From the NCBI GenBank assembly GCA_027053355.1, contig JALUDX010000059.1:1-51903 (forward strand): a stretch of DNA of 51,903 bases. Direction: 5' to 3'. Every line of letters begins with the position of its first letter. Positions within the stretch are counted from its first letter, which is position 1. This DNA is from Anaerolineales bacterium. Its GTDB lineage: Bacteria > Chloroflexota > Anaerolineae > Anaerolineales > DRMV01. Made by a program: the position numbers and the translations under genes. This document shows, in pieces, positions 1-51,903 of the stretch. A model generated the notes under the pieces. That model had not been told where the DNA came from. It saw only the letters and a list, made by a program, of their open reading frames with translations, and made no database searches.

Positions 1-1150
1 GGTTGACCGGCACTTTAGAAGGCTCAGGCAGGTCTAAGCCGTAATCCACGGTGGGCATGAATGCCTTGCCGGAAGCCGCGAAGGGGCCGCCTTCGCCGTA
101 GCGGCAGAGGCCCATGTCTTCGTAGGTTTGGATTTCGGAACTGGTGTAGGCGTCGTGGAGTTCCACGAAGTCAATTTCTTCAATGGGGTTGGTGATGCCG
201 GCGCGCTCGTAAGCCTGTTTGGAAGCCATGCGGCCCGCGCGGAAGGAGTGCACGCCGGGGTAGCGGAAGCCCCTATCCCAAAGTTCTTTGTAATAAGCCC
301 GCGAGTCGGCATCCATTTCGTTGGGCAGGGCATTGTAGCGGTAAAAGTCTTCGTAGGACTGATGGGGGCGGTCGGCCATGCGCATGGCGTCGGTGCCGCG
401 GCCAATGGCAGCCACTTTGACCTTGGGCAGGCTTTTACCCGCGGCCTTCTCCAGCTTCGCCAGCCCCTCTTCGCTGGCCAAAAGCACCACCGCCGCGCCG
501 TCGCTCATCACACAAATATCCAAGCGAGTGAGCGGCCAGGCCACTATGGGCGCGTTGCGGACGTCTTGAATGGTCAACCGGCGGCGCTTTTGCGAATAGG
601 GGTTGTAGTAGGCGTTCATGTGGTTCTTCACCGAGACGTGCGCCAGTTGCTCCACGGTGGTGCCAAATTCCTTCATGTGGCGGGTCACCATCATGGCGTA
701 ATAGCCGGAATAGAAGCCACCCACAGGGTAATCAAAACTGGTGTCGGAAGCCAGCGCGATGAACTCGTTGCCCTTCCAGGTATTGACGTGCGACATGGTC
801 TCGAAGCCCATCGCCAGCGCCACATCCATATCGCCGGAAGCCACGGCCTTGTAGGCTTCCTGGAAACACAGACCGCCGGTCGCGCCGCCGCCTTCCACGC
901 GATGCGAGGGTTTGGGCAGCAGGCCGAGGTAATCCTGCACCATGATGCCGGCCATCAGTTGGCGGGCGAAGTGGTCGGAAAAATACGAGACAACCGACCC
1001 ATCCACAATTTCGTAGAACTTGGGGTGCTCAATGCCGATGTCGTTGAGCATATAATCGTAGGCTTCTTTGACCAGCGCGGGGAAAGTCTTGTCGGGGCGC
1101 GCTTTAGTAAATTTGCTCACCCCCCCGGCCACTGCGTACACGGTTCTCAT
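1..1150 (-). CDS. Thiolase-fold (SCP2/archaeal-type) protein, 3' end beyond window
   Basis: Missing from the ORF track because it runs off the edge. Manual translation from ATG 1150 (RBS AGGAGG): MRTVYAVAGGVSKFTKARPDKTF...SHRVEGGGATGG...GFETMSH...VSVKNHMNA...DICVMSDGAAVVLL...EIDFVELHDAYT...PVN. The frame is open to base 1. Confidence 0.85.
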   Translation of the reverse strand, partial: MRTVYAVAGGVSKFTKARPDKTFPALVKEAYDYMLNDIGIEHPKFYEIVDGSVVSYFSDHFARQLMAGIMVQDYLGLLPKPSHRVEGGGATGGLCFQEAYKAVASGDMDVALAMGFETMSHVNTWKGNEFIALASDTSFDYPVGGFYSGYYAMMVTRHMKEFGTTVEQLAHVSVKNHMNAYYNPYSQKRRRLTIQDVRNAPIVAWPLTRLDICVMSDGAAVVLLASEEGLAKLEKAAGKSLPKVKVAAIGRGTDAMRMADRPHQSYEDFYRYNALPNEMDADSRAYYKELWDRGFRYPGVHSFRAGRMASKQAYERAGITNPIEEIDFVELHDAYTSSEIQTYEDMGLCRYGEGGPFAASGKAFMPTVDYGLDLPEPSKVPVN

Positions 1151-1261
1151 GAACAACCTCCTTGGAACAAAAGTTCGGAGCGGCGAAAGGCAACCGCCGC
1201 GCCGTGATGGTCGTGCTTCCATTGTATAACAACTTTAGCCAACACAGGGGGAGCAAGGACG

Positions 1262-1423
1262 GTAACTTTCAGGGCGGGCAGACAGAAAGGGGAAGCGGGA
1301 TGCGTGAGGCGGGGCGCCTCCCTTGCTTGACGCCCTTAGCGCCACTTTGCGTCCAAAAATCAGCATCTATCCGCCATCATCCGCGTTCATCCGTGGGCTG
1401 TTTTCCAAAGACTGAACAGTTAC
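1262..1423. repeat. Intergenic element with inverted termini (family copy A)
   Basis: Begins GTAACTTTCAG and ends ATCCGCGTTCATCCGTGGGCTGTTTTCCAAAGACTGAACAGTTAC, matching the ends of the copies at 20221, 41382 and 49111. Confidence 0.75.
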
Positions 1424-1450
1424 TGTTGCGGGGGGATGGGGGAATTCCCC

Positions 1451-3202
1451 TCACATGTTCAACGCCACCAAATTCTCGCTTTGCAGCGCCCAGAGGTGGC
1501 TGTAAAGGCCGCCGCGGGCCAGCAGGTCGGCGTGGATGCCGCGCTCGGCCACTTCCCCCTTGTAGAGCACCACGATTTCGTCCATCGCTTCCAGCCCCAC
1601 CAGGCTGTGCGTGACCCACAACACGCTGCGGCCGCGAGTGGTTTCCAGCAGGGTGTCCACCAACGCCCGCTCGGTAATCGCGTCCAGGTTGGCGGTCGGC
1701 TCATCAAGGAGCAAAATCGGCGCGTCGCGCAGCAGGGCACGGGCTAAGGCCAGGCGCTGGCGCTGCCCGCCGCTGAGTTGCAAGCCCTGGCCGCCCAAGT
1801 CGGTGTCGTAGCCCTGGGGCAGGGTGCGCAGCCAGTCGGCGAGGCGCACGGCTTCCATCACCGCGTCTAAGCGGGCTTCGTCCGCCTCGGGCGCGGCCAG
1901 GAGCAGGTTTTCCCGCAGGGTGCCGCTGAAAATGAAGGGCTTTTGCCGCACCACCGCGAAGCGGCTGCGGGCTTCGTCGGGTAGCAGTGCCCGCAGGTCG
2001 CGGCCGCCCAAGGTGATGCGCCCTTCGTTGTATTCCCAAAAGCGCAGCAGCAGGGCGATGAGGGTGGATTTCCCCGCGCCGCTGGGGCCCACCACCGCCA
2101 CCCGCTTGCCTTCGGGCAGGTCGAGGGAAACCTGCCGCAGCGCGGGCGGCTCGTCGGGGGCGTAGCGGAAGGTGAGGGCTTCCACCCGCAGGTCGTTGTC
2201 CGCGGGCAGCGCCGCGGGTTGGGCAGGCGGCTTCACGGCGGGCTCGGCGTCCACCAGTTCGAAGAGGCGGCGGGCGGCGGCGAGGTTACTTTCCAGGAAG
2301 GCGGCCGCGGTGGGCAGGCCAAAGGCGGCCTCGTAACCGCTGAGGGCGACCAGCACCAACGCCACCCAGGTCACGCCGCCCAGCGCGCCCGCCCGCACCA
2401 ACGGCACGCCCAGCAGCAGCACGCCCAACATCCCCAGGCCGGAGAACAAAATCTGCAGCGCCTGCTCCGCGCCTTCCAGCGAGGCCATTTGGGCCTGCGC
2501 GGTGAGGATTTCCTCGCCTAAACGCAGGGCCAGGCGGCGCTGAGCCTCGGCGTAGTTGTAAGCCAGGGCGTCGGCCAGCCCCTGCACATGGTCGACCAGC
2601 GCGGCGTTGAGGGCGGCCCGGCGGGAAACCAGCGCCTGCCCGGCGCGGCGGGCGCGCAGCCGAGCCCACACGGGCACCGCTACCGCGGCCAGCAGGAAGA
2701 AAACCAGCCACGCCAACCCCAAGCGGGGGGCAAAGGCCGCCAAGAAGCCGGTCAGCAGCACCGCGGTGAGGGTGGCGACCCACGGCGGCGCGAGCACCCG
2801 CACGAAGAAGTTTTCCAGGGTGCGGATGTCGGCGATGATGCGCGCCAGCAGGTCGCCGCTGCGGTAACGCTGCAGGCGGGCCGGCGCGAGGGGTTCCAGC
2901 GCGGCGTAGAACCACACCCGCAGGCGGGTGAGCACCCGAAAGGTGGTGTCGTGGGAAACCAGCCGCTCGCCATAGCGGAACGCACCGCGGGCGATGCCGA
3001 AGAAGCGCACGCCCACGATGGCCACGTTCAGGTCGCCAATGGGCGGATGCAGCGCGGCCTTGGCAATGATCCACGCGCCGGTGCCTAACAAGCCCACGCT
3101 GCTCAACACCGTGGCCGTGCCCAACAGCACCGCGGCGAGCACCATCTTCCAGAAGGGTGTCACCATGCGCAGCAGGCGGCGGAAGACAGCCCAGTTGGTC
3201 AT
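1451..3202 (-). CDS. cydC: Thiol reductant ABC exporter subunit CydC
   Basis: Start MTNWAVFRRLL at 3202. VGVRFFGIARGAFRYGERLVSHD is a CydC signature; Walker A GPSGAGKST, LSGGQRQR, LLLDEPT. Confidence 0.9.
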   Translation of the reverse strand: MTNWAVFRRLLRMVTPFWKMVLAAVLLGTATVLSSVGLLGTGAWIIAKAALHPPIGDLNVAIVGVRFFGIARGAFRYGERLVSHDTTFRVLTRLRVWFYAALEPLAPARLQRYRSGDLLARIIADIRTLENFFVRVLAPPWVATLTAVLLTGFLAAFAPRLGLAWLVFFLLAAVAVPVWARLRARRAGQALVSRRAALNAALVDHVQGLADALAYNYAEAQRRLALRLGEEILTAQAQMASLEGAEQALQILFSGLGMLGVLLLGVPLVRAGALGGVTWVALVLVALSGYEAAFGLPTAAAFLESNLAAARRLFELVDAEPAVKPPAQPAALPADNDLRVEALTFRYAPDEPPALRQVSLDLPEGKRVAVVGPSGAGKSTLIALLLRFWEYNEGRITLGGRDLRALLPDEARSRFAVVRQKPFIFSGTLRENLLLAAPEADEARLDAVMEAVRLADWLRTLPQGYDTDLGGQGLQLSGGQRQRLALARALLRDAPILLLDEPTANLDAITERALVDTLLETTRGRSVLWVTHSLVGLEAMDEIVVLYKGEVAERGIHADLLARGGLYSHLWALQSENLVALNM

Positions 3203-3798
3203 GCGCGCCTCTCCTCGCGGTCGAGCCACAATTCGCGGTACTGCCGCTGCCAATCCTGAGCAAAGCGGAAGACCAGGAAGGGCGCGACCCCGGCCACCAC
3301 GGCCAGGGGCGCGCCGGTCAGCCCCAAGGCCAAGAAGAGCGCCCAGCCAGTGGCTGCGGCCAGGGCGTTGGCCCGGGCGGTGTGGCGCAGCGTGAGCACC
3401 CAGGCAATCAGCCAGCCTACGGCCAGCAGCGCGCCTACGGGGGAAACCGCCAGCAGCGCGCCGAACGTGGTGGCGTTCCCCATGCCGCCGCGGAAATCGG
3501 CGAACACCGGCCAGATGTGCCCGACCACCGCGGCGGCCGCGGTCAGCGCGAGCACCCACGCGCCCGCGCCGGCTTCCTGCGCCAACGCCACCGCGACATA
3601 GCCCTTGAGCGCGTCGAGCGTTAGCACCGCCGCGCCCCAGCCCCAGCCCAGGTGGCGCATGGTGTTGGTCGCGCCCGCGTGCCCCGAACCGCCATGGCGG
3701 ACGTCGATGCCCGCCACGCAACGGGGCAGCCAGACGGCAAAGGCCAGCGAACCCAGCAGATAGCCCACCACGGGGAAAATCCAGTGCCAGAGGGTCAT
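3199..3798 (-). CDS. PlsY-family (glycerol-3-phosphate acyltransferase-like) membrane protein, atypical motifs
   Basis: GYLLGS, D.R..GSG..GATN..R, LD.LKG and GHIWPVF..F.GG.G.AT match PlsY architecture. ATGA overlaps with both neighbours. Confidence 0.8.
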   Translation of the reverse strand: MTLWHWIFPVVGYLLGSLAFAVWLPRCVAGIDVRHGGSGHAGATNTMRHLGWGWGAAVLTLDALKGYVAVALAQEAGAGAWVLALTAAAAVVGHIWPVFADFRGGMGNATTFGALLAVSPVGALLAVGWLIAWVLTLRHTARANALAAATGWALFLALGLTGAPLAVVAGVAPFLVFRFAQDWQRQYRELWLDREERRA

Positions 3799-5525
3799 GC
3801 CGCTGCCTCCCGCGCCTGCAGCAGCCGCCGGAACAGGCCTTCCTGCGCGGCTAAGGCGTCGGGCGCGCCGACCTGCACGAGGCGCCCGTTTTCCAGCACC
3901 GCCACTTTGTCGGCATGGGTGACGGTTTGCAGCCGGTGGGCGATGATGAGGGCGGTGCGCCGCGCCAGCAGGGCTTGCAGGCCCTCTTGAATGGCGGCTT
4001 CGTGTTCGGGGTCGAGGCTGGCGGTGGGCTCGTCGAGGATGAGGAAGGGCGCGTTCTTCAGCAGCGCCCGCGCGAGGGCAATGCGTTGCGCCTGCCCGCC
4101 GCTCAGCCGCGCACCCTGCTCGCCCACCACGGTTTCGTAGCCTTCGGGCAGGGCACGGATGAACGCATCGGCGCGGGCGATTTTCGCCGCCCGCACCACT
4201 TCTTCACGGGAGGCGTCGGGGCGGGCCAGGCGGATGTTGGCTTCCACCGTGGTGTTGAACAAATAGGGCTGCTGGGGCACCCACGCCACGCTCTGCCGCC
4301 ACACCGCGGGCGGAATTTCGGCAAGGCGGTGTTCGCCGGCCCAGATTTCGCCGCGCTGGGGCACGATGAAGCGCAGCAGCAGCCCCGCGAGGGTGCTCTT
4401 GCCCGCGCCGCTGGGGCCGACCAAGGCCACCTGCGTGCCTTCTTCCAGGGTGAGGGAAACATCCTGCAGCGCGGGCGCGCTGGCATCGGGATAGGTGAAG
4501 GTAACGCGTTCCAGCCGCAGGGGGAAGGGATGCGCCACCGCGCGCCCGCGGCCCGTGCCCGCGGGCACCTGGGGCGGCTGTTCCAGCACCGCGAAGATGC
4601 GCTCGGCCGCGGCCACGCCGCCCATGCCCGCGTGGAAGCGCGCCCCCAATTGCCGCAGCGGGAAGTAGAATTCCGGCGTCAGCAGCAGCACGAAAAATGC
4701 CTGCTCAAAGGCCAGCCGGCCGTAAAGCAGCCGCAAGCCGATGCCCACGCTGACCACCGCGGTACTCAGGGTGCCCACCCATTCCAGCACCAGCGCGGAA
4801 ATGAAGGCAATGCGCAGCACTTCCAAGGTGGTTGCGCGGAAGCGGTCGCTGACTTCCTCCACCCGGCGGATGTATTCACGGCTGCGCCCCAAAATTTTCA
4901 GCGCGGTCAGCCCTTGCAGCGCGTCGAGCAGGAAGGCGCTCATCCGCTCCAGTTGCTGCCACTGCTTTTTGGTCAGGCTCTCGGCAATGCTGCCGATCAG
5001 GTTCATGAACAGGGGGATGAGGGGGGCGGTGAACAGCAAAATCAGCCCGGAAATCCAATCTCGGGGGAAGACCAGCACCAGCACCAGCAAAGGCACGGCC
5101 GCGGCCAGCACCACCTGGGGCAGGTAGTGGCGGAAGTAGGTTTCCAGTTCTTCCAGGCCCTCGGTGAGGGTGTTGGTGAGTTCGCCGGTGCGCTCGCCAT
5201 GGGTGTAGAGCGGGCCTAACGCCTCTAAGTGCGTGAGCAGGCGGGCGCGCAGGGTGCGCTTGACCGCCGCGGCCACCCGGAAGGCGCTCACTTCCGCCCC
5301 CCAGGCGGCGAGGGCGCGGGCGAGGAGCACGGCGACAAAGGCCACGGCCGCGCCGCGGATGGTCGCCAGGTCGCCGCCTTGCAGGAACACAGCATCGACC
5401 ATGGCGGCGGCCAGCGCGGCCTGGGCGACGATGAGCAGGCCGCCCAACACCCCCAGCGCCACGGTCACGATAAAGGCGCCGCGGGGGCCGCGGAGCAGGG
5501 CTAAAAGTCGTCGGTCGAGGTTCAT
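3795..5525 (-). CDS. cydD: Thiol reductant ABC exporter subunit CydD
   Basis: YF.HYLPQ, TAPLIPLFM.LIG, VLRIAF.SALVLE and PEFYFPLRQLGARFHA are CydD motifs; ABC ATPase domain follows. Confidence 0.92.
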   Translation of the reverse strand: MNLDRRLLALLRGPRGAFIVTVALGVLGGLLIVAQAALAAAMVDAVFLQGGDLATIRGAAVAFVAVLLARALAAWGAEVSAFRVAAAVKRTLRARLLTHLEALGPLYTHGERTGELTNTLTEGLEELETYFRHYLPQVVLAAAVPLLVLVLVFPRDWISGLILLFTAPLIPLFMNLIGSIAESLTKKQWQQLERMSAFLLDALQGLTALKILGRSREYIRRVEEVSDRFRATTLEVLRIAFISALVLEWVGTLSTAVVSVGIGLRLLYGRLAFEQAFFVLLLTPEFYFPLRQLGARFHAGMGGVAAAERIFAVLEQPPQVPAGTGRGRAVAHPFPLRLERVTFTYPDASAPALQDVSLTLEEGTQVALVGPSGAGKSTLAGLLLRFIVPQRGEIWAGEHRLAEIPPAVWRQSVAWVPQQPYLFNTTVEANIRLARPDASREEVVRAAKIARADAFIRALPEGYETVVGEQGARLSGGQAQRIALARALLKNAPFLILDEPTASLDPEHEAAIQEGLQALLARRTALIIAHRLQTVTHADKVAVLENGRLVQVGAPDALAAQEGLFRRLLQAREAAA

Positions 5526-5718
5526 AAGGCGTGGTCAGGGGGAAAGGGGCTTGCCCGCAGGCCGGGCTGCTGGCCCGAAACAAGGGGGCGTCTGCTGGCA
5601 GGCTAATTATACCGGCAGCAGCCTTTTCTGTGGGAGGCAGGCTGCAGTAGAAGTCGATCGGCCTTTCCCCAGAACGCGGTGAGGCCGCGAGGCGGGCGAT
5701 ATAATTGTCACTGCAAGT

Positions 5719-6618
5719 TTGCGCCGGAGGTGCGCCATAAGCAAGGCGAACAAGGTTTGCGCTTTTCGCTGGCCGCTGTGGGGGTGGGCTGGCCTGGCGC
5801 TGGTGGGCGTTTTTTGGCCGGTCAACTGGTTTTGGCCAGGGCTGCGCACCCATTGGGCTTTTTTCCCTTTATGGCTGGGCTACGCGCTCACGGTGGACGC
5901 GCTGACCTATTGCCGTCAGGGCGCATCGCTGGCCTCTCGCTCGCCGTGGCGGTACGCGGCGCTGTTCGTGCTTTCCGCGCCTGGGTGGTGGCTTTTCGAG
6001 GCGCTCGACACCCGCACGCAAAACTGGTATTACGTCGGGCGTTCGTTTTTCAGTGATACCCAATACGCGCTGTGGGCCAGCCTGAGTTTTTCGACGGTGA
6101 TGCCCGCGGTGTTCGGCACAGCCCAGTGGGTGCGCACCTGGCCGTGGTTTCGTCGCCCGCACCGCGGCCCGCGAATCCGCCCCTCTCGCGGCTTGCTGCT
6201 CGCCTTTTTCGGCAGCGGCTGGGCCATGCTGGCATTGTTGTGGGCGTGGCCGCGCTATGGCTTCCCCTTTTTATGGCTGGCGTTGTATTTCATTTTGGAG
6301 CCGCTGAACGCCTGGTTGAAGTTCCCCACCCTCTTGCGCTGGACCAAAGAGGGCAACTGGCAGCCGATCTACACCCTGTGGGCCGCGGTGTGGCTCACCG
6401 CGTTTTTCTGGGAGATGTGGAATTTCTTTTCTTACCCCAAGTGGGTGTATCACGTGCCTTTTGTGGATTGTTGCCACGTTTTCGAGATGCCGCTGTTGGG
6501 CTATGGCGGCTATTTGCCCTTTGCCCTGGAACTTTTCGCGCTGTATCACCTGCTGGCCGGGCTGTTGCGCCTCGACCGGGGGGAGTATCTGGCGCCGGCG
6601 TTGGTTTCGGAGGAGTGA
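5719..6618 (+). CDS. Multi-pass membrane hypothetical protein (Trp-rich)
   Basis: 299-aa hydrophobic ORF with internally repeated WWLFE..D..TQNWYY / FFWEMWN....KW.Y motifs and FEMPLLGYGGYLPF. Start codon uncertain. Confidence 0.75.
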   Translation: MRRRCAISKANKVCAFRWPLWGWAGLALVGVFWPVNWFWPGLRTHWAFFPLWLGYALTVDALTYCRQGASLASRSPWRYAALFVLSAPGWWLFEALDTRTQNWYYVGRSFFSDTQYALWASLSFSTVMPAVFGTAQWVRTWPWFRRPHRGPRIRPSRGLLLAFFGSGWAMLALLWAWPRYGFPFLWLALYFILEPLNAWLKFPTLLRWTKEGNWQPIYTLWAAVWLTAFFWEMWNFFSYPKWVYHVPFVDCCHVFEMPLLGYGGYLPFALELFALYHLLAGLLRLDRGEYLAPALVSEE

Positions 6619-6629
6619 CCCGCGCCGGT

Positions 6630-7044
6630 GGAACTGTTCAGCCTTGGAGGAAACCACAGATTACGCAGATTACGCAGATTTCGCAGAGAGACATCCACAG
6701 AGATTTCATGGGTTGGCACAGATGGGGTAAAAAAACACCCCAAAGCGCCACGTTTCCCTTCGTTTCTTGGCGCCCTTTGGGGTCGTCTTGGCGACCTGGT
6801 ATGATTGGCGTTACCATCCACCGATTGACACAGATTTACACCGATTGGGTGAAAAACACAGAAGACACAGAAAACCCGCAGAAAACACAGAAATTTTCTC
6901 TCTGCGTCTTTGGGCGAGGCATCGCCTCGCCCCTACGCTGCGTCTTTGCGTTCCTCTTTGGCGACCTCGGCGTCCTCTTGGCGCCCTTGGCGACTCAAAA
7001 ATCCGTGCTATCCGCGGTCTCTTCCCTCGTGGCTGAACGGTTAA
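6630..7044. repeat. Large composite intergenic element (family copy B)
   Basis: GGAACTGTTCAGCC...GGCTGAACGGTTAA termini. Internal modules: ACGCAGATT x2-3, ACACAGAA(G/A) arrays, TTGGCGAC(C/T) arrays and a GGGCGAGGCATCGCCTCGCCCCTAC hairpin. Confidence 0.8.
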
Positions 7045-7052
7045 GCCCCGGT

Positions 7053-8402
7053 TTACAGGTGCACCTGATGGCTCATGTAGAATTTGAGCACCTGGCGGTA
7101 GACTTCTTCCGCCCGGCGCAGAGTGCTTTCATCCGCGCCTTGTTGCTGCAACTGGGCAGCCAGCGCGGCCATTTGTTGCACCAGCCCTTCGTTCACCAGG
7201 GAACGATTTTCCTCCAGCAATTTTTGGCGGGCTTCGGCGTCGGGCGCTTCGAGCAGCGATTGCAAGAGCGCCAGTTCCGGCGGCGGGGCAAACATTTTTT
7301 CCAAGGTTTCTATCACCTGGCTGATGCGCGCCCCCCGCTCCAGGTCGCCCTTTTGCCGGGCTTGCTGCAGGGCTTCTTCCAGCAGATGGAGGAAGACGTT
7401 GTCCAGGTAAGGCGCGGCTTCTTGGAGGGCTTGTTCGGTGTTTTCGGCGGCGATGACTTTTTCGATGATTTCCCGCCGCGCCTGGAGTTCCTGTTCCAGC
7501 ACGTCGTCGACTTCTTTCATGTGCTGAAGCAGGCGCTCGCGCAGGGCTTGCAGGCGTTGTTTTTCTTCTGCCGGGGCATTCTCGATGCGGTCGCTGAGGG
7601 CTTGGAAGAAGTGGTAATCTAACACGGGGCGCAGGGCGCTGGTCAGCGCCTGCAGGCGGGTGTCGTCTTCGCTGGCCTCAATGAATGCGTCGACCACTTG
7701 GGCCAACGAAGGGCGCGGCCCCAGGTTTTGGATGGTTTCATCGACAAAGCGCAGGGCCGCTTCGCTTTGCTTGATCTTTTGTCCTAAGGGGGTGTGTTCC
7801 AGCGCGGCGTTGTACACTTGGCGCAGCGCGGCCGCGGAGGCCTGGTCGCCGCCCATGATGGCGGCTTCGAGCAGCCGCGTCAACAGCGAGAAGAAGGTTT
7901 CGTCGGCTAGGTCTCCTTCTTGCTGCAACAGGGTTTTGCGCCCTTCGTCGTCGGTGGTCATCAGCCGCTCGATCAGGCGGATGCGGTCTTCCTGCGCTTG
8001 CAGCATTTCTTTGGTGATGCCGTCGGCTTCCAAGATGCGCTCGATCAGGGTTTGGAAGGTGAGCATGGTCTCTGGCTGCAGCAGGTAGGCTTTGCGCTTC
8101 TCGGCCGGCAGGCGGTTGATGATTTGGTTGAGCAGGCGGCCCAAGGTGCGCTCTTGCTCGTCGCGGCTGCGCCCCAGTTGGGGCGGGTAGTAGGTGAGCA
8201 GGAGTTCCTTTTCCGGGTCGTGGTAGACCAAAGGGGCTTCTGCCCGCCCCTGGTAGCCGCAATAGGGGCATTGGATGAGGTTGAACGCGCCCGAAAGCAG
8301 GGTTTGCTTGGCCGCAGGGTCTTCGTAAAGGTCGAAAACCTGACGAATTTCTGCCGGAATGGGTTGCCCGCACTGGGGGCAAGGAATTTGTGTTTGGGGC
8401 AT
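7053..8402 (-). CDS. CpXC domain-containing protein
   Basis: N-terminal CPQCG...CPYCG zinc ribbon followed by PLVYHDPEKELLL, then a helical C-terminus. Confidence 0.8.
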   Translation of the reverse strand: MPQTQIPCPQCGQPIPAEIRQVFDLYEDPAAKQTLLSGAFNLIQCPYCGYQGRAEAPLVYHDPEKELLLTYYPPQLGRSRDEQERTLGRLLNQIINRLPAEKRKAYLLQPETMLTFQTLIERILEADGITKEMLQAQEDRIRLIERLMTTDDEGRKTLLQQEGDLADETFFSLLTRLLEAAIMGGDQASAAALRQVYNAALEHTPLGQKIKQSEAALRFVDETIQNLGPRPSLAQVVDAFIEASEDDTRLQALTSALRPVLDYHFFQALSDRIENAPAEEKQRLQALRERLLQHMKEVDDVLEQELQARREIIEKVIAAENTEQALQEAAPYLDNVFLHLLEEALQQARQKGDLERGARISQVIETLEKMFAPPPELALLQSLLEAPDAEARQKLLEENRSLVNEGLVQQMAALAAQLQQQGADESTLRRAEEVYRQVLKFYMSHQVHL

Positions 8403-8451
8403 GGTTTCTCTCTTCGTCGGGGATGGGAGAGGGGAAGGCAGGGCAATTGTA

Positions 8452-9462
8452 TCACTTCTCGGCGGGGCGCGGCAGGCGGGCCAAAGCGCGGAGGGCCAGG
8501 GGGCCCAGCAGAAAGGGTATCCAAAACGTGATGCCCCGATAAGCCAAGGTGAGCACCACCGCGGCGCTAAGCCGGACGTTCAGCGAGTTGAGCGCCACAG
8601 TCATCACCCCTTCCACAATGCCGATGCCCGAAGGGGTGGGGGAAATGATGAGGAACAGGTAGGCAATGGCAAAGCCGGCGACCACGGTGCCCACGGAGCA
8701 GGGCACGCGAAAAGCCAAAAACAGCACCCATAGCACGATGACTTGCAGCGCCTTGCTGAGGCTACCCAAAAAAATCGGCCAGAGCATGGCATGAGGTCGT
8801 TGACGGATGGCTTGCAGTCCTTCTCCTGCATCCAGGCCAAACAGGCGAGCGTTGTGTTCGGAGAGGTAAGGCCGACGCAGAAAAGGGCGCAGCGCGCGGT
8901 TGATGCTCCGGGTGAGCGCGACCAACACCCGGCTGAGCAGCGGGCCCGAGTGGGTGCCTAAGTAGAGCATGACGCCCAGCCCCAAGGCCAGCAGAGCCAT
9001 TAGCACCGAGGCTGTGACGTCGGCCGTGGTGAGGTGGTTGCGTCGTACCAACACTACGAGCCCCAAGGCCAACACGCCCAAAAAGCCTACATATTCGAAA
9101 AACATGTAGATGACCCCGGCTACCGTGGCTCGGCTGGTGGGGTAGCCCTGGTGTCGGGCTTCGGCAATGTAAACGCTCAGCCCGCTCAGCCCCCCGCTGG
9201 GCACCACCACGCTGAAGAAATTGGCCCCTACCACCATCAAACTTAAACGCAATAGGCTTTCTTTCAGCCCCAAGGCGCGGTAGATGACCTTGAGGTGCAG
9301 CCCTGCGTTGAAAAACCATAAGCCTTGCACGACCAGTGCCAGCAGCAGGTAGCGGATATCGCCCTGTCTGAGGGTGGCGATGATGGCGTGCATTTCGGCC
9401 AGGCGGCCCAAAACAAAAGCAATGCCCAGCAAAAGCGCCACCGCGAAAAGGAATTTGCGCAT
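8452..9462 (-). CDS. Lysylphosphatidylglycerol synthase TM / flippase-like (UPF0104) membrane protein
   Basis: Start MRKFLFAV at 9462; SPTPSGIGIVEG and LAYRGITFW motifs. Confidence 0.8.
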   Translation of the reverse strand: MRKFLFAVALLLGIAFVLGRLAEMHAIIATLRQGDIRYLLLALVVQGLWFFNAGLHLKVIYRALGLKESLLRLSLMVVGANFFSVVVPSGGLSGLSVYIAEARHQGYPTSRATVAGVIYMFFEYVGFLGVLALGLVVLVRRNHLTTADVTASVLMALLALGLGVMLYLGTHSGPLLSRVLVALTRSINRALRPFLRRPYLSEHNARLFGLDAGEGLQAIRQRPHAMLWPIFLGSLSKALQVIVLWVLFLAFRVPCSVGTVVAGFAIAYLFLIISPTPSGIGIVEGVMTVALNSLNVRLSAAVVLTLAYRGITFWIPFLLGPLALRALARLPRPAEK

Positions 9463-9507
9463 GGGCGCATTATACCGAAAAACACCCCACCGCGCCCGCG
9501 GGGGAGT

Positions 9508-9538
9508 AAAAAAAGCCCCGCGCTGAGCGGCGCGGGGC
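9508..9538 (-). terminator. Intrinsic terminator after fadD
   Basis: GCCCCGCG-ccgctcag-CGCGGGGC followed by T7 on the minus strand. Confidence 0.75.
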
Positions 9539-9563
9539 AGAGGACAGTGGGCTGTGGGTGACG

Positions 9564-11279
9564 CTACGAGCCCTCGGTGGTGTTTTGGGTGGCCTCCAGG
9601 TGCTGGCGCACCAACTCGCGGCGCAGGATCTTCCCCACCGTGGTTTTGGGCAGTTCGGTGCGGAACTCCACATGGGTGGGCACTTTGAACTTGGCCAGGC
9701 GCTCGCGGCACCAGGCTTTGATTTCCTCTTCGGTGAGGGTTTCGCCGGGCTTGGGCACCACCCAGGCTTTGACCGTTTCGCCCCGGTAAGGGTCGGGGAT
9801 GCCGGCGACGGCCACTTCCAGCACTTTGGGGTGCGCGCTGATTACCTCTTCCACTTCGCGCGGCCAAACCTGGTAGCCGCCGGGCTTGATCAGTTCTTTT
9901 TTGCGATCTACGATGTGAAAATAGCCGTCTTCGTCCATGTAGGCGATGTCGCCGGTGTAGAGCCAAATCAGGCCGTCGTCGCGGCGGCGCAGCACGTTGG
10001 CCGTTTCGGTGGGCATGTTGTGGTAGCCTTTCATCACCTGGGGGCCGTGGATGATGAGTTCGCCTACTTCACCGGGAGGCAATTCGGTCACCCCATCGTC
10101 CAGGCTGACGATTTTGGCGTCCACATCGGGCATCGGCAGGCCGATGGAGCCGGTGCGGTTTTCGCCGAGCACCGGGTTGCAGTGGGTGGCGGTGGGGGCT
10201 TCTGAAAGGCCGTAGCCCTCGAACACCTTGCCGCCGGTGAGCGCCTCGAATTTCTCTTTGGTCTCCCGCATCAGGGGCGCGGAGCCCGAAATGCACACCT
10301 TGATGCTGCTGAGGTCGTATTTCCCGGCCAGTACGTCGGGGTAGTTGTTGATCGCGTTGTACAGGGTGGGCACCCCGGGGAAGATGGTAGCATGGTATTT
10401 CTGGATGTTGTGGAGCAGGTCTTTCAGGTTGCGCGGGTCGGGCACCAGCACCAACGTGCCGCCCGAGGCAATGCCAAAGAGCATCCCCGAGACCATGCCG
10501 TATACGTGGAACAGCGGGATGGCCAAAAGCACCACCTCGTTGCCCGCTTCCAAATTGGGTACCCAGTTTTTGATTTGCAGCGTGTTGGCCACCAGGTTGC
10601 GGTGCAGTGCGACCGCGCCCTTCGAAAGCCCCGTGGTGCCGCCGGTGTATTGCAGCAAAGCCACGTCCTCGGGGCCGACGCTCACCGCGGGCCGGTCTTC
10701 TGGCGTGTGGCGGGCGATGAGGTCCTGCATCCACACGTCGCCATCGCGCAGGGTGACTCGAAAGCCGCCTTTCTTCTCTTTGGTCAGCGTAAAGAGAAAG
10801 CGCAGCAGCGGTGGTAGGGCTTCTTTGATGTTGGTCACCACCAGGCGCTTTAGGCCGGTTTGGGGTTGCACGGCTTTGATGCGTTCGTAGTAGTTGCTCA
10901 TCACCACCATGTGCGAAATGCCCGCATCGTTGAGTTGGTGTTCTATCTCGCGCGGGCTGTAGAGGGGGTTGGTGGCGACCACCACCCCGCCGATTTTCAA
11001 AATCGCAAAATAGGCGATGACGAATTGCGGCGTGTTGGGCATAAACAGCCCGACCCGGTCGCCCTTCTGAATACCCAGTTCGGCCAGCCCCGCAGCCAGG
11101 CGGTCGACCATCTGGTCGAGTTGCTGATAAGTCAGGCTCGCCCCCTTGAACACTGTGGCCGGTTTGTCGGGATATTTGCGCGCCGCCTCTTCTAAAAAGT
11201 AGAAAAGCGGCACCGGCGGGTATTCAATGTGAAAAGGTACCCCCGTGTCGTAATGTTTGAACCAGGGACGGTTTTCCAT
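9564..11279 (-). CDS. fadD: Long-chain fatty acid--CoA ligase
   Basis: Start MENRPWF with GGAGGAG RBS; QYTGGTTGLSKG, EGYGLSE, TGDI, DRKKELI, PKTTVGKILRR. Confidence 0.9.
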   Translation of the reverse strand: MENRPWFKHYDTGVPFHIEYPPVPLFYFLEEAARKYPDKPATVFKGASLTYQQLDQMVDRLAAGLAELGIQKGDRVGLFMPNTPQFVIAYFAILKIGGVVVATNPLYSPREIEHQLNDAGISHMVVMSNYYERIKAVQPQTGLKRLVVTNIKEALPPLLRFLFTLTKEKKGGFRVTLRDGDVWMQDLIARHTPEDRPAVSVGPEDVALLQYTGGTTGLSKGAVALHRNLVANTLQIKNWVPNLEAGNEVVLLAIPLFHVYGMVSGMLFGIASGGTLVLVPDPRNLKDLLHNIQKYHATIFPGVPTLYNAINNYPDVLAGKYDLSSIKVCISGSAPLMRETKEKFEALTGGKVFEGYGLSEAPTATHCNPVLGENRTGSIGLPMPDVDAKIVSLDDGVTELPPGEVGELIIHGPQVMKGYHNMPTETANVLRRRDDGLIWLYTGDIAYMDEDGYFHIVDRKKELIKPGGYQVWPREVEEVISAHPKVLEVAVAGIPDPYRGETVKAWVVPKPGETLTEEEIKAWCRERLAKFKVPTHVEFRTELPKTTVGKILRRELVRQHLEATQNTTEGS

Positions 11280-11352
11280 AGACTCTCCTCCATTGGGTCT
11301 TTGGGCAGGGGCGTGCCGCGACCCGCCCTTTTCGACACATCCATCCATGGCA

Positions 11353-11381
11353 AGTATAGAACGGGAGGAATAAAAAGTCAA
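11353..11381 (-). promoter_or_regulatory. Sigma70-type promoter of fadD
   Basis: TTGACT-17 bp-TATACT. Confidence 0.6.
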
Positions 11382-11761
11382 ACCTCCAGCGTTCTCTCAA
11401 CAAGAAAATTTTCTAAAAGCAAATAGCCTCCCTGCAACTCAAAAAGTTATGGGGAGAGCCTGGCGAGCCATTAGGCGTCTTGACGTGTGCGACGCCTGGG
11501 CAAAGAAATGGTGCGCGTTAAAACCTTGGGCTGTGGAAAACGGGAAAAAACTGAAGCGTAGCGGAGGTTTTCCCTTCATAAGTCCTTACAGCAATAGCCC
11601 TGATCTTGGAGGAGAATACCGGCCTCAAATCGCTTCTGATTCCGCCAGACACACTATTTCCTTTCCTTTTCCCCAGTCACATTATCATTTGGCGGATCTC
11701 TCGCTTCGGTCACATTTTCGTTTGACTGGCCTGAGGGACGTGCGGGACAAACAGCAGTAGA

Positions 11762-12901
11762 TCATCTTCCCCCTCTGGGTGTTACCCTTGCAGCCCATGC
11801 CTGGCTTAGCCCTACGAGGAGAGGGCGGTCTTGATTATACCCCGTTGTCTGGGCTTCGACCCGTCGAAATTCGGCTAAAAACTGTGCTGCCAGGAGGGGG
11901 TCTTCCACAATGAGCAGGTTTTCGTCGTTGCGGGTTTCCGCGCTGCGGGTGAAGTTGTACGAGCCAAAAATCACGAAACGGTCATCCACCACCAACACCT
12001 TGTGGTGCATGGCGTAAGGGTTGCCGTCCAGGCGCACATCCAAGCCCGCACGGCGCAGATAGGCGTATTGATTGCCTTGGCTTTGTTCGGCCTGGCGGCG
12101 GTCGAACACCCCTTCCACCACCACGCCCCGTTGCGCCTGCGCGACCAGCAGGCGGGCCAGGTCTCGGTCGGTGAAATTGAACACCATCAACACGATGTGC
12201 TTCTTGGCGCCCCGCACCACCGGCAAGACATGGCGCAAGGGGTGGTCTTCGGGCGCGAAATACACTTCCAGGGGGATGCCGTCCACCGAGAGGCGGGGGA
12301 AGGGGGTGTTTGCCGGGGAATCCGCGCCAAAGCGATGGGCAACGGCCATTTCTTCGAATTCGGCGGTGTAATCTTGCGCCAGTCGGGGCGAGGTGATGGC
12401 GACCAGGTCGTTATCGTTGCGGTACGCGCCGTTGAGGGTGAAATTCATGGAACCCGTCCACACCTGATAACGGTCGATCACCACGAATTTGTCGTGCATC
12501 AGCGCCTTGCGCCCGTCGCCCACCACCGGAATGCCCGCGGCCTGCAATGCACGGAACTCCGACCGATCTAGATGGTCGCTTTCGGCCACGATGCGCACCT
12601 GCACCCCGCGGCGCTGGGCGCGCAACAGCGCGTCGCGAATGCTCCAGAGGTTCAAATCGTATAGCGCGGCATCTACCGACACGCGGGCGCGGTCGATGGC
12701 CTGAGCCACGGCCGCGTCGGGGCCGCCGCGCAGGTTGTGCGCCGCGGTGCGCGGGTGGGTGAAATACACCTGAAAGGGCGAACTTTCCGTAGATGTCGCG
12801 GTCGGGGGTCCGGCAACGGGCGTCGCGGCCGGCCAGGCGCAGCCCGCCAGCAAGGCGAGGAAGAGCAAAACCAAACCAGCGTAGCGAACGTTCAAGGGCA
12901 C
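11762..12901 (-). CDS. Phospholipase D-like (two HKD motifs) lipoprotein, Nuc-type nuclease/phosphodiesterase
   Basis: Lipobox LAGC; MHDKFVVID...TGSMNFT and MHHKVLVVDD...GSYNFT..A...NDEN. Start is GTG 12901 or TTG 12895. Confidence 0.85.
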   Translation of the reverse strand: MPLNVRYAGLVLLFLALLAGCAWPAATPVAGPPTATSTESSPFQVYFTHPRTAAHNLRGGPDAAVAQAIDRARVSVDAALYDLNLWSIRDALLRAQRRGVQVRIVAESDHLDRSEFRALQAAGIPVVGDGRKALMHDKFVVIDRYQVWTGSMNFTLNGAYRNDNDLVAITSPRLAQDYTAEFEEMAVAHRFGADSPANTPFPRLSVDGIPLEVYFAPEDHPLRHVLPVVRGAKKHIVLMVFNFTDRDLARLLVAQAQRGVVVEGVFDRRQAEQSQGNQYAYLRRAGLDVRLDGNPYAMHHKVLVVDDRFVIFGSYNFTRSAETRNDENLLIVEDPLLAAQFLAEFRRVEAQTTGYNQDRPLLVGLSQAWAARVTPRGGR

Positions 12902-12954
12902 ACCTGAGGGAAATGGCCTCTGCCGAGCGCCGAGGGGGCAGGGGGGCAGGCGTC

Positions 12955-14223
12955 TTATTTTACCCGCACCCCTCGCCAGCGCCCAAGGCGCAAAAGCGGC
13001 CGCAGCGAAGCTATCTGGGGCTTGGGAGGCGCGCCGCGCGTCGTGGTGGACGTGGTGGGCGCGGCAGTCGCGGACACGGGCTGCCGGCTGCCGACGTCGT
13101 AAAGGACGTTTTTGGCCGCGCCCGGCGTAGGCCAACAGGGGTAGGTCAGGGGCGCCCAACCCCAGCGGGGGCGGCACCACGAAAGGTTCCACGACGTGGC
13201 ATTGCGGTAGCGCATCTGATCCACCACACGGCCGTCGGGGGTAAACAGGCGCACCATGTCGCCCCGGTCGGCCAGGCGCAGGTGGGTCTGGGCGGCAAAG
13301 AACACCACCACGTGCCCCGGCAGCAGGCCGGTTTCGGGAATTTCGAAGGGCGGCGAGCCTCCGGGGCCGTCGTCCAAGAGCCAGTTGTCCAGATTGACCG
13401 CGCCGGGGCCCAGGTTGAGGATTTCGATGAACTCGTCGCCGCTGTTGGCCTCGCCGTCGTGGTTCCAGTCGTAGCGCGGGTGGGGGAGCACTTCGCCAAT
13501 GACCACTCGACCGGGCAAGGGTTTGGGCGTCGGCGAGGGGCCGGAGGTCGGCGTGGGCGTTGGCGTGAGCGTGGGGGTCGGCGAAGGGGTCGGCGTGGGC
13601 GTGGTCAAGTTCACCGAGTTGGCGAACTTCGCGGTGCCCCGCAGCGGGTTGCCCGCGGCATCGTGGCCGTGGGTCACCGCGGCGTTGTTGGTGCCCCACG
13701 CACCAACGCCATCGGGCGCCAAGCCAATCCGTTCCATGGTAGCCCGCTGTGCCGCATCCCCGGCCGGCCAGCCGCCGCCCTCGTGGTTGGCTGTATCCAC
13801 CACTTCACCCTGGGGGCCGTAGAGGGTCAGCGCCTCACCGCCGTTGTTCAGCGCGCCGGTGTAGATTTGGTCGGCCGGAATATCCGACACCGTGCTATCG
13901 TCGGTGCGTTCCAACAAGAAAAAGCCGTGCCCCGCGATGCTCCCCTGCAGGGCGATGTCGGGGCTGCCGTCGGCCGCGGCCAGGCGCCAGCCCGTCAGGT
14001 CTACCGCTTCCGCCTGGGGGTTGTACAGTTCAATCCACTCGTCGTTGGCGCTGGCTGCTGTGCCCGCCCAGGCCACCTCGCTGATGAGCACCCGCCGCGG
14101 CGGCACCGCGGGGGCGCGGGCCAGCACCTGCCAGGGGCGCAAAAGGAACCACCCCAAGAGCAGCACCGCCACGCTGCTCCACCAAACGCCGCGCCTCCAT
14201 TCCCCGACGCGCCAATTTTTCAC
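12955..14223 (-). CDS. Secreted lamin tail domain protein (two LTDs joined by Pro/Thr linker)
   Basis: VLISEVAW...DEWIELYNP...DLTGWRL and VVIGEVL...DEFIEILN...NLDNWLL; (TP)n linker; signal peptide. Confidence 0.8.
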   Translation of the reverse strand: MKNWRVGEWRRGVWWSSVAVLLLGWFLLRPWQVLARAPAVPPRRVLISEVAWAGTAASANDEWIELYNPQAEAVDLTGWRLAAADGSPDIALQGSIAGHGFFLLERTDDSTVSDIPADQIYTGALNNGGEALTLYGPQGEVVDTANHEGGGWPAGDAAQRATMERIGLAPDGVGAWGTNNAAVTHGHDAAGNPLRGTAKFANSVNLTTPTPTPSPTPTLTPTPTPTSGPSPTPKPLPGRVVIGEVLPHPRYDWNHDGEANSGDEFIEILNLGPGAVNLDNWLLDDGPGGSPPFEIPETGLLPGHVVVFFAAQTHLRLADRGDMVRLFTPDGRVVDQMRYRNATSWNLSWCRPRWGWAPLTYPCWPTPGAAKNVLYDVGSRQPVSATAAPTTSTTTRGAPPKPQIASLRPLLRLGRWRGVRVK

Positions 14224-14256
14224 CTCGGCACCAGACGAATGGAGTAAAGAAGCCTA

Positions 14257-14583
14257 TCAAAAGGCCGAAGGCTCGTCCCCGTCCGCTTCTACTTCTTCGG
14301 CTGTCCCTTCGGCCTCAGCCTCGCTGCACTGCGTCACCGTAAAACGGATGGCTGTGCGCTCCTTCCCTTCGATTTCCACTTCGGCAAATTCGGGGGTGAA
14401 GACCACCCGATACCCATCGGCAGCCAGGTAACTGCGGGCTAAAATTAGGGCTTTGACCGCCTGGTTGACCGCGCCGGCGCCGATGGCCTGCACCACAGCG
14501 TGTTGATGTTCGCGGAAGACGCCAGCAATGGCGCCTGCCGTGGCCGGGGGACGGGATTTTCCGGAAACTTTGATGACTTCCAT
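14257..14583 (-). CDS. spoVS: Stage V sporulation protein S family
   Basis: MEVIKVSGKS.P...AGAIA...QAIGAGAVNQAVKA...GKERTAIRF. Confidence 0.92.
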   Translation of the reverse strand: MEVIKVSGKSRPPATAGAIAGVFREHQHAVVQAIGAGAVNQAVKALILARSYLAADGYRVVFTPEFAEVEIEGKERTAIRFTVTQCSEAEAEGTAEEVEADGDEPSAF

Positions 14584-14685
14584 GGTCGCCTCTCCTTGCG
14601 CCTTGTCGTGTGGTGCGGTCGGCTGCTGCGGGGCTACACCGCGAAGGCTGCCCTCCCTTCTATTGTAGAAGATTTTGGGAGAAAA

Positions 14686-15483
14686 TCAAGGGGGTTCGTG
14701 ATACACGGCCAGCAGGGTACGGCCATGACCCTGCTGCAGGCAGGCGACCAGGTTTTCAGCCCAGGGGCTGGGCTGCGAGGGCAACAAGGCCAACACGGGC
14801 GCTTGCCAGGAAGGGGGCAAGCCGTCGGCCAGCGCGATCTGCTGGACGTCTTTGCTCGCGGTGGCGTCGTAGCGTAGCCAGGCCGCAGGCACAAAGCCCA
14901 ACGCGGCCTGGTCGTGCCGCAGGACCTGCAACATGGCCGTGGGGGAGGGCGCCCACGCCGCGTCCCCGCGCAGCCGCGCCTCGCCCAACCAGGCGCGCAG
15001 GCGGCGCTGCCCCCCGCTGCCCGGCGCGGGTAGCCACAAAGCCAGCGGCACCTCGCCAGGCCAGGTGGTCGTCTGCCCCAAGACTATGCGCCGCACGGCC
15101 GTGGTGGTCAGACGGTGAGGTCGGCCTGAGGCGGCGACCACAGCCAACCGCTCCTGCCCGATGGGGTAAGCCTGCCACGCGCCGGAGGAGGGCGGCAGCC
15201 CCCACCAGAAAGCCAGATCCACCTGCGAGGGCAAGGCGTCTTGCAAGCCCACAAGGAAAGCCGGGGCAATGCCCTCGGCCTGCGCGCAGGCACGCAGCGC
15301 AGGCCGCAGGGGCAACAAATCTTCCGGCAGGTAGAGCACCACCAACGGCGCTCGCGTGGGCAACGAAGGCAGCGTGGGGGTGGGGGTGCTTGGCCGCGGC
15401 GTGGGCGTTGGGCTCGCACTGCCCACGCAGCCGCTCACCATACCCCAAAAAAACACTGTCGCCAACCACAATCTGACACGCAT
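14686..15483 (-). CDS. Putative lipoprotein, periplasmic-binding-protein-like
   Basis: MRVRLWL...VSGC lipobox, Pro/Thr linker, LAVV...RRI..G..T.W and ALGFVP resembling the PBP_like fold. Confidence 0.6.
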   Translation of the reverse strand: MRVRLWLATVFFWGMVSGCVGSASPTPTPRPSTPTPTLPSLPTRAPLVVLYLPEDLLPLRPALRACAQAEGIAPAFLVGLQDALPSQVDLAFWWGLPPSSGAWQAYPIGQERLAVVAASGRPHRLTTTAVRRIVLGQTTTWPGEVPLALWLPAPGSGGQRRLRAWLGEARLRGDAAWAPSPTAMLQVLRHDQAALGFVPAAWLRYDATASKDVQQIALADGLPPSWQAPVLALLPSQPSPWAENLVACLQQGHGRTLLAVYHEPP

Positions 15484-15562
15484 ACCGTCACTATAACACA
15501 AATCAGAGCGGTGTTACAATAGCCCTCTCAGCCTTGGCGACATTTTTTGCCAGGAGGTTCCG

Positions 15563-17290
15563 ATGGACAAACCCTCGGCTTTTCGTTTGCTCGACACGCC
15601 CACGGCCGAAGTGGCCGTTTACCTGCCCGATGGCCGCGGCATCGTAGGGCCGCGCGGCGCGGCGGTAGCCGACTTCCTCCAGCCCATCGCCGAGACCCTG
15701 CCTGCCCCCCTGATGGGCGCAGTGGTCAACGGCGACCTGCGGGAACTCACCTTCCCCATCCAACTGGAAGCCCAAGTCCGCCCCGTCACTTTGCGCGATT
15801 CGGATGGCATCCGCATTTACCGCCGTTCGTTGGTGTTTTTACTGGAAGTGGCGTTCTCTGACCTCTTCCCCCAGGGGCGGCTGATCGTGGATCACTCGGT
15901 GGTCTCCGGCGGCTATTTTTGCCGGGCGCGGCCCGCGCTCGACCAAGCGGCGCTGCGCCGCCTGGAAGCCCACATGCGGGAACTGGTGCAGCAAAACCTG
16001 CCCATCGTGCGCGCGGAACTGCCCCTGGACGAGGCCATCGCTTATTTCCAGACGCACGGCCACACCGACAAAGTGCGCCTGCTGCGCCATCGGGCGAAAG
16101 ATTACCTCACCGTGTACCGCTTAGGCGACTATCTGGACTACCACCACGGCTACATGGTGCCGGCCACGGGCTATCTGCGCTGGTTTGCGTTGGCCCCTGC
16201 GGAAGGCGGGTTTATCTTGCGCTTCCCCCAGCGGGAGCACCCGACCACCTTGCCGCCCTTGGGCAAGCCCTCCAAACTGCTGGCCACGTTCCGCCAATAC
16301 GGCGATTGGCTGCGCCGCTTGGGCATCAACAACGTGGGCTCCCTCAACGATGCGGTGGAAAGCGGGCGCATCCGCGAGGTGGTTTTGGTCTCCGAAGCCC
16401 TGCACGAGCAACGCATTGCCGAGATTGCGGCCAAAATTGCCGCCCAGCGAGAAGCCATGCGGGTGGTGCTCATCGCGGGGCCTTCTTCTTCGGGCAAGAC
16501 CACCTTCTCTAAACGCCTGACCGTGCAACTGCTCACCCAGGGGCTTTCCCCCTTCCCCCTGGAATTGGACAACTATTTCGTCGACCGGAAGCACACGCCC
16601 CGCGACGCGCAGGGGAATTACGACTTCGAGCACATCGACGCGCTGGACCGTGACCGCCTGGCTGAAGACGTCCACCGTCTGTTGCGAGGCGAAGCGGTGC
16701 AACTGCCGCGCTACAACTTCAAAACCGGCCACCGCGAGCCCGGCGAGGTGGTGCAACTCGCACCCGGCCAACTCATCATCATGGAAGGCATCCACGGACT
16801 GAACCCGCGGCTGCTGCCTGGCATCCCCCGCGAGCAGACGTTCCGCATCTACGTGTCGGCGCTCACCCAACTCAATTTGGACTGCCACAACCGGGTTTCC
16901 ACCACCGACACCCGGTTGCTGCGGCGCATTGTGCGCGACGCGCGCGATCGGGGGTACAGCGCGCAAGAGACCATCGACCGTTGGGAGGCCGTGCGCCGGG
17001 GCGAAAAGCGGTGGATTTTCCCCTTTCAGGAAGAGGCCGACGTGATGTTCAACTCAGCCTTAGTCTACGAACTGGCCGTCCTCAAAACTTACGCGGTACC
17101 GCTGCTGTTGCAAGTGCCCCACCACACCCCCGCGCACATCGAAGCCAAGCGGCTGCTCTCTTTGCTGGAATGGTTTGTGCCGGTAGAAGCACGGCTGGTG
17201 CCCGACGATTCGTTGTTGCGCGAATTCATCGGCGGCTCCATCCTCAGCGCCTTTTTGCTGTGGCACAATGACCTTTCGTCTGGCCAATAG
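15563..17290 (+). CDS. Nucleoside (uridine) kinase with N-terminal ThrRS TGS/editing-like domains
   Basis: AGGAGG RBS; N-terminal VNGDLREL...IYRRSL; Walker A AGPSSSGKTT; LDNYF; EGIHGLN; TDTRLLRRIVRD. Confidence 0.88.
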   Translation: MDKPSAFRLLDTPTAEVAVYLPDGRGIVGPRGAAVADFLQPIAETLPAPLMGAVVNGDLRELTFPIQLEAQVRPVTLRDSDGIRIYRRSLVFLLEVAFSDLFPQGRLIVDHSVVSGGYFCRARPALDQAALRRLEAHMRELVQQNLPIVRAELPLDEAIAYFQTHGHTDKVRLLRHRAKDYLTVYRLGDYLDYHHGYMVPATGYLRWFALAPAEGGFILRFPQREHPTTLPPLGKPSKLLATFRQYGDWLRRLGINNVGSLNDAVESGRIREVVLVSEALHEQRIAEIAAKIAAQREAMRVVLIAGPSSSGKTTFSKRLTVQLLTQGLSPFPLELDNYFVDRKHTPRDAQGNYDFEHIDALDRDRLAEDVHRLLRGEAVQLPRYNFKTGHREPGEVVQLAPGQLIIMEGIHGLNPRLLPGIPREQTFRIYVSALTQLNLDCHNRVSTTDTRLLRRIVRDARDRGYSAQETIDRWEAVRRGEKRWIFPFQEEADVMFNSALVYELAVLKTYAVPLLLQVPHHTPAHIEAKRLLSLLEWFVPVEARLVPDDSLLREFIGGSILSAFLLWHNDLSSGQ

Positions 17291-17295
17291 GGCGG

Positions 17296-17487
17296 GTAAC
17301 CGTTCAACCGCGGGGAAGAGAAACCGCAGATTACGCCGGTTTCACAGATGAGCACAGATTGGGCGAAAAACACTAAAAAGCCCTCTCTCTCGCCCTCACT
17401 TCTTGGCGGTCTTGGCGTCATCTTGGCGACCTTGGCGACCTAAAAATCAGTGCTATCCGTGGTCTATTCCCTTGGGTGAATAGTTAC
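17296..17487. repeat. Intergenic element with inverted termini (family copy C)
   Basis: GTAACCGTTCAACC...GGGTGAATAGTTAC; internal CACAGAT modules and (CTTGGCGNN) x4. Confidence 0.8.
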
Positions 17488-17597
17488 GCATTCTGAACCG
17501 GTTGTGCTCAGGGGCTATAATAAAAACAGGAGCAGATTGCGCGCTTCCTCGACACGGTACGCGTTGTGCATCAGCCGACACTTTCAGGAGGAACACC

Positions 17598-18713
17598 ATG
17601 TCCACCGTTTTGGCTGACTTGCTCGACAGCATGACCGTAGAAGGCCAATTGTACGAGAAAATGGAAGGGGGACGGGTGCGCTGCCTGGCTTGCGGCCACC
17701 GTTGTGTCATCAACCCGGGCCGGCGGGGGGTGTGCAAAGTCCGCTTCAACCGGGAGGGCAAACTGATGGCACCCTGGGGGTATGTGGCCGGTTTGCAGGC
17801 CGACCCCATCGAGAAAAAGCCCTTTTATCACTTCCTGCCCGGCAGCGACGCGCTCACCTTTGGCATGTTGGGGTGCGATATGCACTGCCCCTTTTGCCAA
17901 AACTGGCTCACTTCGCAGGCGTTGCGCGACCCTGCCGCGGAGGCCGCGGGGCACTTCATCCGTAAGATCTCGCCGCAGCAATTGGTTCAGGCCGCGCGCC
18001 AAACCCGCGCCGCGACCATCGCTTCCTCTTACAACGAGCCGCTCATCACCATCGAGTGGGCGGTGGAGATCTTCCGCTTGGCCAAAGCCCAGGGTTTCAA
18101 AACCGTGTTCGTCTCCAACGGCCACGCCACCCCCGAAGCCCTGGCTTACCTGCGCCCCTATTTGGACGGCTATAAAATCGACCTCAAAACCATGGATGCC
18201 AAAGCCTACCGCCGCTTGGGGGGCAATTTGCAACGGGTGTTAGACACCATCGCCATGGCGCACGAGCAGGGGTTTTGGGTGGAAGTGGTCACCCTGGTCA
18301 TCCCCGGTTATAACGATAGCCCCGAAATGCTGCTGGACGCGGCGCGTTACATCGCCTCGGTTTCGCCCGACATCCCCTGGCATGTGACCGCGTTTCACCC
18401 CGATTACCAGATGACCGAACCGCCGCCCACGTCGGTGCGCACGTTGTTGCAGGCGGCAGAAATCGGGCAAGAAGCCGGGCTGCACTTCGTTTACGCGGGG
18501 AACTTACCGGGCTATGTTGCCGATTACGAAAACACCTATTGCCCCCATTGCGGCGCGCTGCTCATCAAACGCCAGGGCTACAGGTTGCAGGAGTATCACC
18601 TCACCGGGGAAGGGACGTGCCCGCGCTGCGGCGCGCAGATCCCCGGGGTGTGGCCGAAAGACCCGCAGCAGGTGCGCTTAGGCGGGTATGGACGCCCGCG
18701 CGTGGTGTGGTGA
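17598..18713 (+). CDS. amrS: AmmeMemoRadiSam system radical SAM enzyme
   Basis: C..C.H.C......G.C.VR; DPIEKKPFYHF.PG; GCDMHCPFCQNW; SYNEP; PWHVTAFHPDY; NTYCP.CG. Confidence 0.9.
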   Translation: MSTVLADLLDSMTVEGQLYEKMEGGRVRCLACGHRCVINPGRRGVCKVRFNREGKLMAPWGYVAGLQADPIEKKPFYHFLPGSDALTFGMLGCDMHCPFCQNWLTSQALRDPAAEAAGHFIRKISPQQLVQAARQTRAATIASSYNEPLITIEWAVEIFRLAKAQGFKTVFVSNGHATPEALAYLRPYLDGYKIDLKTMDAKAYRRLGGNLQRVLDTIAMAHEQGFWVEVVTLVIPGYNDSPEMLLDAARYIASVSPDIPWHVTAFHPDYQMTEPPPTSVRTLLQAAEIGQEAGLHFVYAGNLPGYVADYENTYCPHCGALLIKRQGYRLQEYHLTGEGTCPRCGAQIPGVWPKDPQQVRLGGYGRPRVVW

Positions 18714-18783
18714 GCAGCCCGCGCCCTTGGTTGTGCCGGGCTGCTGTGCCCCTACGCCTCCTCAGACCCTGAAAACGCCTCGA

Positions 18784-18812
18784 GGAGGGGCGAGACGACG
18801 CCTCGCCCCTCC
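18784..18812. repeat. REP-like hairpin between convergent genes (possible terminator)
   Basis: GGAGGGGCGAG-acgacgc-CTCGCCCCTCC; a partial GCTGTGCCCCTAC lies just upstream. Confidence 0.55.
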
Positions 18813-18834
18813 TTTGCGCCTCTTTGCGGGCAGG

Positions 18835-19923
18835 CTATCCTTCGGTCGGGATCTCGCGGCTCTGCAGGAGTTCGTCGAGGGCGGCCAGCAGGGTTTCGAT
18901 ATCGTGCATTTGCAACTCGCCCATGTGCGCAATGCGGAAGGCTTTGCCCTTGAGCGGGCCATAGCCGTTGGCGATGCGCATATCGCGGGGCCGCAGATAA
19001 TCGTTGATTTCCGCCGCGCCGATGCCGTGGGCGTTGAAAATCGCGGTGACCGTTTTCGAGCGATACCCTTCTGCGGCCAGCAGGTCGAAGCCCCGGGCCG
19101 TCGCCCACGCGCGCACCCGCTTGGCCATGGCTTCGTGGCGGGCAAAGCGGTTCTCCAGCCCTTCGGCCAAGATGCGATCCAACTGATAATCCAGCGCGTA
19201 GACCAGCGAGACCGCGGGGGTGGCGGGGGTAGAGTCTTTCAAGCGGTGCTTTTCCAAACGCAAGAAATCGAAATACCACCCCCGGAAGGGCACGGTTTTG
19301 GCCTTCTCCATCGCCCGGTCGGAGACCGCACCCAAGGCCAGGCCCGGCGGCAACGCCAAGCACTTTTGCGAAGAAGTGAGCACCATATCCAGCCCCCAGG
19401 CGTCCATCTCTAACTTCGCGCCGCCCAAGGACGAAACCGCGTCCACGCAGATCAGCGTGTTGGGGCTGACTGCGCGCACTGCCGCGGCGATTGCCTGGAT
19501 GGGGTTTTCCAGCCCCACCGAGGTTTCGTTGTGCACCACGGTGATGATTTCGTAGGCTTCTTGCTGCAGCGCCTGGGCCACGGCTTCGGGGGTGATCGGC
19601 TGCCCCCATGGCGCCTCCAGGCGGGTGACCTTTTTGCCGTTGGTTTCGGCCACCTCAGCCCATCGTTTGCCAAAAGCGCCGTTCACGCAGGCCAACACCT
19701 TTTCCTTTGCCAGATTGCGCACCGCGGCCTCTTGCAGGCCGGTGCCCGAAGAAGCGGTGATGAACACCCGGTGCTGGGTATAGAACAACTGGCGGGCTTT
19801 GGCCTCAGCCCGGTGAAAGATATCTTCGAACTCTGGGCTGCGATGCGGCAAAATCGGCCGCGCCTGGGCTTGCAACACATCTTCGGCCACATCCACAGGG
19901 CCGGGGACAAACATCGGAGACAT
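18835..19923 (-). CDS. Class V PLP aminotransferase (serine-pyruvate/alanine-glyoxylate type)
   Basis: MFVPGP, HRS.EF, SSGTG, VHNETS.G, DAVSSLGG, SSQKCLALPPG, FRIAHMG. Confidence 0.9.
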   Translation of the reverse strand: MSPMFVPGPVDVAEDVLQAQARPILPHRSPEFEDIFHRAEAKARQLFYTQHRVFITASSGTGLQEAAVRNLAKEKVLACVNGAFGKRWAEVAETNGKKVTRLEAPWGQPITPEAVAQALQQEAYEIITVVHNETSVGLENPIQAIAAAVRAVSPNTLICVDAVSSLGGAKLEMDAWGLDMVLTSSQKCLALPPGLALGAVSDRAMEKAKTVPFRGWYFDFLRLEKHRLKDSTPATPAVSLVYALDYQLDRILAEGLENRFARHEAMAKRVRAWATARGFDLLAAEGYRSKTVTAIFNAHGIGAAEINDYLRPRDMRIANGYGPLKGKAFRIAHMGELQMHDIETLLAALDELLQSREIPTEG

Positions 19924-19965
19924 GATGACCTCCAAAAGGGGAGAGAGATTGGGTGGGTGTTAATT

Positions 19966-20221
19966 GTAACATTCAAGCCGCCGTTCACCCTCAAGAGACA
20001 CTGCGGAACTGCGGATGACGTAGACAGAAAACCACAGAAGCCACAGAGAAGGCACCGAGAACACAGAAGGCGGGAGGGGTTGGGGTAGTAAATGGCGCTT
20101 GGTTACTTGGTGCTTGGTTACTCAGGCGCCTCACCCGGTGCCCTCGGCGCCCTAAAATCCGCGTCCATCCACCAACATCCGCGTTCATCCGTGGGCTGTT
20201 TCCCAAAGGCTGAACAGTTAC
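19966..20221. repeat. Composite intergenic element (family copy D), inverted homolog of 49111-49380
   Basis: Same module order as the reverse complement of 49111-49380: GACAGAAAACCACAGAAG..., TTGGTTAC arrays, CTCAGGCGC, CCCTCGGYGCCC, ATCCGCGTTCATCCGTGGGC...GGCTGAACAGTTAC. Confidence 0.85.
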
Positions 20222-20398
20222 ACATTCAAGTCGCCGTTCACCCTTGGGAAAATGGCTGCGAATGCCGCGAGAACGCATTGCGCGTTGAGGGAACGCCGAG
20301 AAAGCAAAAGCGCAGGGCGAGGCGTGCCCCGCCTTGCGCTTTACAACTTTTTGTGTTTTCCCGTTTGTGTATTTCCCCTTGCTGAGGCGAATAGATAG
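20222..20398. repeat. Degenerate second element in tandem with copy D
   Basis: Starts ACATTCAAGTCGCCGTTCACCCTTGGGAAAATGG, ends GAGGCGAATAGATAG, and contains a GCGCAGGGCGAGGCGTGCCCCGCCTTGCGC hairpin. Confidence 0.55.
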
Positions 20399-20399
20399 T

Positions 20400-21257
20400 T
20401 CAGGCGGCCAAATCAAGCGGCAAATCACTGATGTCGCGCAGGCGCTGCCCCGAAATCATGGTTTCCAGCAAGCCTTGGGCTGTCTCATCCCCTGCTGCTG
20501 CAACCGCCTGCTGCAGTTCGGGCAGAGCGACGTGATACACACAATCCAGGTCGCCTGTGCCCAACGCAAGGGAAGCCAGCCTGCCGGGATGCGGCTCGGC
20601 AGTGACAACCACAATGTGCGGTGTATGCCCTTTCCGGTTGCGGATGAGGTTCAGCCCTTCCGTGCGCACGTTTTGCGAACGGTCGCTGCGGATAGTCCAC
20701 TTGCAGGAAATGCTGGCGTGCAAGAGCGGCACGTGGTTGTTCACACGACGCAATGGTGAAAGGCCGGCGATAACGCGCCCTTCAACGAGATTCTCTCCCC
20801 GATTGATCGCTTTATCAGGAAGCGGCTCACGCGCCACAATGATGTCGGGGGCAATGAGGTAATCCCCCAATGCCGCCCGCAGCGCCGGATGCGCGTGTAA
20901 CGCCTCAGTCAGGTCGGCCAAATGGCGGTATTGGGCGAAATCCTGAATGTGCGCATTGAGGTAAAAACGCCAATCGCCGGGGCGAAGGTGTTGCAGCAAG
21001 CCAAAGGCTTTCTCAAGGTAACGGCGGGTAGCGGCCTCAAAGGATTTCCCCACCTGTTGCGGTTTACGTTCCTTGTGCGGCAAGCGACAACCGGCAACCT
21101 CGGCGATTTGTTCCCACATCAAGCGCGCCACTTCACGGCTGGTTTTGTTGCTCTTGTCGGCATTGTTGGGATAGCCCGCCGAGGAAAGCCAAACCACCTC
21201 ATCGCAAAGCGCACGGTGATAACGCCGCCGCAGGTTTTGCCACACCGTGAGCGTCAC
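20400..21257 (-). CDS. NgoMIV-family type II restriction endonuclease
   Basis: PNNADKSN.TS, G..FE, PGDW, DY.I.PDI.V.R, LHASISCKWTIRSDRSQN.R.E.LNLIRNRKG..PHIVVVTAEP, RLRDISDLPLDLA. Confidence 0.9.
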   Translation of the reverse strand: MTLTVWQNLRRRYHRALCDEVVWLSSAGYPNNADKSNKTSREVARLMWEQIAEVAGCRLPHKERKPQQVGKSFEAATRRYLEKAFGLLQHLRPGDWRFYLNAHIQDFAQYRHLADLTEALHAHPALRAALGDYLIAPDIIVAREPLPDKAINRGENLVEGRVIAGLSPLRRVNNHVPLLHASISCKWTIRSDRSQNVRTEGLNLIRNRKGHTPHIVVVTAEPHPGRLASLALGTGDLDCVYHVALPELQQAVAAAGDETAQGLLETMISGQRLRDISDLPLDLAA

Positions 21258-22591
21258 GACGCATCTCCCTCTTTGAGAAAGCCGAGGACGTACTCCGAGT
21301 GCATCCGCTTTTCGATGGCTGAGCCAATGCCGCCGCGCCGCGTCGGCATCATCCGGCGGTCGCGGTCCAACTGACGCTCGCCAATGCCCACACAGCGCAG
21401 CCCTACCTGCTCGCCAATGGCAGCCAAACTTTGGGGCACCCGGGCCGGCACGCCGCGCATCGTGCTCTCGCCCACGACCAACACGGCAACGCCTTCGGGC
21501 ACAAGCACCCGGCGCATTTCGTTCAGTACCCGGCGCATTTCAGAGAAATACCGGTGAAGCACTTTGCCCTTTCTGGCATCCACCGCGGCGACTTCACCCA
21601 CAGCCTGCATGGCTGCAGGCGGCAGGGCTTCCATTTCAAAGCCCTGCAACGCCTCGCCGCCGATGTATTCCTTCCGCAAAGCGCCCAATGCCCGAATGCT
21701 ATAGCCCCACCAAATCAGCGAAAACTTGTGCGCCCGCATGTAGTCAATGGCGTTGGCAGCATAGGGCGGCGATGTCACAATGAGGTGGACGCTGTTCGCA
21801 TTAAAGGGAAGGCGCTGGGCATCGGCCTCGCTCAACCAGGGGAACACCGACGGGCGGGGCGGCATCTGAGCCAACAGGCGTAAAGCCCGCCGTGCTTTTG
21901 CACGGAAGGCTTCCACTGCCGAGCGGGGTGCTTTTTCCACTTTATGGGGGCGGGTGTGGGAAAGGTCGCGTGCCTGAGCAACACTCCCCGATTTGGCAAT
22001 GATGGTGCTGGAAAACACCACCCGCAAGAAAGGCTGCACGGCAGGCGGGCTTTCCTCAATGGCCGCGCTCAAAGCAAGCAATTCCTGCTGGGTTTGGGGC
22101 AAAAACCAGTAATCGGCAAAGGCACGGGTGGGGTCGTCCAGGCGGGCTTCCCGCAAAACGGCAAGGGATCGAGGATTTTCCAGCATTTGCCGGGCGCAGG
22201 TGAGCACGGCATGGAAAGCCGATTCAAGCAATGCGGGGGCAGGCGGGGTGGCTTTGGCCGCCACTAACCGCAGTGCCAAGGGGTCAATGTCGGTGCCCAA
22301 CGCCACACGCCCCAGCCGGTGGGCTTCCAAAATCGTGGTGCCGGAACCCATCATGGGGTCAAGCACACGGTCGCCGGGCTCGGTCAGGTGGCGGATGAAA
22401 AGCCGTGGTAACGCCGGCGGAAATTTTGCTGGGAAGGGATGGAGCGCGTGCAGCGGGTCTTCCCCCTTTTGGCCGTGGAAGTTCAGGTCGCCTTCCAGTA
22501 GCAAGCGGAGTTTAGCCGCCTGCGAAGGGGCGGCCACCACTTCGGGGCGCAGTTGAGGTTGAGGCAAGGTGTATTCCAGCGGCAGTTGCAT
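21254..22591 (-). CDS. Amino-DNA methyltransferase (SPPY, probable N4-methylcytosine)
   Basis: HPFPAKFPP, motif I DPMMGSGT, then a large variable region, then motif IV VTSPPY. Overlaps the nuclease start (GTGA). Confidence 0.85.
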   Translation of the reverse strand: MQLPLEYTLPQPQLRPEVVAAPSQAAKLRLLLEGDLNFHGQKGEDPLHALHPFPAKFPPALPRLFIRHLTEPGDRVLDPMMGSGTTILEAHRLGRVALGTDIDPLALRLVAAKATPPAPALLESAFHAVLTCARQMLENPRSLAVLREARLDDPTRAFADYWFLPQTQQELLALSAAIEESPPAVQPFLRVVFSSTIIAKSGSVAQARDLSHTRPHKVEKAPRSAVEAFRAKARRALRLLAQMPPRPSVFPWLSEADAQRLPFNANSVHLIVTSPPYAANAIDYMRAHKFSLIWWGYSIRALGALRKEYIGGEALQGFEMEALPPAAMQAVGEVAAVDARKGKVLHRYFSEMRRVLNEMRRVLVPEGVAVLVVGESTMRGVPARVPQSLAAIGEQVGLRCVGIGERQLDRDRRMMPTRRGGIGSAIEKRMHSEYVLGFLKEGDAS

Positions 22592-22606
22592 AACCTCATT
22601 ATACCG

Positions 22607-24208
22607 CTACAACCCCTTCACCAAATACACCTCCCCCCGGGTGAAGCCCCGTTCCAGGTAATACTGCCGGGTGCCCACCGCGGCAATCACGGCCAAGCGG
22701 CGGAAGCCCGCGGCCCGGGCGATGCGGTCGGCTTCTGCCAGCAGGCGGGTGCCCAGGCCGATGTGCTGGGCCGCACCCTCTTGCGCCGCGCCCACGGGCA
22801 GCGATTGGCCGTACACATGCACTTCGCGGATGATGGCCGCGCCCGCCAGGTCGGCCATGCCCACATCGGGCGCTTCGGCGCGGGGCAGTGAAAGCCGCAA
22901 AAAGCCTGCCAGGCGGTCGTCTGGGGTGACGAATTGCAGGAAGTGCTCTTCCGCGTGGGCTGCGGCGTAGGTGAAATCTTCCAGCCGCAGCAGGTCGGGG
23001 CGCACGGGCTGGCCCCGCACCTCGCGGCAGCGGATGCAGCGGCAGCGGGTGCCGCGCCGCGCCATTTCGGCCAGCACGTCCTGCCGCAAACTGGTGCGCT
23101 TGTTGCCCGCCACCACGTGGGTCGAGGGGATGTCGCGAATCACCCGGTTGATGCGGCAATAGGGCGGCACCGTGGCCTTGACGTCGGCCAGCAGACCGAT
23201 CAGTTCCTCGGTGGTATAGGGGGTGTAGCCGCCCTGCTTCCAGATTTCGTAGAGTGCGGTATTGGGCAGCAATTGGGTGGGGTAAATTTTCAGTTCGTCG
23301 GGGCACAAGCCCTGCCATAGGCGGGCGAAATCGGCGCGGTCGCTCTGGGGCGTGGCGCCCAGCAGGTTGGGCATCCAGTGCGCCACGATTTTGAAGCCCG
23401 CCGCCCGCAGCAGCGCCGCGGCGCGCAGGTTGTCTGCCACCGTGTGGCCGCGCTTGTTGAGGGCCAAAATGCGGTCGTCCATGCTCTGGAAGCCCACCTG
23501 CACCTTGGTCACGCCCAGTTCGCGCAGCCGGCGCAGGGAAGCGGGCGACACGTGGTCGGGCCGGGTTTCCACCACCAGCCCCACATTGCGGTGGCGGGCG
23601 GTTTCGTTGTGGCGCTGGGCGGCTTCCAGGGTTGGGGCGCGGCATTCGCCCTCCTGCTGCCACGCGGCGGGGCAGTCGTCCGCGTTGAGGGCGTCGAACA
23701 GACGGCGGATGAACCACGTCTGGTAATCCTTGGGGTAAGCCGTCCACGTGCCGCCCAACACCAGCAACTCGATTTTGTCGGTGGGGTGGCCGACGGCTTC
23801 CAGCGCGGCCAGGCGGGCGCTCACCTGGGCGTAGGGGTCGAAGGCGTGCATCAGCGCCCGCTGCGCGCCGGGCTCGTCGGGCAGGTAACTCTTGGGCATC
23901 CGCACGTCGTCGGGGCAGAAAATGCACTCGCCGGGGCAGGGGTAGGGCTTAGTGAGCACCGTAACCACCGTCACGCCCGAAAGCGAGCGCACCGGCTTCA
24001 GGCGGATGCGCGCCAGCAGGTTTGGGTCGGCTTCCCAGACGCCGCTTTCCACCAACCGGCGGTAGGCCGCCACCAAGGCGCTCTTGCTCAGCAGCCCATG
24101 CGGCAGCGGGTGGCGCTTGATGGCCGTCATCACGTCCAGGCCGTCGCGGATGGCTTCCAGCGCGGCCACGGCCTGGGCAAAGGTTTCGGGGGGGAGGGGG
24201 TTCGTCAT
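22607..24208 (-). CDS. elp3: Elp3-type radical SAM/GNAT tRNA U34 carboxymethyltransferase
   Basis: KPVRSLSGV..V.V..KPYPCPGECIFCP...PKSY...EPG; GGTW; ETRPD; HWMPNL; KIYP; RVIRDIP; C.CIRCRE; GFLRL; IREVHVYG; QHIGLG; VIAAVGTRQYY. Confidence 0.93.
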   Translation of the reverse strand: MTNPLPPETFAQAVAALEAIRDGLDVMTAIKRHPLPHGLLSKSALVAAYRRLVESGVWEADPNLLARIRLKPVRSLSGVTVVTVLTKPYPCPGECIFCPDDVRMPKSYLPDEPGAQRALMHAFDPYAQVSARLAALEAVGHPTDKIELLVLGGTWTAYPKDYQTWFIRRLFDALNADDCPAAWQQEGECRAPTLEAAQRHNETARHRNVGLVVETRPDHVSPASLRRLRELGVTKVQVGFQSMDDRILALNKRGHTVADNLRAAALLRAAGFKIVAHWMPNLLGATPQSDRADFARLWQGLCPDELKIYPTQLLPNTALYEIWKQGGYTPYTTEELIGLLADVKATVPPYCRINRVIRDIPSTHVVAGNKRTSLRQDVLAEMARRGTRCRCIRCREVRGQPVRPDLLRLEDFTYAAAHAEEHFLQFVTPDDRLAGFLRLSLPRAEAPDVGMADLAGAAIIREVHVYGQSLPVGAAQEGAAQHIGLGTRLLAEADRIARAAGFRRLAVIAAVGTRQYYLERGFTRGEVYLVKGL

Positions 24209-24514
24209 CGTCTCATCCGTGCGCAGCACCTGGTGGCTTGGCCGCGGCTCAGTCCTGGCCGTCGAAGCGTGCTGCCCCTGTATTCTACTTGACTTTTGCC
24301 GCTCGCGCGGTCGGTAGGGGAAATTCCCCTCAGCGGGCCATGACCATCGTGCGCCCGCGGCAGCAGGGGCCCTCAAATCCTTCCCCGGTGGGAGGCCAAC
24401 CGTCCTGTGGGACGATGTTTTTCGCGCCCGGGTGAGGCACAATCAAAGCAGCGTAGCCGCGCGTGGGGCAGTGCCCCAACCCGGCTTCACGGCATCCCCT
24501 TACAGGAGGTTGGT

Positions 24515-25246
24515 ATGGACACACCCGCGCTTCGTTTGACCGATTTGACCAAACGCTTTGGCGCTGTTTTGGCGCTGGATCATCTCCATCTGGAAGTGCG
24601 CCGTGGGGAATGTTTGGGCTTCCTCGGCCCCAACGGGGCAGGCAAGACCACCACCATCGGCTTGATTTTGGGGCTGTTGCACCCCACGGCTGGCCGGGTG
24701 GAGGTTTTCGGCCGGCCGGTCACCCCGCGTCAGCAGGCCGCGCTGCGACAAGTAGGCGCGCTGACCGCGGCGCCGGGCTTTTACCCCTACCTTTCGGGCC
24801 GCGACAACCTGCGCCTGCTGGCTCGCCTTTACCCAGAAGTGGACGACCGGCGGGTGGAAGAGGTGCTCGCCGAGATGGGGCTCACTCAGGCGGCGGGGCG
24901 CAAGGTCAAGGGGTATTCCACCGGCATGAAGCAGCGCCTGGGGCTGGCCGCCGCCCTGCTGCACCGGCCTGCCCTGTTGGTGCTGGATGAGCCGACCAAT
25001 GGCCTCGACCCGGTGGGCATGGCCGAAATGCGCGAGCGCCTGCGCAACCTGAAGGCGCACGGTTACACCATCTTCCTCAGCAGCCATTTGCTTCACGAAG
25101 TGGAGCAGGTCTGCGACCGGGTAGGCATTTTGCATCACGGTCGCTTGCTGGCCGTAGGCCAGGTGGCTGATTTGCTGCGCGGCAAGCGTGATCTGGAAGA
25201 GGTTTTTCTGGAAACCGTAGGTCAACCCGATGGAGGTCGAAAATGA
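24515..25246 (+). CDS. ABC transporter ATP-binding protein (BcrA/ABC-2 type)
   Basis: CAGGAGG RBS; GPNGAGKTT, YSTGMKQRLG, LDEPTNGLDP, SSHLL.EVE. Confidence 0.92.
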   Translation: MDTPALRLTDLTKRFGAVLALDHLHLEVRRGECLGFLGPNGAGKTTTIGLILGLLHPTAGRVEVFGRPVTPRQQAALRQVGALTAAPGFYPYLSGRDNLRLLARLYPEVDDRRVEEVLAEMGLTQAAGRKVKGYSTGMKQRLGLAAALLHRPALLVLDEPTNGLDPVGMAEMRERLRNLKAHGYTIFLSSHLLHEVEQVCDRVGILHHGRLLAVGQVADLLRGKRDLEEVFLETVGQPDGGRK

Positions 25247-26118
25247 ACGCCCGTTTTGCTTCTCTGGTGCTTATTGAAGCGCGCAAACTGCGCGGTCGTC
25301 TGCTGCTTTGGGGGTCGTTGGCCGTGTTGGCGCTGCTGGTGGGTGTTTTGCACTTCATGCTCATCGTCACCCTGCAACACCCCTCCCCGCAGGTCCCCGC
25401 TGAAGCTGTGGCGGCCATCAAGAGCATGTTGCGCTGGCCGGCGGCTTTGGAAAACGCGCTCACCTTTGCCGACGGCGGCGGCCTGGGCGGGCTGATCATG
25501 GTCGTGCTGGCCGGCGCGTTCGTGGCGCAAGAAATCACCTGGCACACTGCGCCTTTGTGGTTGAGCCGCGCGGTGGGGCGGGGCGCGCTATTGCTGGCCA
25601 AGTTCGTGGTGTTGGCCGCGGCTGGGTGGCTGGTGGTGCTGGCCGCCTTGTGGGCCGGGGGCACAGTGACCGGCGCGTATGGGTTGCTGGCGTACCACCA
25701 TTTGCCCTGGGGGCAGGTGGACTGGCCGCGCTTGCTCTTGCACACCCTCGCGGTGGCTTATTCGCTCTTCCCCTATGTGGCGCTGGCGATGCTGGTGGCA
25801 GTGGTCAGCCGCTCTACCGTGGTGACCTTGGGCGTTAGCGTAGGCTTCAACCTGCTGATTGAAAACCTGCTGATCCAAGTGTTGCAAATGGTCTCTGCTG
25901 GGGGCGCAACGATCAGCAGTTATCTGCCGGCCATGTTGGGCCGGGCTATCACCTCGTCGTTTACCACCGCTCAGGCCCACGTCGAAGTAGGGCATGCCAA
26001 TCTCCCCGGACTGCACCTGCTTTCGCCCACGGCCGCGGCCCTACTCATCGCGGTCTACACGGGCCTGCTTTTGGCCGCGGCCGCGTTCGCCTTCTACAAA
26101 CAGGATGTGACGGTCTGA
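25243..26118 (+). CDS. ABC-2 type permease
   Basis: About six TM segments with a FVAQE......L.LS....R...LLAK pattern; coupled to the ATPase. Confidence 0.85.
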   Translation: MNARFASLVLIEARKLRGRLLLWGSLAVLALLVGVLHFMLIVTLQHPSPQVPAEAVAAIKSMLRWPAALENALTFADGGGLGGLIMVVLAGAFVAQEITWHTAPLWLSRAVGRGALLLAKFVVLAAAGWLVVLAALWAGGTVTGAYGLLAYHHLPWGQVDWPRLLLHTLAVAYSLFPYVALAMLVAVVSRSTVVTLGVSVGFNLLIENLLIQVLQMVSAGGATISSYLPAMLGRAITSSFTTAQAHVEVGHANLPGLHLLSPTAAALLIAVYTGLLLAAAAFAFYKQDVTV

Positions 26119-26164
26119 AATGGCCACCCACCCCGCGGCATAGGGTACAATGTTGAAAACAGCC

Positions 26165-26280
26165 GTCTATTCAGCCACAAGGAAATCGACCACGGAGGAC
26201 ACGGACAACCACAGATACGCACGGCTTTTCAAGTCGCCAAGAGAGGCAACCAAGCAACCAAGTAACCAGGTCACCAAGCC
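26165..26280. repeat. Half-element with 8-bp CAACCAAG array (copy G)
   Basis: CTATTCAGCC...CCACGGAGGACACGGA...GTCGCCAAGAGAGGCAACCAAGCAACCAAGTAACCAGGTCACCAAG. Confidence 0.65.
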
Positions 26281-26295
26281 CCCCAGGACACCCCC

Positions 26296-27807
26296 ATGCC
26301 CTTGCCCACGCCCAACTTCCGCCGCCTGCAGTGGAAACTCACCCTTTCGTACACCTTAGTGACCACCGCGGCCATCTTGCTCATCGAACTGGCCGCCCTG
26401 GTTTTTGCCGCCATACTCATGCAGCGAGCGCCTCTGCTACCCACGCTGATCGTCTCTTCCCTCAAAAGCGGCGCTTCACCGCTGGCCGACGCCTTGGCCG
26501 CCCAGCCCCCCGACCAGCAGAGAGCCGAGCGATGGCTGGCCGAGTTCGTGCGCTACGGCACCCTGACCACCAACCACGGCAGCCTGAAAATGCACATCGA
26601 CCCCGCGAGCATCACCCAGGCCGTGGTGGTCGACGCCCAAGCGCACGTGGTGGCCGCCTACCCACCGGCCGCGTGCGGGGCCAGCCTGGCCGCGTGCCTG
26701 CCTGCGGAAGGGGAGCACCTGCTGGCGCGCGCCCTGGCCGGAGAAAGCACCCCCGACCGCCTGGCCGAGCAAACCGAGCACGGCTTCCTCATGGCCGTGC
26801 CCATCACCCAGCCCACCAGCGGCAAAGTGGTAGGCGCCTTGTTTTTGCGGGTGACCCTGCCCTTCACCTGGGCGCAGGCGCCCAAAGTGTTCCTGCTGCC
26901 GGTGGCGCGCAGCGCGTTGGTCATTCTGCTCATCGCGGCCGTCATCGGCACCGTGTTTGGCTTCCTCACCGCCCGCAGCCTCACCCACCGGCTCAAGCGG
27001 CTGGCCACAGCCGCAGACGCATGGAGCCAGGGCGACTTCAGCGTGTTGGCCCGCGACACTTCCCAAGACGAAATCGGCGACCTAGCCCGGCGCCTCAACC
27101 AAATGGCCTCCCAACTGGAAAACCTGCTCCACACCCGGCAAGAACTGGCCGCGGTCGAAGAACGCAACCGCCTGGCGCGCGAACTGCACGACGCGGTCAA
27201 ACAACAGGTCTTCGCCGCGGGGATGCAAATCGCGGCCGCACGGCGTCATCTCCCCGCGCACCCTGAGCAGGCCCAGCAGGCCCTGGCGCAAGCGCAGCGC
27301 CTCACCCAACTAGCCCAGCAGGAACTCACCGCGCTGATCCGGGAACTGCGGCCTGCCGCGTTGAAAGACCAGGGGCTGGCCGCCGCGCTGCGCGACGCCC
27401 TCCACCGCTGGCAAGAACAGACCGGCATCCAGGCCACCCTGCACCTGCAGGGCGAGCGCCGCCTTCCCTTGGCCGTGGAGCAGACCCTCTTCCGCATTGC
27501 TCAAGAGGCGTTGAGCAACGCGGCCAAACACAGCCAGAGCACCCACGTCACCCTGCGGGTGGTCTGGGCCGCCGACCACGTGACACTCATCGTGGAAGAC
27601 AACGGCCAGGGCTTCGACCCCGCGCGCGCCCGCGGGCGCGGGCTGGGGCTTTCGAGCATGGCCGAACGCGCGGCCGAACTGGGCGGCCACGTGCACATCC
27701 ACAGCGCGCCCGGCCAGGGCACCCGCATCGAAGCCCGCCTTCCCCTTCCCCCGCCTGCAGGGGCCAAAAGCCACCCTGAGCCAGGGGATCGTTCGGCCTT
27801 GGGGTAG
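26296..27807 (+). CDS. HAMP-domain sensor histidine kinase (HisKA_3)
   Basis: Two TM segments, HAMP (DEIGDLA..LNQMA), EERNRLARELHDAVKQ, QEALSNAAKHS, DNGQGF, GLGLSSM.ER. Confidence 0.92.
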   Translation: MPLPTPNFRRLQWKLTLSYTLVTTAAILLIELAALVFAAILMQRAPLLPTLIVSSLKSGASPLADALAAQPPDQQRAERWLAEFVRYGTLTTNHGSLKMHIDPASITQAVVVDAQAHVVAAYPPAACGASLAACLPAEGEHLLARALAGESTPDRLAEQTEHGFLMAVPITQPTSGKVVGALFLRVTLPFTWAQAPKVFLLPVARSALVILLIAAVIGTVFGFLTARSLTHRLKRLATAADAWSQGDFSVLARDTSQDEIGDLARRLNQMASQLENLLHTRQELAAVEERNRLARELHDAVKQQVFAAGMQIAAARRHLPAHPEQAQQALAQAQRLTQLAQQELTALIRELRPAALKDQGLAAALRDALHRWQEQTGIQATLHLQGERRLPLAVEQTLFRIAQEALSNAAKHSQSTHVTLRVVWAADHVTLIVEDNGQGFDPARARGRGLGLSSMAERAAELGGHVHIHSAPGQGTRIEARLPLPPPAGAKSHPEPGDRSALG

Positions 27808-27923
27808 GCCGCGGATGAACGCGGGGACGAATGCAAATTACGAGTTGCGAATTAGGCCGTAGATTTTGGAGATGCCAAGGTCGCCAAGAGAGGCAACTAA
27901 GCAACCAGGTAACCAAGTCACCA
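27808..27923. repeat. Element remnant between kinase and regulator (copy H)
   Basis: CCGCGGATGAACGCGG...GTCGCCAAGAGAGGCAACTAAGCAACCAGGTAACCAAGTCACCA, near-identical to 26233-26277. Confidence 0.65.
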
Positions 27924-27955
27924 CTGTCCTTTCTCCCCTCTCTCGGAGGAACCCC

Positions 27956-28624
27956 ATGCCCCTCGAACAGACCATCACCGTGCTGTTGGTGGACGACCAC
28001 GCCGTGGTGCGCCAGGGGGTGCGCGCCTTTCTGGAGACCCAACCCGACATCCACATCGTGGCCGAGGCCGAAAGCGGCGAACGCGCGGTGCGAGAGGCCA
28101 TCCGTTACGCCCCAGATGTGGTGTTGATGGACCTGGTGATGCCCGGAATGGATGGCGTGGCGGCCACGCGCGAGGTCAAACGGGTCAGCCCCCGCAGCCA
28201 GGTGATTGTGCTGACCTCTTACCACGACGACGAGCACATCTTCCCGGCCATTCGGGCGGGCGCGCTCTCGTACCTGCTGAAAGACGTGGCCCCCGAAGAA
28301 CTGGCCCAGGCCGTGCGCATGGCGGCCCGCGGGGAAGCCATGCTGCACCCGCGGGTGGCCGCGCGCCTGATGGCCGAACTGCAAGCCGCGCGGCACGGCC
28401 CCGAACCCCCGTCCGCATTCGCCGACCTGACCGAGCGCGAGTTGGAAGTGCTGCGCCTGATTGCCGAAGGGCTGAGCAACGCGGCCATCGCCGAGCGGCT
28501 GGTCATCGGCGAGCGCACGGTCAAAAGCCACGTCAGCAACATTTTGAGCAAACTGCACCTGGCCGACCGCACCCAAGCCGCGGTGTATGCCTGGCGGCAA
28601 GGGCTGATGAAAGATACCCCCTGA
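27956..28624 (+). CDS. NarL/LuxR-family response regulator
   Basis: VLLVDDH.VVRQG, PDVVLMDL.MP.MDG, LTERELEVL.LIA.GLSN..IA..L.I...TVK.HVSNIL.KL. Confidence 0.95.
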   Translation: MPLEQTITVLLVDDHAVVRQGVRAFLETQPDIHIVAEAESGERAVREAIRYAPDVVLMDLVMPGMDGVAATREVKRVSPRSQVIVLTSYHDDEHIFPAIRAGALSYLLKDVAPEELAQAVRMAARGEAMLHPRVAARLMAELQAARHGPEPPSAFADLTERELEVLRLIAEGLSNAAIAERLVIGERTVKSHVSNILSKLHLADRTQAAVYAWRQGLMKDTP

Positions 28625-28627
28625 AGG

Positions 28628-29584
28628 TCACCCCCCGCGACGCCGCGCGGGGCGCGTAAACTTGACCTCGCCCCGCCGAATTTGGAAATAGTCGAAATCC
28701 CGCGCGACCACGGTTTTAGGGAAGACCGCGCGCGCCTCCTGCAGCACGTCTTGTTCCCGATAACGCCGTGAAAGGTGGGTGAGGATCAACTGGCCTACCC
28801 CGGCCTCGGCGGCCAAAGTAGCCGCCTGGCGGGCGGTCAGGTGTGCGAACTGGCGGGCCAGGTCGGCTTCCTCTTCCAGATAAGTGGCTTCCACGACCAG
28901 CGCATCCGCACCGCGGCACACGTCCACCAACTCGGCCGTGCGCCCCACGTCGCCGATGTGCACATACCGCACCCCGCGCCGCGGGGGGCCTAACACGTCG
29001 TCGGGACGAATCACCCGCCCATCGGGCAGGGTGACCGTTTGCCCGGCCACCAACTCGCGACGCCACGGCCCTGCAGGCACCCCCAAGGCTTCAGCCTTTT
29101 CGGGCAAAAAAGGGCGGCGGCTTTTTTCTTCGAACACATAACCGTAACAGTCTGGGCCCCGATGCCACACCGGGAAGGCCTGCACCGTGAAATCTTCGGC
29201 CTCGAAGAGCACCCCTGGCTTCACCTCCCGCAGCACCAAATCCATCGCCGGGCGGTGGTCGCCCAACACCACATCGAACAGCAGGGTGCGGATGCGCGCC
29301 AAAGCCCACGCACCGGCATAAATTTCCAGGCGTTCGATGGCCTCCCAACGCATGAAGGTGGAAAGCAGCCCGGCCAGCCCCAAAATGTGGTCTAAATGGC
29401 CGTGGGTGATCAACACGCGGTTCAGGCGCTTGAAGCCCACCCCGGCGCGCAAAATTTGCCGTTGAGTACCCTCGCCGCAGTCCAGCAAAAATCGGTGTTC
29501 GTTGTGTTGGATGACGTGGGCCGAAAGCCCACGTTGCACCGACGGGGCAGAGGCCGAAGTTCCCAAAAAAGTAAGTTCGAACAT
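28628..29584 (-). CDS. rnz: Ribonuclease Z
   Basis: FLGTSAS.P...R, DCGEGTQ, THGHLDH, flexible-arm G..GP, EAT, HLT, THLSRRY. Confidence 0.92.
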
Positions 29585-29594
29585 GGTGTGCTCC

Positions 29595-30605
29595 TCAAGC
29601 GCGGGGCGCGTCGGCTTCGATTTGCTCGATTTCAGCCGGTTTGACGCCTTCTCGCGCCAGGTAGTAAGCCCCCAGCAGGGTGATGGGCAACCAAAGCGCG
29701 ACGTGCAACACAAGGGTGTAACCCGCGGCCAGGCTCTTTTCGACCCCATAGGCGGTAAGCACAGCAATGCCGGGGGTGTCGAACGTGCCCACGTAGCCGG
29801 GCGCGGAGGGTAGGGTGGTGGCCAGGTTGACCACGCCGTTCATCAGCATGAGGGCAAAAAAACTCACCCGGAAGGGGAAGGCGTGCATCACGAACCAGTA
29901 CTTGCCGGTTTCCAGCAGCCAGATGAGCACCGAGGTGAGGAAGATCATCAGCGCCTCGCGCGGGGAACGCAGCGCCTCCAACCCGGTGAGGAATTTGAGC
30001 CCCACGGCCAGCACGGGGTCGCGAAAGCGTTGCGGCAGCAGACCGACGCTTTTCCGCAGCACTTTTTCAGCCCGCTGGGGGAACATGGCCGCCAGCAGGA
30101 ACACGGCCAGCGCGCCCACAAAGGCCACCGCGCCGCCAATGGCCAAATGCTGAATGCTGCCCACAAAGCCGGAATGCGCGGTCAGGCGGGTGAGTTCGGG
30201 CAAATTGAGGAAGACAAAAGCCAGCATCACCACGCCGTCGTAAATGCGCTCGATGAGGATGGTGCTCAGCGAAGCCGAAACCGGCACGCCCTCGTGGCGT
30301 TTGAGCAGCACCGCGCGCAGCAACTCACCGGCGCGGGCGGGGTAGATGTTGTTGCCCATGTAGCCGATGGCCACCAGCCGAAACATCCGCGGCACGGGCA
30401 CGACCTTGAGGGGGCGGATGAGGTAGTGCCAGCGCCAGGCGCGCACCCCCACCCCCACGAAGTACACCGCGATGCCCGGCACCAGCCACCAGTAATTCGC
30501 GTGGCGCAGCGCCTGCCAAAACTCGGGCAAATGCAACCCTTGCAGCGCCAGATAAAGGAAAACCGTGCTGATGGCAATGCCCAGCAGGAAATGCCATCGT
30601 TTCAT
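29595..30605 (-). CDS. Lysylphosphatidylglycerol synthase TM / flippase-like (UPF0104) membrane protein
   Basis: [33 protein letters not shown]. Confidence 0.85.
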
Positions 30606-30608
30606 GCT

Positions 30609-32996
30609 TCACCGTCCGCACTTTTGCACCTGCTCGGCCAGGCGGGGCAGGAACGCGGGGGCTAAAACCGCGCCGCCGGGCAGGCGCTCGGGGGTCAGAA
30701 CCCACTGATTATACACCGACCGAAAGGTCGCTACTTGAGCAGGCACGGGCTCGCCCGGGGTGAGCCACAGGGTTTGACGCCGGAGCACGGCTAAAGCCTC
30801 GCGAGCCTCTTGGCATTGGCCGTGGGCCAGCGCCCACAGGGCATCTAAGGCCAACCGCCGCGGCTTGGCTTCGCGGTTGGGAATAGCCAGGAGGAAACGC
30901 CGCCACCCCGCGGCCTGGGGCACGTTGCCGCGGCGGAGGGCAACGGCGGCCAGGCCGGTGAAAGCCGAGGCTTGTCCCTGGTGAGCAGCCTCCCAAAACA
31001 GCCTTTCAGCCAGGGAGAGGTCGCCGCGGTCGTAGGCTGCCCACGCGGCCTGCTCAGGCTGGCTACGCCAGGCCGCCACGGACGCGGCTTCGCTTTGCTG
31101 CGCGGCCGCTCGCGGGGGCGTGGGGGTTGCGAAGAAAACGGTGTCGACCAACGAAGGGTCGAGATGCAACGCGGTGCGATACGCCTCCGCGGCCGCGCGG
31201 TGGTGGCCCTGCTGCTCCTCCAGCCAACCCAGGTCGGCGTACAGGGGCGCCGCGTAGGGTGCGGCTTGCACGGCTTGCTGCAGGGCGCGCCGCGCGGCTT
31301 CGGGTTGGCCTTGCGCCCACAGCAGCACCCCCAGGTTCCGCCACAGGGTGGCGTGCCAGGGCTCCAGAGCCAGCCCCTGGCGGTAGGCTGCGATGGCGCG
31401 GTCTAACGCGGGGCCGCGGGCGTAAGTTTCCCCTGCCGCGGCGGCTTCCCGGGCCTGCCAGGCGTAGGCATAGGCCGCCTGAAAACGATAGACAGCCACG
31501 GTGGGCTCGTAGCGGGCGGCATCTTCGGCGGCCTGCGCGGCTACGGGCCAGCGGCCTTGCAGGCCCAGGGTGACGCTGCGCGCCGCGGCTTGGCGCGCGG
31601 GCATGAGAAACACCCCACCAGCCGTCAGCAAAGCAGCCCAAGCCACCCACCACGCCGACGCGCCCCAACGCAGGCGCCGCGCACCTTCCTCCGCCCCGGC
31701 GCGACTTTCGCCGCGCCGCACCGCAGCCAACATCAATCCGCCCACCGCGAAGAACACCAGCCAAAAGGACGGCCAACGGCCGGGCAAGGGCGCGTCTACC
31801 AGGCTGTGCACGCCCCACGCCAAAAAGACCGCCAGGCCGGTCTGGCCCTGGAGCGGCAGGCCACGCCATTGCCGCAAGGGGCGGGCCAGCGCGGCGCCCC
31901 CAAAAACCAACGCGGCCAGGCCGATCGTTCCCCCCTCGGCTGCCACTTGCAACAGCGTGTTGTGCGCGTGGCTCAACTCGGGGAAAGGCGGCGTCACCCG
32001 CCATCGATGCAGCCAGAGGGCAAAGTTTGCCGGGCCCAAGCCCAACCAGCCGTGTTGCCGCCAGGCAGCCCAGGCCGCACGCCAGAGCAGCAAGCGGGCG
32101 TTGGGTTGCCAGGCGGGGTGAAAAGTGGGAGATCCGGCCATGCGGCCGTACAACGCCCAACCTGCCAATCCCAGCAAGAACGCGCCGTAAACCGCCCATA
32201 GCCAGCAGGCAAAACAAGTCGGCCGCGGCCTCCAGCCGGTGCGCCAGGCATGATAGAGCATCCAGGCCGTGGCCGCAGTGAGGAAGGCCAGCCAACCCCC
32301 GCGCGAGACCGTCAGTACCTCGATCAGCAACAGCCCGGCCAGGTAGAACTGCCACAGCCACCGCGGCCAAGGCCGTCGGCTTTGCCAAACCCTTGCCCAG
32401 GCCAAAAAAATGGGCACCGGCAGAAAAAAAGCCAGTAGGTTGGGGTTGGGCCAGGCGGGCGTTTGCACCCGCAGCGGGGCGGGCGGCAAAATGCCACCCT
32501 GCCTCGACGCCAGCCAGGCCAGATACCAGCGGCCGGCGAGCACCAGCGCCTGCCCCAACGCGATGCCGCCGGTGAGCAGCAGGCCGTCTTCCACCCAGCG
32601 GGGCCGGTGCTCGGCCAGCGCGGTGATGCCCGCGGCCACGCCCAACGGCAGCACGTAGCCCCACAGCACCGCCCGCAGGCTGACCGGGGGGCGCTCGCCC
32701 GCGAAGGCGGCGGCCAACCCGGCCACGGGCACCACCACAGCCCAGGCCCAGGTCGCAGCATCCCAGCGGGGCCAGGTGCGCCCCTGGCCTACCACTGCCG
32801 CCAATACCCCCAACCCCAAGAGCAGGCCAAGGGCTGCGACGCGGTACGGGCTGCTGAGCGCCGTCGCCGCGCTTGGCACGGCCCACAACACCAAGGGGAA
32901 AGTCACCACCACCAACGCGTGGTACAAATGCTCGCGGTTGGTGAGCCATGCCCGCCATGAAGCGAGCCGCGGCGAGGGGGTAGCCCGTTCAGCCAT
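30609..32996 (-). CDS. O-antigen ligase (Wzy_C) family protein with C-terminal TPRs
   Basis: NPN.LA, T.SRGGW, R..LW..A......GLG..NF, HAHN..LQ..AE.G, followed by TPR-like repeats. Confidence 0.85.
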   Translation of the reverse strand: MAERATPSPRLASWRAWLTNREHLYHALVVVTFPLVLWAVPSAATALSSPYRVAALGLLLGLGVLAAVVGQGRTWPRWDAATWAWAVVVPVAGLAAAFAGERPPVSLRAVLWGYVLPLGVAAGITALAEHRPRWVEDGLLLTGGIALGQALVLAGRWYLAWLASRQGGILPPAPLRVQTPAWPNPNLLAFFLPVPIFLAWARVWQSRRPWPRWLWQFYLAGLLLIEVLTVSRGGWLAFLTAATAWMLYHAWRTGWRPRPTCFACWLWAVYGAFLLGLAGWALYGRMAGSPTFHPAWQPNARLLLWRAAWAAWRQHGWLGLGPANFALWLHRWRVTPPFPELSHAHNTLLQVAAEGGTIGLAALVFGGAALARPLRQWRGLPLQGQTGLAVFLAWGVHSLVDAPLPGRWPSFWLVFFAVGGLMLAAVRRGESRAGAEEGARRLRWGASAWWVAWAALLTAGGVFLMPARQAAARSVTLGLQGRWPVAAQAAEDAARYEPTVAVYRFQAAYAYAWQAREAAAAGETYARGPALDRAIAAYRQGLALEPWHATLWRNLGVLLWAQGQPEAARRALQQAVQAAPYAAPLYADLGWLEEQQGHHRAAAEAYRTALHLDPSLVDTVFFATPTPPRAAAQQSEAASVAAWRSQPEQAAWAAYDRGDLSLAERLFWEAAHQGQASAFTGLAAVALRRGNVPQAAGWRRFLLAIPNREAKPRRLALDALWALAHGQCQEAREALAVLRRQTLWLTPGEPVPAQVATFRSVYNQWVLTPERLPGGAVLAPAFLPRLAEQVQKCGR

Positions 32997-34131
32997 ACGA
33001 AAACACTTCGGCTTGCGCTAACGTCGCGGCCAGCAGCGCAGGAACGTCCAGCAGGCGCTCCATTTCTTCCACCCGCGCCAAATGGGCACGGGTGGCCGGT
33101 TTGCGCGCCAGCAGCGCACAGCCATCCCGATAAGGCTGTTTTGCTAGGTCGTAAAAGCCCAATTGCTCCCCCAGATCGATGATCTCTTGCTTGGGCCAGG
33201 CCAGCAAGGGGCGGAAAATGGGGAAACCCGCCAGCGCCTGGTTGACCGCGAGCAAATTCTCCATGGTCTGCGAAGCCACCTGCCCCAGGCTGTCGCCGGT
33301 GAACAGAGCGGCCGCGTGCCACTGCCGGGCAATTTCGGCTGCCGCGCGGGCCATGAAGCGCCGAAAAGTCACGACCCGATAAGGCTGAAACCGCCGCGGC
33401 AAGTCCTGCGCCTGCTGATGATACAGCCGATAAGGCAGGTAATACACCTGCAGGCCGGGGATGTAGCGCCCCAGGCGCTGGGCCAGTTGCCCCACTTTTT
33501 GCTGGTGAGCCTCTGCCGCGTGCTCGAAGACGTGGAAGTGCACCAGCCGCACCCGGGCGCCGCGCCGCGCCATCAGGTAAGTCGCGATCACCGAGTCGAT
33601 GCCGCCGGAGTACAACCCCACCAGTTTGCCGCTACTGCCCACAGGGAAGCCCTGGGGGCCCGGGTGGCGGCGGGCAAAGACAAACACCGTGCCCGGCGCG
33701 ACTTCCACGAACACCTCGACGTCGGGCGCATCCAGGTCGACCCGCATTCCCGTGGCCTGAGCCACGGCCGCGCCCACCTGACGGCCGATTTCCGGCGAAT
33801 TGTAGGGGAAGGTTTTGTCTGCCCGCCGGGCGCGAATCGCGAACGTACGGCCTGGCGCAGCCTGGCGTTGGGCTTCTTCCACCGCGGCAGCCACCATCGC
33901 CGGCATCTCAGGCGGGAGCACCCGCACTTCCGCCCACCACGCCACGCCAAACACATCGCTGAAATTTTCGGCTTGGGGGCTTTGAGCCACCAGCCGCCCC
34001 ATCAGATGCTCCACCGAGGTGACCGCGGGGTGCTGACGCCGAATGTTGCGGCGCAACTGGTTGATGAAATCCCGCCGATTTTGCCCCTTGAGACCGATTT
34101 CGCTGCTGTAATGCAACAGAAAAGTGGGCAC
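32989..34131 (-). CDS. thiI: tRNA 4-thiouridine synthase ThiI (short form, no rhodanese)
   Basis: EIGLKG.NR..F, THUMP domain, G.PVG, SGGIDS PP-loop, TGDSLGQVASQT, RPL, D.C. Confidence 0.9.
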   Translation of the reverse strand: MPTFLLHYSSEIGLKGQNRRDFINQLRRNIRRQHPAVTSVEHLMGRLVAQSPQAENFSDVFGVAWWAEVRVLPPEMPAMVAAAVEEAQRQAAPGRTFAIRARRADKTFPYNSPEIGRQVGAAVAQATGMRVDLDAPDVEVFVEVAPGTVFVFARRHPGPQGFPVGSSGKLVGLYSGGIDSVIATYLMARRGARVRLVHFHVFEHAAEAHQQKVGQLAQRLGRYIPGLQVYYLPYRLYHQQAQDLPRRFQPYRVVTFRRFMARAAAEIARQWHAAALFTGDSLGQVASQTMENLLAVNQALAGFPIFRPLLAWPKQEIIDLGEQLGFYDLAKQPYRDGCALLARKPATRAHLARVEEMERLLDVPALLAATLAQAEVFSYG

Positions 34132-34132
34132 T

Positions 34133-35110
34133 TTAGGCTCCTAAAGCGGCTAAAAGGAAATAAAACCCCGCCGCGACTAACCCGCTAATCGGGATGGTCA
34201 GCAGCCAGGCGTATACCATGTCGGAAGCGATTTGCCAGCGCACTTTGTTGATACGCTCAGCCGCACCCGACCCCATGAGCGAGGAGGTCATCACGTGGGT
34301 GGTGCTCACCGGGCCGCCCAACAACGACGCGCCCGCGATGACCAACGCGCTGCCCACTTGGGAACTAAAGCCGTGCACCGGTCGGATGCGAAATACCCGT
34401 GCCCCCAACGTTAGAATTAGCCGCCAGCCGCCCACCCCCGAGCCCAAGGCCAGCGCCGCGCCCGAAAGCACCACCACCCAAAAGGGTACCTCGAACGTTT
34501 TCAAATGCCCGCTGACCAGCAACGCTAAGGTCAACACCCCCATGCTCTTTTGTGAGTCGTTAGCGCCGTGGCTCATGGCCAAGCCGATGGCGGTGAACAA
34601 CTGGCCGCGGCGGAACACCTCTTGAATGCGTGGGGAGGTGTTACGAAAGGCAACAAAATTGAATTTGGTGATCAAATAGCCGGCCAAAAAACCCAAGAAG
34701 GGGGAAATGAATAGCGCCAGGAGCACGCTTTCCAAACCGGGTAACTTGACAACGCCCAGCCCACGGGCGACGATCGCCGCGCCCAGCAGTCCCCCCACCA
34801 GCGCGTGAGATGAAGACGAAGGGATGCCAAACCACCAGGTGATGATATCCCACACAATCGCGCCTGCCAGGGCTGCGGCTAGAATTGAGGGTGTGATGGC
34901 CTGCTCCTGGAGTAGGTCTGCGCCGATGGTCTTTGCCACGGCAGAGCCAAAGAGCAAAGGCCCTAAAAACTCGCCCACCGCTACCCAGAGCAGCGCGGTG
35001 CGAGGGCGTAGCGCCCGTGTAGAGATCAGCGGCGCGGCGATGTTAGCACTATCGTGAAACCCGTTGAGAAAACCGTACCCTAAACCTAACAATACCACAA
35101 GAATCAACAC
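34133..35110 (-). CDS. Inorganic phosphate transporter (PiT family)
   Basis: NGFHDSAN, GIPSSSSHA, SHGANDSQK, PVSTTH. Confidence 0.93.
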   Translation of the reverse strand: MLILVVLLGLGYGFLNGFHDSANIAAPLISTRALRPRTALLWVAVGEFLGPLLFGSAVAKTIGADLLQEQAITPSILAAALAGAIVWDIITWWFGIPSSSSHALVGGLLGAAIVARGLGVVKLPGLESVLLALFISPFLGFLAGYLITKFNFVAFRNTSPRIQEVFRRGQLFTAIGLAMSHGANDSQKSMGVLTLALLVSGHLKTFEVPFWVVVLSGAALALGSGVGGWRLILTLGARVFRIRPVHGFSSQVGSALVIAGASLLGGPVSTTHVMTSSLMGSGAAERINKVRWQIASDMVYAWLLTIPISGLVAAGFYFLLAALGA

Positions 35111-35155
35111 GTTGTTGCCTCCAGGGGACGGGGAAAGCAGGGGAAGTCGCAGAAG

Positions 35156-35186
35156 GGTTGTTTGGTGACTTGGTTACCTGGTTGCT
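35156..35186. repeat. 8-bp CAACCA(A/G)G array upstream of pit
   Basis: Minus strand reads GCAACCAGGTAACCAAGTCACCAAACAACC. Confidence 0.6.
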
Positions 35187-35205
35187 GTGTTACGCCTGCC
35201 GTCGG

Positions 35206-35532
35206 TCAGATGACTAACGTCGCCATATCCAGACCGAACAAGGCCACCCGGTCGCCGTCTTGCAGTTTGACGCACAGATTCCAGTTGTGGCATTCCTCAC
35301 AATACTGCTGATACCCCAAATGCTCGGCCATTTTGTTGTGGGTGGTCAGCAGTTTGCCGTTGAGGAAGATAGTGTACAGTTCGTCGATGCCGATGCCTAC
35401 CCGGTTGAGCACGCTTTCCAGGGTTTCATCAGGCTCGATGGACACCTCAATGATGCCTTTGGTGCCCACTTCTCGTTGCGGGGGGTGCATTTTGCGCAAT
35501 TTGCCGTAAAGATTCAAGGTCACCTTTGCCAT
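35206..35532 (-). CDS. ThiS/MoaD-like ubiquitin-fold protein lacking C-terminal GG
   Basis: AAGGAG RBS; V.L.LYG.LR...TL..VL..VGI......IFLNGK...L.DGDRVALF. Confidence 0.75.
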   Translation of the reverse strand: MAKVTLNLYGKLRKMHPPQREVGTKGIIEVSIEPDETLESVLNRVGIGIDELYTIFLNGKLLTTHNKMAEHLGYQQYCEECHNWNLCVKLQDGDRVALFGLDMATLVI

Positions 35533-35562
35533 CTCACAACTCCTTGCTGTCAGAGGGAACGT

Positions 35563-36057
35563 TTACCAGGCCCAGAGCCAAGCCCAGAGGGCGATCATCA
35601 CCAGCCCCAAGCCAAACCGAACCACAAAAGCCCAGCCGCAGCCCCAGAGATACCCCCGGGTAGCCTGCCAGGCCCTTTGCCAGTTTTTACGGCGCAGGTA
35701 TTCCGACGCTAAGAGCACTGCGGGAGCGGCCAGCAGCCCGCCCAAAGGGGGGAAGAAGTACGTGCCTGCCACCCCGCCCACCAACGCAGCCGCAATGCTC
35801 CACCACGACGCGCCGCCCTCGCGAGCACCGCGCGCCATCAACACATTGTCCACCGTCACGCCGGCCACCATGAGCACGGTCAACGCCACGAATACCCACG
35901 TGCCCGTGGGGCCAAAGCCGGCCACCAAGCCGTACCCCAACGCGGCTAGCCAGATCACCATGATGCCAGGGAAGATGGGCACCACCAGCCCGACCAGCCC
36001 TACCAACATTACGGCCAAGGTGGCCAAGCGCAGCGAAAGCCCCAACCACTGGTTCAT
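35563..36057 (-). CDS. DUF456 (YqgC-like) membrane protein
   Basis: GL.G.VVP.FPG, GAR..GAS, PP.G, hydrophobic. Confidence 0.8.
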   Translation of the reverse strand: MNQWLGLSLRLATLAVMLVGLVGLVVPIFPGIMVIWLAALGYGLVAGFGPTGTWVFVALTVLMVAGVTVDNVLMARGAREGGASWWSIAAALVGGVAGTYFFPPLGGLLAAPAVLLASEYLRRKNWQRAWQATRGYLWGCGWAFVVRFGLGLVMIALWAWLWAW

Positions 36058-36857
36058 GGTGTAGTCTCCTTCAGTAGGCGTTCCAGGTCGTCCAGATCTA
36101 CCCGCGAGGTGAGATCCAGGCTCAGGGGGGTGACTGAAACTATCTTGGCCACCCGCACCGCGTAGACATCGCTGTGGGGGTCGAACGTTTCAGGTGGGTC
36201 GCCAGGAGCGTAGCCCATCGTGCCGGGCTGTCGCCAATCGGTGCGGGATGGTCTGGTGGGTCGATAATAACGCTTGCGTGCCAGGCGGGTGATGTGCCAG
36301 GCCGTCTCGGGGGTCGCCCGCCAAGGGACGTCGATTTTCAGCACGTACACATCCTCGGGCAACGGGGTGCGGAGCACTTTTTCGGCAAAAAGGCGGGTAA
36401 AGTGCGCGGCTGCCGAAAAATCGACCTCGCGGGAATACGAAAGGTGATAATCTTTGGGCGTTTCCAACGACACGGCCAGCGCGGGGAAGCCCAAGGCCGC
36501 GCCTTCCAAGGCCGCGCCTACCGTACCGGAAATGGTCACCCCGGTGGCCAAATTTTCGCCGTAATTGATGCCCGCGACGACCAGATCGGGCGGCTGCGAC
36601 ATCACTTCCAACACGCCGTGCTGCACGGCCTGCGCGGGCGTGCCGCCCACCGCGTAGACCTTCCACGGCTTGCCGTGAACCACGAGAGTCTCTTCGGTGA
36701 TCACCCCGTCAGAGGCCGGGGGAAGGCTGCGCCCCGCGCCGGAAGATTGTTCCCGCGGCGCGACCACAGTTACCCAACCCAGGGGGGAAAGGGCTTCCGC
36801 CGCGGCCCACAAGCCGGGGGAGCGGATGCCGTCGTCATTGGTCAGCAGAATGTGCAT
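36054..36857 (-). CDS. surE: 5'/3'-nucleotidase SurE
   Basis: ILLTNDDGI.SPGL, VAP..QSS, GTP, GINYGEN, SGTVGAA.EG, SVTPL. Confidence 0.93.
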   Translation of the reverse strand: MHILLTNDDGIRSPGLWAAAEALSPLGWVTVVAPREQSSGAGRSLPPASDGVITEETLVVHGKPWKVYAVGGTPAQAVQHGVLEVMSQPPDLVVAGINYGENLATGVTISGTVGAALEGAALGFPALAVSLETPKDYHLSYSREVDFSAAAHFTRLFAEKVLRTPLPEDVYVLKIDVPWRATPETAWHITRLARKRYYRPTRPSRTDWRQPGTMGYAPGDPPETFDPHSDVYAVRVAKIVSVTPLSLDLTSRVDLDDLERLLKETTP

Positions 36858-37974
36858 GGGACTTCCTTCGAGCCGTGATAGCGTTGGCGACGAAAGCCAG
36901 AAAATGGGCAAAGCCCCAAATCATTGCCATGGGCAGGCGGTGGGGTGCGAGGCGGTACCCCAACCAGGCCACAGCCCAGCGAAGGAGCAAGTAACGCCCT
37001 AAGGAGGAAAGCAACACCCGCCGCCGATAGTCGCGCAGGCGAAAATCGCGGCGGCGAAAGGCGGCGGCAATCGTTTGGGCTGCGACCTCGCCGTAAGCCA
37101 AGGCCGGGCCGATGCCCTCACCAAAGAGGGGGTCGGCACCCGCGGCGTCGCCGACCAGCAGCAGGCCGGGGCGAGCCAGCCGCTGAAAGGGGCTAAACAG
37201 GTGAATGGGGTGCCCCTGGGGCTTTTGGCTGTGGGGGAAGGCCGCGTGCAGCAGCGAGGGCAGGGGCGCCTTGGCCGCGCGGCGGGCGACACGGGCGTCG
37301 TACACGCCCTGGTTGCAAGCCGTGCTGCGGCCGTCATATAGCGGGAAGGTCCACAAATACCCCTGCAGGTGTTGCCGCACGGGGGTAAAGTCGAAAAAAG
37401 CGACGCGCTCGCGCACCAACCGGCCATCGGAAGGGGTGATGCTTTCTAGCACGCGGGCGGTGGCGTGATGACGGCGGGAAATCACCCAATTGCGCAGCGT
37501 GCCGCGTGAGCCGTCGGCGGCGACCACGACCTTGGCCTGATAGCGGCCGCGCGGGGTTTGTGCTTGCCAGCCTCCGGCCGCAGGGCTTAGCCGCAAGAGG
37601 GGCTCTTCTTCGTGCAGGCGCACCCCGCGCCGGCGGGCCTGTTCCGCCAAATACGCGTCGAACGCAGGCCGAGCGAACACGGTAAACACCCGGTTGGGGT
37701 TGGTAAGGGTGACGGTGTCGCCCTGGTAGGTAAAGTGCGTGGTGGGCACCGGTGTTTGGGGCAGCGGCAGGGGCCAGGGCAAGTTCAGGCGGCCCAACGC
37801 GCGGCGGGCAAAGCCGCTGATGCCGCCGCCGCAGAGTTTGGGCCGCGGGTGACGGGCTTTTTCCAGCACCACCACGCGTTCGGCCGCAAAACCGTGGTCG
37901 CCGACCAGGTGCATTGCGGTGCTCAGCCCCGCGGGCCCGCTGCCCACGATAAGCACGTCCACCTCAAGGGTCAT
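36835..37974 (-). CDS. FAD-dependent oxidoreductase, geranylgeranyl reductase family
   Basis: DVLIVGSGPAG, EK..HPR.KLCGG, R..FD..L, AADG, GY.W.FP, LLVGDAAG.DP..GEGI. Confidence 0.85.
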   Translation of the reverse strand: MTLEVDVLIVGSGPAGLSTAMHLVGDHGFAAERVVVLEKARHPRPKLCGGGISGFARRALGRLNLPWPLPLPQTPVPTTHFTYQGDTVTLTNPNRVFTVFARPAFDAYLAEQARRRGVRLHEEEPLLRLSPAAGGWQAQTPRGRYQAKVVVAADGSRGTLRNWVISRRHHATARVLESITPSDGRLVRERVAFFDFTPVRQHLQGYLWTFPLYDGRSTACNQGVYDARVARRAAKAPLPSLLHAAFPHSQKPQGHPIHLFSPFQRLARPGLLLVGDAAGADPLFGEGIGPALAYGEVAAQTIAAAFRRRDFRLRDYRRRVLLSSLGRYLLLRWAVAWLGYRLAPHRLPMAMIWGFAHFLAFVANAITARRKSHAHSADQ

Positions 37975-37987
37975 CGCGGCCTTCCAT

Positions 37988-38019
37988 AAACGAACAGGAG
38001 CGGCGGGAAGCCGCTCCTG
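37988..38019 (-). terminator. Hairpin terminator after tRNA cluster
   Basis: CAGGAGCGGC-ttccc-GCCGCTCCTG followed by TTCGTTT on the minus strand. Confidence 0.6.
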
Positions 38020-38028
38020 CAAGAAGTG

Positions 38029-38101
38029 CGCCCTCGGCGTGATTCGAACACGCGACCCCTTGCTCCGCAAGCAAGTGCTCTCTCCACTGAGCTACGAGGG
38101 C
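38029..38101 (-). tRNA. tRNA-Arg(GCG)
   Basis: GCCCTCG acceptor; anticodon arm CTTGC-TTGCGGA-GCAAG; GTTCGAATC T-loop; CCA not encoded. Confidence 0.9.
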
Positions 38102-38113
38102 GTAAGGCACAGG

Positions 38114-38205
38114 CGGGGAGGGCGGGATTCGAACCCGCGGTGGAGGTTTTAGCCCCCACAACCGCTTAGCAGGCGGCCCCGATCGTCCAACTCCGGCACC
38201 TCCCC
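38114..38205 (-). tRNA. tRNA-Ser(GCT)
   Basis: GGGGAGG acceptor; anticodon arm GCCGC-CTGCTAA-GCGGT; long variable arm; GGTTCGAATCC. Confidence 0.92.
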
Positions 38206-38269
38206 GAATGATGTGGGTGCTGCTCGCCCCTGGGGAGGATGGGTACCCTGGGGGCTTCCCGCCCGTGGG

Positions 38270-38360
<91 letters not shown>

Positions 38361-38434
38361 CGGAGCGGAGAAATTTTACCACAACGGTCAACCGGAGGCA
38401 AGAAAACGAGAACCCGCGTGCGCGGGCCTCTCTG

Positions 38435-38506
38435 AGCGGGCGACGGGATTCGAACCCGCGAATGGTAGCTTGGGAAGCTACTGCCTTACCACTTGGCGAC
38501 GCCCGC
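38435..38506 (-). tRNA. tRNA-Gly(CCC)
   Basis: GCGGGCG acceptor; anticodon arm GTAGC-TTCCCAA-GCTAC; U discriminator. Confidence 0.93.
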
Positions 38507-38518
38507 AATCTGCGGCTA

Positions 38519-38547
38519 ATTTTAGCCAGCCTCGCTTGTTTTGTCAA
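38519..38547 (-). promoter_or_regulatory. Sigma70 promoter of tRNA cluster
   Basis: TTGACA-17 bp-TAAAAT, 12 bp upstream of tRNA-Gly. Confidence 0.75.
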
Positions 38548-38593
38548 TGAACCATCGGCGCACAAACCCCAACAACGCCACCAGGTAACCAGC

Positions 38594-39370
38594 CTACTTC
38601 CCCCCCGCTTTCGCTAATTCGTCGTCGATGATGCTTTGGAAAACGGAAAAAGGCTGCGCGCCAACCACCGGGATGCCGTTGATGAAAAAGGTAGGCGTCG
38701 AGCGCACGCCCAACTTTTGGGCATACTGCGCGTCGGCGACGATTTCGTCGCGGTATTTGTGGTCTTTCAGGCAGGCGTTGAATTTTTCCATATCCAGCCC
38801 CAGTTCTTGCGCGTAGGTTTGGTAAGCCTGGGTGCTGAGGCCGTGCTTTTGTTGGAAGAGTTTGTCGTGGTAATCCCAGTATTTCCCTTGTTCGCCGGCG
38901 CAATTGGCGGCCTCGGCAGCGGGCAGCGCCTGGGGGTGAAGGCTGGTCAAGGGGAAGTCGCGATAGACGATGCGCACTTTGTCGCCGTAGGTTTGGCGAA
39001 TCTGTTTTTCGACTTGCTCAGCCCAGCGGCGGCAGAAGGGGCACTGATAGTCGGAAAACTCGATGATGGTGACGGGCGCGTCTTTGGGTCCGATGGCGGG
39101 GTCGTCGTCGGCAGAGACCTGATAGCGCCGCGGCTGCTGGGTGGCGGCGGGGGTTTGTTTCCCCGCGGCGGGGCTGTTTTGGGCCGCGGGCGGTTGTTGG
39201 GCCTGCGGCTGGGCCTGGGGTTGCTGGGCCGCGGGCGCGGCTTTTTGGGCCTGCGCCCCCCACAGCAGGAACCCCGCCAAAAGCCCGGCGGCAAAAGCCA
39301 GCACGATGAAAATGTAGAAGGCGCTGATGATGAGCGGTTGGTGCTGTTTTTTGGGGAGTTTTTTAGCCAT
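38594..39370 (-). CDS. DsbA/BdbD-family thioredoxin-fold protein
   Basis: N-terminal TM segment, Q/P-rich linker, G..DAPVTIIEFSDYQCPFC, RDFPL..H, AA.AA.CA..QGKYW, GV.STPTFFING. Confidence 0.92.
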   Translation of the reverse strand: MAKKLPKKQHQPLIISAFYIFIVLAFAAGLLAGFLLWGAQAQKAAPAAQQPQAQPQAQQPPAAQNSPAAGKQTPAATQQPRRYQVSADDDPAIGPKDAPVTIIEFSDYQCPFCRRWAEQVEKQIRQTYGDKVRIVYRDFPLTSLHPQALPAAEAANCAGEQGKYWDYHDKLFQQKHGLSTQAYQTYAQELGLDMEKFNACLKDHKYRDEIVADAQYAQKLGVRSTPTFFINGIPVVGAQPFSVFQSIIDDELAKAGGK

Positions 39371-39381
39371 GCGGGTTACTC

Positions 39382-39720
39382 TCAAGAAGCGTTTTTCGTC
39401 GCGGGGGCTTTGCTCTCGGCGGCTTTGGCCTTTTCGGCCTTGGTCGAGGGGGTCTCCGCCGCAGGAGTTTTGGCCGCCGCGGGCTCGGATGACGGGGCGC
39501 CTTCGGAAGTGGCCTTGCCGTTGCCGCCCGTCCCCGAAGGGGAGCGGTGGTCGGTGGCGTAGAAGCCCGACCCCTTGAACACGATGCCCACGGGTTTGTA
39601 CACGCGCCGCACCGCCTCGGCACCGCATTCTGGGCAGCGGGTAGGGGGCGGGTCGTTGAATCTGAGCCGTTGGTCAAAGGTAAAACCACAGGCTTCGCAG
39701 CGGTATGTGTAAACTGGCAT
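39382..39720 (-). CDS. FmdB-family zinc ribbon protein
   Basis: MPVYTYRCEACG...CPECG...IVFKGSGFYATD. Confidence 0.92.
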   Translation of the reverse strand: MPVYTYRCEACGFTFDQRLRFNDPPPTRCPECGAEAVRRVYKPVGIVFKGSGFYATDHRSPSGTGGNGKATSEGAPSSEPAAAKTPAAETPSTKAEKAKAAESKAPATKNAS

Positions 39721-39768
39721 CGCATCACCTCGCCCGGCAAAGATAGCCGCTCTTAGGGCGTGGGCAGC

Positions 39769-39797
39769 ATTATAGCGCGCTCCGCCGCCCCTGGCAA
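39769..39797 (-). promoter_or_regulatory. Sigma70 promoter of fmdB-like/dsbA
   Basis: TTGCCA-17 bp-TATAAT. Confidence 0.65.
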
Positions 39798-39911
39798 GTG
39801 CGATTTGCGTGCCGCGTTCCTTATAGACCTGACCAATCTGGCCCAGCGTGTCACCCGCGGCCTCCACCCATGCCAGCAGAGGCGCAGCAGCACTGCGCCC
39901 CAAAACCGCTG

Positions 39912-39943
39912 GGGTAGGGCAAGGCATTGCCTTGTCCCTACCC
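39912..39943. repeat. GTAG-type REP-like palindrome
   Basis: GGGTAGGGCAAGGCATTGCCTTGTCCCTACCC. Confidence 0.65.
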
Positions 39944-39984
39944 TTACGCTCTATTTCCCGCCTCGCTCGATCTGATGGCCGCTT

Positions 39985-41352
39985 TTAGAAGTTGACCTCG
40001 GGTAGGTTGCGCAACGAACGCTGGATGGCCTCTTCAGGGTAGGCGTAGTCTTCCAATTCGCCCGCTAGGTAAGCCTCATAAGCGCTAAGGTCGAAATGGC
40101 CGTGGCCAGAGAAGTTGAACACGATAACCCGTTTCTCGCCGGCTTCTTTGGCCTTGAGCGCCTCGTCGATGGCGACCCTCACCGCGTGGGCGGTTTCCGG
40201 CGCGGGGATGATGCCCTGGGTGCGGGCGAAGAGCACCGCGGCCTCGAACACCGCGCGCTGATGCACGGCGACGGCCTCAATCACGCCCTGGTCGTACAGC
40301 GCGCACACCGTGGGCGCCATGCCGTGGTACCGCAGCCCGCCCGCGTGGATGGGCGCGGGCACGAAGTCGTGCCCCAAAGTGTGCATCTTGACGATGGGGG
40401 TGATTTTGCCCGTGTCGCCGTAGTCGTAGGCATACAGCCCTTTGGTAAGGGTGGGCGCAGCTGTGGGCTCCACGGCAATGACGCGGTAGTCCTTCTTTCC
40501 CTGCAATTTAGCCTGCAGGAAGGGGAAAGCAAAGCCGCCAAAATTGGAGCCGCCGCCGATGCAGCCGATGAGCACGTCGGGCGCTTCGCCGGCGAGTTCC
40601 ATCTGCTTCATGGTCTCCTGGCCGATGACGGTTTGGTGCAGCAGCACATGGTTGAGCACCGAGCCGAGGCTGTATTTTTTCTTACCGTTGGAAGTGAGCG
40701 CGGCCTCCACGGCCTCGGAAATAGCGATGCCCAGCGAGCCGGGGCTGTTGGGGTCTTCGGCCAAAATGCGGCGGCCGATTTCGGTGCGGTCGGTGGGGCT
40801 GGCGAACACCTGCGCGCCGTAGGTTTCCATCAAAATGCGGCGGTAGGGTTTTTGCTGATAAGAGACCTTGACCATGTACACTTCGACGTCGATGTCGAAG
40901 AAGTTGCCTGCCAGCGCCAGGGCCGAGCCCCACTGCCCCGCGCCGGTTTCGGTGGTCAGCGCGTGCACGCCCTCGGCCTTGTTGTAAAACGCCTGAGCCA
41001 CCGCGGTGTTGGGCTTGTGACTGCCCGAAGGCGAAACCCCTTCATATTTGAAGTAAATGTGCGCGGGCGTCTCCAACGCATGCTCCAGCCGGCGGGCGCG
41101 GATCAGCGGCGTAGGCCGCCACAGCCGATACACCTCCCGCACCGGCTCCGGGATTTCGATGTAGCGCTCGCTGCTCACCTCTTGAGCAATGACCGCCTGG
41201 GGGAAAATGGCCGCTAAGAAATCGGGCGTCACCGGCTCTTTGGTGACGGGGTGTAGCGGCGGCGGCAACGGCGTGGGCAAGTCGGCCGCGATGTTGTACC
41301 AAAACTTGGGCAGGTCGGCTTCGGAAAGCAAAAAACGATATTGGTCAGACAT
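39985..41352 (-). CDS. trpB2: TrpB2 (TrpB-like PLP enzyme, stand-alone tryptophan synthase beta)
   Basis: Start MSDQYRF (GGAGG RBS); [74 protein letters not shown]. Confidence 0.93.
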
Positions 41353-41381
41353 GGAACACCTCCAAAATGGTTGAGATTTGG

Positions 41382-41450
41382 GTAACCGTTCAGCCTTGGG
41401 AAAATAGGCCACGGATGAACGCGGATAATTACGGATCGCCGCGGATTTGA
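41382..41450. repeat. Half-element (copy I) in trpB2 leader
   Basis: GTAACCGTTCAGCCTTGGGAAAATAGGCCACGGATGAACGCGGATAATTACGGATCGCCGCGGATTT, matching 49111 onward. Confidence 0.75.
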
Positions 41451-41544
41451 GAGCGTCGTAGGGCGGGATGCCAATACAGCGCAGCCCAAGGGAGGCGAGA
41501 CAGTGTGCCGCCAACAAACGCGCGCAACGCAAAGCGCGCTTAAC

Positions 41545-41885
41545 GCAAAACGCGCCCGTCCCGCTCAGGGACGAACGCGTCGAAGGCGTCCGCGGTGCCA
41601 CCCCGGTTAGGCTGGCCGCGGGTTTAAAACAAAAAAACCCGCCGTGAAGCGACGGGAAAATCCGCAAGCCACTGGCAAGCCAGCCTCACTCTTTTCGGGT
41701 ACGGCGCTGCTGCGCTTATACCCTTTGCCTCGATAACGGTGGCAACTCCGGCAAGGGCTACTGCCTGAGGGTTCGCCCTGCGGCTCCGAGGCCCATTCAG
41801 CGTCGGCGTGCGGGCCGGCTCTCACCTTCCCCGGCTCTCTGTGCCGTCGTTTCGGCGCTTACTCGTCCTCTTCATCGCCTTTGCG
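41545..41885 (-). promoter_or_regulatory. T-box riboswitch (Trp specifier) upstream of trpB2
   Basis: GCGATGAAGAGGACGAGTA start, AGAGA and GGTGAGAG motifs, GAA-TGG specifier (41793-41798), CCGTTA, AAGAG, T-box GGTGGCACCGCG (41591-41602), terminator hairpin plus T-run. Confidence 0.9.
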
Positions 41886-41907
41886 CGCTGTGCGGTTGTT
41901 GCGCCGA

Positions 41908-41936
41908 GTTATAAAGGATGCCGGGGGAATTGTCAA
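41908..41936 (-). promoter_or_regulatory. Sigma70 promoter of T-box/trpB2
   Basis: TTGACA-17 bp-TATAAC. Confidence 0.8.
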
Positions 41937-42055
41937 GGTTTTTTGGAAAAAGCCACAAGGTAAACGCATCTAAGCTTGGTTGCCCGGTCATTCTCTTTTG
42001 CCCGCGGCACGCCTCGTCCTTACTTACCCAGACTGCTTTGAGGCGTAATGATGAC

Positions 42056-42174
42056 GTAGGGGCACAGCGTTGCTGTGCTCAGCGCAGGCCATAGGGCGCA
42101 GCGCCGCTGCGCCCCTACAATCATGCGTATGGGCGTGATGTTTTCGTAGGGGCGAACGGCCGTTCGCCCCTACG
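42056..42174. repeat. Cluster of three GTAG-type REP-like palindromes
   Basis: GTAGGGGCACAGCGTTGCTGTGCTC; TAGGGCGCAGCGCCGCTGCGCCCCTAC; perfect 30-bp palindrome CGTAGGGGCGAACGGCCGTTCGCCCCTACG (42145-42174). Confidence 0.75.
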
Positions 42175-42341
42175 GGCACTGCTAAAGGCCGCGGCTGACA
42201 CCGTTTCCCCATTTAGACAAAAAGAGTAACTACCTACCCTGCGCCGAAAACGAGGTTGACAAGCAATATTCCAATAACTCTGCCATGCCATGAAACAACA
42301 TTACACCTTACTCGCCCTCACCACTCCCCCAGAGCCGCCTC

Positions 42342-42391
42342 CCTTCGACTTCGCTCAGGGCGGCCTTCGACTTCGCTCAGGGCGGCCTTCG
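42342..42391. repeat. 22-bp tandem repeat x2.3
   Basis: CCTTCGACTTCGCTCAGGGCGG twice, then CCTTCG. Confidence 0.8.
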
Positions 42392-42445
42392 CGTCGTCGT
42401 GGCGACCCTAACGAATAGCCCCGGGCTTCGTGGTAAACTTGCCCC

Positions 42446-43429
42446 ATGCGTCACTATCGTGCCACAGCAGAAGCCCACCCCAACATCGCGTTCATCAAAT
42501 ACTGGGGCAACCGCGATCACGCGCTGCGAATTCCCAGCAACGGCTCCATTTCCATGAACCTGGCCGGGCTGGTGACCCGCACCACCGTGGTCTTTCGACC
42601 TGATTTGCCCGCGGACCGGCTGATTTTGGCCGGGCAGCCGCGCACAGGCCAGGCTTTGGCGCGGGTCGTGCGGGTGTTGCAGCGCGTGCGGCAATGGTCG
42701 GCGTTGGCCTGGTATGCCGAAGTCCGCTCAGACAACAACTTCCCCACGGGCGCGGGCATTGCTTCTTCGGCCGCGGCCTTTGCCGCGCTGGCCACGGCTG
42801 CGGCTGCGGCCGCGGGGCTGTCCCTTTCCACCCAGGCGCTGAGCCGCCTGGCACGGCTGGGTTCCGGCTCGGCCAGCCGCTCGGTGCCCCCCGGCTTTGT
42901 GGAGTGGTTGGCCGGCAAAAGCGACGCGGCGTCTTACGCGGTGAGCATCGCACCGCCCGACCATTGGGCGCTGGCCGACTGTGTGACCATCGTCACCCAG
43001 GGGCACAAGGCCGTGGGCTCCAGCCAGGGGCACCGCCTGGCCGAAAGCAGCCCTTTTCAGGCCGAGCGGCTGGCCACCGCGCCCCAACGCCTGCAACTGT
43101 GCCGGGAAGCCATTTTGCAGCGCGATTTCGCGGCTTTGGCGCAGGTCGTCGAAGACGATTGCCATCTGATGCACGCGGTGATGCAAACTTCTTCTCCGCG
43201 GCTGTTGTATTGGGAACCGGCCACCCTCGCGGTGATGCACGCGGTGCGGCGCTGGCGTGAGGAAGAGGGGTTGCCTGTGGCCTACACCATCGACGCGGGG
43301 CCCAACGTGCATGTGCTTTGCCCTGCAGACCACGCCCCCGCGGTGCGCCAGCGGTTGGAGGCGCTGCGCGGGGTGCAGCAGGTGTTGGTGGCTCTGCCCG
43401 GTGGCGGTGCGCGGGTGGTAGAAGCCTAA
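42446..43429 (+). CDS. mvaD: Mevalonate (di)phosphate decarboxylase family (GHMP)
   Basis: PNIAFIKYWG, P.NGSIS, NNFPTGAGIASSA, RLAR.GSGSASRS, MHA, YTIDAGPNVH. Confidence 0.88.
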   Translation: MRHYRATAEAHPNIAFIKYWGNRDHALRIPSNGSISMNLAGLVTRTTVVFRPDLPADRLILAGQPRTGQALARVVRVLQRVRQWSALAWYAEVRSDNNFPTGAGIASSAAAFAALATAAAAAAGLSLSTQALSRLARLGSGSASRSVPPGFVEWLAGKSDAASYAVSIAPPDHWALADCVTIVTQGHKAVGSSQGHRLAESSPFQAERLATAPQRLQLCREAILQRDFAALAQVVEDDCHLMHAVMQTSSPRLLYWEPATLAVMHAVRRWREEEGLPVAYTIDAGPNVHVLCPADHAPAVRQRLEALRGVQQVLVALPGGGARVVEA

Positions 43430-43796
43430 AGCGCGGCGTAGCCGCTCCGTTTTGAGGAAATAGAACACGGATGGCAACTGCCTGTCTGTTGGGCTGGGGG
43501 CAGCGTTATAACCTTCGCTGCGTGGCGTGGGCAGAAGTCCACCTGCGTGGGTGTTTCCCTTTGCAGCCGTGGCTTTGGTCGTCGAGGGCTAACGGCAGCA
43601 GTCGAAACTGTGTTTGCCCTTCGCCAAACCCTCTCGCGGCAATTTCTGCCACCAGCCGGCAACGGATGCACGCCGCGCGACAATGAGTAGGTGTCAATTA
43701 TCACTTCCCGCCCCACGTATTGTTGCCTACAATAAAAAGTGCTGGCAAGACGCTGTTTGGCACCAGACAGACCCCAAGGCCAACAAGGAGGCTCAG

Positions 43797-44672
43797 ATGC
43801 AACCAGATCTCACCCAAGAACTGCTGGAACTCGTACGCTTGACCGCAACCAGCCTGCCCGCGGACGTGGAACAGACCATCGCCGCGGCGCGGGATAAAGA
43901 AGACGCAGGCTCGGTGGCGCGCAGCGTGTTGGACACCATCTTGCGGAACGTGCAGATGGCCCGCGAACATTCCACGCCCATCTGCCAAGACACGGGCACA
44001 CCCATTTTCTACGTCGATATTCCGGCTGGCTGGAGTATTCGCGAGTTCCGCCGCCAAATCGAAGCCGCGGTGGCCGAGGCAACCCGGCGGGTTTACCTGC
44101 GCCCCAACGCGGTCAACAGCCTGACCGGCAAGAACACGGGCAACAACCTGGGCGACGAATACTTCCCCACCGTGCATTTTCACGAAGTGGATGGCGATAC
44201 GGTCACCGTGCGCCTGATGCTCAAGGGCGGCGGGTCGGAAAACGTCTCCACCCAGTACAAACTGCCCGATACCCGCCTGCACGCCGGCCGCGACCTGGAA
44301 GGCGTGTACAAAGTGGTGATGGACGCAGTGTACCAGGCCCAGGGCAAAGGCTGCGCGCCCGGCTTCTTGGGCGTCGGCATTGGCGGCGACCGCGGCTCTT
44401 CCTTCTACGCGGCGAAAGAAGCCCTCTGGCGCACCCTCGACGAACCCAACCCCGACCCCGAACTGGACGCGTTGGAACGCCGCATCACCGAAGACGCCAA
44501 CAAATTAGGCATCGGCCCCATGGGGCTGGGCGGCAAGACCACCGTGATGGCCACCCGCATCAAAGCCATCCACCGCTTGCCCGCCTGCTACTTCGTTTCC
44601 ATTGCCTACATGTGCTGGGCGTATCGCCGCCACACCATGATCTATCGCAACGGCCAGGTGGAATATAAGTAA
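43797..44672 (+). CDS. Class I fumarate hydratase, Fe-S alpha subunit
   Basis: PICQDTG, LRPN, NTG.N, KGGGSEN, GCAP...GVGIGG, GIGPMGLGG.TT, H..PA...CWA.R. Confidence 0.9.
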   Translation: MQPDLTQELLELVRLTATSLPADVEQTIAAARDKEDAGSVARSVLDTILRNVQMAREHSTPICQDTGTPIFYVDIPAGWSIREFRRQIEAAVAEATRRVYLRPNAVNSLTGKNTGNNLGDEYFPTVHFHEVDGDTVTVRLMLKGGGSENVSTQYKLPDTRLHAGRDLEGVYKVVMDAVYQAQGKGCAPGFLGVGIGGDRGSSFYAAKEALWRTLDEPNPDPELDALERRITEDANKLGIGPMGLGGKTTVMATRIKAIHRLPACYFVSIAYMCWAYRRHTMIYRNGQVEYK

Positions 44673-44703
44673 AGCCGCCGATTTCGAGAGGAGGAAGCAA
44701 ACC

Positions 44704-45324
44704 ATGCGCGAAATTACCATCCCCATCGACGACGAAACCATCCGCAGCCTGAAAGCGGGTGATACCGTAGCCCTGACGGGCGTGATGATGACCGGCCGCG
44801 ACGCGGTGCACAAATGGCTGATGGATACGTTCATCAACAAAACCCGCCAGCCCCAGGGCGACGACCTGGAGGTTTACGAAGCCATCAAGAAAATTTTAGA
44901 CCATGGCGTGCTCTACCACTGCGGGCCGGTGGTCTCTGGCATCGAAACGGGCGATTACAAATTCGTGGCCGCGGGGCCGACCACCAGCATCCGTGAAGAG
45001 CCCTACGAAGCCACGGTGATCAAACACTTCAACATCAAGGGCGTCATCGGCAAAGGCGGCATGGGCCCCAACACCCTCAAAGCCTGCCAAGAAACCCCCG
45101 CGGTCTATTTCCACGCGGTGGGCGGCGCGGCCTCGCTGATTGCCCAGAGCGTCCAGCGGGTGTTGGGCGTTTACAAACTGGAATTTGGGGTGCCCGAGGC
45201 CATGTGGGTCATTGAGGTCAAGGCCTTCCCCGTGATCGTGACCATGGACAGCCACGGCAACAGTTTGCACAAGAGCGTGCTCGAATCTTCGCAAGCGCGC
45301 TATCGGGAACTCATTGGCGCGTGA
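44704..45324 (+). CDS. Class I fumarate hydratase, beta subunit
   Basis: TGRDA.H, YHCGP, AAGPTTS.R, IGKGG, GG.A, PEAMW, MDS.GNS. Confidence 0.9.
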   Translation: MREITIPIDDETIRSLKAGDTVALTGVMMTGRDAVHKWLMDTFINKTRQPQGDDLEVYEAIKKILDHGVLYHCGPVVSGIETGDYKFVAAGPTTSIREEPYEATVIKHFNIKGVIGKGGMGPNTLKACQETPAVYFHAVGGAASLIAQSVQRVLGVYKLEFGVPEAMWVIEVKAFPVIVTMDSHGNSLHKSVLESSQARYRELIGA

Positions 45325-45352
45325 TACGCCTTGCCGGCTTTACCTTAACCTT

Positions 45353-45386
45353 CGCCGCGGACGCGCTGTGCGCCCGCGGCGTTTTT
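45353..45386 (+). terminator. Intrinsic terminator after fumarase
   Basis: CGCCGCGG...CCGCGGCG followed by TTTTT. Confidence 0.65.
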
Positions 45387-45461
45387 GCCTCGGTGCTATA
45401 ATTCCCTCTGCCTGTTTAAACCCCGCCCAGCGCAAGCCGTTTCCCTTTCCGGAGAAAGGCC

Positions 45462-46502
45462 ATGCCAGAAATGATGAAAGCCGTGCTCAAAGCCGCTCCT
45501 GGCCCAGGGTTGACCTTGGGCGAGCGGCCCGTGCCCACCATCGGACCCCACGATGTGCTGGTCAAGGTGCGGGCGGCCTCGATTTGCGGCACTGATTTGC
45601 ACATCTATCACTGGGACCCTTGGGCGGCAGACCGTCTGCATCCTCCTGTGATTACCGGCCACGAGGTTTGCGGCGATGTCGTCGCGGTGGGGCGTGAGGT
45701 CAACCGGGTGCGCGTGGGGGATTTCGTTTCCCTGGAATCGCACGTCATCTGCAACCACTGCCGCTTTTGCCTCACCGGCAACGGCCACCTCTGCGAAAAC
45801 ACCCAACTCATCGGTGTAGATCGGGACGGCGGTTTTGCGGACTACATTGCCATCCCCGCGCAAAACGCGTGGCCTAACCCGCCCGATTTGCCCCTTGAGG
45901 TCGCGGTGCTGATGGAAAACTTCGGCAACGCGGTGCACACCGCGTTTGCCGTGGATGTGCGCGCCAAAAAGGTCTTGATCACCGGCTGCGGCCCGGTGGG
46001 GCTGATGACCATCGCGGTGGTCAAAGCCATCGGCGCGCGTGCGGTCTTCGCCACCGACATCAGTGATTATCGCTTAGAGTTTGCCCACCGCCTGGGTGCA
46101 GACCACACTTTCAACGCCCGCACCCAGGCCGTGGTGGAAGAAATCATGGCCCTGACTCACGGCGAAGGGGTCGACGTGTGGCTGGAAATGTCAGGGGCCG
46201 AAAGCGCCATCGCGCAGGGCTTCGCCGCGCTCAAGCCGGGCGGTGAGGTCGCTGCTTTGGGGGTGGCCGGCCGCCCTATTCATTTAGATTGGGACCATCA
46301 TGTGGTGTTCAAGGGCGCGACCATCAAAGGCATCACTGGTCGCCGCCTGTGGGAAACCTGGTACCAGGCCCGGGGGCTGATTTTTTCGGGCGCGGTGGAT
46401 CTCAGCCAATTGGTGACCCACCGCTACCGGCTGGAAGACTTCAAGCAGGCCTTCGCAGTGATGGAATCCGGCGAATCGGGCAAGGTGATGCTGGTGCCAT
46501 GA
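45462..46502 (+). CDS. tdh: L-threonine 3-dehydrogenase
   Basis: SICGTDLHIY.WD.WA, GHE, ESH..C..C..C.......C.NT..IGV, GNAVHT, GCGPVG, EMSG, GITGR..WETW, SGKV. Confidence 0.9.
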   Translation: MPEMMKAVLKAAPGPGLTLGERPVPTIGPHDVLVKVRAASICGTDLHIYHWDPWAADRLHPPVITGHEVCGDVVAVGREVNRVRVGDFVSLESHVICNHCRFCLTGNGHLCENTQLIGVDRDGGFADYIAIPAQNAWPNPPDLPLEVAVLMENFGNAVHTAFAVDVRAKKVLITGCGPVGLMTIAVVKAIGARAVFATDISDYRLEFAHRLGADHTFNARTQAVVEEIMALTHGEGVDVWLEMSGAESAIAQGFAALKPGGEVAALGVAGRPIHLDWDHHVVFKGATIKGITGRRLWETWYQARGLIFSGAVDLSQLVTHRYRLEDFKQAFAVMESGESGKVMLVP

Positions 46503-47293
46503 AGAGGGCTTGGTGGCTGCTGGTGGTAGGGGCAGCGATGCTTGTGGGGAGCGGCTGTGTCGGGCTGGCAGGGGCTGGCCCGACGGCCGCGGTCGCGCCG
46601 CCGCCCACCGCGCGGCCCGCGCCTTCGCCCACGCCGACGCCCACGGTGGTGTGGTTCCCTCCCACCGCGACCTTCACGCCCCTGCCGCCCACGCCGGCGC
46701 CTTCCCCCACGCCCGACTTGGCCGCGGGGGCCGGGCCGCCTTTGCTTACCTCGCCCCTGAGCAGCGCGGCGGGCTGGGGCGCGCTCAACCCCGCTGCCGG
46801 GCGATTTGGCGTCGCCCAGGGCGTGCTCACCCTCACCGTGACCGCGGTGCGCGGTTCCTTGCTGGTGCTGCGCACCGACACCACGGCTTACAACGTCTAC
46901 CTGACCGTCGAAGCCGCGCCGCAAATCTGCCGCGACGACGACGCCTACGGCCTGGTGCTGCGGAGCACAGCCAACGCCAGCCGCTATTACCGCCTGGGGC
47001 TCACCTGCCGCGGCCAGGCCTTTGTGGAGGTGGTCAGCGGCGGGGTGCCGGTGCCCCGCGGCGAACCCCGCTTGGCCGGTGTGCCGGCCGGTGCGCCGGT
47101 GCGCGCACGGCTCAGCGTGCGCGCCCAAAAACGGCAACTGCTCTTCGCGGTCAACGGCCACACCCTCTTCACCATCCACGACGACCTGCCGCGGGCCGAC
47201 CATTTCGGCTTCTTTGCCCGCGCGGCAGGCGTAGATGGCATGTCGGTGGGCTTCCAATCGTTGGAAATTCGCTCCCTACCCCCCTCGCCCTGA
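46499..47293 (+). CDS. Hypothetical lipoprotein with Pro/Thr linker and beta-rich C-terminal domain
   Basis: ATGA overlap with tdh; MKRAWW...GSGC lipobox; (PT)n linker; YGLVLR...YYRL...C.G...LFAVNG. Confidence 0.75.
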   Translation: MKRAWWLLVVGAAMLVGSGCVGLAGAGPTAAVAPPPTARPAPSPTPTPTVVWFPPTATFTPLPPTPAPSPTPDLAAGAGPPLLTSPLSSAAGWGALNPAAGRFGVAQGVLTLTVTAVRGSLLVLRTDTTAYNVYLTVEAAPQICRDDDAYGLVLRSTANASRYYRLGLTCRGQAFVEVVSGGVPVPRGEPRLAGVPAGAPVRARLSVRAQKRQLLFAVNGHTLFTIHDDLPRADHFGFFARAAGVDGMSVGFQSLEIRSLPPSP

Positions 47294-47302
47294 ACCGTTG
47301 CC

Positions 47303-49102
47303 ATGCTCTCACCCCTCTGGGTTACCCTGCTGATTGCCGTGTTGGCCACCGTGCTGCTGATTAGCGGCCGGGTGCGGGCTGATGTCGTCGGCCTGCTGGT
47401 GGCTTTGGCCCTGGTTTACAGCGGCGTGTTGCCGCTGCGTCAGGCGTTGGGTGGTTTTTCCAGCGATGTGGTGTTCGTGCTCATCGCGATCTTCATCCTC
47501 ACCAAGGGGTTGGAAACCAGCGGGGTCACGGCCTGGCTGGCCGAGCACCTGGCTGCCCTAGCCGGGGAAACTGAGGGGCGCCTGGTGGTGATGGTCATGC
47601 TGGCAGCCGCGGTGCTTTCGCTGTTCATGAACACCGTCGCGGCCGCGGCCGTGCTCTTGCCCCCGGTGTTGGCCGTCAGCCGCAGGCGAGAGGTAGCGCC
47701 TTCGCGGGTGCTGATTCCCATGGCCTACGGCACCCTGCTGGGCGGCACGGCCACCCTGCTGACCACGGCCAACCTGGTGACCAGCGCCTCGTTGGCCGCG
47801 CATGGCTACCGCGGCTATGGCCTGCTCGACTTTTTGCCCGTGGGGTTGAGCGTGACGTTGGCCGGTCTGCTCTACATGGTGTTCGTCGGGCGTCACTTGC
47901 TTCCCCGCTACCGCGACGACCATTCCCGCGGCGACCTTTCGTTTACCGATTTGTTGGATGCCTACGGCCTGCGCGAAGGGCTGCACGCGCTGGAGGTGCG
48001 CCCCCAGTCGCCGCTGAGGGAACAGTCAGCCCGACAGCCCGCGGCCTTGCAGGCCCACGATTTGACGCTGGTGGGGCTGCTTTCTCCGCGCGGGTTGCTT
48101 TTCGTGCACCAGATCGACCCCCAGCGCCGCTTGCGCGCCGGCGATGTGCTGCTGCTGGCGGGCAATATGAGCCCAGTAAAGCAGCAAAGTTTAGGGCTGA
48201 AGCCACAAAACCGCGAGGATATTTGCCAGGCGTTTCGCGAACAGGCCACGTTGGCCGAAATCGTCCTCAACCCGCGCGGCCACGCGGTGGGGCGCTCGCC
48301 CGAGGAATTGCGGCTGTTTGCCCGCTATGGCCTGCGGGTGTTAGCCATCTGGCGGGGTGGGCACATCGTGGGTTCCCGCCGGCCCGATCAGCCCTTGCAA
48401 GAGGGCGACGCGCTGCTGGTGCAAATTCCGCCCGAGGCCGTGCCGCGGCTGCGGCGTAACCCCGATTTCATCGTGTTAGAGACGTTCGGCAGCCTAAGTG
48501 AAGGGGGGCGCTGGGCGCGGGCCGGCGCGGTGCTTTTGTTGTTGCTGGCGCTGGTGCCCGCGGCGTTGGGCTGGGTGCCCTTGGTGCTCTCGACCCTGAG
48601 TGCGGCCACGCTGATGATGCTGAGCGGCATCGTGCCGCCCGAGCAGGCCTATGAGGCGGTATCCTGGCGGGCGATCTTTTTGATTGCCGGGATGATTCCT
48701 CTGGGGGTGGCCATGCGGCAGACCGGCGCGGCCGCGTTCCTGAGCCGCCAGGTGCTGCAGCCTTTGGCCCATGCGCCCGCGTGGGCTATTGCCGCCGCGT
48801 TTTTGCTGCTCACCGCACTGTTGGCGCAAATTACCAGCGGCCAGGTGGCTGCACTCATCTTGGCGCCTTTGGCCATCGCCGCGGCCGAACACTTCGGCCT
48901 CAACCCGCGCGGGCTGGGCATGGCCGTGGCGGTGGGCGCGTCTTTCGCTTTTTTGCTGCCCACCGGCCATCCGGTCAATTTGTTGGTGATGGGGCCGGGG
49001 GAATATCGCCCCAAGGATTATTTCAAAGTGGGGCTGCCGCTGCTGTTGGTGGTGGCGCCGGTAGCGGTGGCGGCGTTGCAAGCGTTTTGGCTGACGCCTT
49101 GA
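47303..49102 (+). CDS. SLC13 family permease with TrkA-C domains
   Basis: R.DVV, GFS, LS.FMN, PS..LIP.AY...LGG..TL..T.NL, L..GD.LL twice, F..P.GH..N.LV.GPG.Y...DY.KVG. Confidence 0.88.
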   Translation: MLSPLWVTLLIAVLATVLLISGRVRADVVGLLVALALVYSGVLPLRQALGGFSSDVVFVLIAIFILTKGLETSGVTAWLAEHLAALAGETEGRLVVMVMLAAAVLSLFMNTVAAAAVLLPPVLAVSRRREVAPSRVLIPMAYGTLLGGTATLLTTANLVTSASLAAHGYRGYGLLDFLPVGLSVTLAGLLYMVFVGRHLLPRYRDDHSRGDLSFTDLLDAYGLREGLHALEVRPQSPLREQSARQPAALQAHDLTLVGLLSPRGLLFVHQIDPQRRLRAGDVLLLAGNMSPVKQQSLGLKPQNREDICQAFREQATLAEIVLNPRGHAVGRSPEELRLFARYGLRVLAIWRGGHIVGSRRPDQPLQEGDALLVQIPPEAVPRLRRNPDFIVLETFGSLSEGGRWARAGAVLLLLLALVPAALGWVPLVLSTLSAATLMMLSGIVPPEQAYEAVSWRAIFLIAGMIPLGVAMRQTGAAAFLSRQVLQPLAHAPAWAIAAAFLLLTALLAQITSGQVAALILAPLAIAAAEHFGLNPRGLGMAVAVGASFAFLLPTGHPVNLLVMGPGEYRPKDYFKVGLPLLLVVAPVAVAALQAFWLTP

Positions 49103-49110
49103 CCGCTGCC

Positions 49111-49380
49111 GTAACTGTTCAGCCTTGGGAAAATAGCCCACGGACGAACGCGGGGATGATGGCGGATAGCCGCGGATTTTTGGGCACCGAGGGCACCAGG
49201 AGAAGCGCCTGAGTAACCAACCACCAAGCAACCAAGCAACCAAGCAACCAGGTAACCAGGCAACCAACCCCCATTTACCCCAATCCCTCAGTACCTCAAC
49301 CCCTCTCGCTTTCTGTGTTTTCAATGCCTTCTCTGTGTCTTCTGTGGTTTTCTGTCGGCGACATCTTGTTGAGCAGTTAC
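49111..49380. repeat. Composite intergenic element (family copy E)
   Basis: GTAACTGTTCAGCC...GTTGAGCAGTTAC termini; internal (CAACCAAG)n and (TTCTGTG)n arrays; inverted homolog of 19966-20221. Confidence 0.85.
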
Positions 49381-49985
49381 CCTCGGCCTAAGGCGCGCAG
49401 CAAGGTGAGCACCATGCGCGCGGTCGCGCCCCAGATGACTTCCCCCTGATAGGGTTGGAAAAAGACGGCCTGCACCGGCGGCAGGTGCGGCAAGACCACG
49501 CGCGGCCGGGTTTGCCGATGCGCGGGGTCGGCCAGCCAGGCCAAGGGCACGGTAAACACCCGCGCCACTTCGGCCGGTGAAGGGTTTAGGGCCAGGGGCT
49601 GGGGCAGCAGCGCGACCACCGGCGCCACCCAAAAATTGCTGGCGGTACGGTGGAGCGGCAGGCTGCCCAACACGGTAACCTGTTCTGCCGGCAGGCCCAG
49701 TTCCTCTTCTGTTTCGCGCAGCGCAGTGTGGACGAGGGAAGGGTCGTCGGGTTCGGCCTGCCCGCCGGGGAAAGACACTTCCCCGCTGTGGGGGTCGTGG
49801 TCGTTGACGGTGCGGCGGATGAACAGCAGGTGCCAGCCCTCGGGTTGAGGCAACAACGGCAGCAGCACCCCCGCGTGGCGCAGCCGGCCGGGCAGGTGCT
49901 CTTCGGGGTAAGGGTTCACCGCCTGAGGGGGAAAGGCCTCCAGGCGGCGGCGGATTTCTTCGGGTGTAAGTTGCGTTGGGTTCAT
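49377..49985 (-). CDS. Nudix CoA pyrophosphatase (NudL/Nudt7-like)
   Basis: AGVLLPL, R......HSGEVSFPGG, TALRETEEELG, V.P.V, EVA.VF.VPL, IWGATA. Confidence 0.9.
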   Translation of the reverse strand: MNPTQLTPEEIRRRLEAFPPQAVNPYPEEHLPGRLRHAGVLLPLLPQPEGWHLLFIRRTVNDHDPHSGEVSFPGGQAEPDDPSLVHTALRETEEELGLPAEQVTVLGSLPLHRTASNFWVAPVVALLPQPLALNPSPAEVARVFTVPLAWLADPAHRQTRPRVVLPHLPPVQAVFFQPYQGEVIWGATARMVLTLLRALGRG

Positions 49986-50821
49986 GGCTGAGACGAAGGG
50001 GGGACGGCAGTTTCCTGTTCCGCAGGTGGAGGCGCGGGCACCACTGGCCGGGCGAAAATCAGGTAGCCGGTGTGCGCGACCATGCGGTCGGTGGGGCGTA
50101 GCCGTTCGGGGACGGGTTTGTAGTAGCGGAGCAGCACTTCGCACACCTCGATGAACGCGAAGTGGTGCTCTTGCAGCGCGACCACCAGCCGGGAGACCTG
50201 GTTGGTGGTGGGTACCAGGCTGCCGAAAAAGCCGCCGGTTTTGAGCGCGGCCCGCGCCTGCGCGATGTAATCTTCGGGGTTGGGGACATCTAAAAACAGC
50301 GCGTCGACGTCGGTTTCGTCGAAGCCCAAGGCAATGTCGCGCAGTTTGAAGGTGACCCGGTCGTCGAGCCCGACCCGGCGGAGGTTTTTTCGAGCCAGGC
50401 GTTGCATTTCGCCGCGGCGCTCGTAAGAAATCACCCGCCCCTGGGGCCCCACGGCAAAGGCCAACGCGGTGGTCAGTGCGCCCGAGCCCGTGCCCGCCTC
50501 TAACACCGTCTGGCCGGGGCCGATGCTCAGCGAAACCAACACGAAACCGATGTCTTTGGGGAACATGATCTGCGTGTTGCGCCGGGTTTCTTTGAGTAGG
50601 TCGGCCAGCGAGGGGCGCAGCAGGTAAAACGACGCGCCCAAATGCGAATACACCTGGCTGCCCCACGGCAGGCCGATGAGGTCGTTGTGCTGGATGACGC
50701 CTTTGTGGGTGTGCAGCACGGCGTCTGGGGTCAGCCGCACCAAGAAAAAGCGGTGGCTGGTGCTCAGCAGTTGCACCAGATCGCCTGGCCGGGCATGGGT
50801 GTGGTAGAGAGGGAGGGTCAT
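49982..50821 (-). CDS. trmI: tRNA (adenine58-N1)-methyltransferase
   Basis: TH.G...H..LIG..WG, RP, R.TQI..PKD, VLEAGTGSG.LT, SYERR, FLD.P.P, RP..RM..HTGYL. Confidence 0.9.
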   Translation of the reverse strand: MTLPLYHTHARPGDLVQLLSTSHRFFLVRLTPDAVLHTHKGVIQHNDLIGLPWGSQVYSHLGASFYLLRPSLADLLKETRRNTQIMFPKDIGFVLVSLSIGPGQTVLEAGTGSGALTTALAFAVGPQGRVISYERRGEMQRLARKNLRRVGLDDRVTFKLRDIALGFDETDVDALFLDVPNPEDYIAQARAALKTGGFFGSLVPTTNQVSRLVVALQEHHFAFIEVCEVLLRYYKPVPERLRPTDRMVAHTGYLIFARPVVPAPPPAEQETAVPPSSQP

Positions 50822-50829
50822 GGGAGGAG

Positions 50830-50970
50830 GGAGGATGGTTGGATGGTTACCTGGTTGGTTGGTTGGCTGGTTGGTTGGATGGTTGGATGGTTGGTTGCCT
50901 CGCTTGGCGGCCTCGGCGTTCCGAAATCCGCGGGCATCTGTGGCGCTTCGCGCCATCCGCGGCCGATTTT
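50830..50970. repeat. Element remnant with (GGTT/GGAT)n array upstream of trmI (copy J)
   Basis: GGATGGTTGGATGGTTACCTGGTTGGTTGG...GGTTGCCTCGCTTGGCGGC...AAATCCGCGG. Confidence 0.7.
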
Positions 50971-50971
50971 T

Positions 50972-51903
50972 CTACGGCTTTACGCTTTGTTCGATGTGGC
51001 GGAGGATTTCCGCTGCTTCCGCGGGAGCCGCGTAGTGCACGGTGCCGTCGCCGTCGATGTGCACCGGCACGTACTCGTAGCGGATGAGATGGCGACCCTG
51101 GAAGGTGAGCACAAGTATAGCACCTTGTTGGGTTTCTGGCGACCATGTTTGGTCGAATACGAAATTGCCCAGGCCGTAGAACACCGGCACCCCCTGGAGC
51201 ACGGTGTGCCCCTGCACCACGTGGGGGTGGTTGCCCACGATGACGTCCGCGCCGGCTTCGACCAACAGCCGCGCCGCCCGCCGCTGCAGATAGTTGGGCG
51301 CGAAGTCGTACTCAGGCCCCCAATGGGGCAGGGCAATGACCACGTCGGCCTGCTGATGCGCGGCGGCGATGGCCTGACGCGCGGTCGTGGGGGTGAGGGG
51401 CGCCGCGCCGGGGCGCTCTTTTGTGGCAAAGGAATGCGGCTCGATGGCGTTGAGGGAGACAAAAGCAAAGCGCACGCCGTGGAGGGTGACCACCAGGGGT
51501 TGCAGCGCGGCTTCCAGGTTTTCGCCACCGCCCACCGTCGGCAGCCCCGCCTGATGGATGGCTTGCAGGGTATCTAAGAAAGCCCGGTCGCCGCCGTTTT
51601 TGATGTGGTTGGTGCCGACGTTGACCGCGTCGAAGCCGGCCCAGGCCATGGTTTGGGCGTGCCGCGGGTCGCCCAGCAGCAAGTAGGTATGCACGCAGCC
51701 CGTGGGGGGGAAGCGGTCGGTCAGCGCGGTGTTGAGCAGCGCCATGGCGTAATCGGCCTGACGGATGCGGGGGGCTACTTCGGCGTAGATGCTGCGGTCT
51801 TCGCCGCGGCGGTCGGCTGCGGCGCGCACACAGCGCGCGGGCACGATGTTTCCCACGAAGAGCAGGGTGGTCAGTGCGGGCGTGGGGGTGGGCGACGGGG
51901 TGG
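50972..51903 (-). CDS. CapA/PGA_cap family metallophosphoesterase, 5' end beyond window
   Basis: LFVGNI, GFDAV..GTNH, GGG.NL, LPHWG.EY, GADVIVGNHPHVVQ, YGLGNFVFDQ; the frame continues into a Pro/Thr linker at the window edge. Confidence 0.88.
   Translation of the reverse strand, partial: TPSPTPTPALTTLLFVGNIVPARCVRAAADRRGEDRSIYAEVAPRIRQADYAMALLNTALTDRFPPTGCVHTYLLLGDPRHAQTMAWAGFDAVNVGTNHIKNGGDRAFLDTLQAIHQAGLPTVGGGENLEAALQPLVVTLHGVRFAFVSLNAIEPHSFATKERPGAAPLTPTTARQAIAAAHQQADVVIALPHWGPEYDFAPNYLQRRAARLLVEAGADVIVGNHPHVVQGHTVLQGVPVFYGLGNFVFDQTWSPETQQGAILVLTFQGRHLIRYEYVPVHIDGDGTVHYAAPAEAAEILRHIEQSVKP

Follow-up and report, generated by a model that had tools for sequence, protein, structure and literature searches.

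The repeated intergenic elements of the window (the whole stretch of 51,903 nucleotides that was analysed) are non-coding, non-autonomous MITEs. They most probably form a single family moved in trans by a single-ORF DDE transposase of the IS66 family (ISBst12 group), with a body that represents a gene-less cassette shell captured by IS66-type ends. The original prediction had proposed non-coding, non-autonomous mobile elements, as found here, but regarded them as an undescribed system with no established mechanism. That view is not supported, since their termini and 8-bp target duplications match those of transposase-bearing IS66-family (ISBst12-group) insertion sequences (IS) of other genomes. 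As a transposon family the elements are ordinary biology, and the unusual part is the body. In the literature we could cover, from which subscription journals were mostly missing, neither the arrays nor MITEs of this kind were found to be described.

Abundance and genomic context

The genome searched is a 2.45-Mb Anaerolineales MAG of 215 contigs. The terminal 14-mer GTAACTGTTCAGCC occurs in it 512 times at up to two mismatches, against 7 occurrences in a reversed-genome control, a frequency well beyond chance; GTAACYRTTCAR occurs 126 + 119 times. Family sequence makes up about 3.2% of the genome and, by crude gene calls, about one-fifth of its intergenic DNA. These calls derive from a codon-usage model and are approximate (1935 calls, 82% coding); 104 of 111 copies lie outside them. 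Strictly paired copies measure 164-516 bp, with a mode of 206. Allowing five mismatches, a partner terminus was found at 114 of 240 unpaired ends, compared with 665 of 2000 random windows, so that matches at this tolerance carry no information.

Family copies in the window

Each complete copy is described by its two ends: the G-end bears CRCGGAT arrays and the A-end CRCAGAW arrays. The window was scanned by BLAST with library copies of 150-320 bp, and at least three library hits were required. All ten intergenic loci listed as sharing sequence hold family sequence (Table 1), and the fragment proposed near position 43438 was not recovered at that threshold, the resemblance there extending over only about 25 bp. 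As stated originally, the window lacks a transposase: none of its 42 gene calls has a Pfam match to a transposase family. No Rfam family covers the elements when the whole window is searched at gathering thresholds.

Table 1. MITE copies and fragments in the window
Feature	Position	Strand	BLAST-recovered span	Structure
Older MITE copy	1262..1423	-	1331-1423	Right end intact, G-type, ...TCCGCGTTCATCCGTGGGCTGTTTTCCAAAGACTGAACAGTTAC; left terminus decayed to GTAACTTTCAGG
Compound 415-bp copy	6630..7044	-	6632-7043	A-type end left (CACAGATT/CGCAGATT array), G-type end right
Complete 192-bp copy, youngest subfamily (ends G6/A8)	17296..17487	-	17296-17487	
256-bp copy	19966..20221	-	19983-20264	Atypical left terminus GTAACATTCAAGCC..., CACAGAA array, CTTGGTTAC units
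Partial copy abutting 19966..20221	20222..20398	.		ACATTCAAGNCGCCGTTCACCCT stretch repeated, then decayed G-type arm
Truncated G-end half	26165..26280	+	26167-26268	Degenerate terminus CTATTCAGCC, then CACGGA units, CGCCAAG and CAACCAAG arrays
Second truncated G-end half	27791..27923	+	27791-27916	CGCCAAG/CAACCAAG tail as in 26165..26280
G-end half	41382..41534	+	41382-41534	Terminus of perfect type, GTAACCGTTCAGCC
270-bp copy	49111..49380	+	49111-49366	Perfect left terminus, G-type arm, CAACCAAG array, TTCTGTG array, decayed right terminus
Fragment without terminus	50841..50979	-	50841-50979	CTTGGTTG-type array, CTTGGCG units, reversed G-type arm

The sole window copy with a recognisable target duplication is the compound one at 6630, flanked by GCGCCGGT and GCCCCGGT (7/8 match) and holding a second, partial element in its interior; at the older copy at 1262 the duplication is no longer present. 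The right terminus of the copy at 19966 is perfect and lies on the G-type end. Truncated copies include those at 26165, 27791, 41382 and 50841. The first of these ends 15 bp upstream of the start codon of a histidine kinase; the opening bases of the second are the final codons and stop of the histidine kinase gene, with a response-regulator gene downstream. The half copy at 41382 separates a minus-strand T-box leader (41564-41884) from the start codon of the PLP-enzyme gene under T-box control.

Target duplication and insertion sites

Across the genome, the 8-bp flanks of 136 paired copies were compared: the target duplication is perfect in 49 and shows no more than two mismatches in 89. Shifted flanks and perfect 9-bp flanks, taken as controls, each gave 0/136. 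The target inferred from 77 insertions is symmetric: T has a frequency of 0.45 at position -2 and 0.42 at -1, and A one of 0.40 at +1 and 0.47 at +2, while G is depleted at -1 (0.08) and C at +1 (0.06). The duplications themselves are diverse, comprising 76 different 8-mers in 77. The suggestion that the elements are nested holds: 12 of the 77 duplication-bearing insertions lie inside array sequence, and a second MITE family interrupts some copies.

IS66-type ends and the search for a transposase

According to PMC12898284, the IS66-family element ISDge4, of the ISBst12 group, terminates in GTGACTACTCAGCA and GTAACTGCTCAGCA and duplicates 8 bp of its target, and the MITE terminus agrees with its published end at 12 of 14 positions. 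Agreement is likewise 12/14 with GTAACTGCTCAGGC, the consensus of Chloroflexota IS relatives, and reaches 14/14 between a MITE variant and GTAACTATTCAGCC, present at both ends of a full IS from an Anaerolineae MAG (L094). A genome of the same order contains a 1571-bp IS with ends GTAACTACTCAGCC, whose 495-aa ORF matches DUF6444, zf-IS66 and DDE_Tnp_IS66. A 14-bp inverted pair of the GTAAC type (GTGAC in one case) accompanies 50 of 80 relatives of this transposase, and 21 of those 50 IS have identical 8-bp flanks. Relatives of the matching IS are common in Chloroflexota. From these sequence comparisons we infer that an IS66-type enzyme moved the copies studied here. Recognition by such a transposase would be limited to the 14-bp terminal inverted repeat GTAACYRTTCAGCC, and its 8-bp staggered cuts would fall at WW-N8-WW targets.

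In the assembly itself, PF03050 has no matches, and none of four IS66-type transposases used as tblastn queries found a hit better than E = 0.99; no IS66 transposase was found in the genomes G003 and G004 of the genus, although both are rich in copies. Multi-copy IS are frequently lost in the assembly of fragmented MAGs, and because this assembly consists of 215 contigs, absence of the transposase from the genome is not proven. Three other candidates were set aside. The classic three-ORF IS66 element of the sister genome G001 has its left end cut by the contig, and G001 has no MITE termini; the transposase contig of genome G016 is AT-rich, without termini, and not informative; and the single Y1_Tnp ORF (C101), considered as a Y1/HUH mobiliser, is adjoined only by a 32-bp end fragment and is not enclosed.

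Distribution and age of the copies

Three species of the genus have 186, 135 and 81 termini, G005 has 5, and another five have none. In the sister species G003, G004 and G005 empty orthologous sites occur, a between-species polymorphism of presence and absence that had been sought as a sign of mobility. The site of the 192-bp copy at 17296 is empty in all three. The junction of the compound copy at 6630 is occupied by a MITE in G004 as well, whereas G003 and G005 lack one there; the site of the half copy at 41382 is empty in G005, occupied by a different MITE fragment in G004 and, in G003, by an 8-mer array. Strains 96-97% identical are represented by assembled contigs in three other metagenome runs, and these contigs extend into the MITEs at 17296/17487 and 7044. 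None of the 15 contig joints listed (113 more exist) precisely skips a MITE, and contigs break at repeats. Among the contigs listed, none joins across an empty site, so these assemblies give no indication that the family is moving in the population at present. The copies are old: compared in pairs they are on average 71-86% identical, and only the youngest subfamily reaches a median nearest-neighbour identity of 0.94.

Arrays, layout and folding of the body

The internal structure departs in several respects from the one originally described, in which a sub-terminal arm was followed by interchangeable cassettes with periods of 8-9 bp. The arm CCACGGATGAACGCGGA is present but confined to the G-end, the other end carrying CRCAGAW arrays. 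One G-end and one A-end are combined in 83 of 115 paired copies, the other 32 having an untyped end, and two ends of the same kind occur in 0/115. The copies fall into a few subfamilies with this strict layout instead of exchanging cassettes freely. Modules are gained and lost as envisaged: array length changes in unit steps, as between the 197-bp and 206-bp copies, which differ by one CGCAGATTA unit, and end types occur in several combinations. Units of the G-arm are spaced by 10 bp 164 times and by 9 bp 37 times; the A-arm shows 135 spacings of 9 bp, 34 of 10, 16 of 11 and 48 of 14. Periods are thus mostly 9-11 bp, and 8 bp is rare. The arrays start about 14 nt inward of both termini.

Under the preferred explanation, the body of 160-270 bp would not come from the parent IS, a view supported by the array-free ends of autonomous IS and by MITEs with the same ends but a plain hairpin body, both described below. 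It is a long imperfect hairpin with arms made of arrays of ~10-bp units, one arm of the CRCGGAT type and the other its near-complement, ATCTGYG or TTCTGTG, and with further arrays (CGCCAAG, CAACCAAG and GCGGGAT) in the loop. A gene-less cassette shell would have become enclosed by IS66-type ends and then amplified, and the variation among copies would reflect several old subfamilies, slippage of array units, insertion of one MITE into another, and truncation.

The body folds as a long hairpin on both strands, with mean z of -4.15 and -2.89 against shuffles, and in 84 of 111 copies folding is stronger for the strand that begins with the G-end (-37.6 vs -34.9 kcal/mol per 100 nt). Such asymmetry might be expected if the elements were kept for a strand-specific RNA hairpin, serving as an RNase III substrate or as a signal for mRNA stabilisation or processing like the rRNA intervening sequences; the arrays would then be under selection as RNA, and transposition would be only the means of spread. 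Pairing of the CGGAT arm with the ATCTG arm makes use of G.U pairs kept in 13-17 of 18 aligned copies, in which A-to-G changes in the 5' arm preserve pairing; mismatches compatible with U.G exceed C.A (214 vs 131), and the arms of gene-bearing cassettes in sister species differ in sequence yet stay complementary. However, the G/A excess is partly circular, because the same motifs were used to orient the copies, and the pairing statistics are overstated because copies share descent. Changes on both sides affect only 3 of 34 consensus pairs, with a covariation term of -0.69, and orientation to neighbouring genes is unbiased, with 47 sense and 45 antisense copies at 3' ends and 60 and 58 at 5' ends. 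We therefore regard retention for an RNA hairpin as unlikely.

The same layout might be viewed as that of working transposon parts, the arrays being phased sub-terminal binding sites of the transposase, ~10 bp apart and different at the two ends. Tn7, Mu and Ac/Ds have sub-terminal transposase binding sites that differ at the two ends. Array periods of 9-11 bp are near the helical repeat of DNA, all 83 fully typed pairs combine one G-end with one A-end, and the distance of the arrays from the termini is alike at both ends. What makes such a role quite improbable is that comparable elements lack the arrays: eight inspected autonomous IS66-type elements have none at their ends, including one with identical termini, and a Thermoflexales MAG contains ~115-bp MITEs with the same termini and a plain hairpin body. 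The same arrays, moreover, flank GxxExxY and four-helix-bundle genes that lack such termini. That the arrays are scars of repeated insertion and excision, stacking 8-bp target duplications in tandem, is extremely improbable given the measured periods; although the duplication length, the 8-9 bp periods first reported and the insertions that land in arrays would suit it, the units are family-specific motifs whereas the duplications are diverse, and similar gene-flanking arrays exist where such MITEs are few or absent.

Relationship to GxxExxY and four-helix-bundle cassettes

The link to GxxExxY and four-helix-bundle genes, which the original prediction had mentioned for other bacteria, is real in this genome and genus. 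Here a single four-helix-bundle gene and 4-5 genes of the GxxExxY type stand between inverted arrays of the MITE units, and the cassette arms match MITE modules at about 87-100% over 15-40 bp. G005, with just five termini, has a GxxExxY gene with CGCAGATT arms. Since the MITE arrays are the cassette arm sequences of the genus, the body is read as a gene-less cassette shell, and we infer that its origin ran from cassette arm to MITE. Copies enclosing a GxxExxY, four-helix-bundle or HUH/RAYT ORF had been considered, and none was found between family termini: the GxxExxY and four-helix-bundle genes of this genome, which are the TIGR04256 and TIGR02436 genes at 5-6 places, all lie elsewhere, as do such genes across the nine genus genomes examined. 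A tblastn comparison with the 136 paired elements for residual cassette coding sequence (two valid queries) gave a best E of 0.88, and the CGCCAAG and CAACCAAG arrays do not occur as arms of gene-bearing cassettes in the nine genus genomes.

A further, unlikely reading is that array arms may be a self-standing functional module common to two types of selfish element. Each kind of array would then serve, at the DNA level or as an RNA stem, as the cognate site of one GxxExxY nuclease-like or four-helix-bundle protein whose gene lies elsewhere in the genome, and the several hundred gene-less shells would be non-autonomous partners that also ride on IS66-type ends. If so, the small 'intervening-sequence' proteins would be trans-acting factors with hundreds of genomic targets.

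The family occupies about 3% of a small genome and places MITEs at gene ends and within the leaders of mRNAs, where one copy separates a T-box from its gene. It suggests that IS66-type ends of just 14 bp can capture and amplify unrelated DNA. Because the captured DNA is the arm material of poorly understood cassettes, this lineage supplies hundreds of natural gene-less copies, which offer a handle on whether the arrays serve in protein binding, in RNA processing or in nothing.

Comparison with known systems

REP/RAYT systems consist of short REP hairpins with a Y1 (HUH) transposase and make no target duplication; the MITEs, in contrast, carry an 8-bp duplication, and the lone Y1_Tnp ORF is not enclosed. 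BOX elements have a modular boxA-boxB(n)-boxC structure, and we know of no matching IS or regular target duplication for them. The BOX elements of Streptococcus pneumoniae, mentioned in a review (PMC10969869), resemble the MITEs in being dispersed and intergenic, in having internal modules that vary in number and transcripts that fold, and in inserting into each other, but the MITEs have a clear IS family and a clear duplication.

With ISBst12-group IS, which can mobilise MITEs and are represented by ISDge4 of Deinococcus geothermalis (PMC12898284), the MITEs share a 14-bp repeat of the form GTAACT.(C/T)TCAG.. and the 8-bp duplication. They differ from these IS in having no transposase gene, a body unrelated to the IS interior, hairpin arms built of arrays, and two different ends. 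The closest likeness of the body is to intervening sequences and gene cassettes. The 23S rRNA of Coxiella burnetii has an ORF-bearing intervening sequence with S23p (PMC4990558), and such sequences share with the GxxExxY and four-helix-bundle cassettes and with the MITEs a hairpin of two inverted arms. The likeness extends to the arm units in the TIGR04256 and TIGR02436 gene cassettes of this genome, where the same units stand in short, inverted tandem arrays. Unlike the intervening sequences and the cassettes, the MITEs are gene-less, end in IS66-type termini with 8-bp duplications, and occur in either orientation in hundreds of copies.

Abundance and transposon character of the repeat family

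On inspection of each of the ten listed loci, the sequences are as the original prediction described them, which confirms the observation, and BLAST searches of the window with library copies (family copies of 150-320 bp) recovered all of these loci but not the short fragment near 43438. Assembly G000 (2,450,417 bp in 215 contigs, 62% G+C) contains the window as its contig C59, and the sequencing runs in which the window occurs are hydrothermal-vent metagenomes. The 12-mer GTAACYRTTCAR occurs 126 + 119 times in G000. With up to two mismatches, the 14-mer GTAACTGTTCAGCC is found 512 times, against 7 in a control consisting of G000 reversed without complementing; at exactly three mismatches the counts are 258 and 132. 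Sequence with three or more library hits amounts to 78,572 bp, or 3.2% of G000, in 561 stretches of at least 40 bp, and the family accounts for about 22% of intergenic DNA by crude gene calls; of the 111 typed copies, 104 fall outside the called genes.

Stack pairing of the termini yielded 136 elements and 240 unpaired termini, 23 of which face a contig end within 300 bp; others belong to truncated or interrupted copies. The 8-bp flanks immediately outside the termini are identical in 49 of the 136 elements and differ by at most two mismatches in 89, a level reached by none of the 136 in a shifted control; identical 9-bp flanks were found in none of the 136. The targets rebuilt for 77 insertions display a symmetric preference, T-rich at positions -2/-1 and A-rich at +1/+2, with G at 0.08 at -1 and C at 0.06 at +1. 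In composition the duplicated 8-mer does not stand out (45% A+T versus 43% in intergenic DNA), and 76 different sequences are found among the 77. Strictly paired copies range from 164 to 516 bp, with a mode of 206. The repeat family is a MITE.

Probable parent insertion sequence and transposase

GTAA-type ends combined with an 8-bp duplication are the hallmark of the IS66 family (PMC11946415). ISDge4, a member of the ISBst12 group that transposes in Deinococcus geothermalis, is bounded by GTGACTACTCAGCA and GTAACTGCTCAGCA and makes an 8-bp repeat (PMC12898284). A genome of the same order (G025) contains a 1571-bp element in a 1672-bp contig, with GTAACTACTCAGCC at both ends and a single 495-aa ORF matching DUF6444, zf-IS66 and DDE_Tnp_IS66; in two more of its contigs GTAACCGTTCAGCC lies about 140 bp from the 3' end of an IS66-type transposase gene. 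A transposase-first search of species-representative genomes returned 80 loci, mostly from Chloroflexota MAGs, 50 of which have a GTAAC-type (in one case GTGAC) 14-bp inverted pair spaced 1.5-2.2 kb apart, and 21 of these 50 have identical 8-bp flanks. Ten further terminal pairs reported by the script do not start with GTAA and were regarded as spurious. L094, from an Anaerolineae MAG, has GTAACTATTCAGCC at both ends, identical to the terminus found most often in the youngest MITE subfamily. The original prediction is partly supported: the reading as mobile, non-coding, non-autonomous elements stands, but that of an undescribed system fails by the prediction's own test, a match of the termini to a known insertion sequence with a transposase, which G025, L094 and ISDge4 provide.

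The window was said to hold no transposase, and Pfam scans found none among its 42 gene calls, which comprise ordinary housekeeping genes and one NgoMIV-type restriction-modification pair. A PF03050 profile search gave no match in G000 or in the same-genus genomes G003 and G004, and tblastn of four IS66-type transposases against G000 gave a best E of 0.99; because these are fragmented MAGs, we treat the absence of an IS66 transposase from the three genomes as unproven. The only Y1_Tnp (HUH) ORF in G000 (350 aa, 37.5 bits) is not enclosed by a MITE; its only MITE sequence is a 32-bp end fragment at the 3' end, which supplies the last codons and the stop.

Anatomy of the element body

From each end inward, the elements consist of the 14-bp terminus, a spacer of about 14 nt and an array. 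The 512 termini comprise 187 G-ends (CRCGGAT arrays), 179 A-ends (CRCAGAW arrays), 144 untyped ends and 2 that are too short. Of the 115 paired copies with lengths of 150-330 bp, 83 combine one G-end with one A-end and 32 include one or more untyped ends; no copy carries a G-end or an A-end twice. Units are spaced by 10 bp (164 cases) or 9 bp (37) in G-arms, by 9 (135), 10 (34), 11 (16) or 14 bp (48) in A-arms, and by 9 or 11 in CCAAG arrays, so that the predicted array period of 8-9 bp slightly underestimates the measured spacings, mostly 9-11 bp.

Clustering of the ends resolves a few subfamilies. G2 ends pair with A4 (33), A3 (11) and A8 (4), and A8 ends with G6 (24), G1 (10), G5 (5) and G2 (4): there is some mosaicism, but the ends do not combine freely. 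Pairwise identity within groups averages 0.71-0.86, and in the youngest of them, G6/A8 (206 bp), the median identity to the nearest neighbour is 0.94. A single CGCAGATTA unit separates copies of 197 bp from those of 206 bp, and 12 of the 77 insertions fall in array sequence.

Each element is predicted to fold end to end. In 84 of 111 copies the more stable fold is that of the strand reading from the G-end (-37.6 against -34.9 kcal/mol per 100 nt), and the mean z of this strand against dinucleotide shuffles is -4.15, compared with -2.89 for the opposite strand (28 copies, 25 shuffles each). The asymmetry arises because CGGAT faces ATCTG: the opposed units form G.U pairs on one strand, where the opposite strand has A.C mismatches. 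The excess in the G/A mismatch class (716 versus 246) is partly circular, since the copies were oriented by these same motifs; the independent class, T/C versus C/T, counts 214 versus 131. An alignment of 18 copies contains 34 consensus pairs, 3 of them changed on both sides, with a covariation term of -0.69, and the copies are oriented at random with respect to adjacent genes (47/45 at 3' ends, 60/58 at 5' ends). The hairpin is real, but these results do not demonstrate selection on an RNA form.

Distribution, movement and genomic neighbours

Exact matches to the pattern GTAACYRTTCAGCC number 186 in G000, 135 in G003, 81 in G004 and 5 in G005, also of the same genus; five other same-genus genomes (62-82% complete) have none, and the 31 relatives searched at family and order level have 0-7 each. 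The site at 17296-17487 is a spacer of 25-45 bp in G003, G004 and G005. At 41382, G005 has an empty site, G004 a different MITE fragment and G003 an 8-mer array. At 6630 a MITE is present in G004, in a stretch of 96% identity, and absent from G003 and G005. Contigs from three other runs, with strains 96-97% identical, extend from flanking sequence into the MITEs at 17296/17487 and 7044; these insertions therefore predate that divergence.

The NgoMIV-type pair adjoins tandem MITEs. Its region and window positions 1-6678 are 91-96% identical to G003, G004 or G005, most neighbouring genes being at 69-85%; recent exchange within the genus may have occurred. Two truncated copies that share a CGCCAAG/CAACCAAG tail are placed immediately upstream of the genes for a histidine kinase and its response regulator, respectively, and the second provides the last codons and stop codon of the kinase gene. 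At 41382-41884 of the window, a MITE half separates a T-box leader from the start codon of a PLP-enzyme gene, and should therefore belong to the regulated mRNA leader.

A second MITE family, of about 70 copies genome-wide, has GTAAYTACCTACCC ends (140 in G000 versus 10 in the control), a length of about 230-250 bp and 8-bp duplications. It is IS66-like, lacks arrays, has a promoter-like TTGACA stretch inside, and is often found within first-family copies, splitting some.

Coordinates of features in the window and related genomes
Feature	Sequence	Locus	Position
Second-family MITE copy	window		42226-42395
Truncated copy upstream of kinase gene	window		26165-26280
Truncated copy upstream of regulator gene	window		27791-27923
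NgoMIV-type restriction enzyme and DNA methylase	window		20400-22591
PLP-enzyme gene	window		39985-41352
T-box leader (Rfam RF00230, 96 bits), minus strand	window		41564-41884
Y1_Tnp (HUH) ORF	G000	L164:1355-2407	C101:12355-13407
Small-gene cassette	G000	within L001-L006	C77:41073-41396
Small-gene cassette	G000	within L001-L006	C164:197-538
Small-gene cassette	G000	within L001-L006	C70:412-765
Small-gene cassette	G000	within L001-L006	C5:4431-4763
Small-gene cassette	G000	within L001-L006	C176:2087-2427
Four-helix-bundle gene at pheS-pheT	G006 (same genus)	L118	
Four-helix-bundle gene at pheS-pheT	G004	L123	
Four-helix-bundle gene at pheS-pheT	G005	L120	
Four-helix-bundle gene at pheS-pheT	G000	L001	

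Relation to GxxExxY and four-helix-bundle cassettes

G000 encodes one TIGR02436 four-helix-bundle gene, between pheS and pheT, and four or five TIGR04256 GxxExxY genes, two of them at gatA-gatB. Each lies between inverted arrays (CACAGAA/TTCTGTG, GCGGAT/ATCCGC, GCAGAGG/CTCTGCG or GCGGGAT/ATCCCGC) with the purine-rich arm upstream, and none is enclosed by family termini. The gatA-gatB region was assembled twice (C164:1-700 and C176:2000-2600), with one GxxExxY gene intact and one frameshifted, which probably reflects strain heterogeneity in the MAG.

Between cassette arms and MITE modules, stretches of 15-40 bp are 87-100% identical (97% over 33 bp in one case and 90% over 40 bp in another), and the downstream arm of the C5 cassette holds an inserted MITE with the duplication AACCCAAG. 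G005, with only 5 termini, has at the gatA-gatB junction a GxxExxY gene whose arms are built of CGCAGATT, the A8-end unit. Across the genus, the arm unit differs from one four-helix-bundle gene to the next. The pheS-pheT junction is occupied in four species by four different arm sequences; the units are entirely different and both arms are complementary in each, a pattern that looks like co-variation of the arms across species.

No arrays stand beside the eight autonomous IS ends inspected, and in the genomes examined no gene-bearing cassette corresponds to the CGCCAAG or CAACCAAG arrays. A Thermoflexales MAG (L134, L138, L141) carries MITEs, about 115 bp long, that combine the same 14-bp termini with a plain GC-rich hairpin body; hence IS66-type ends captured different bodies in other Chloroflexota. 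On the simplest reading, whose direction we infer, IS66-type ends would have captured the gene-less shell of a cassette.

The chiefly open-access literature searched on GxxExxY, intervening-sequence proteins, IS66 MITEs and heptamer repeats describes no such elements, and the papers on GxxExxY do not deal with arrays. The family is a MITE of the IS66 (ISBst12-group) type, with an unusual body: an array-built hairpin related to intervening-sequence-type cassettes.
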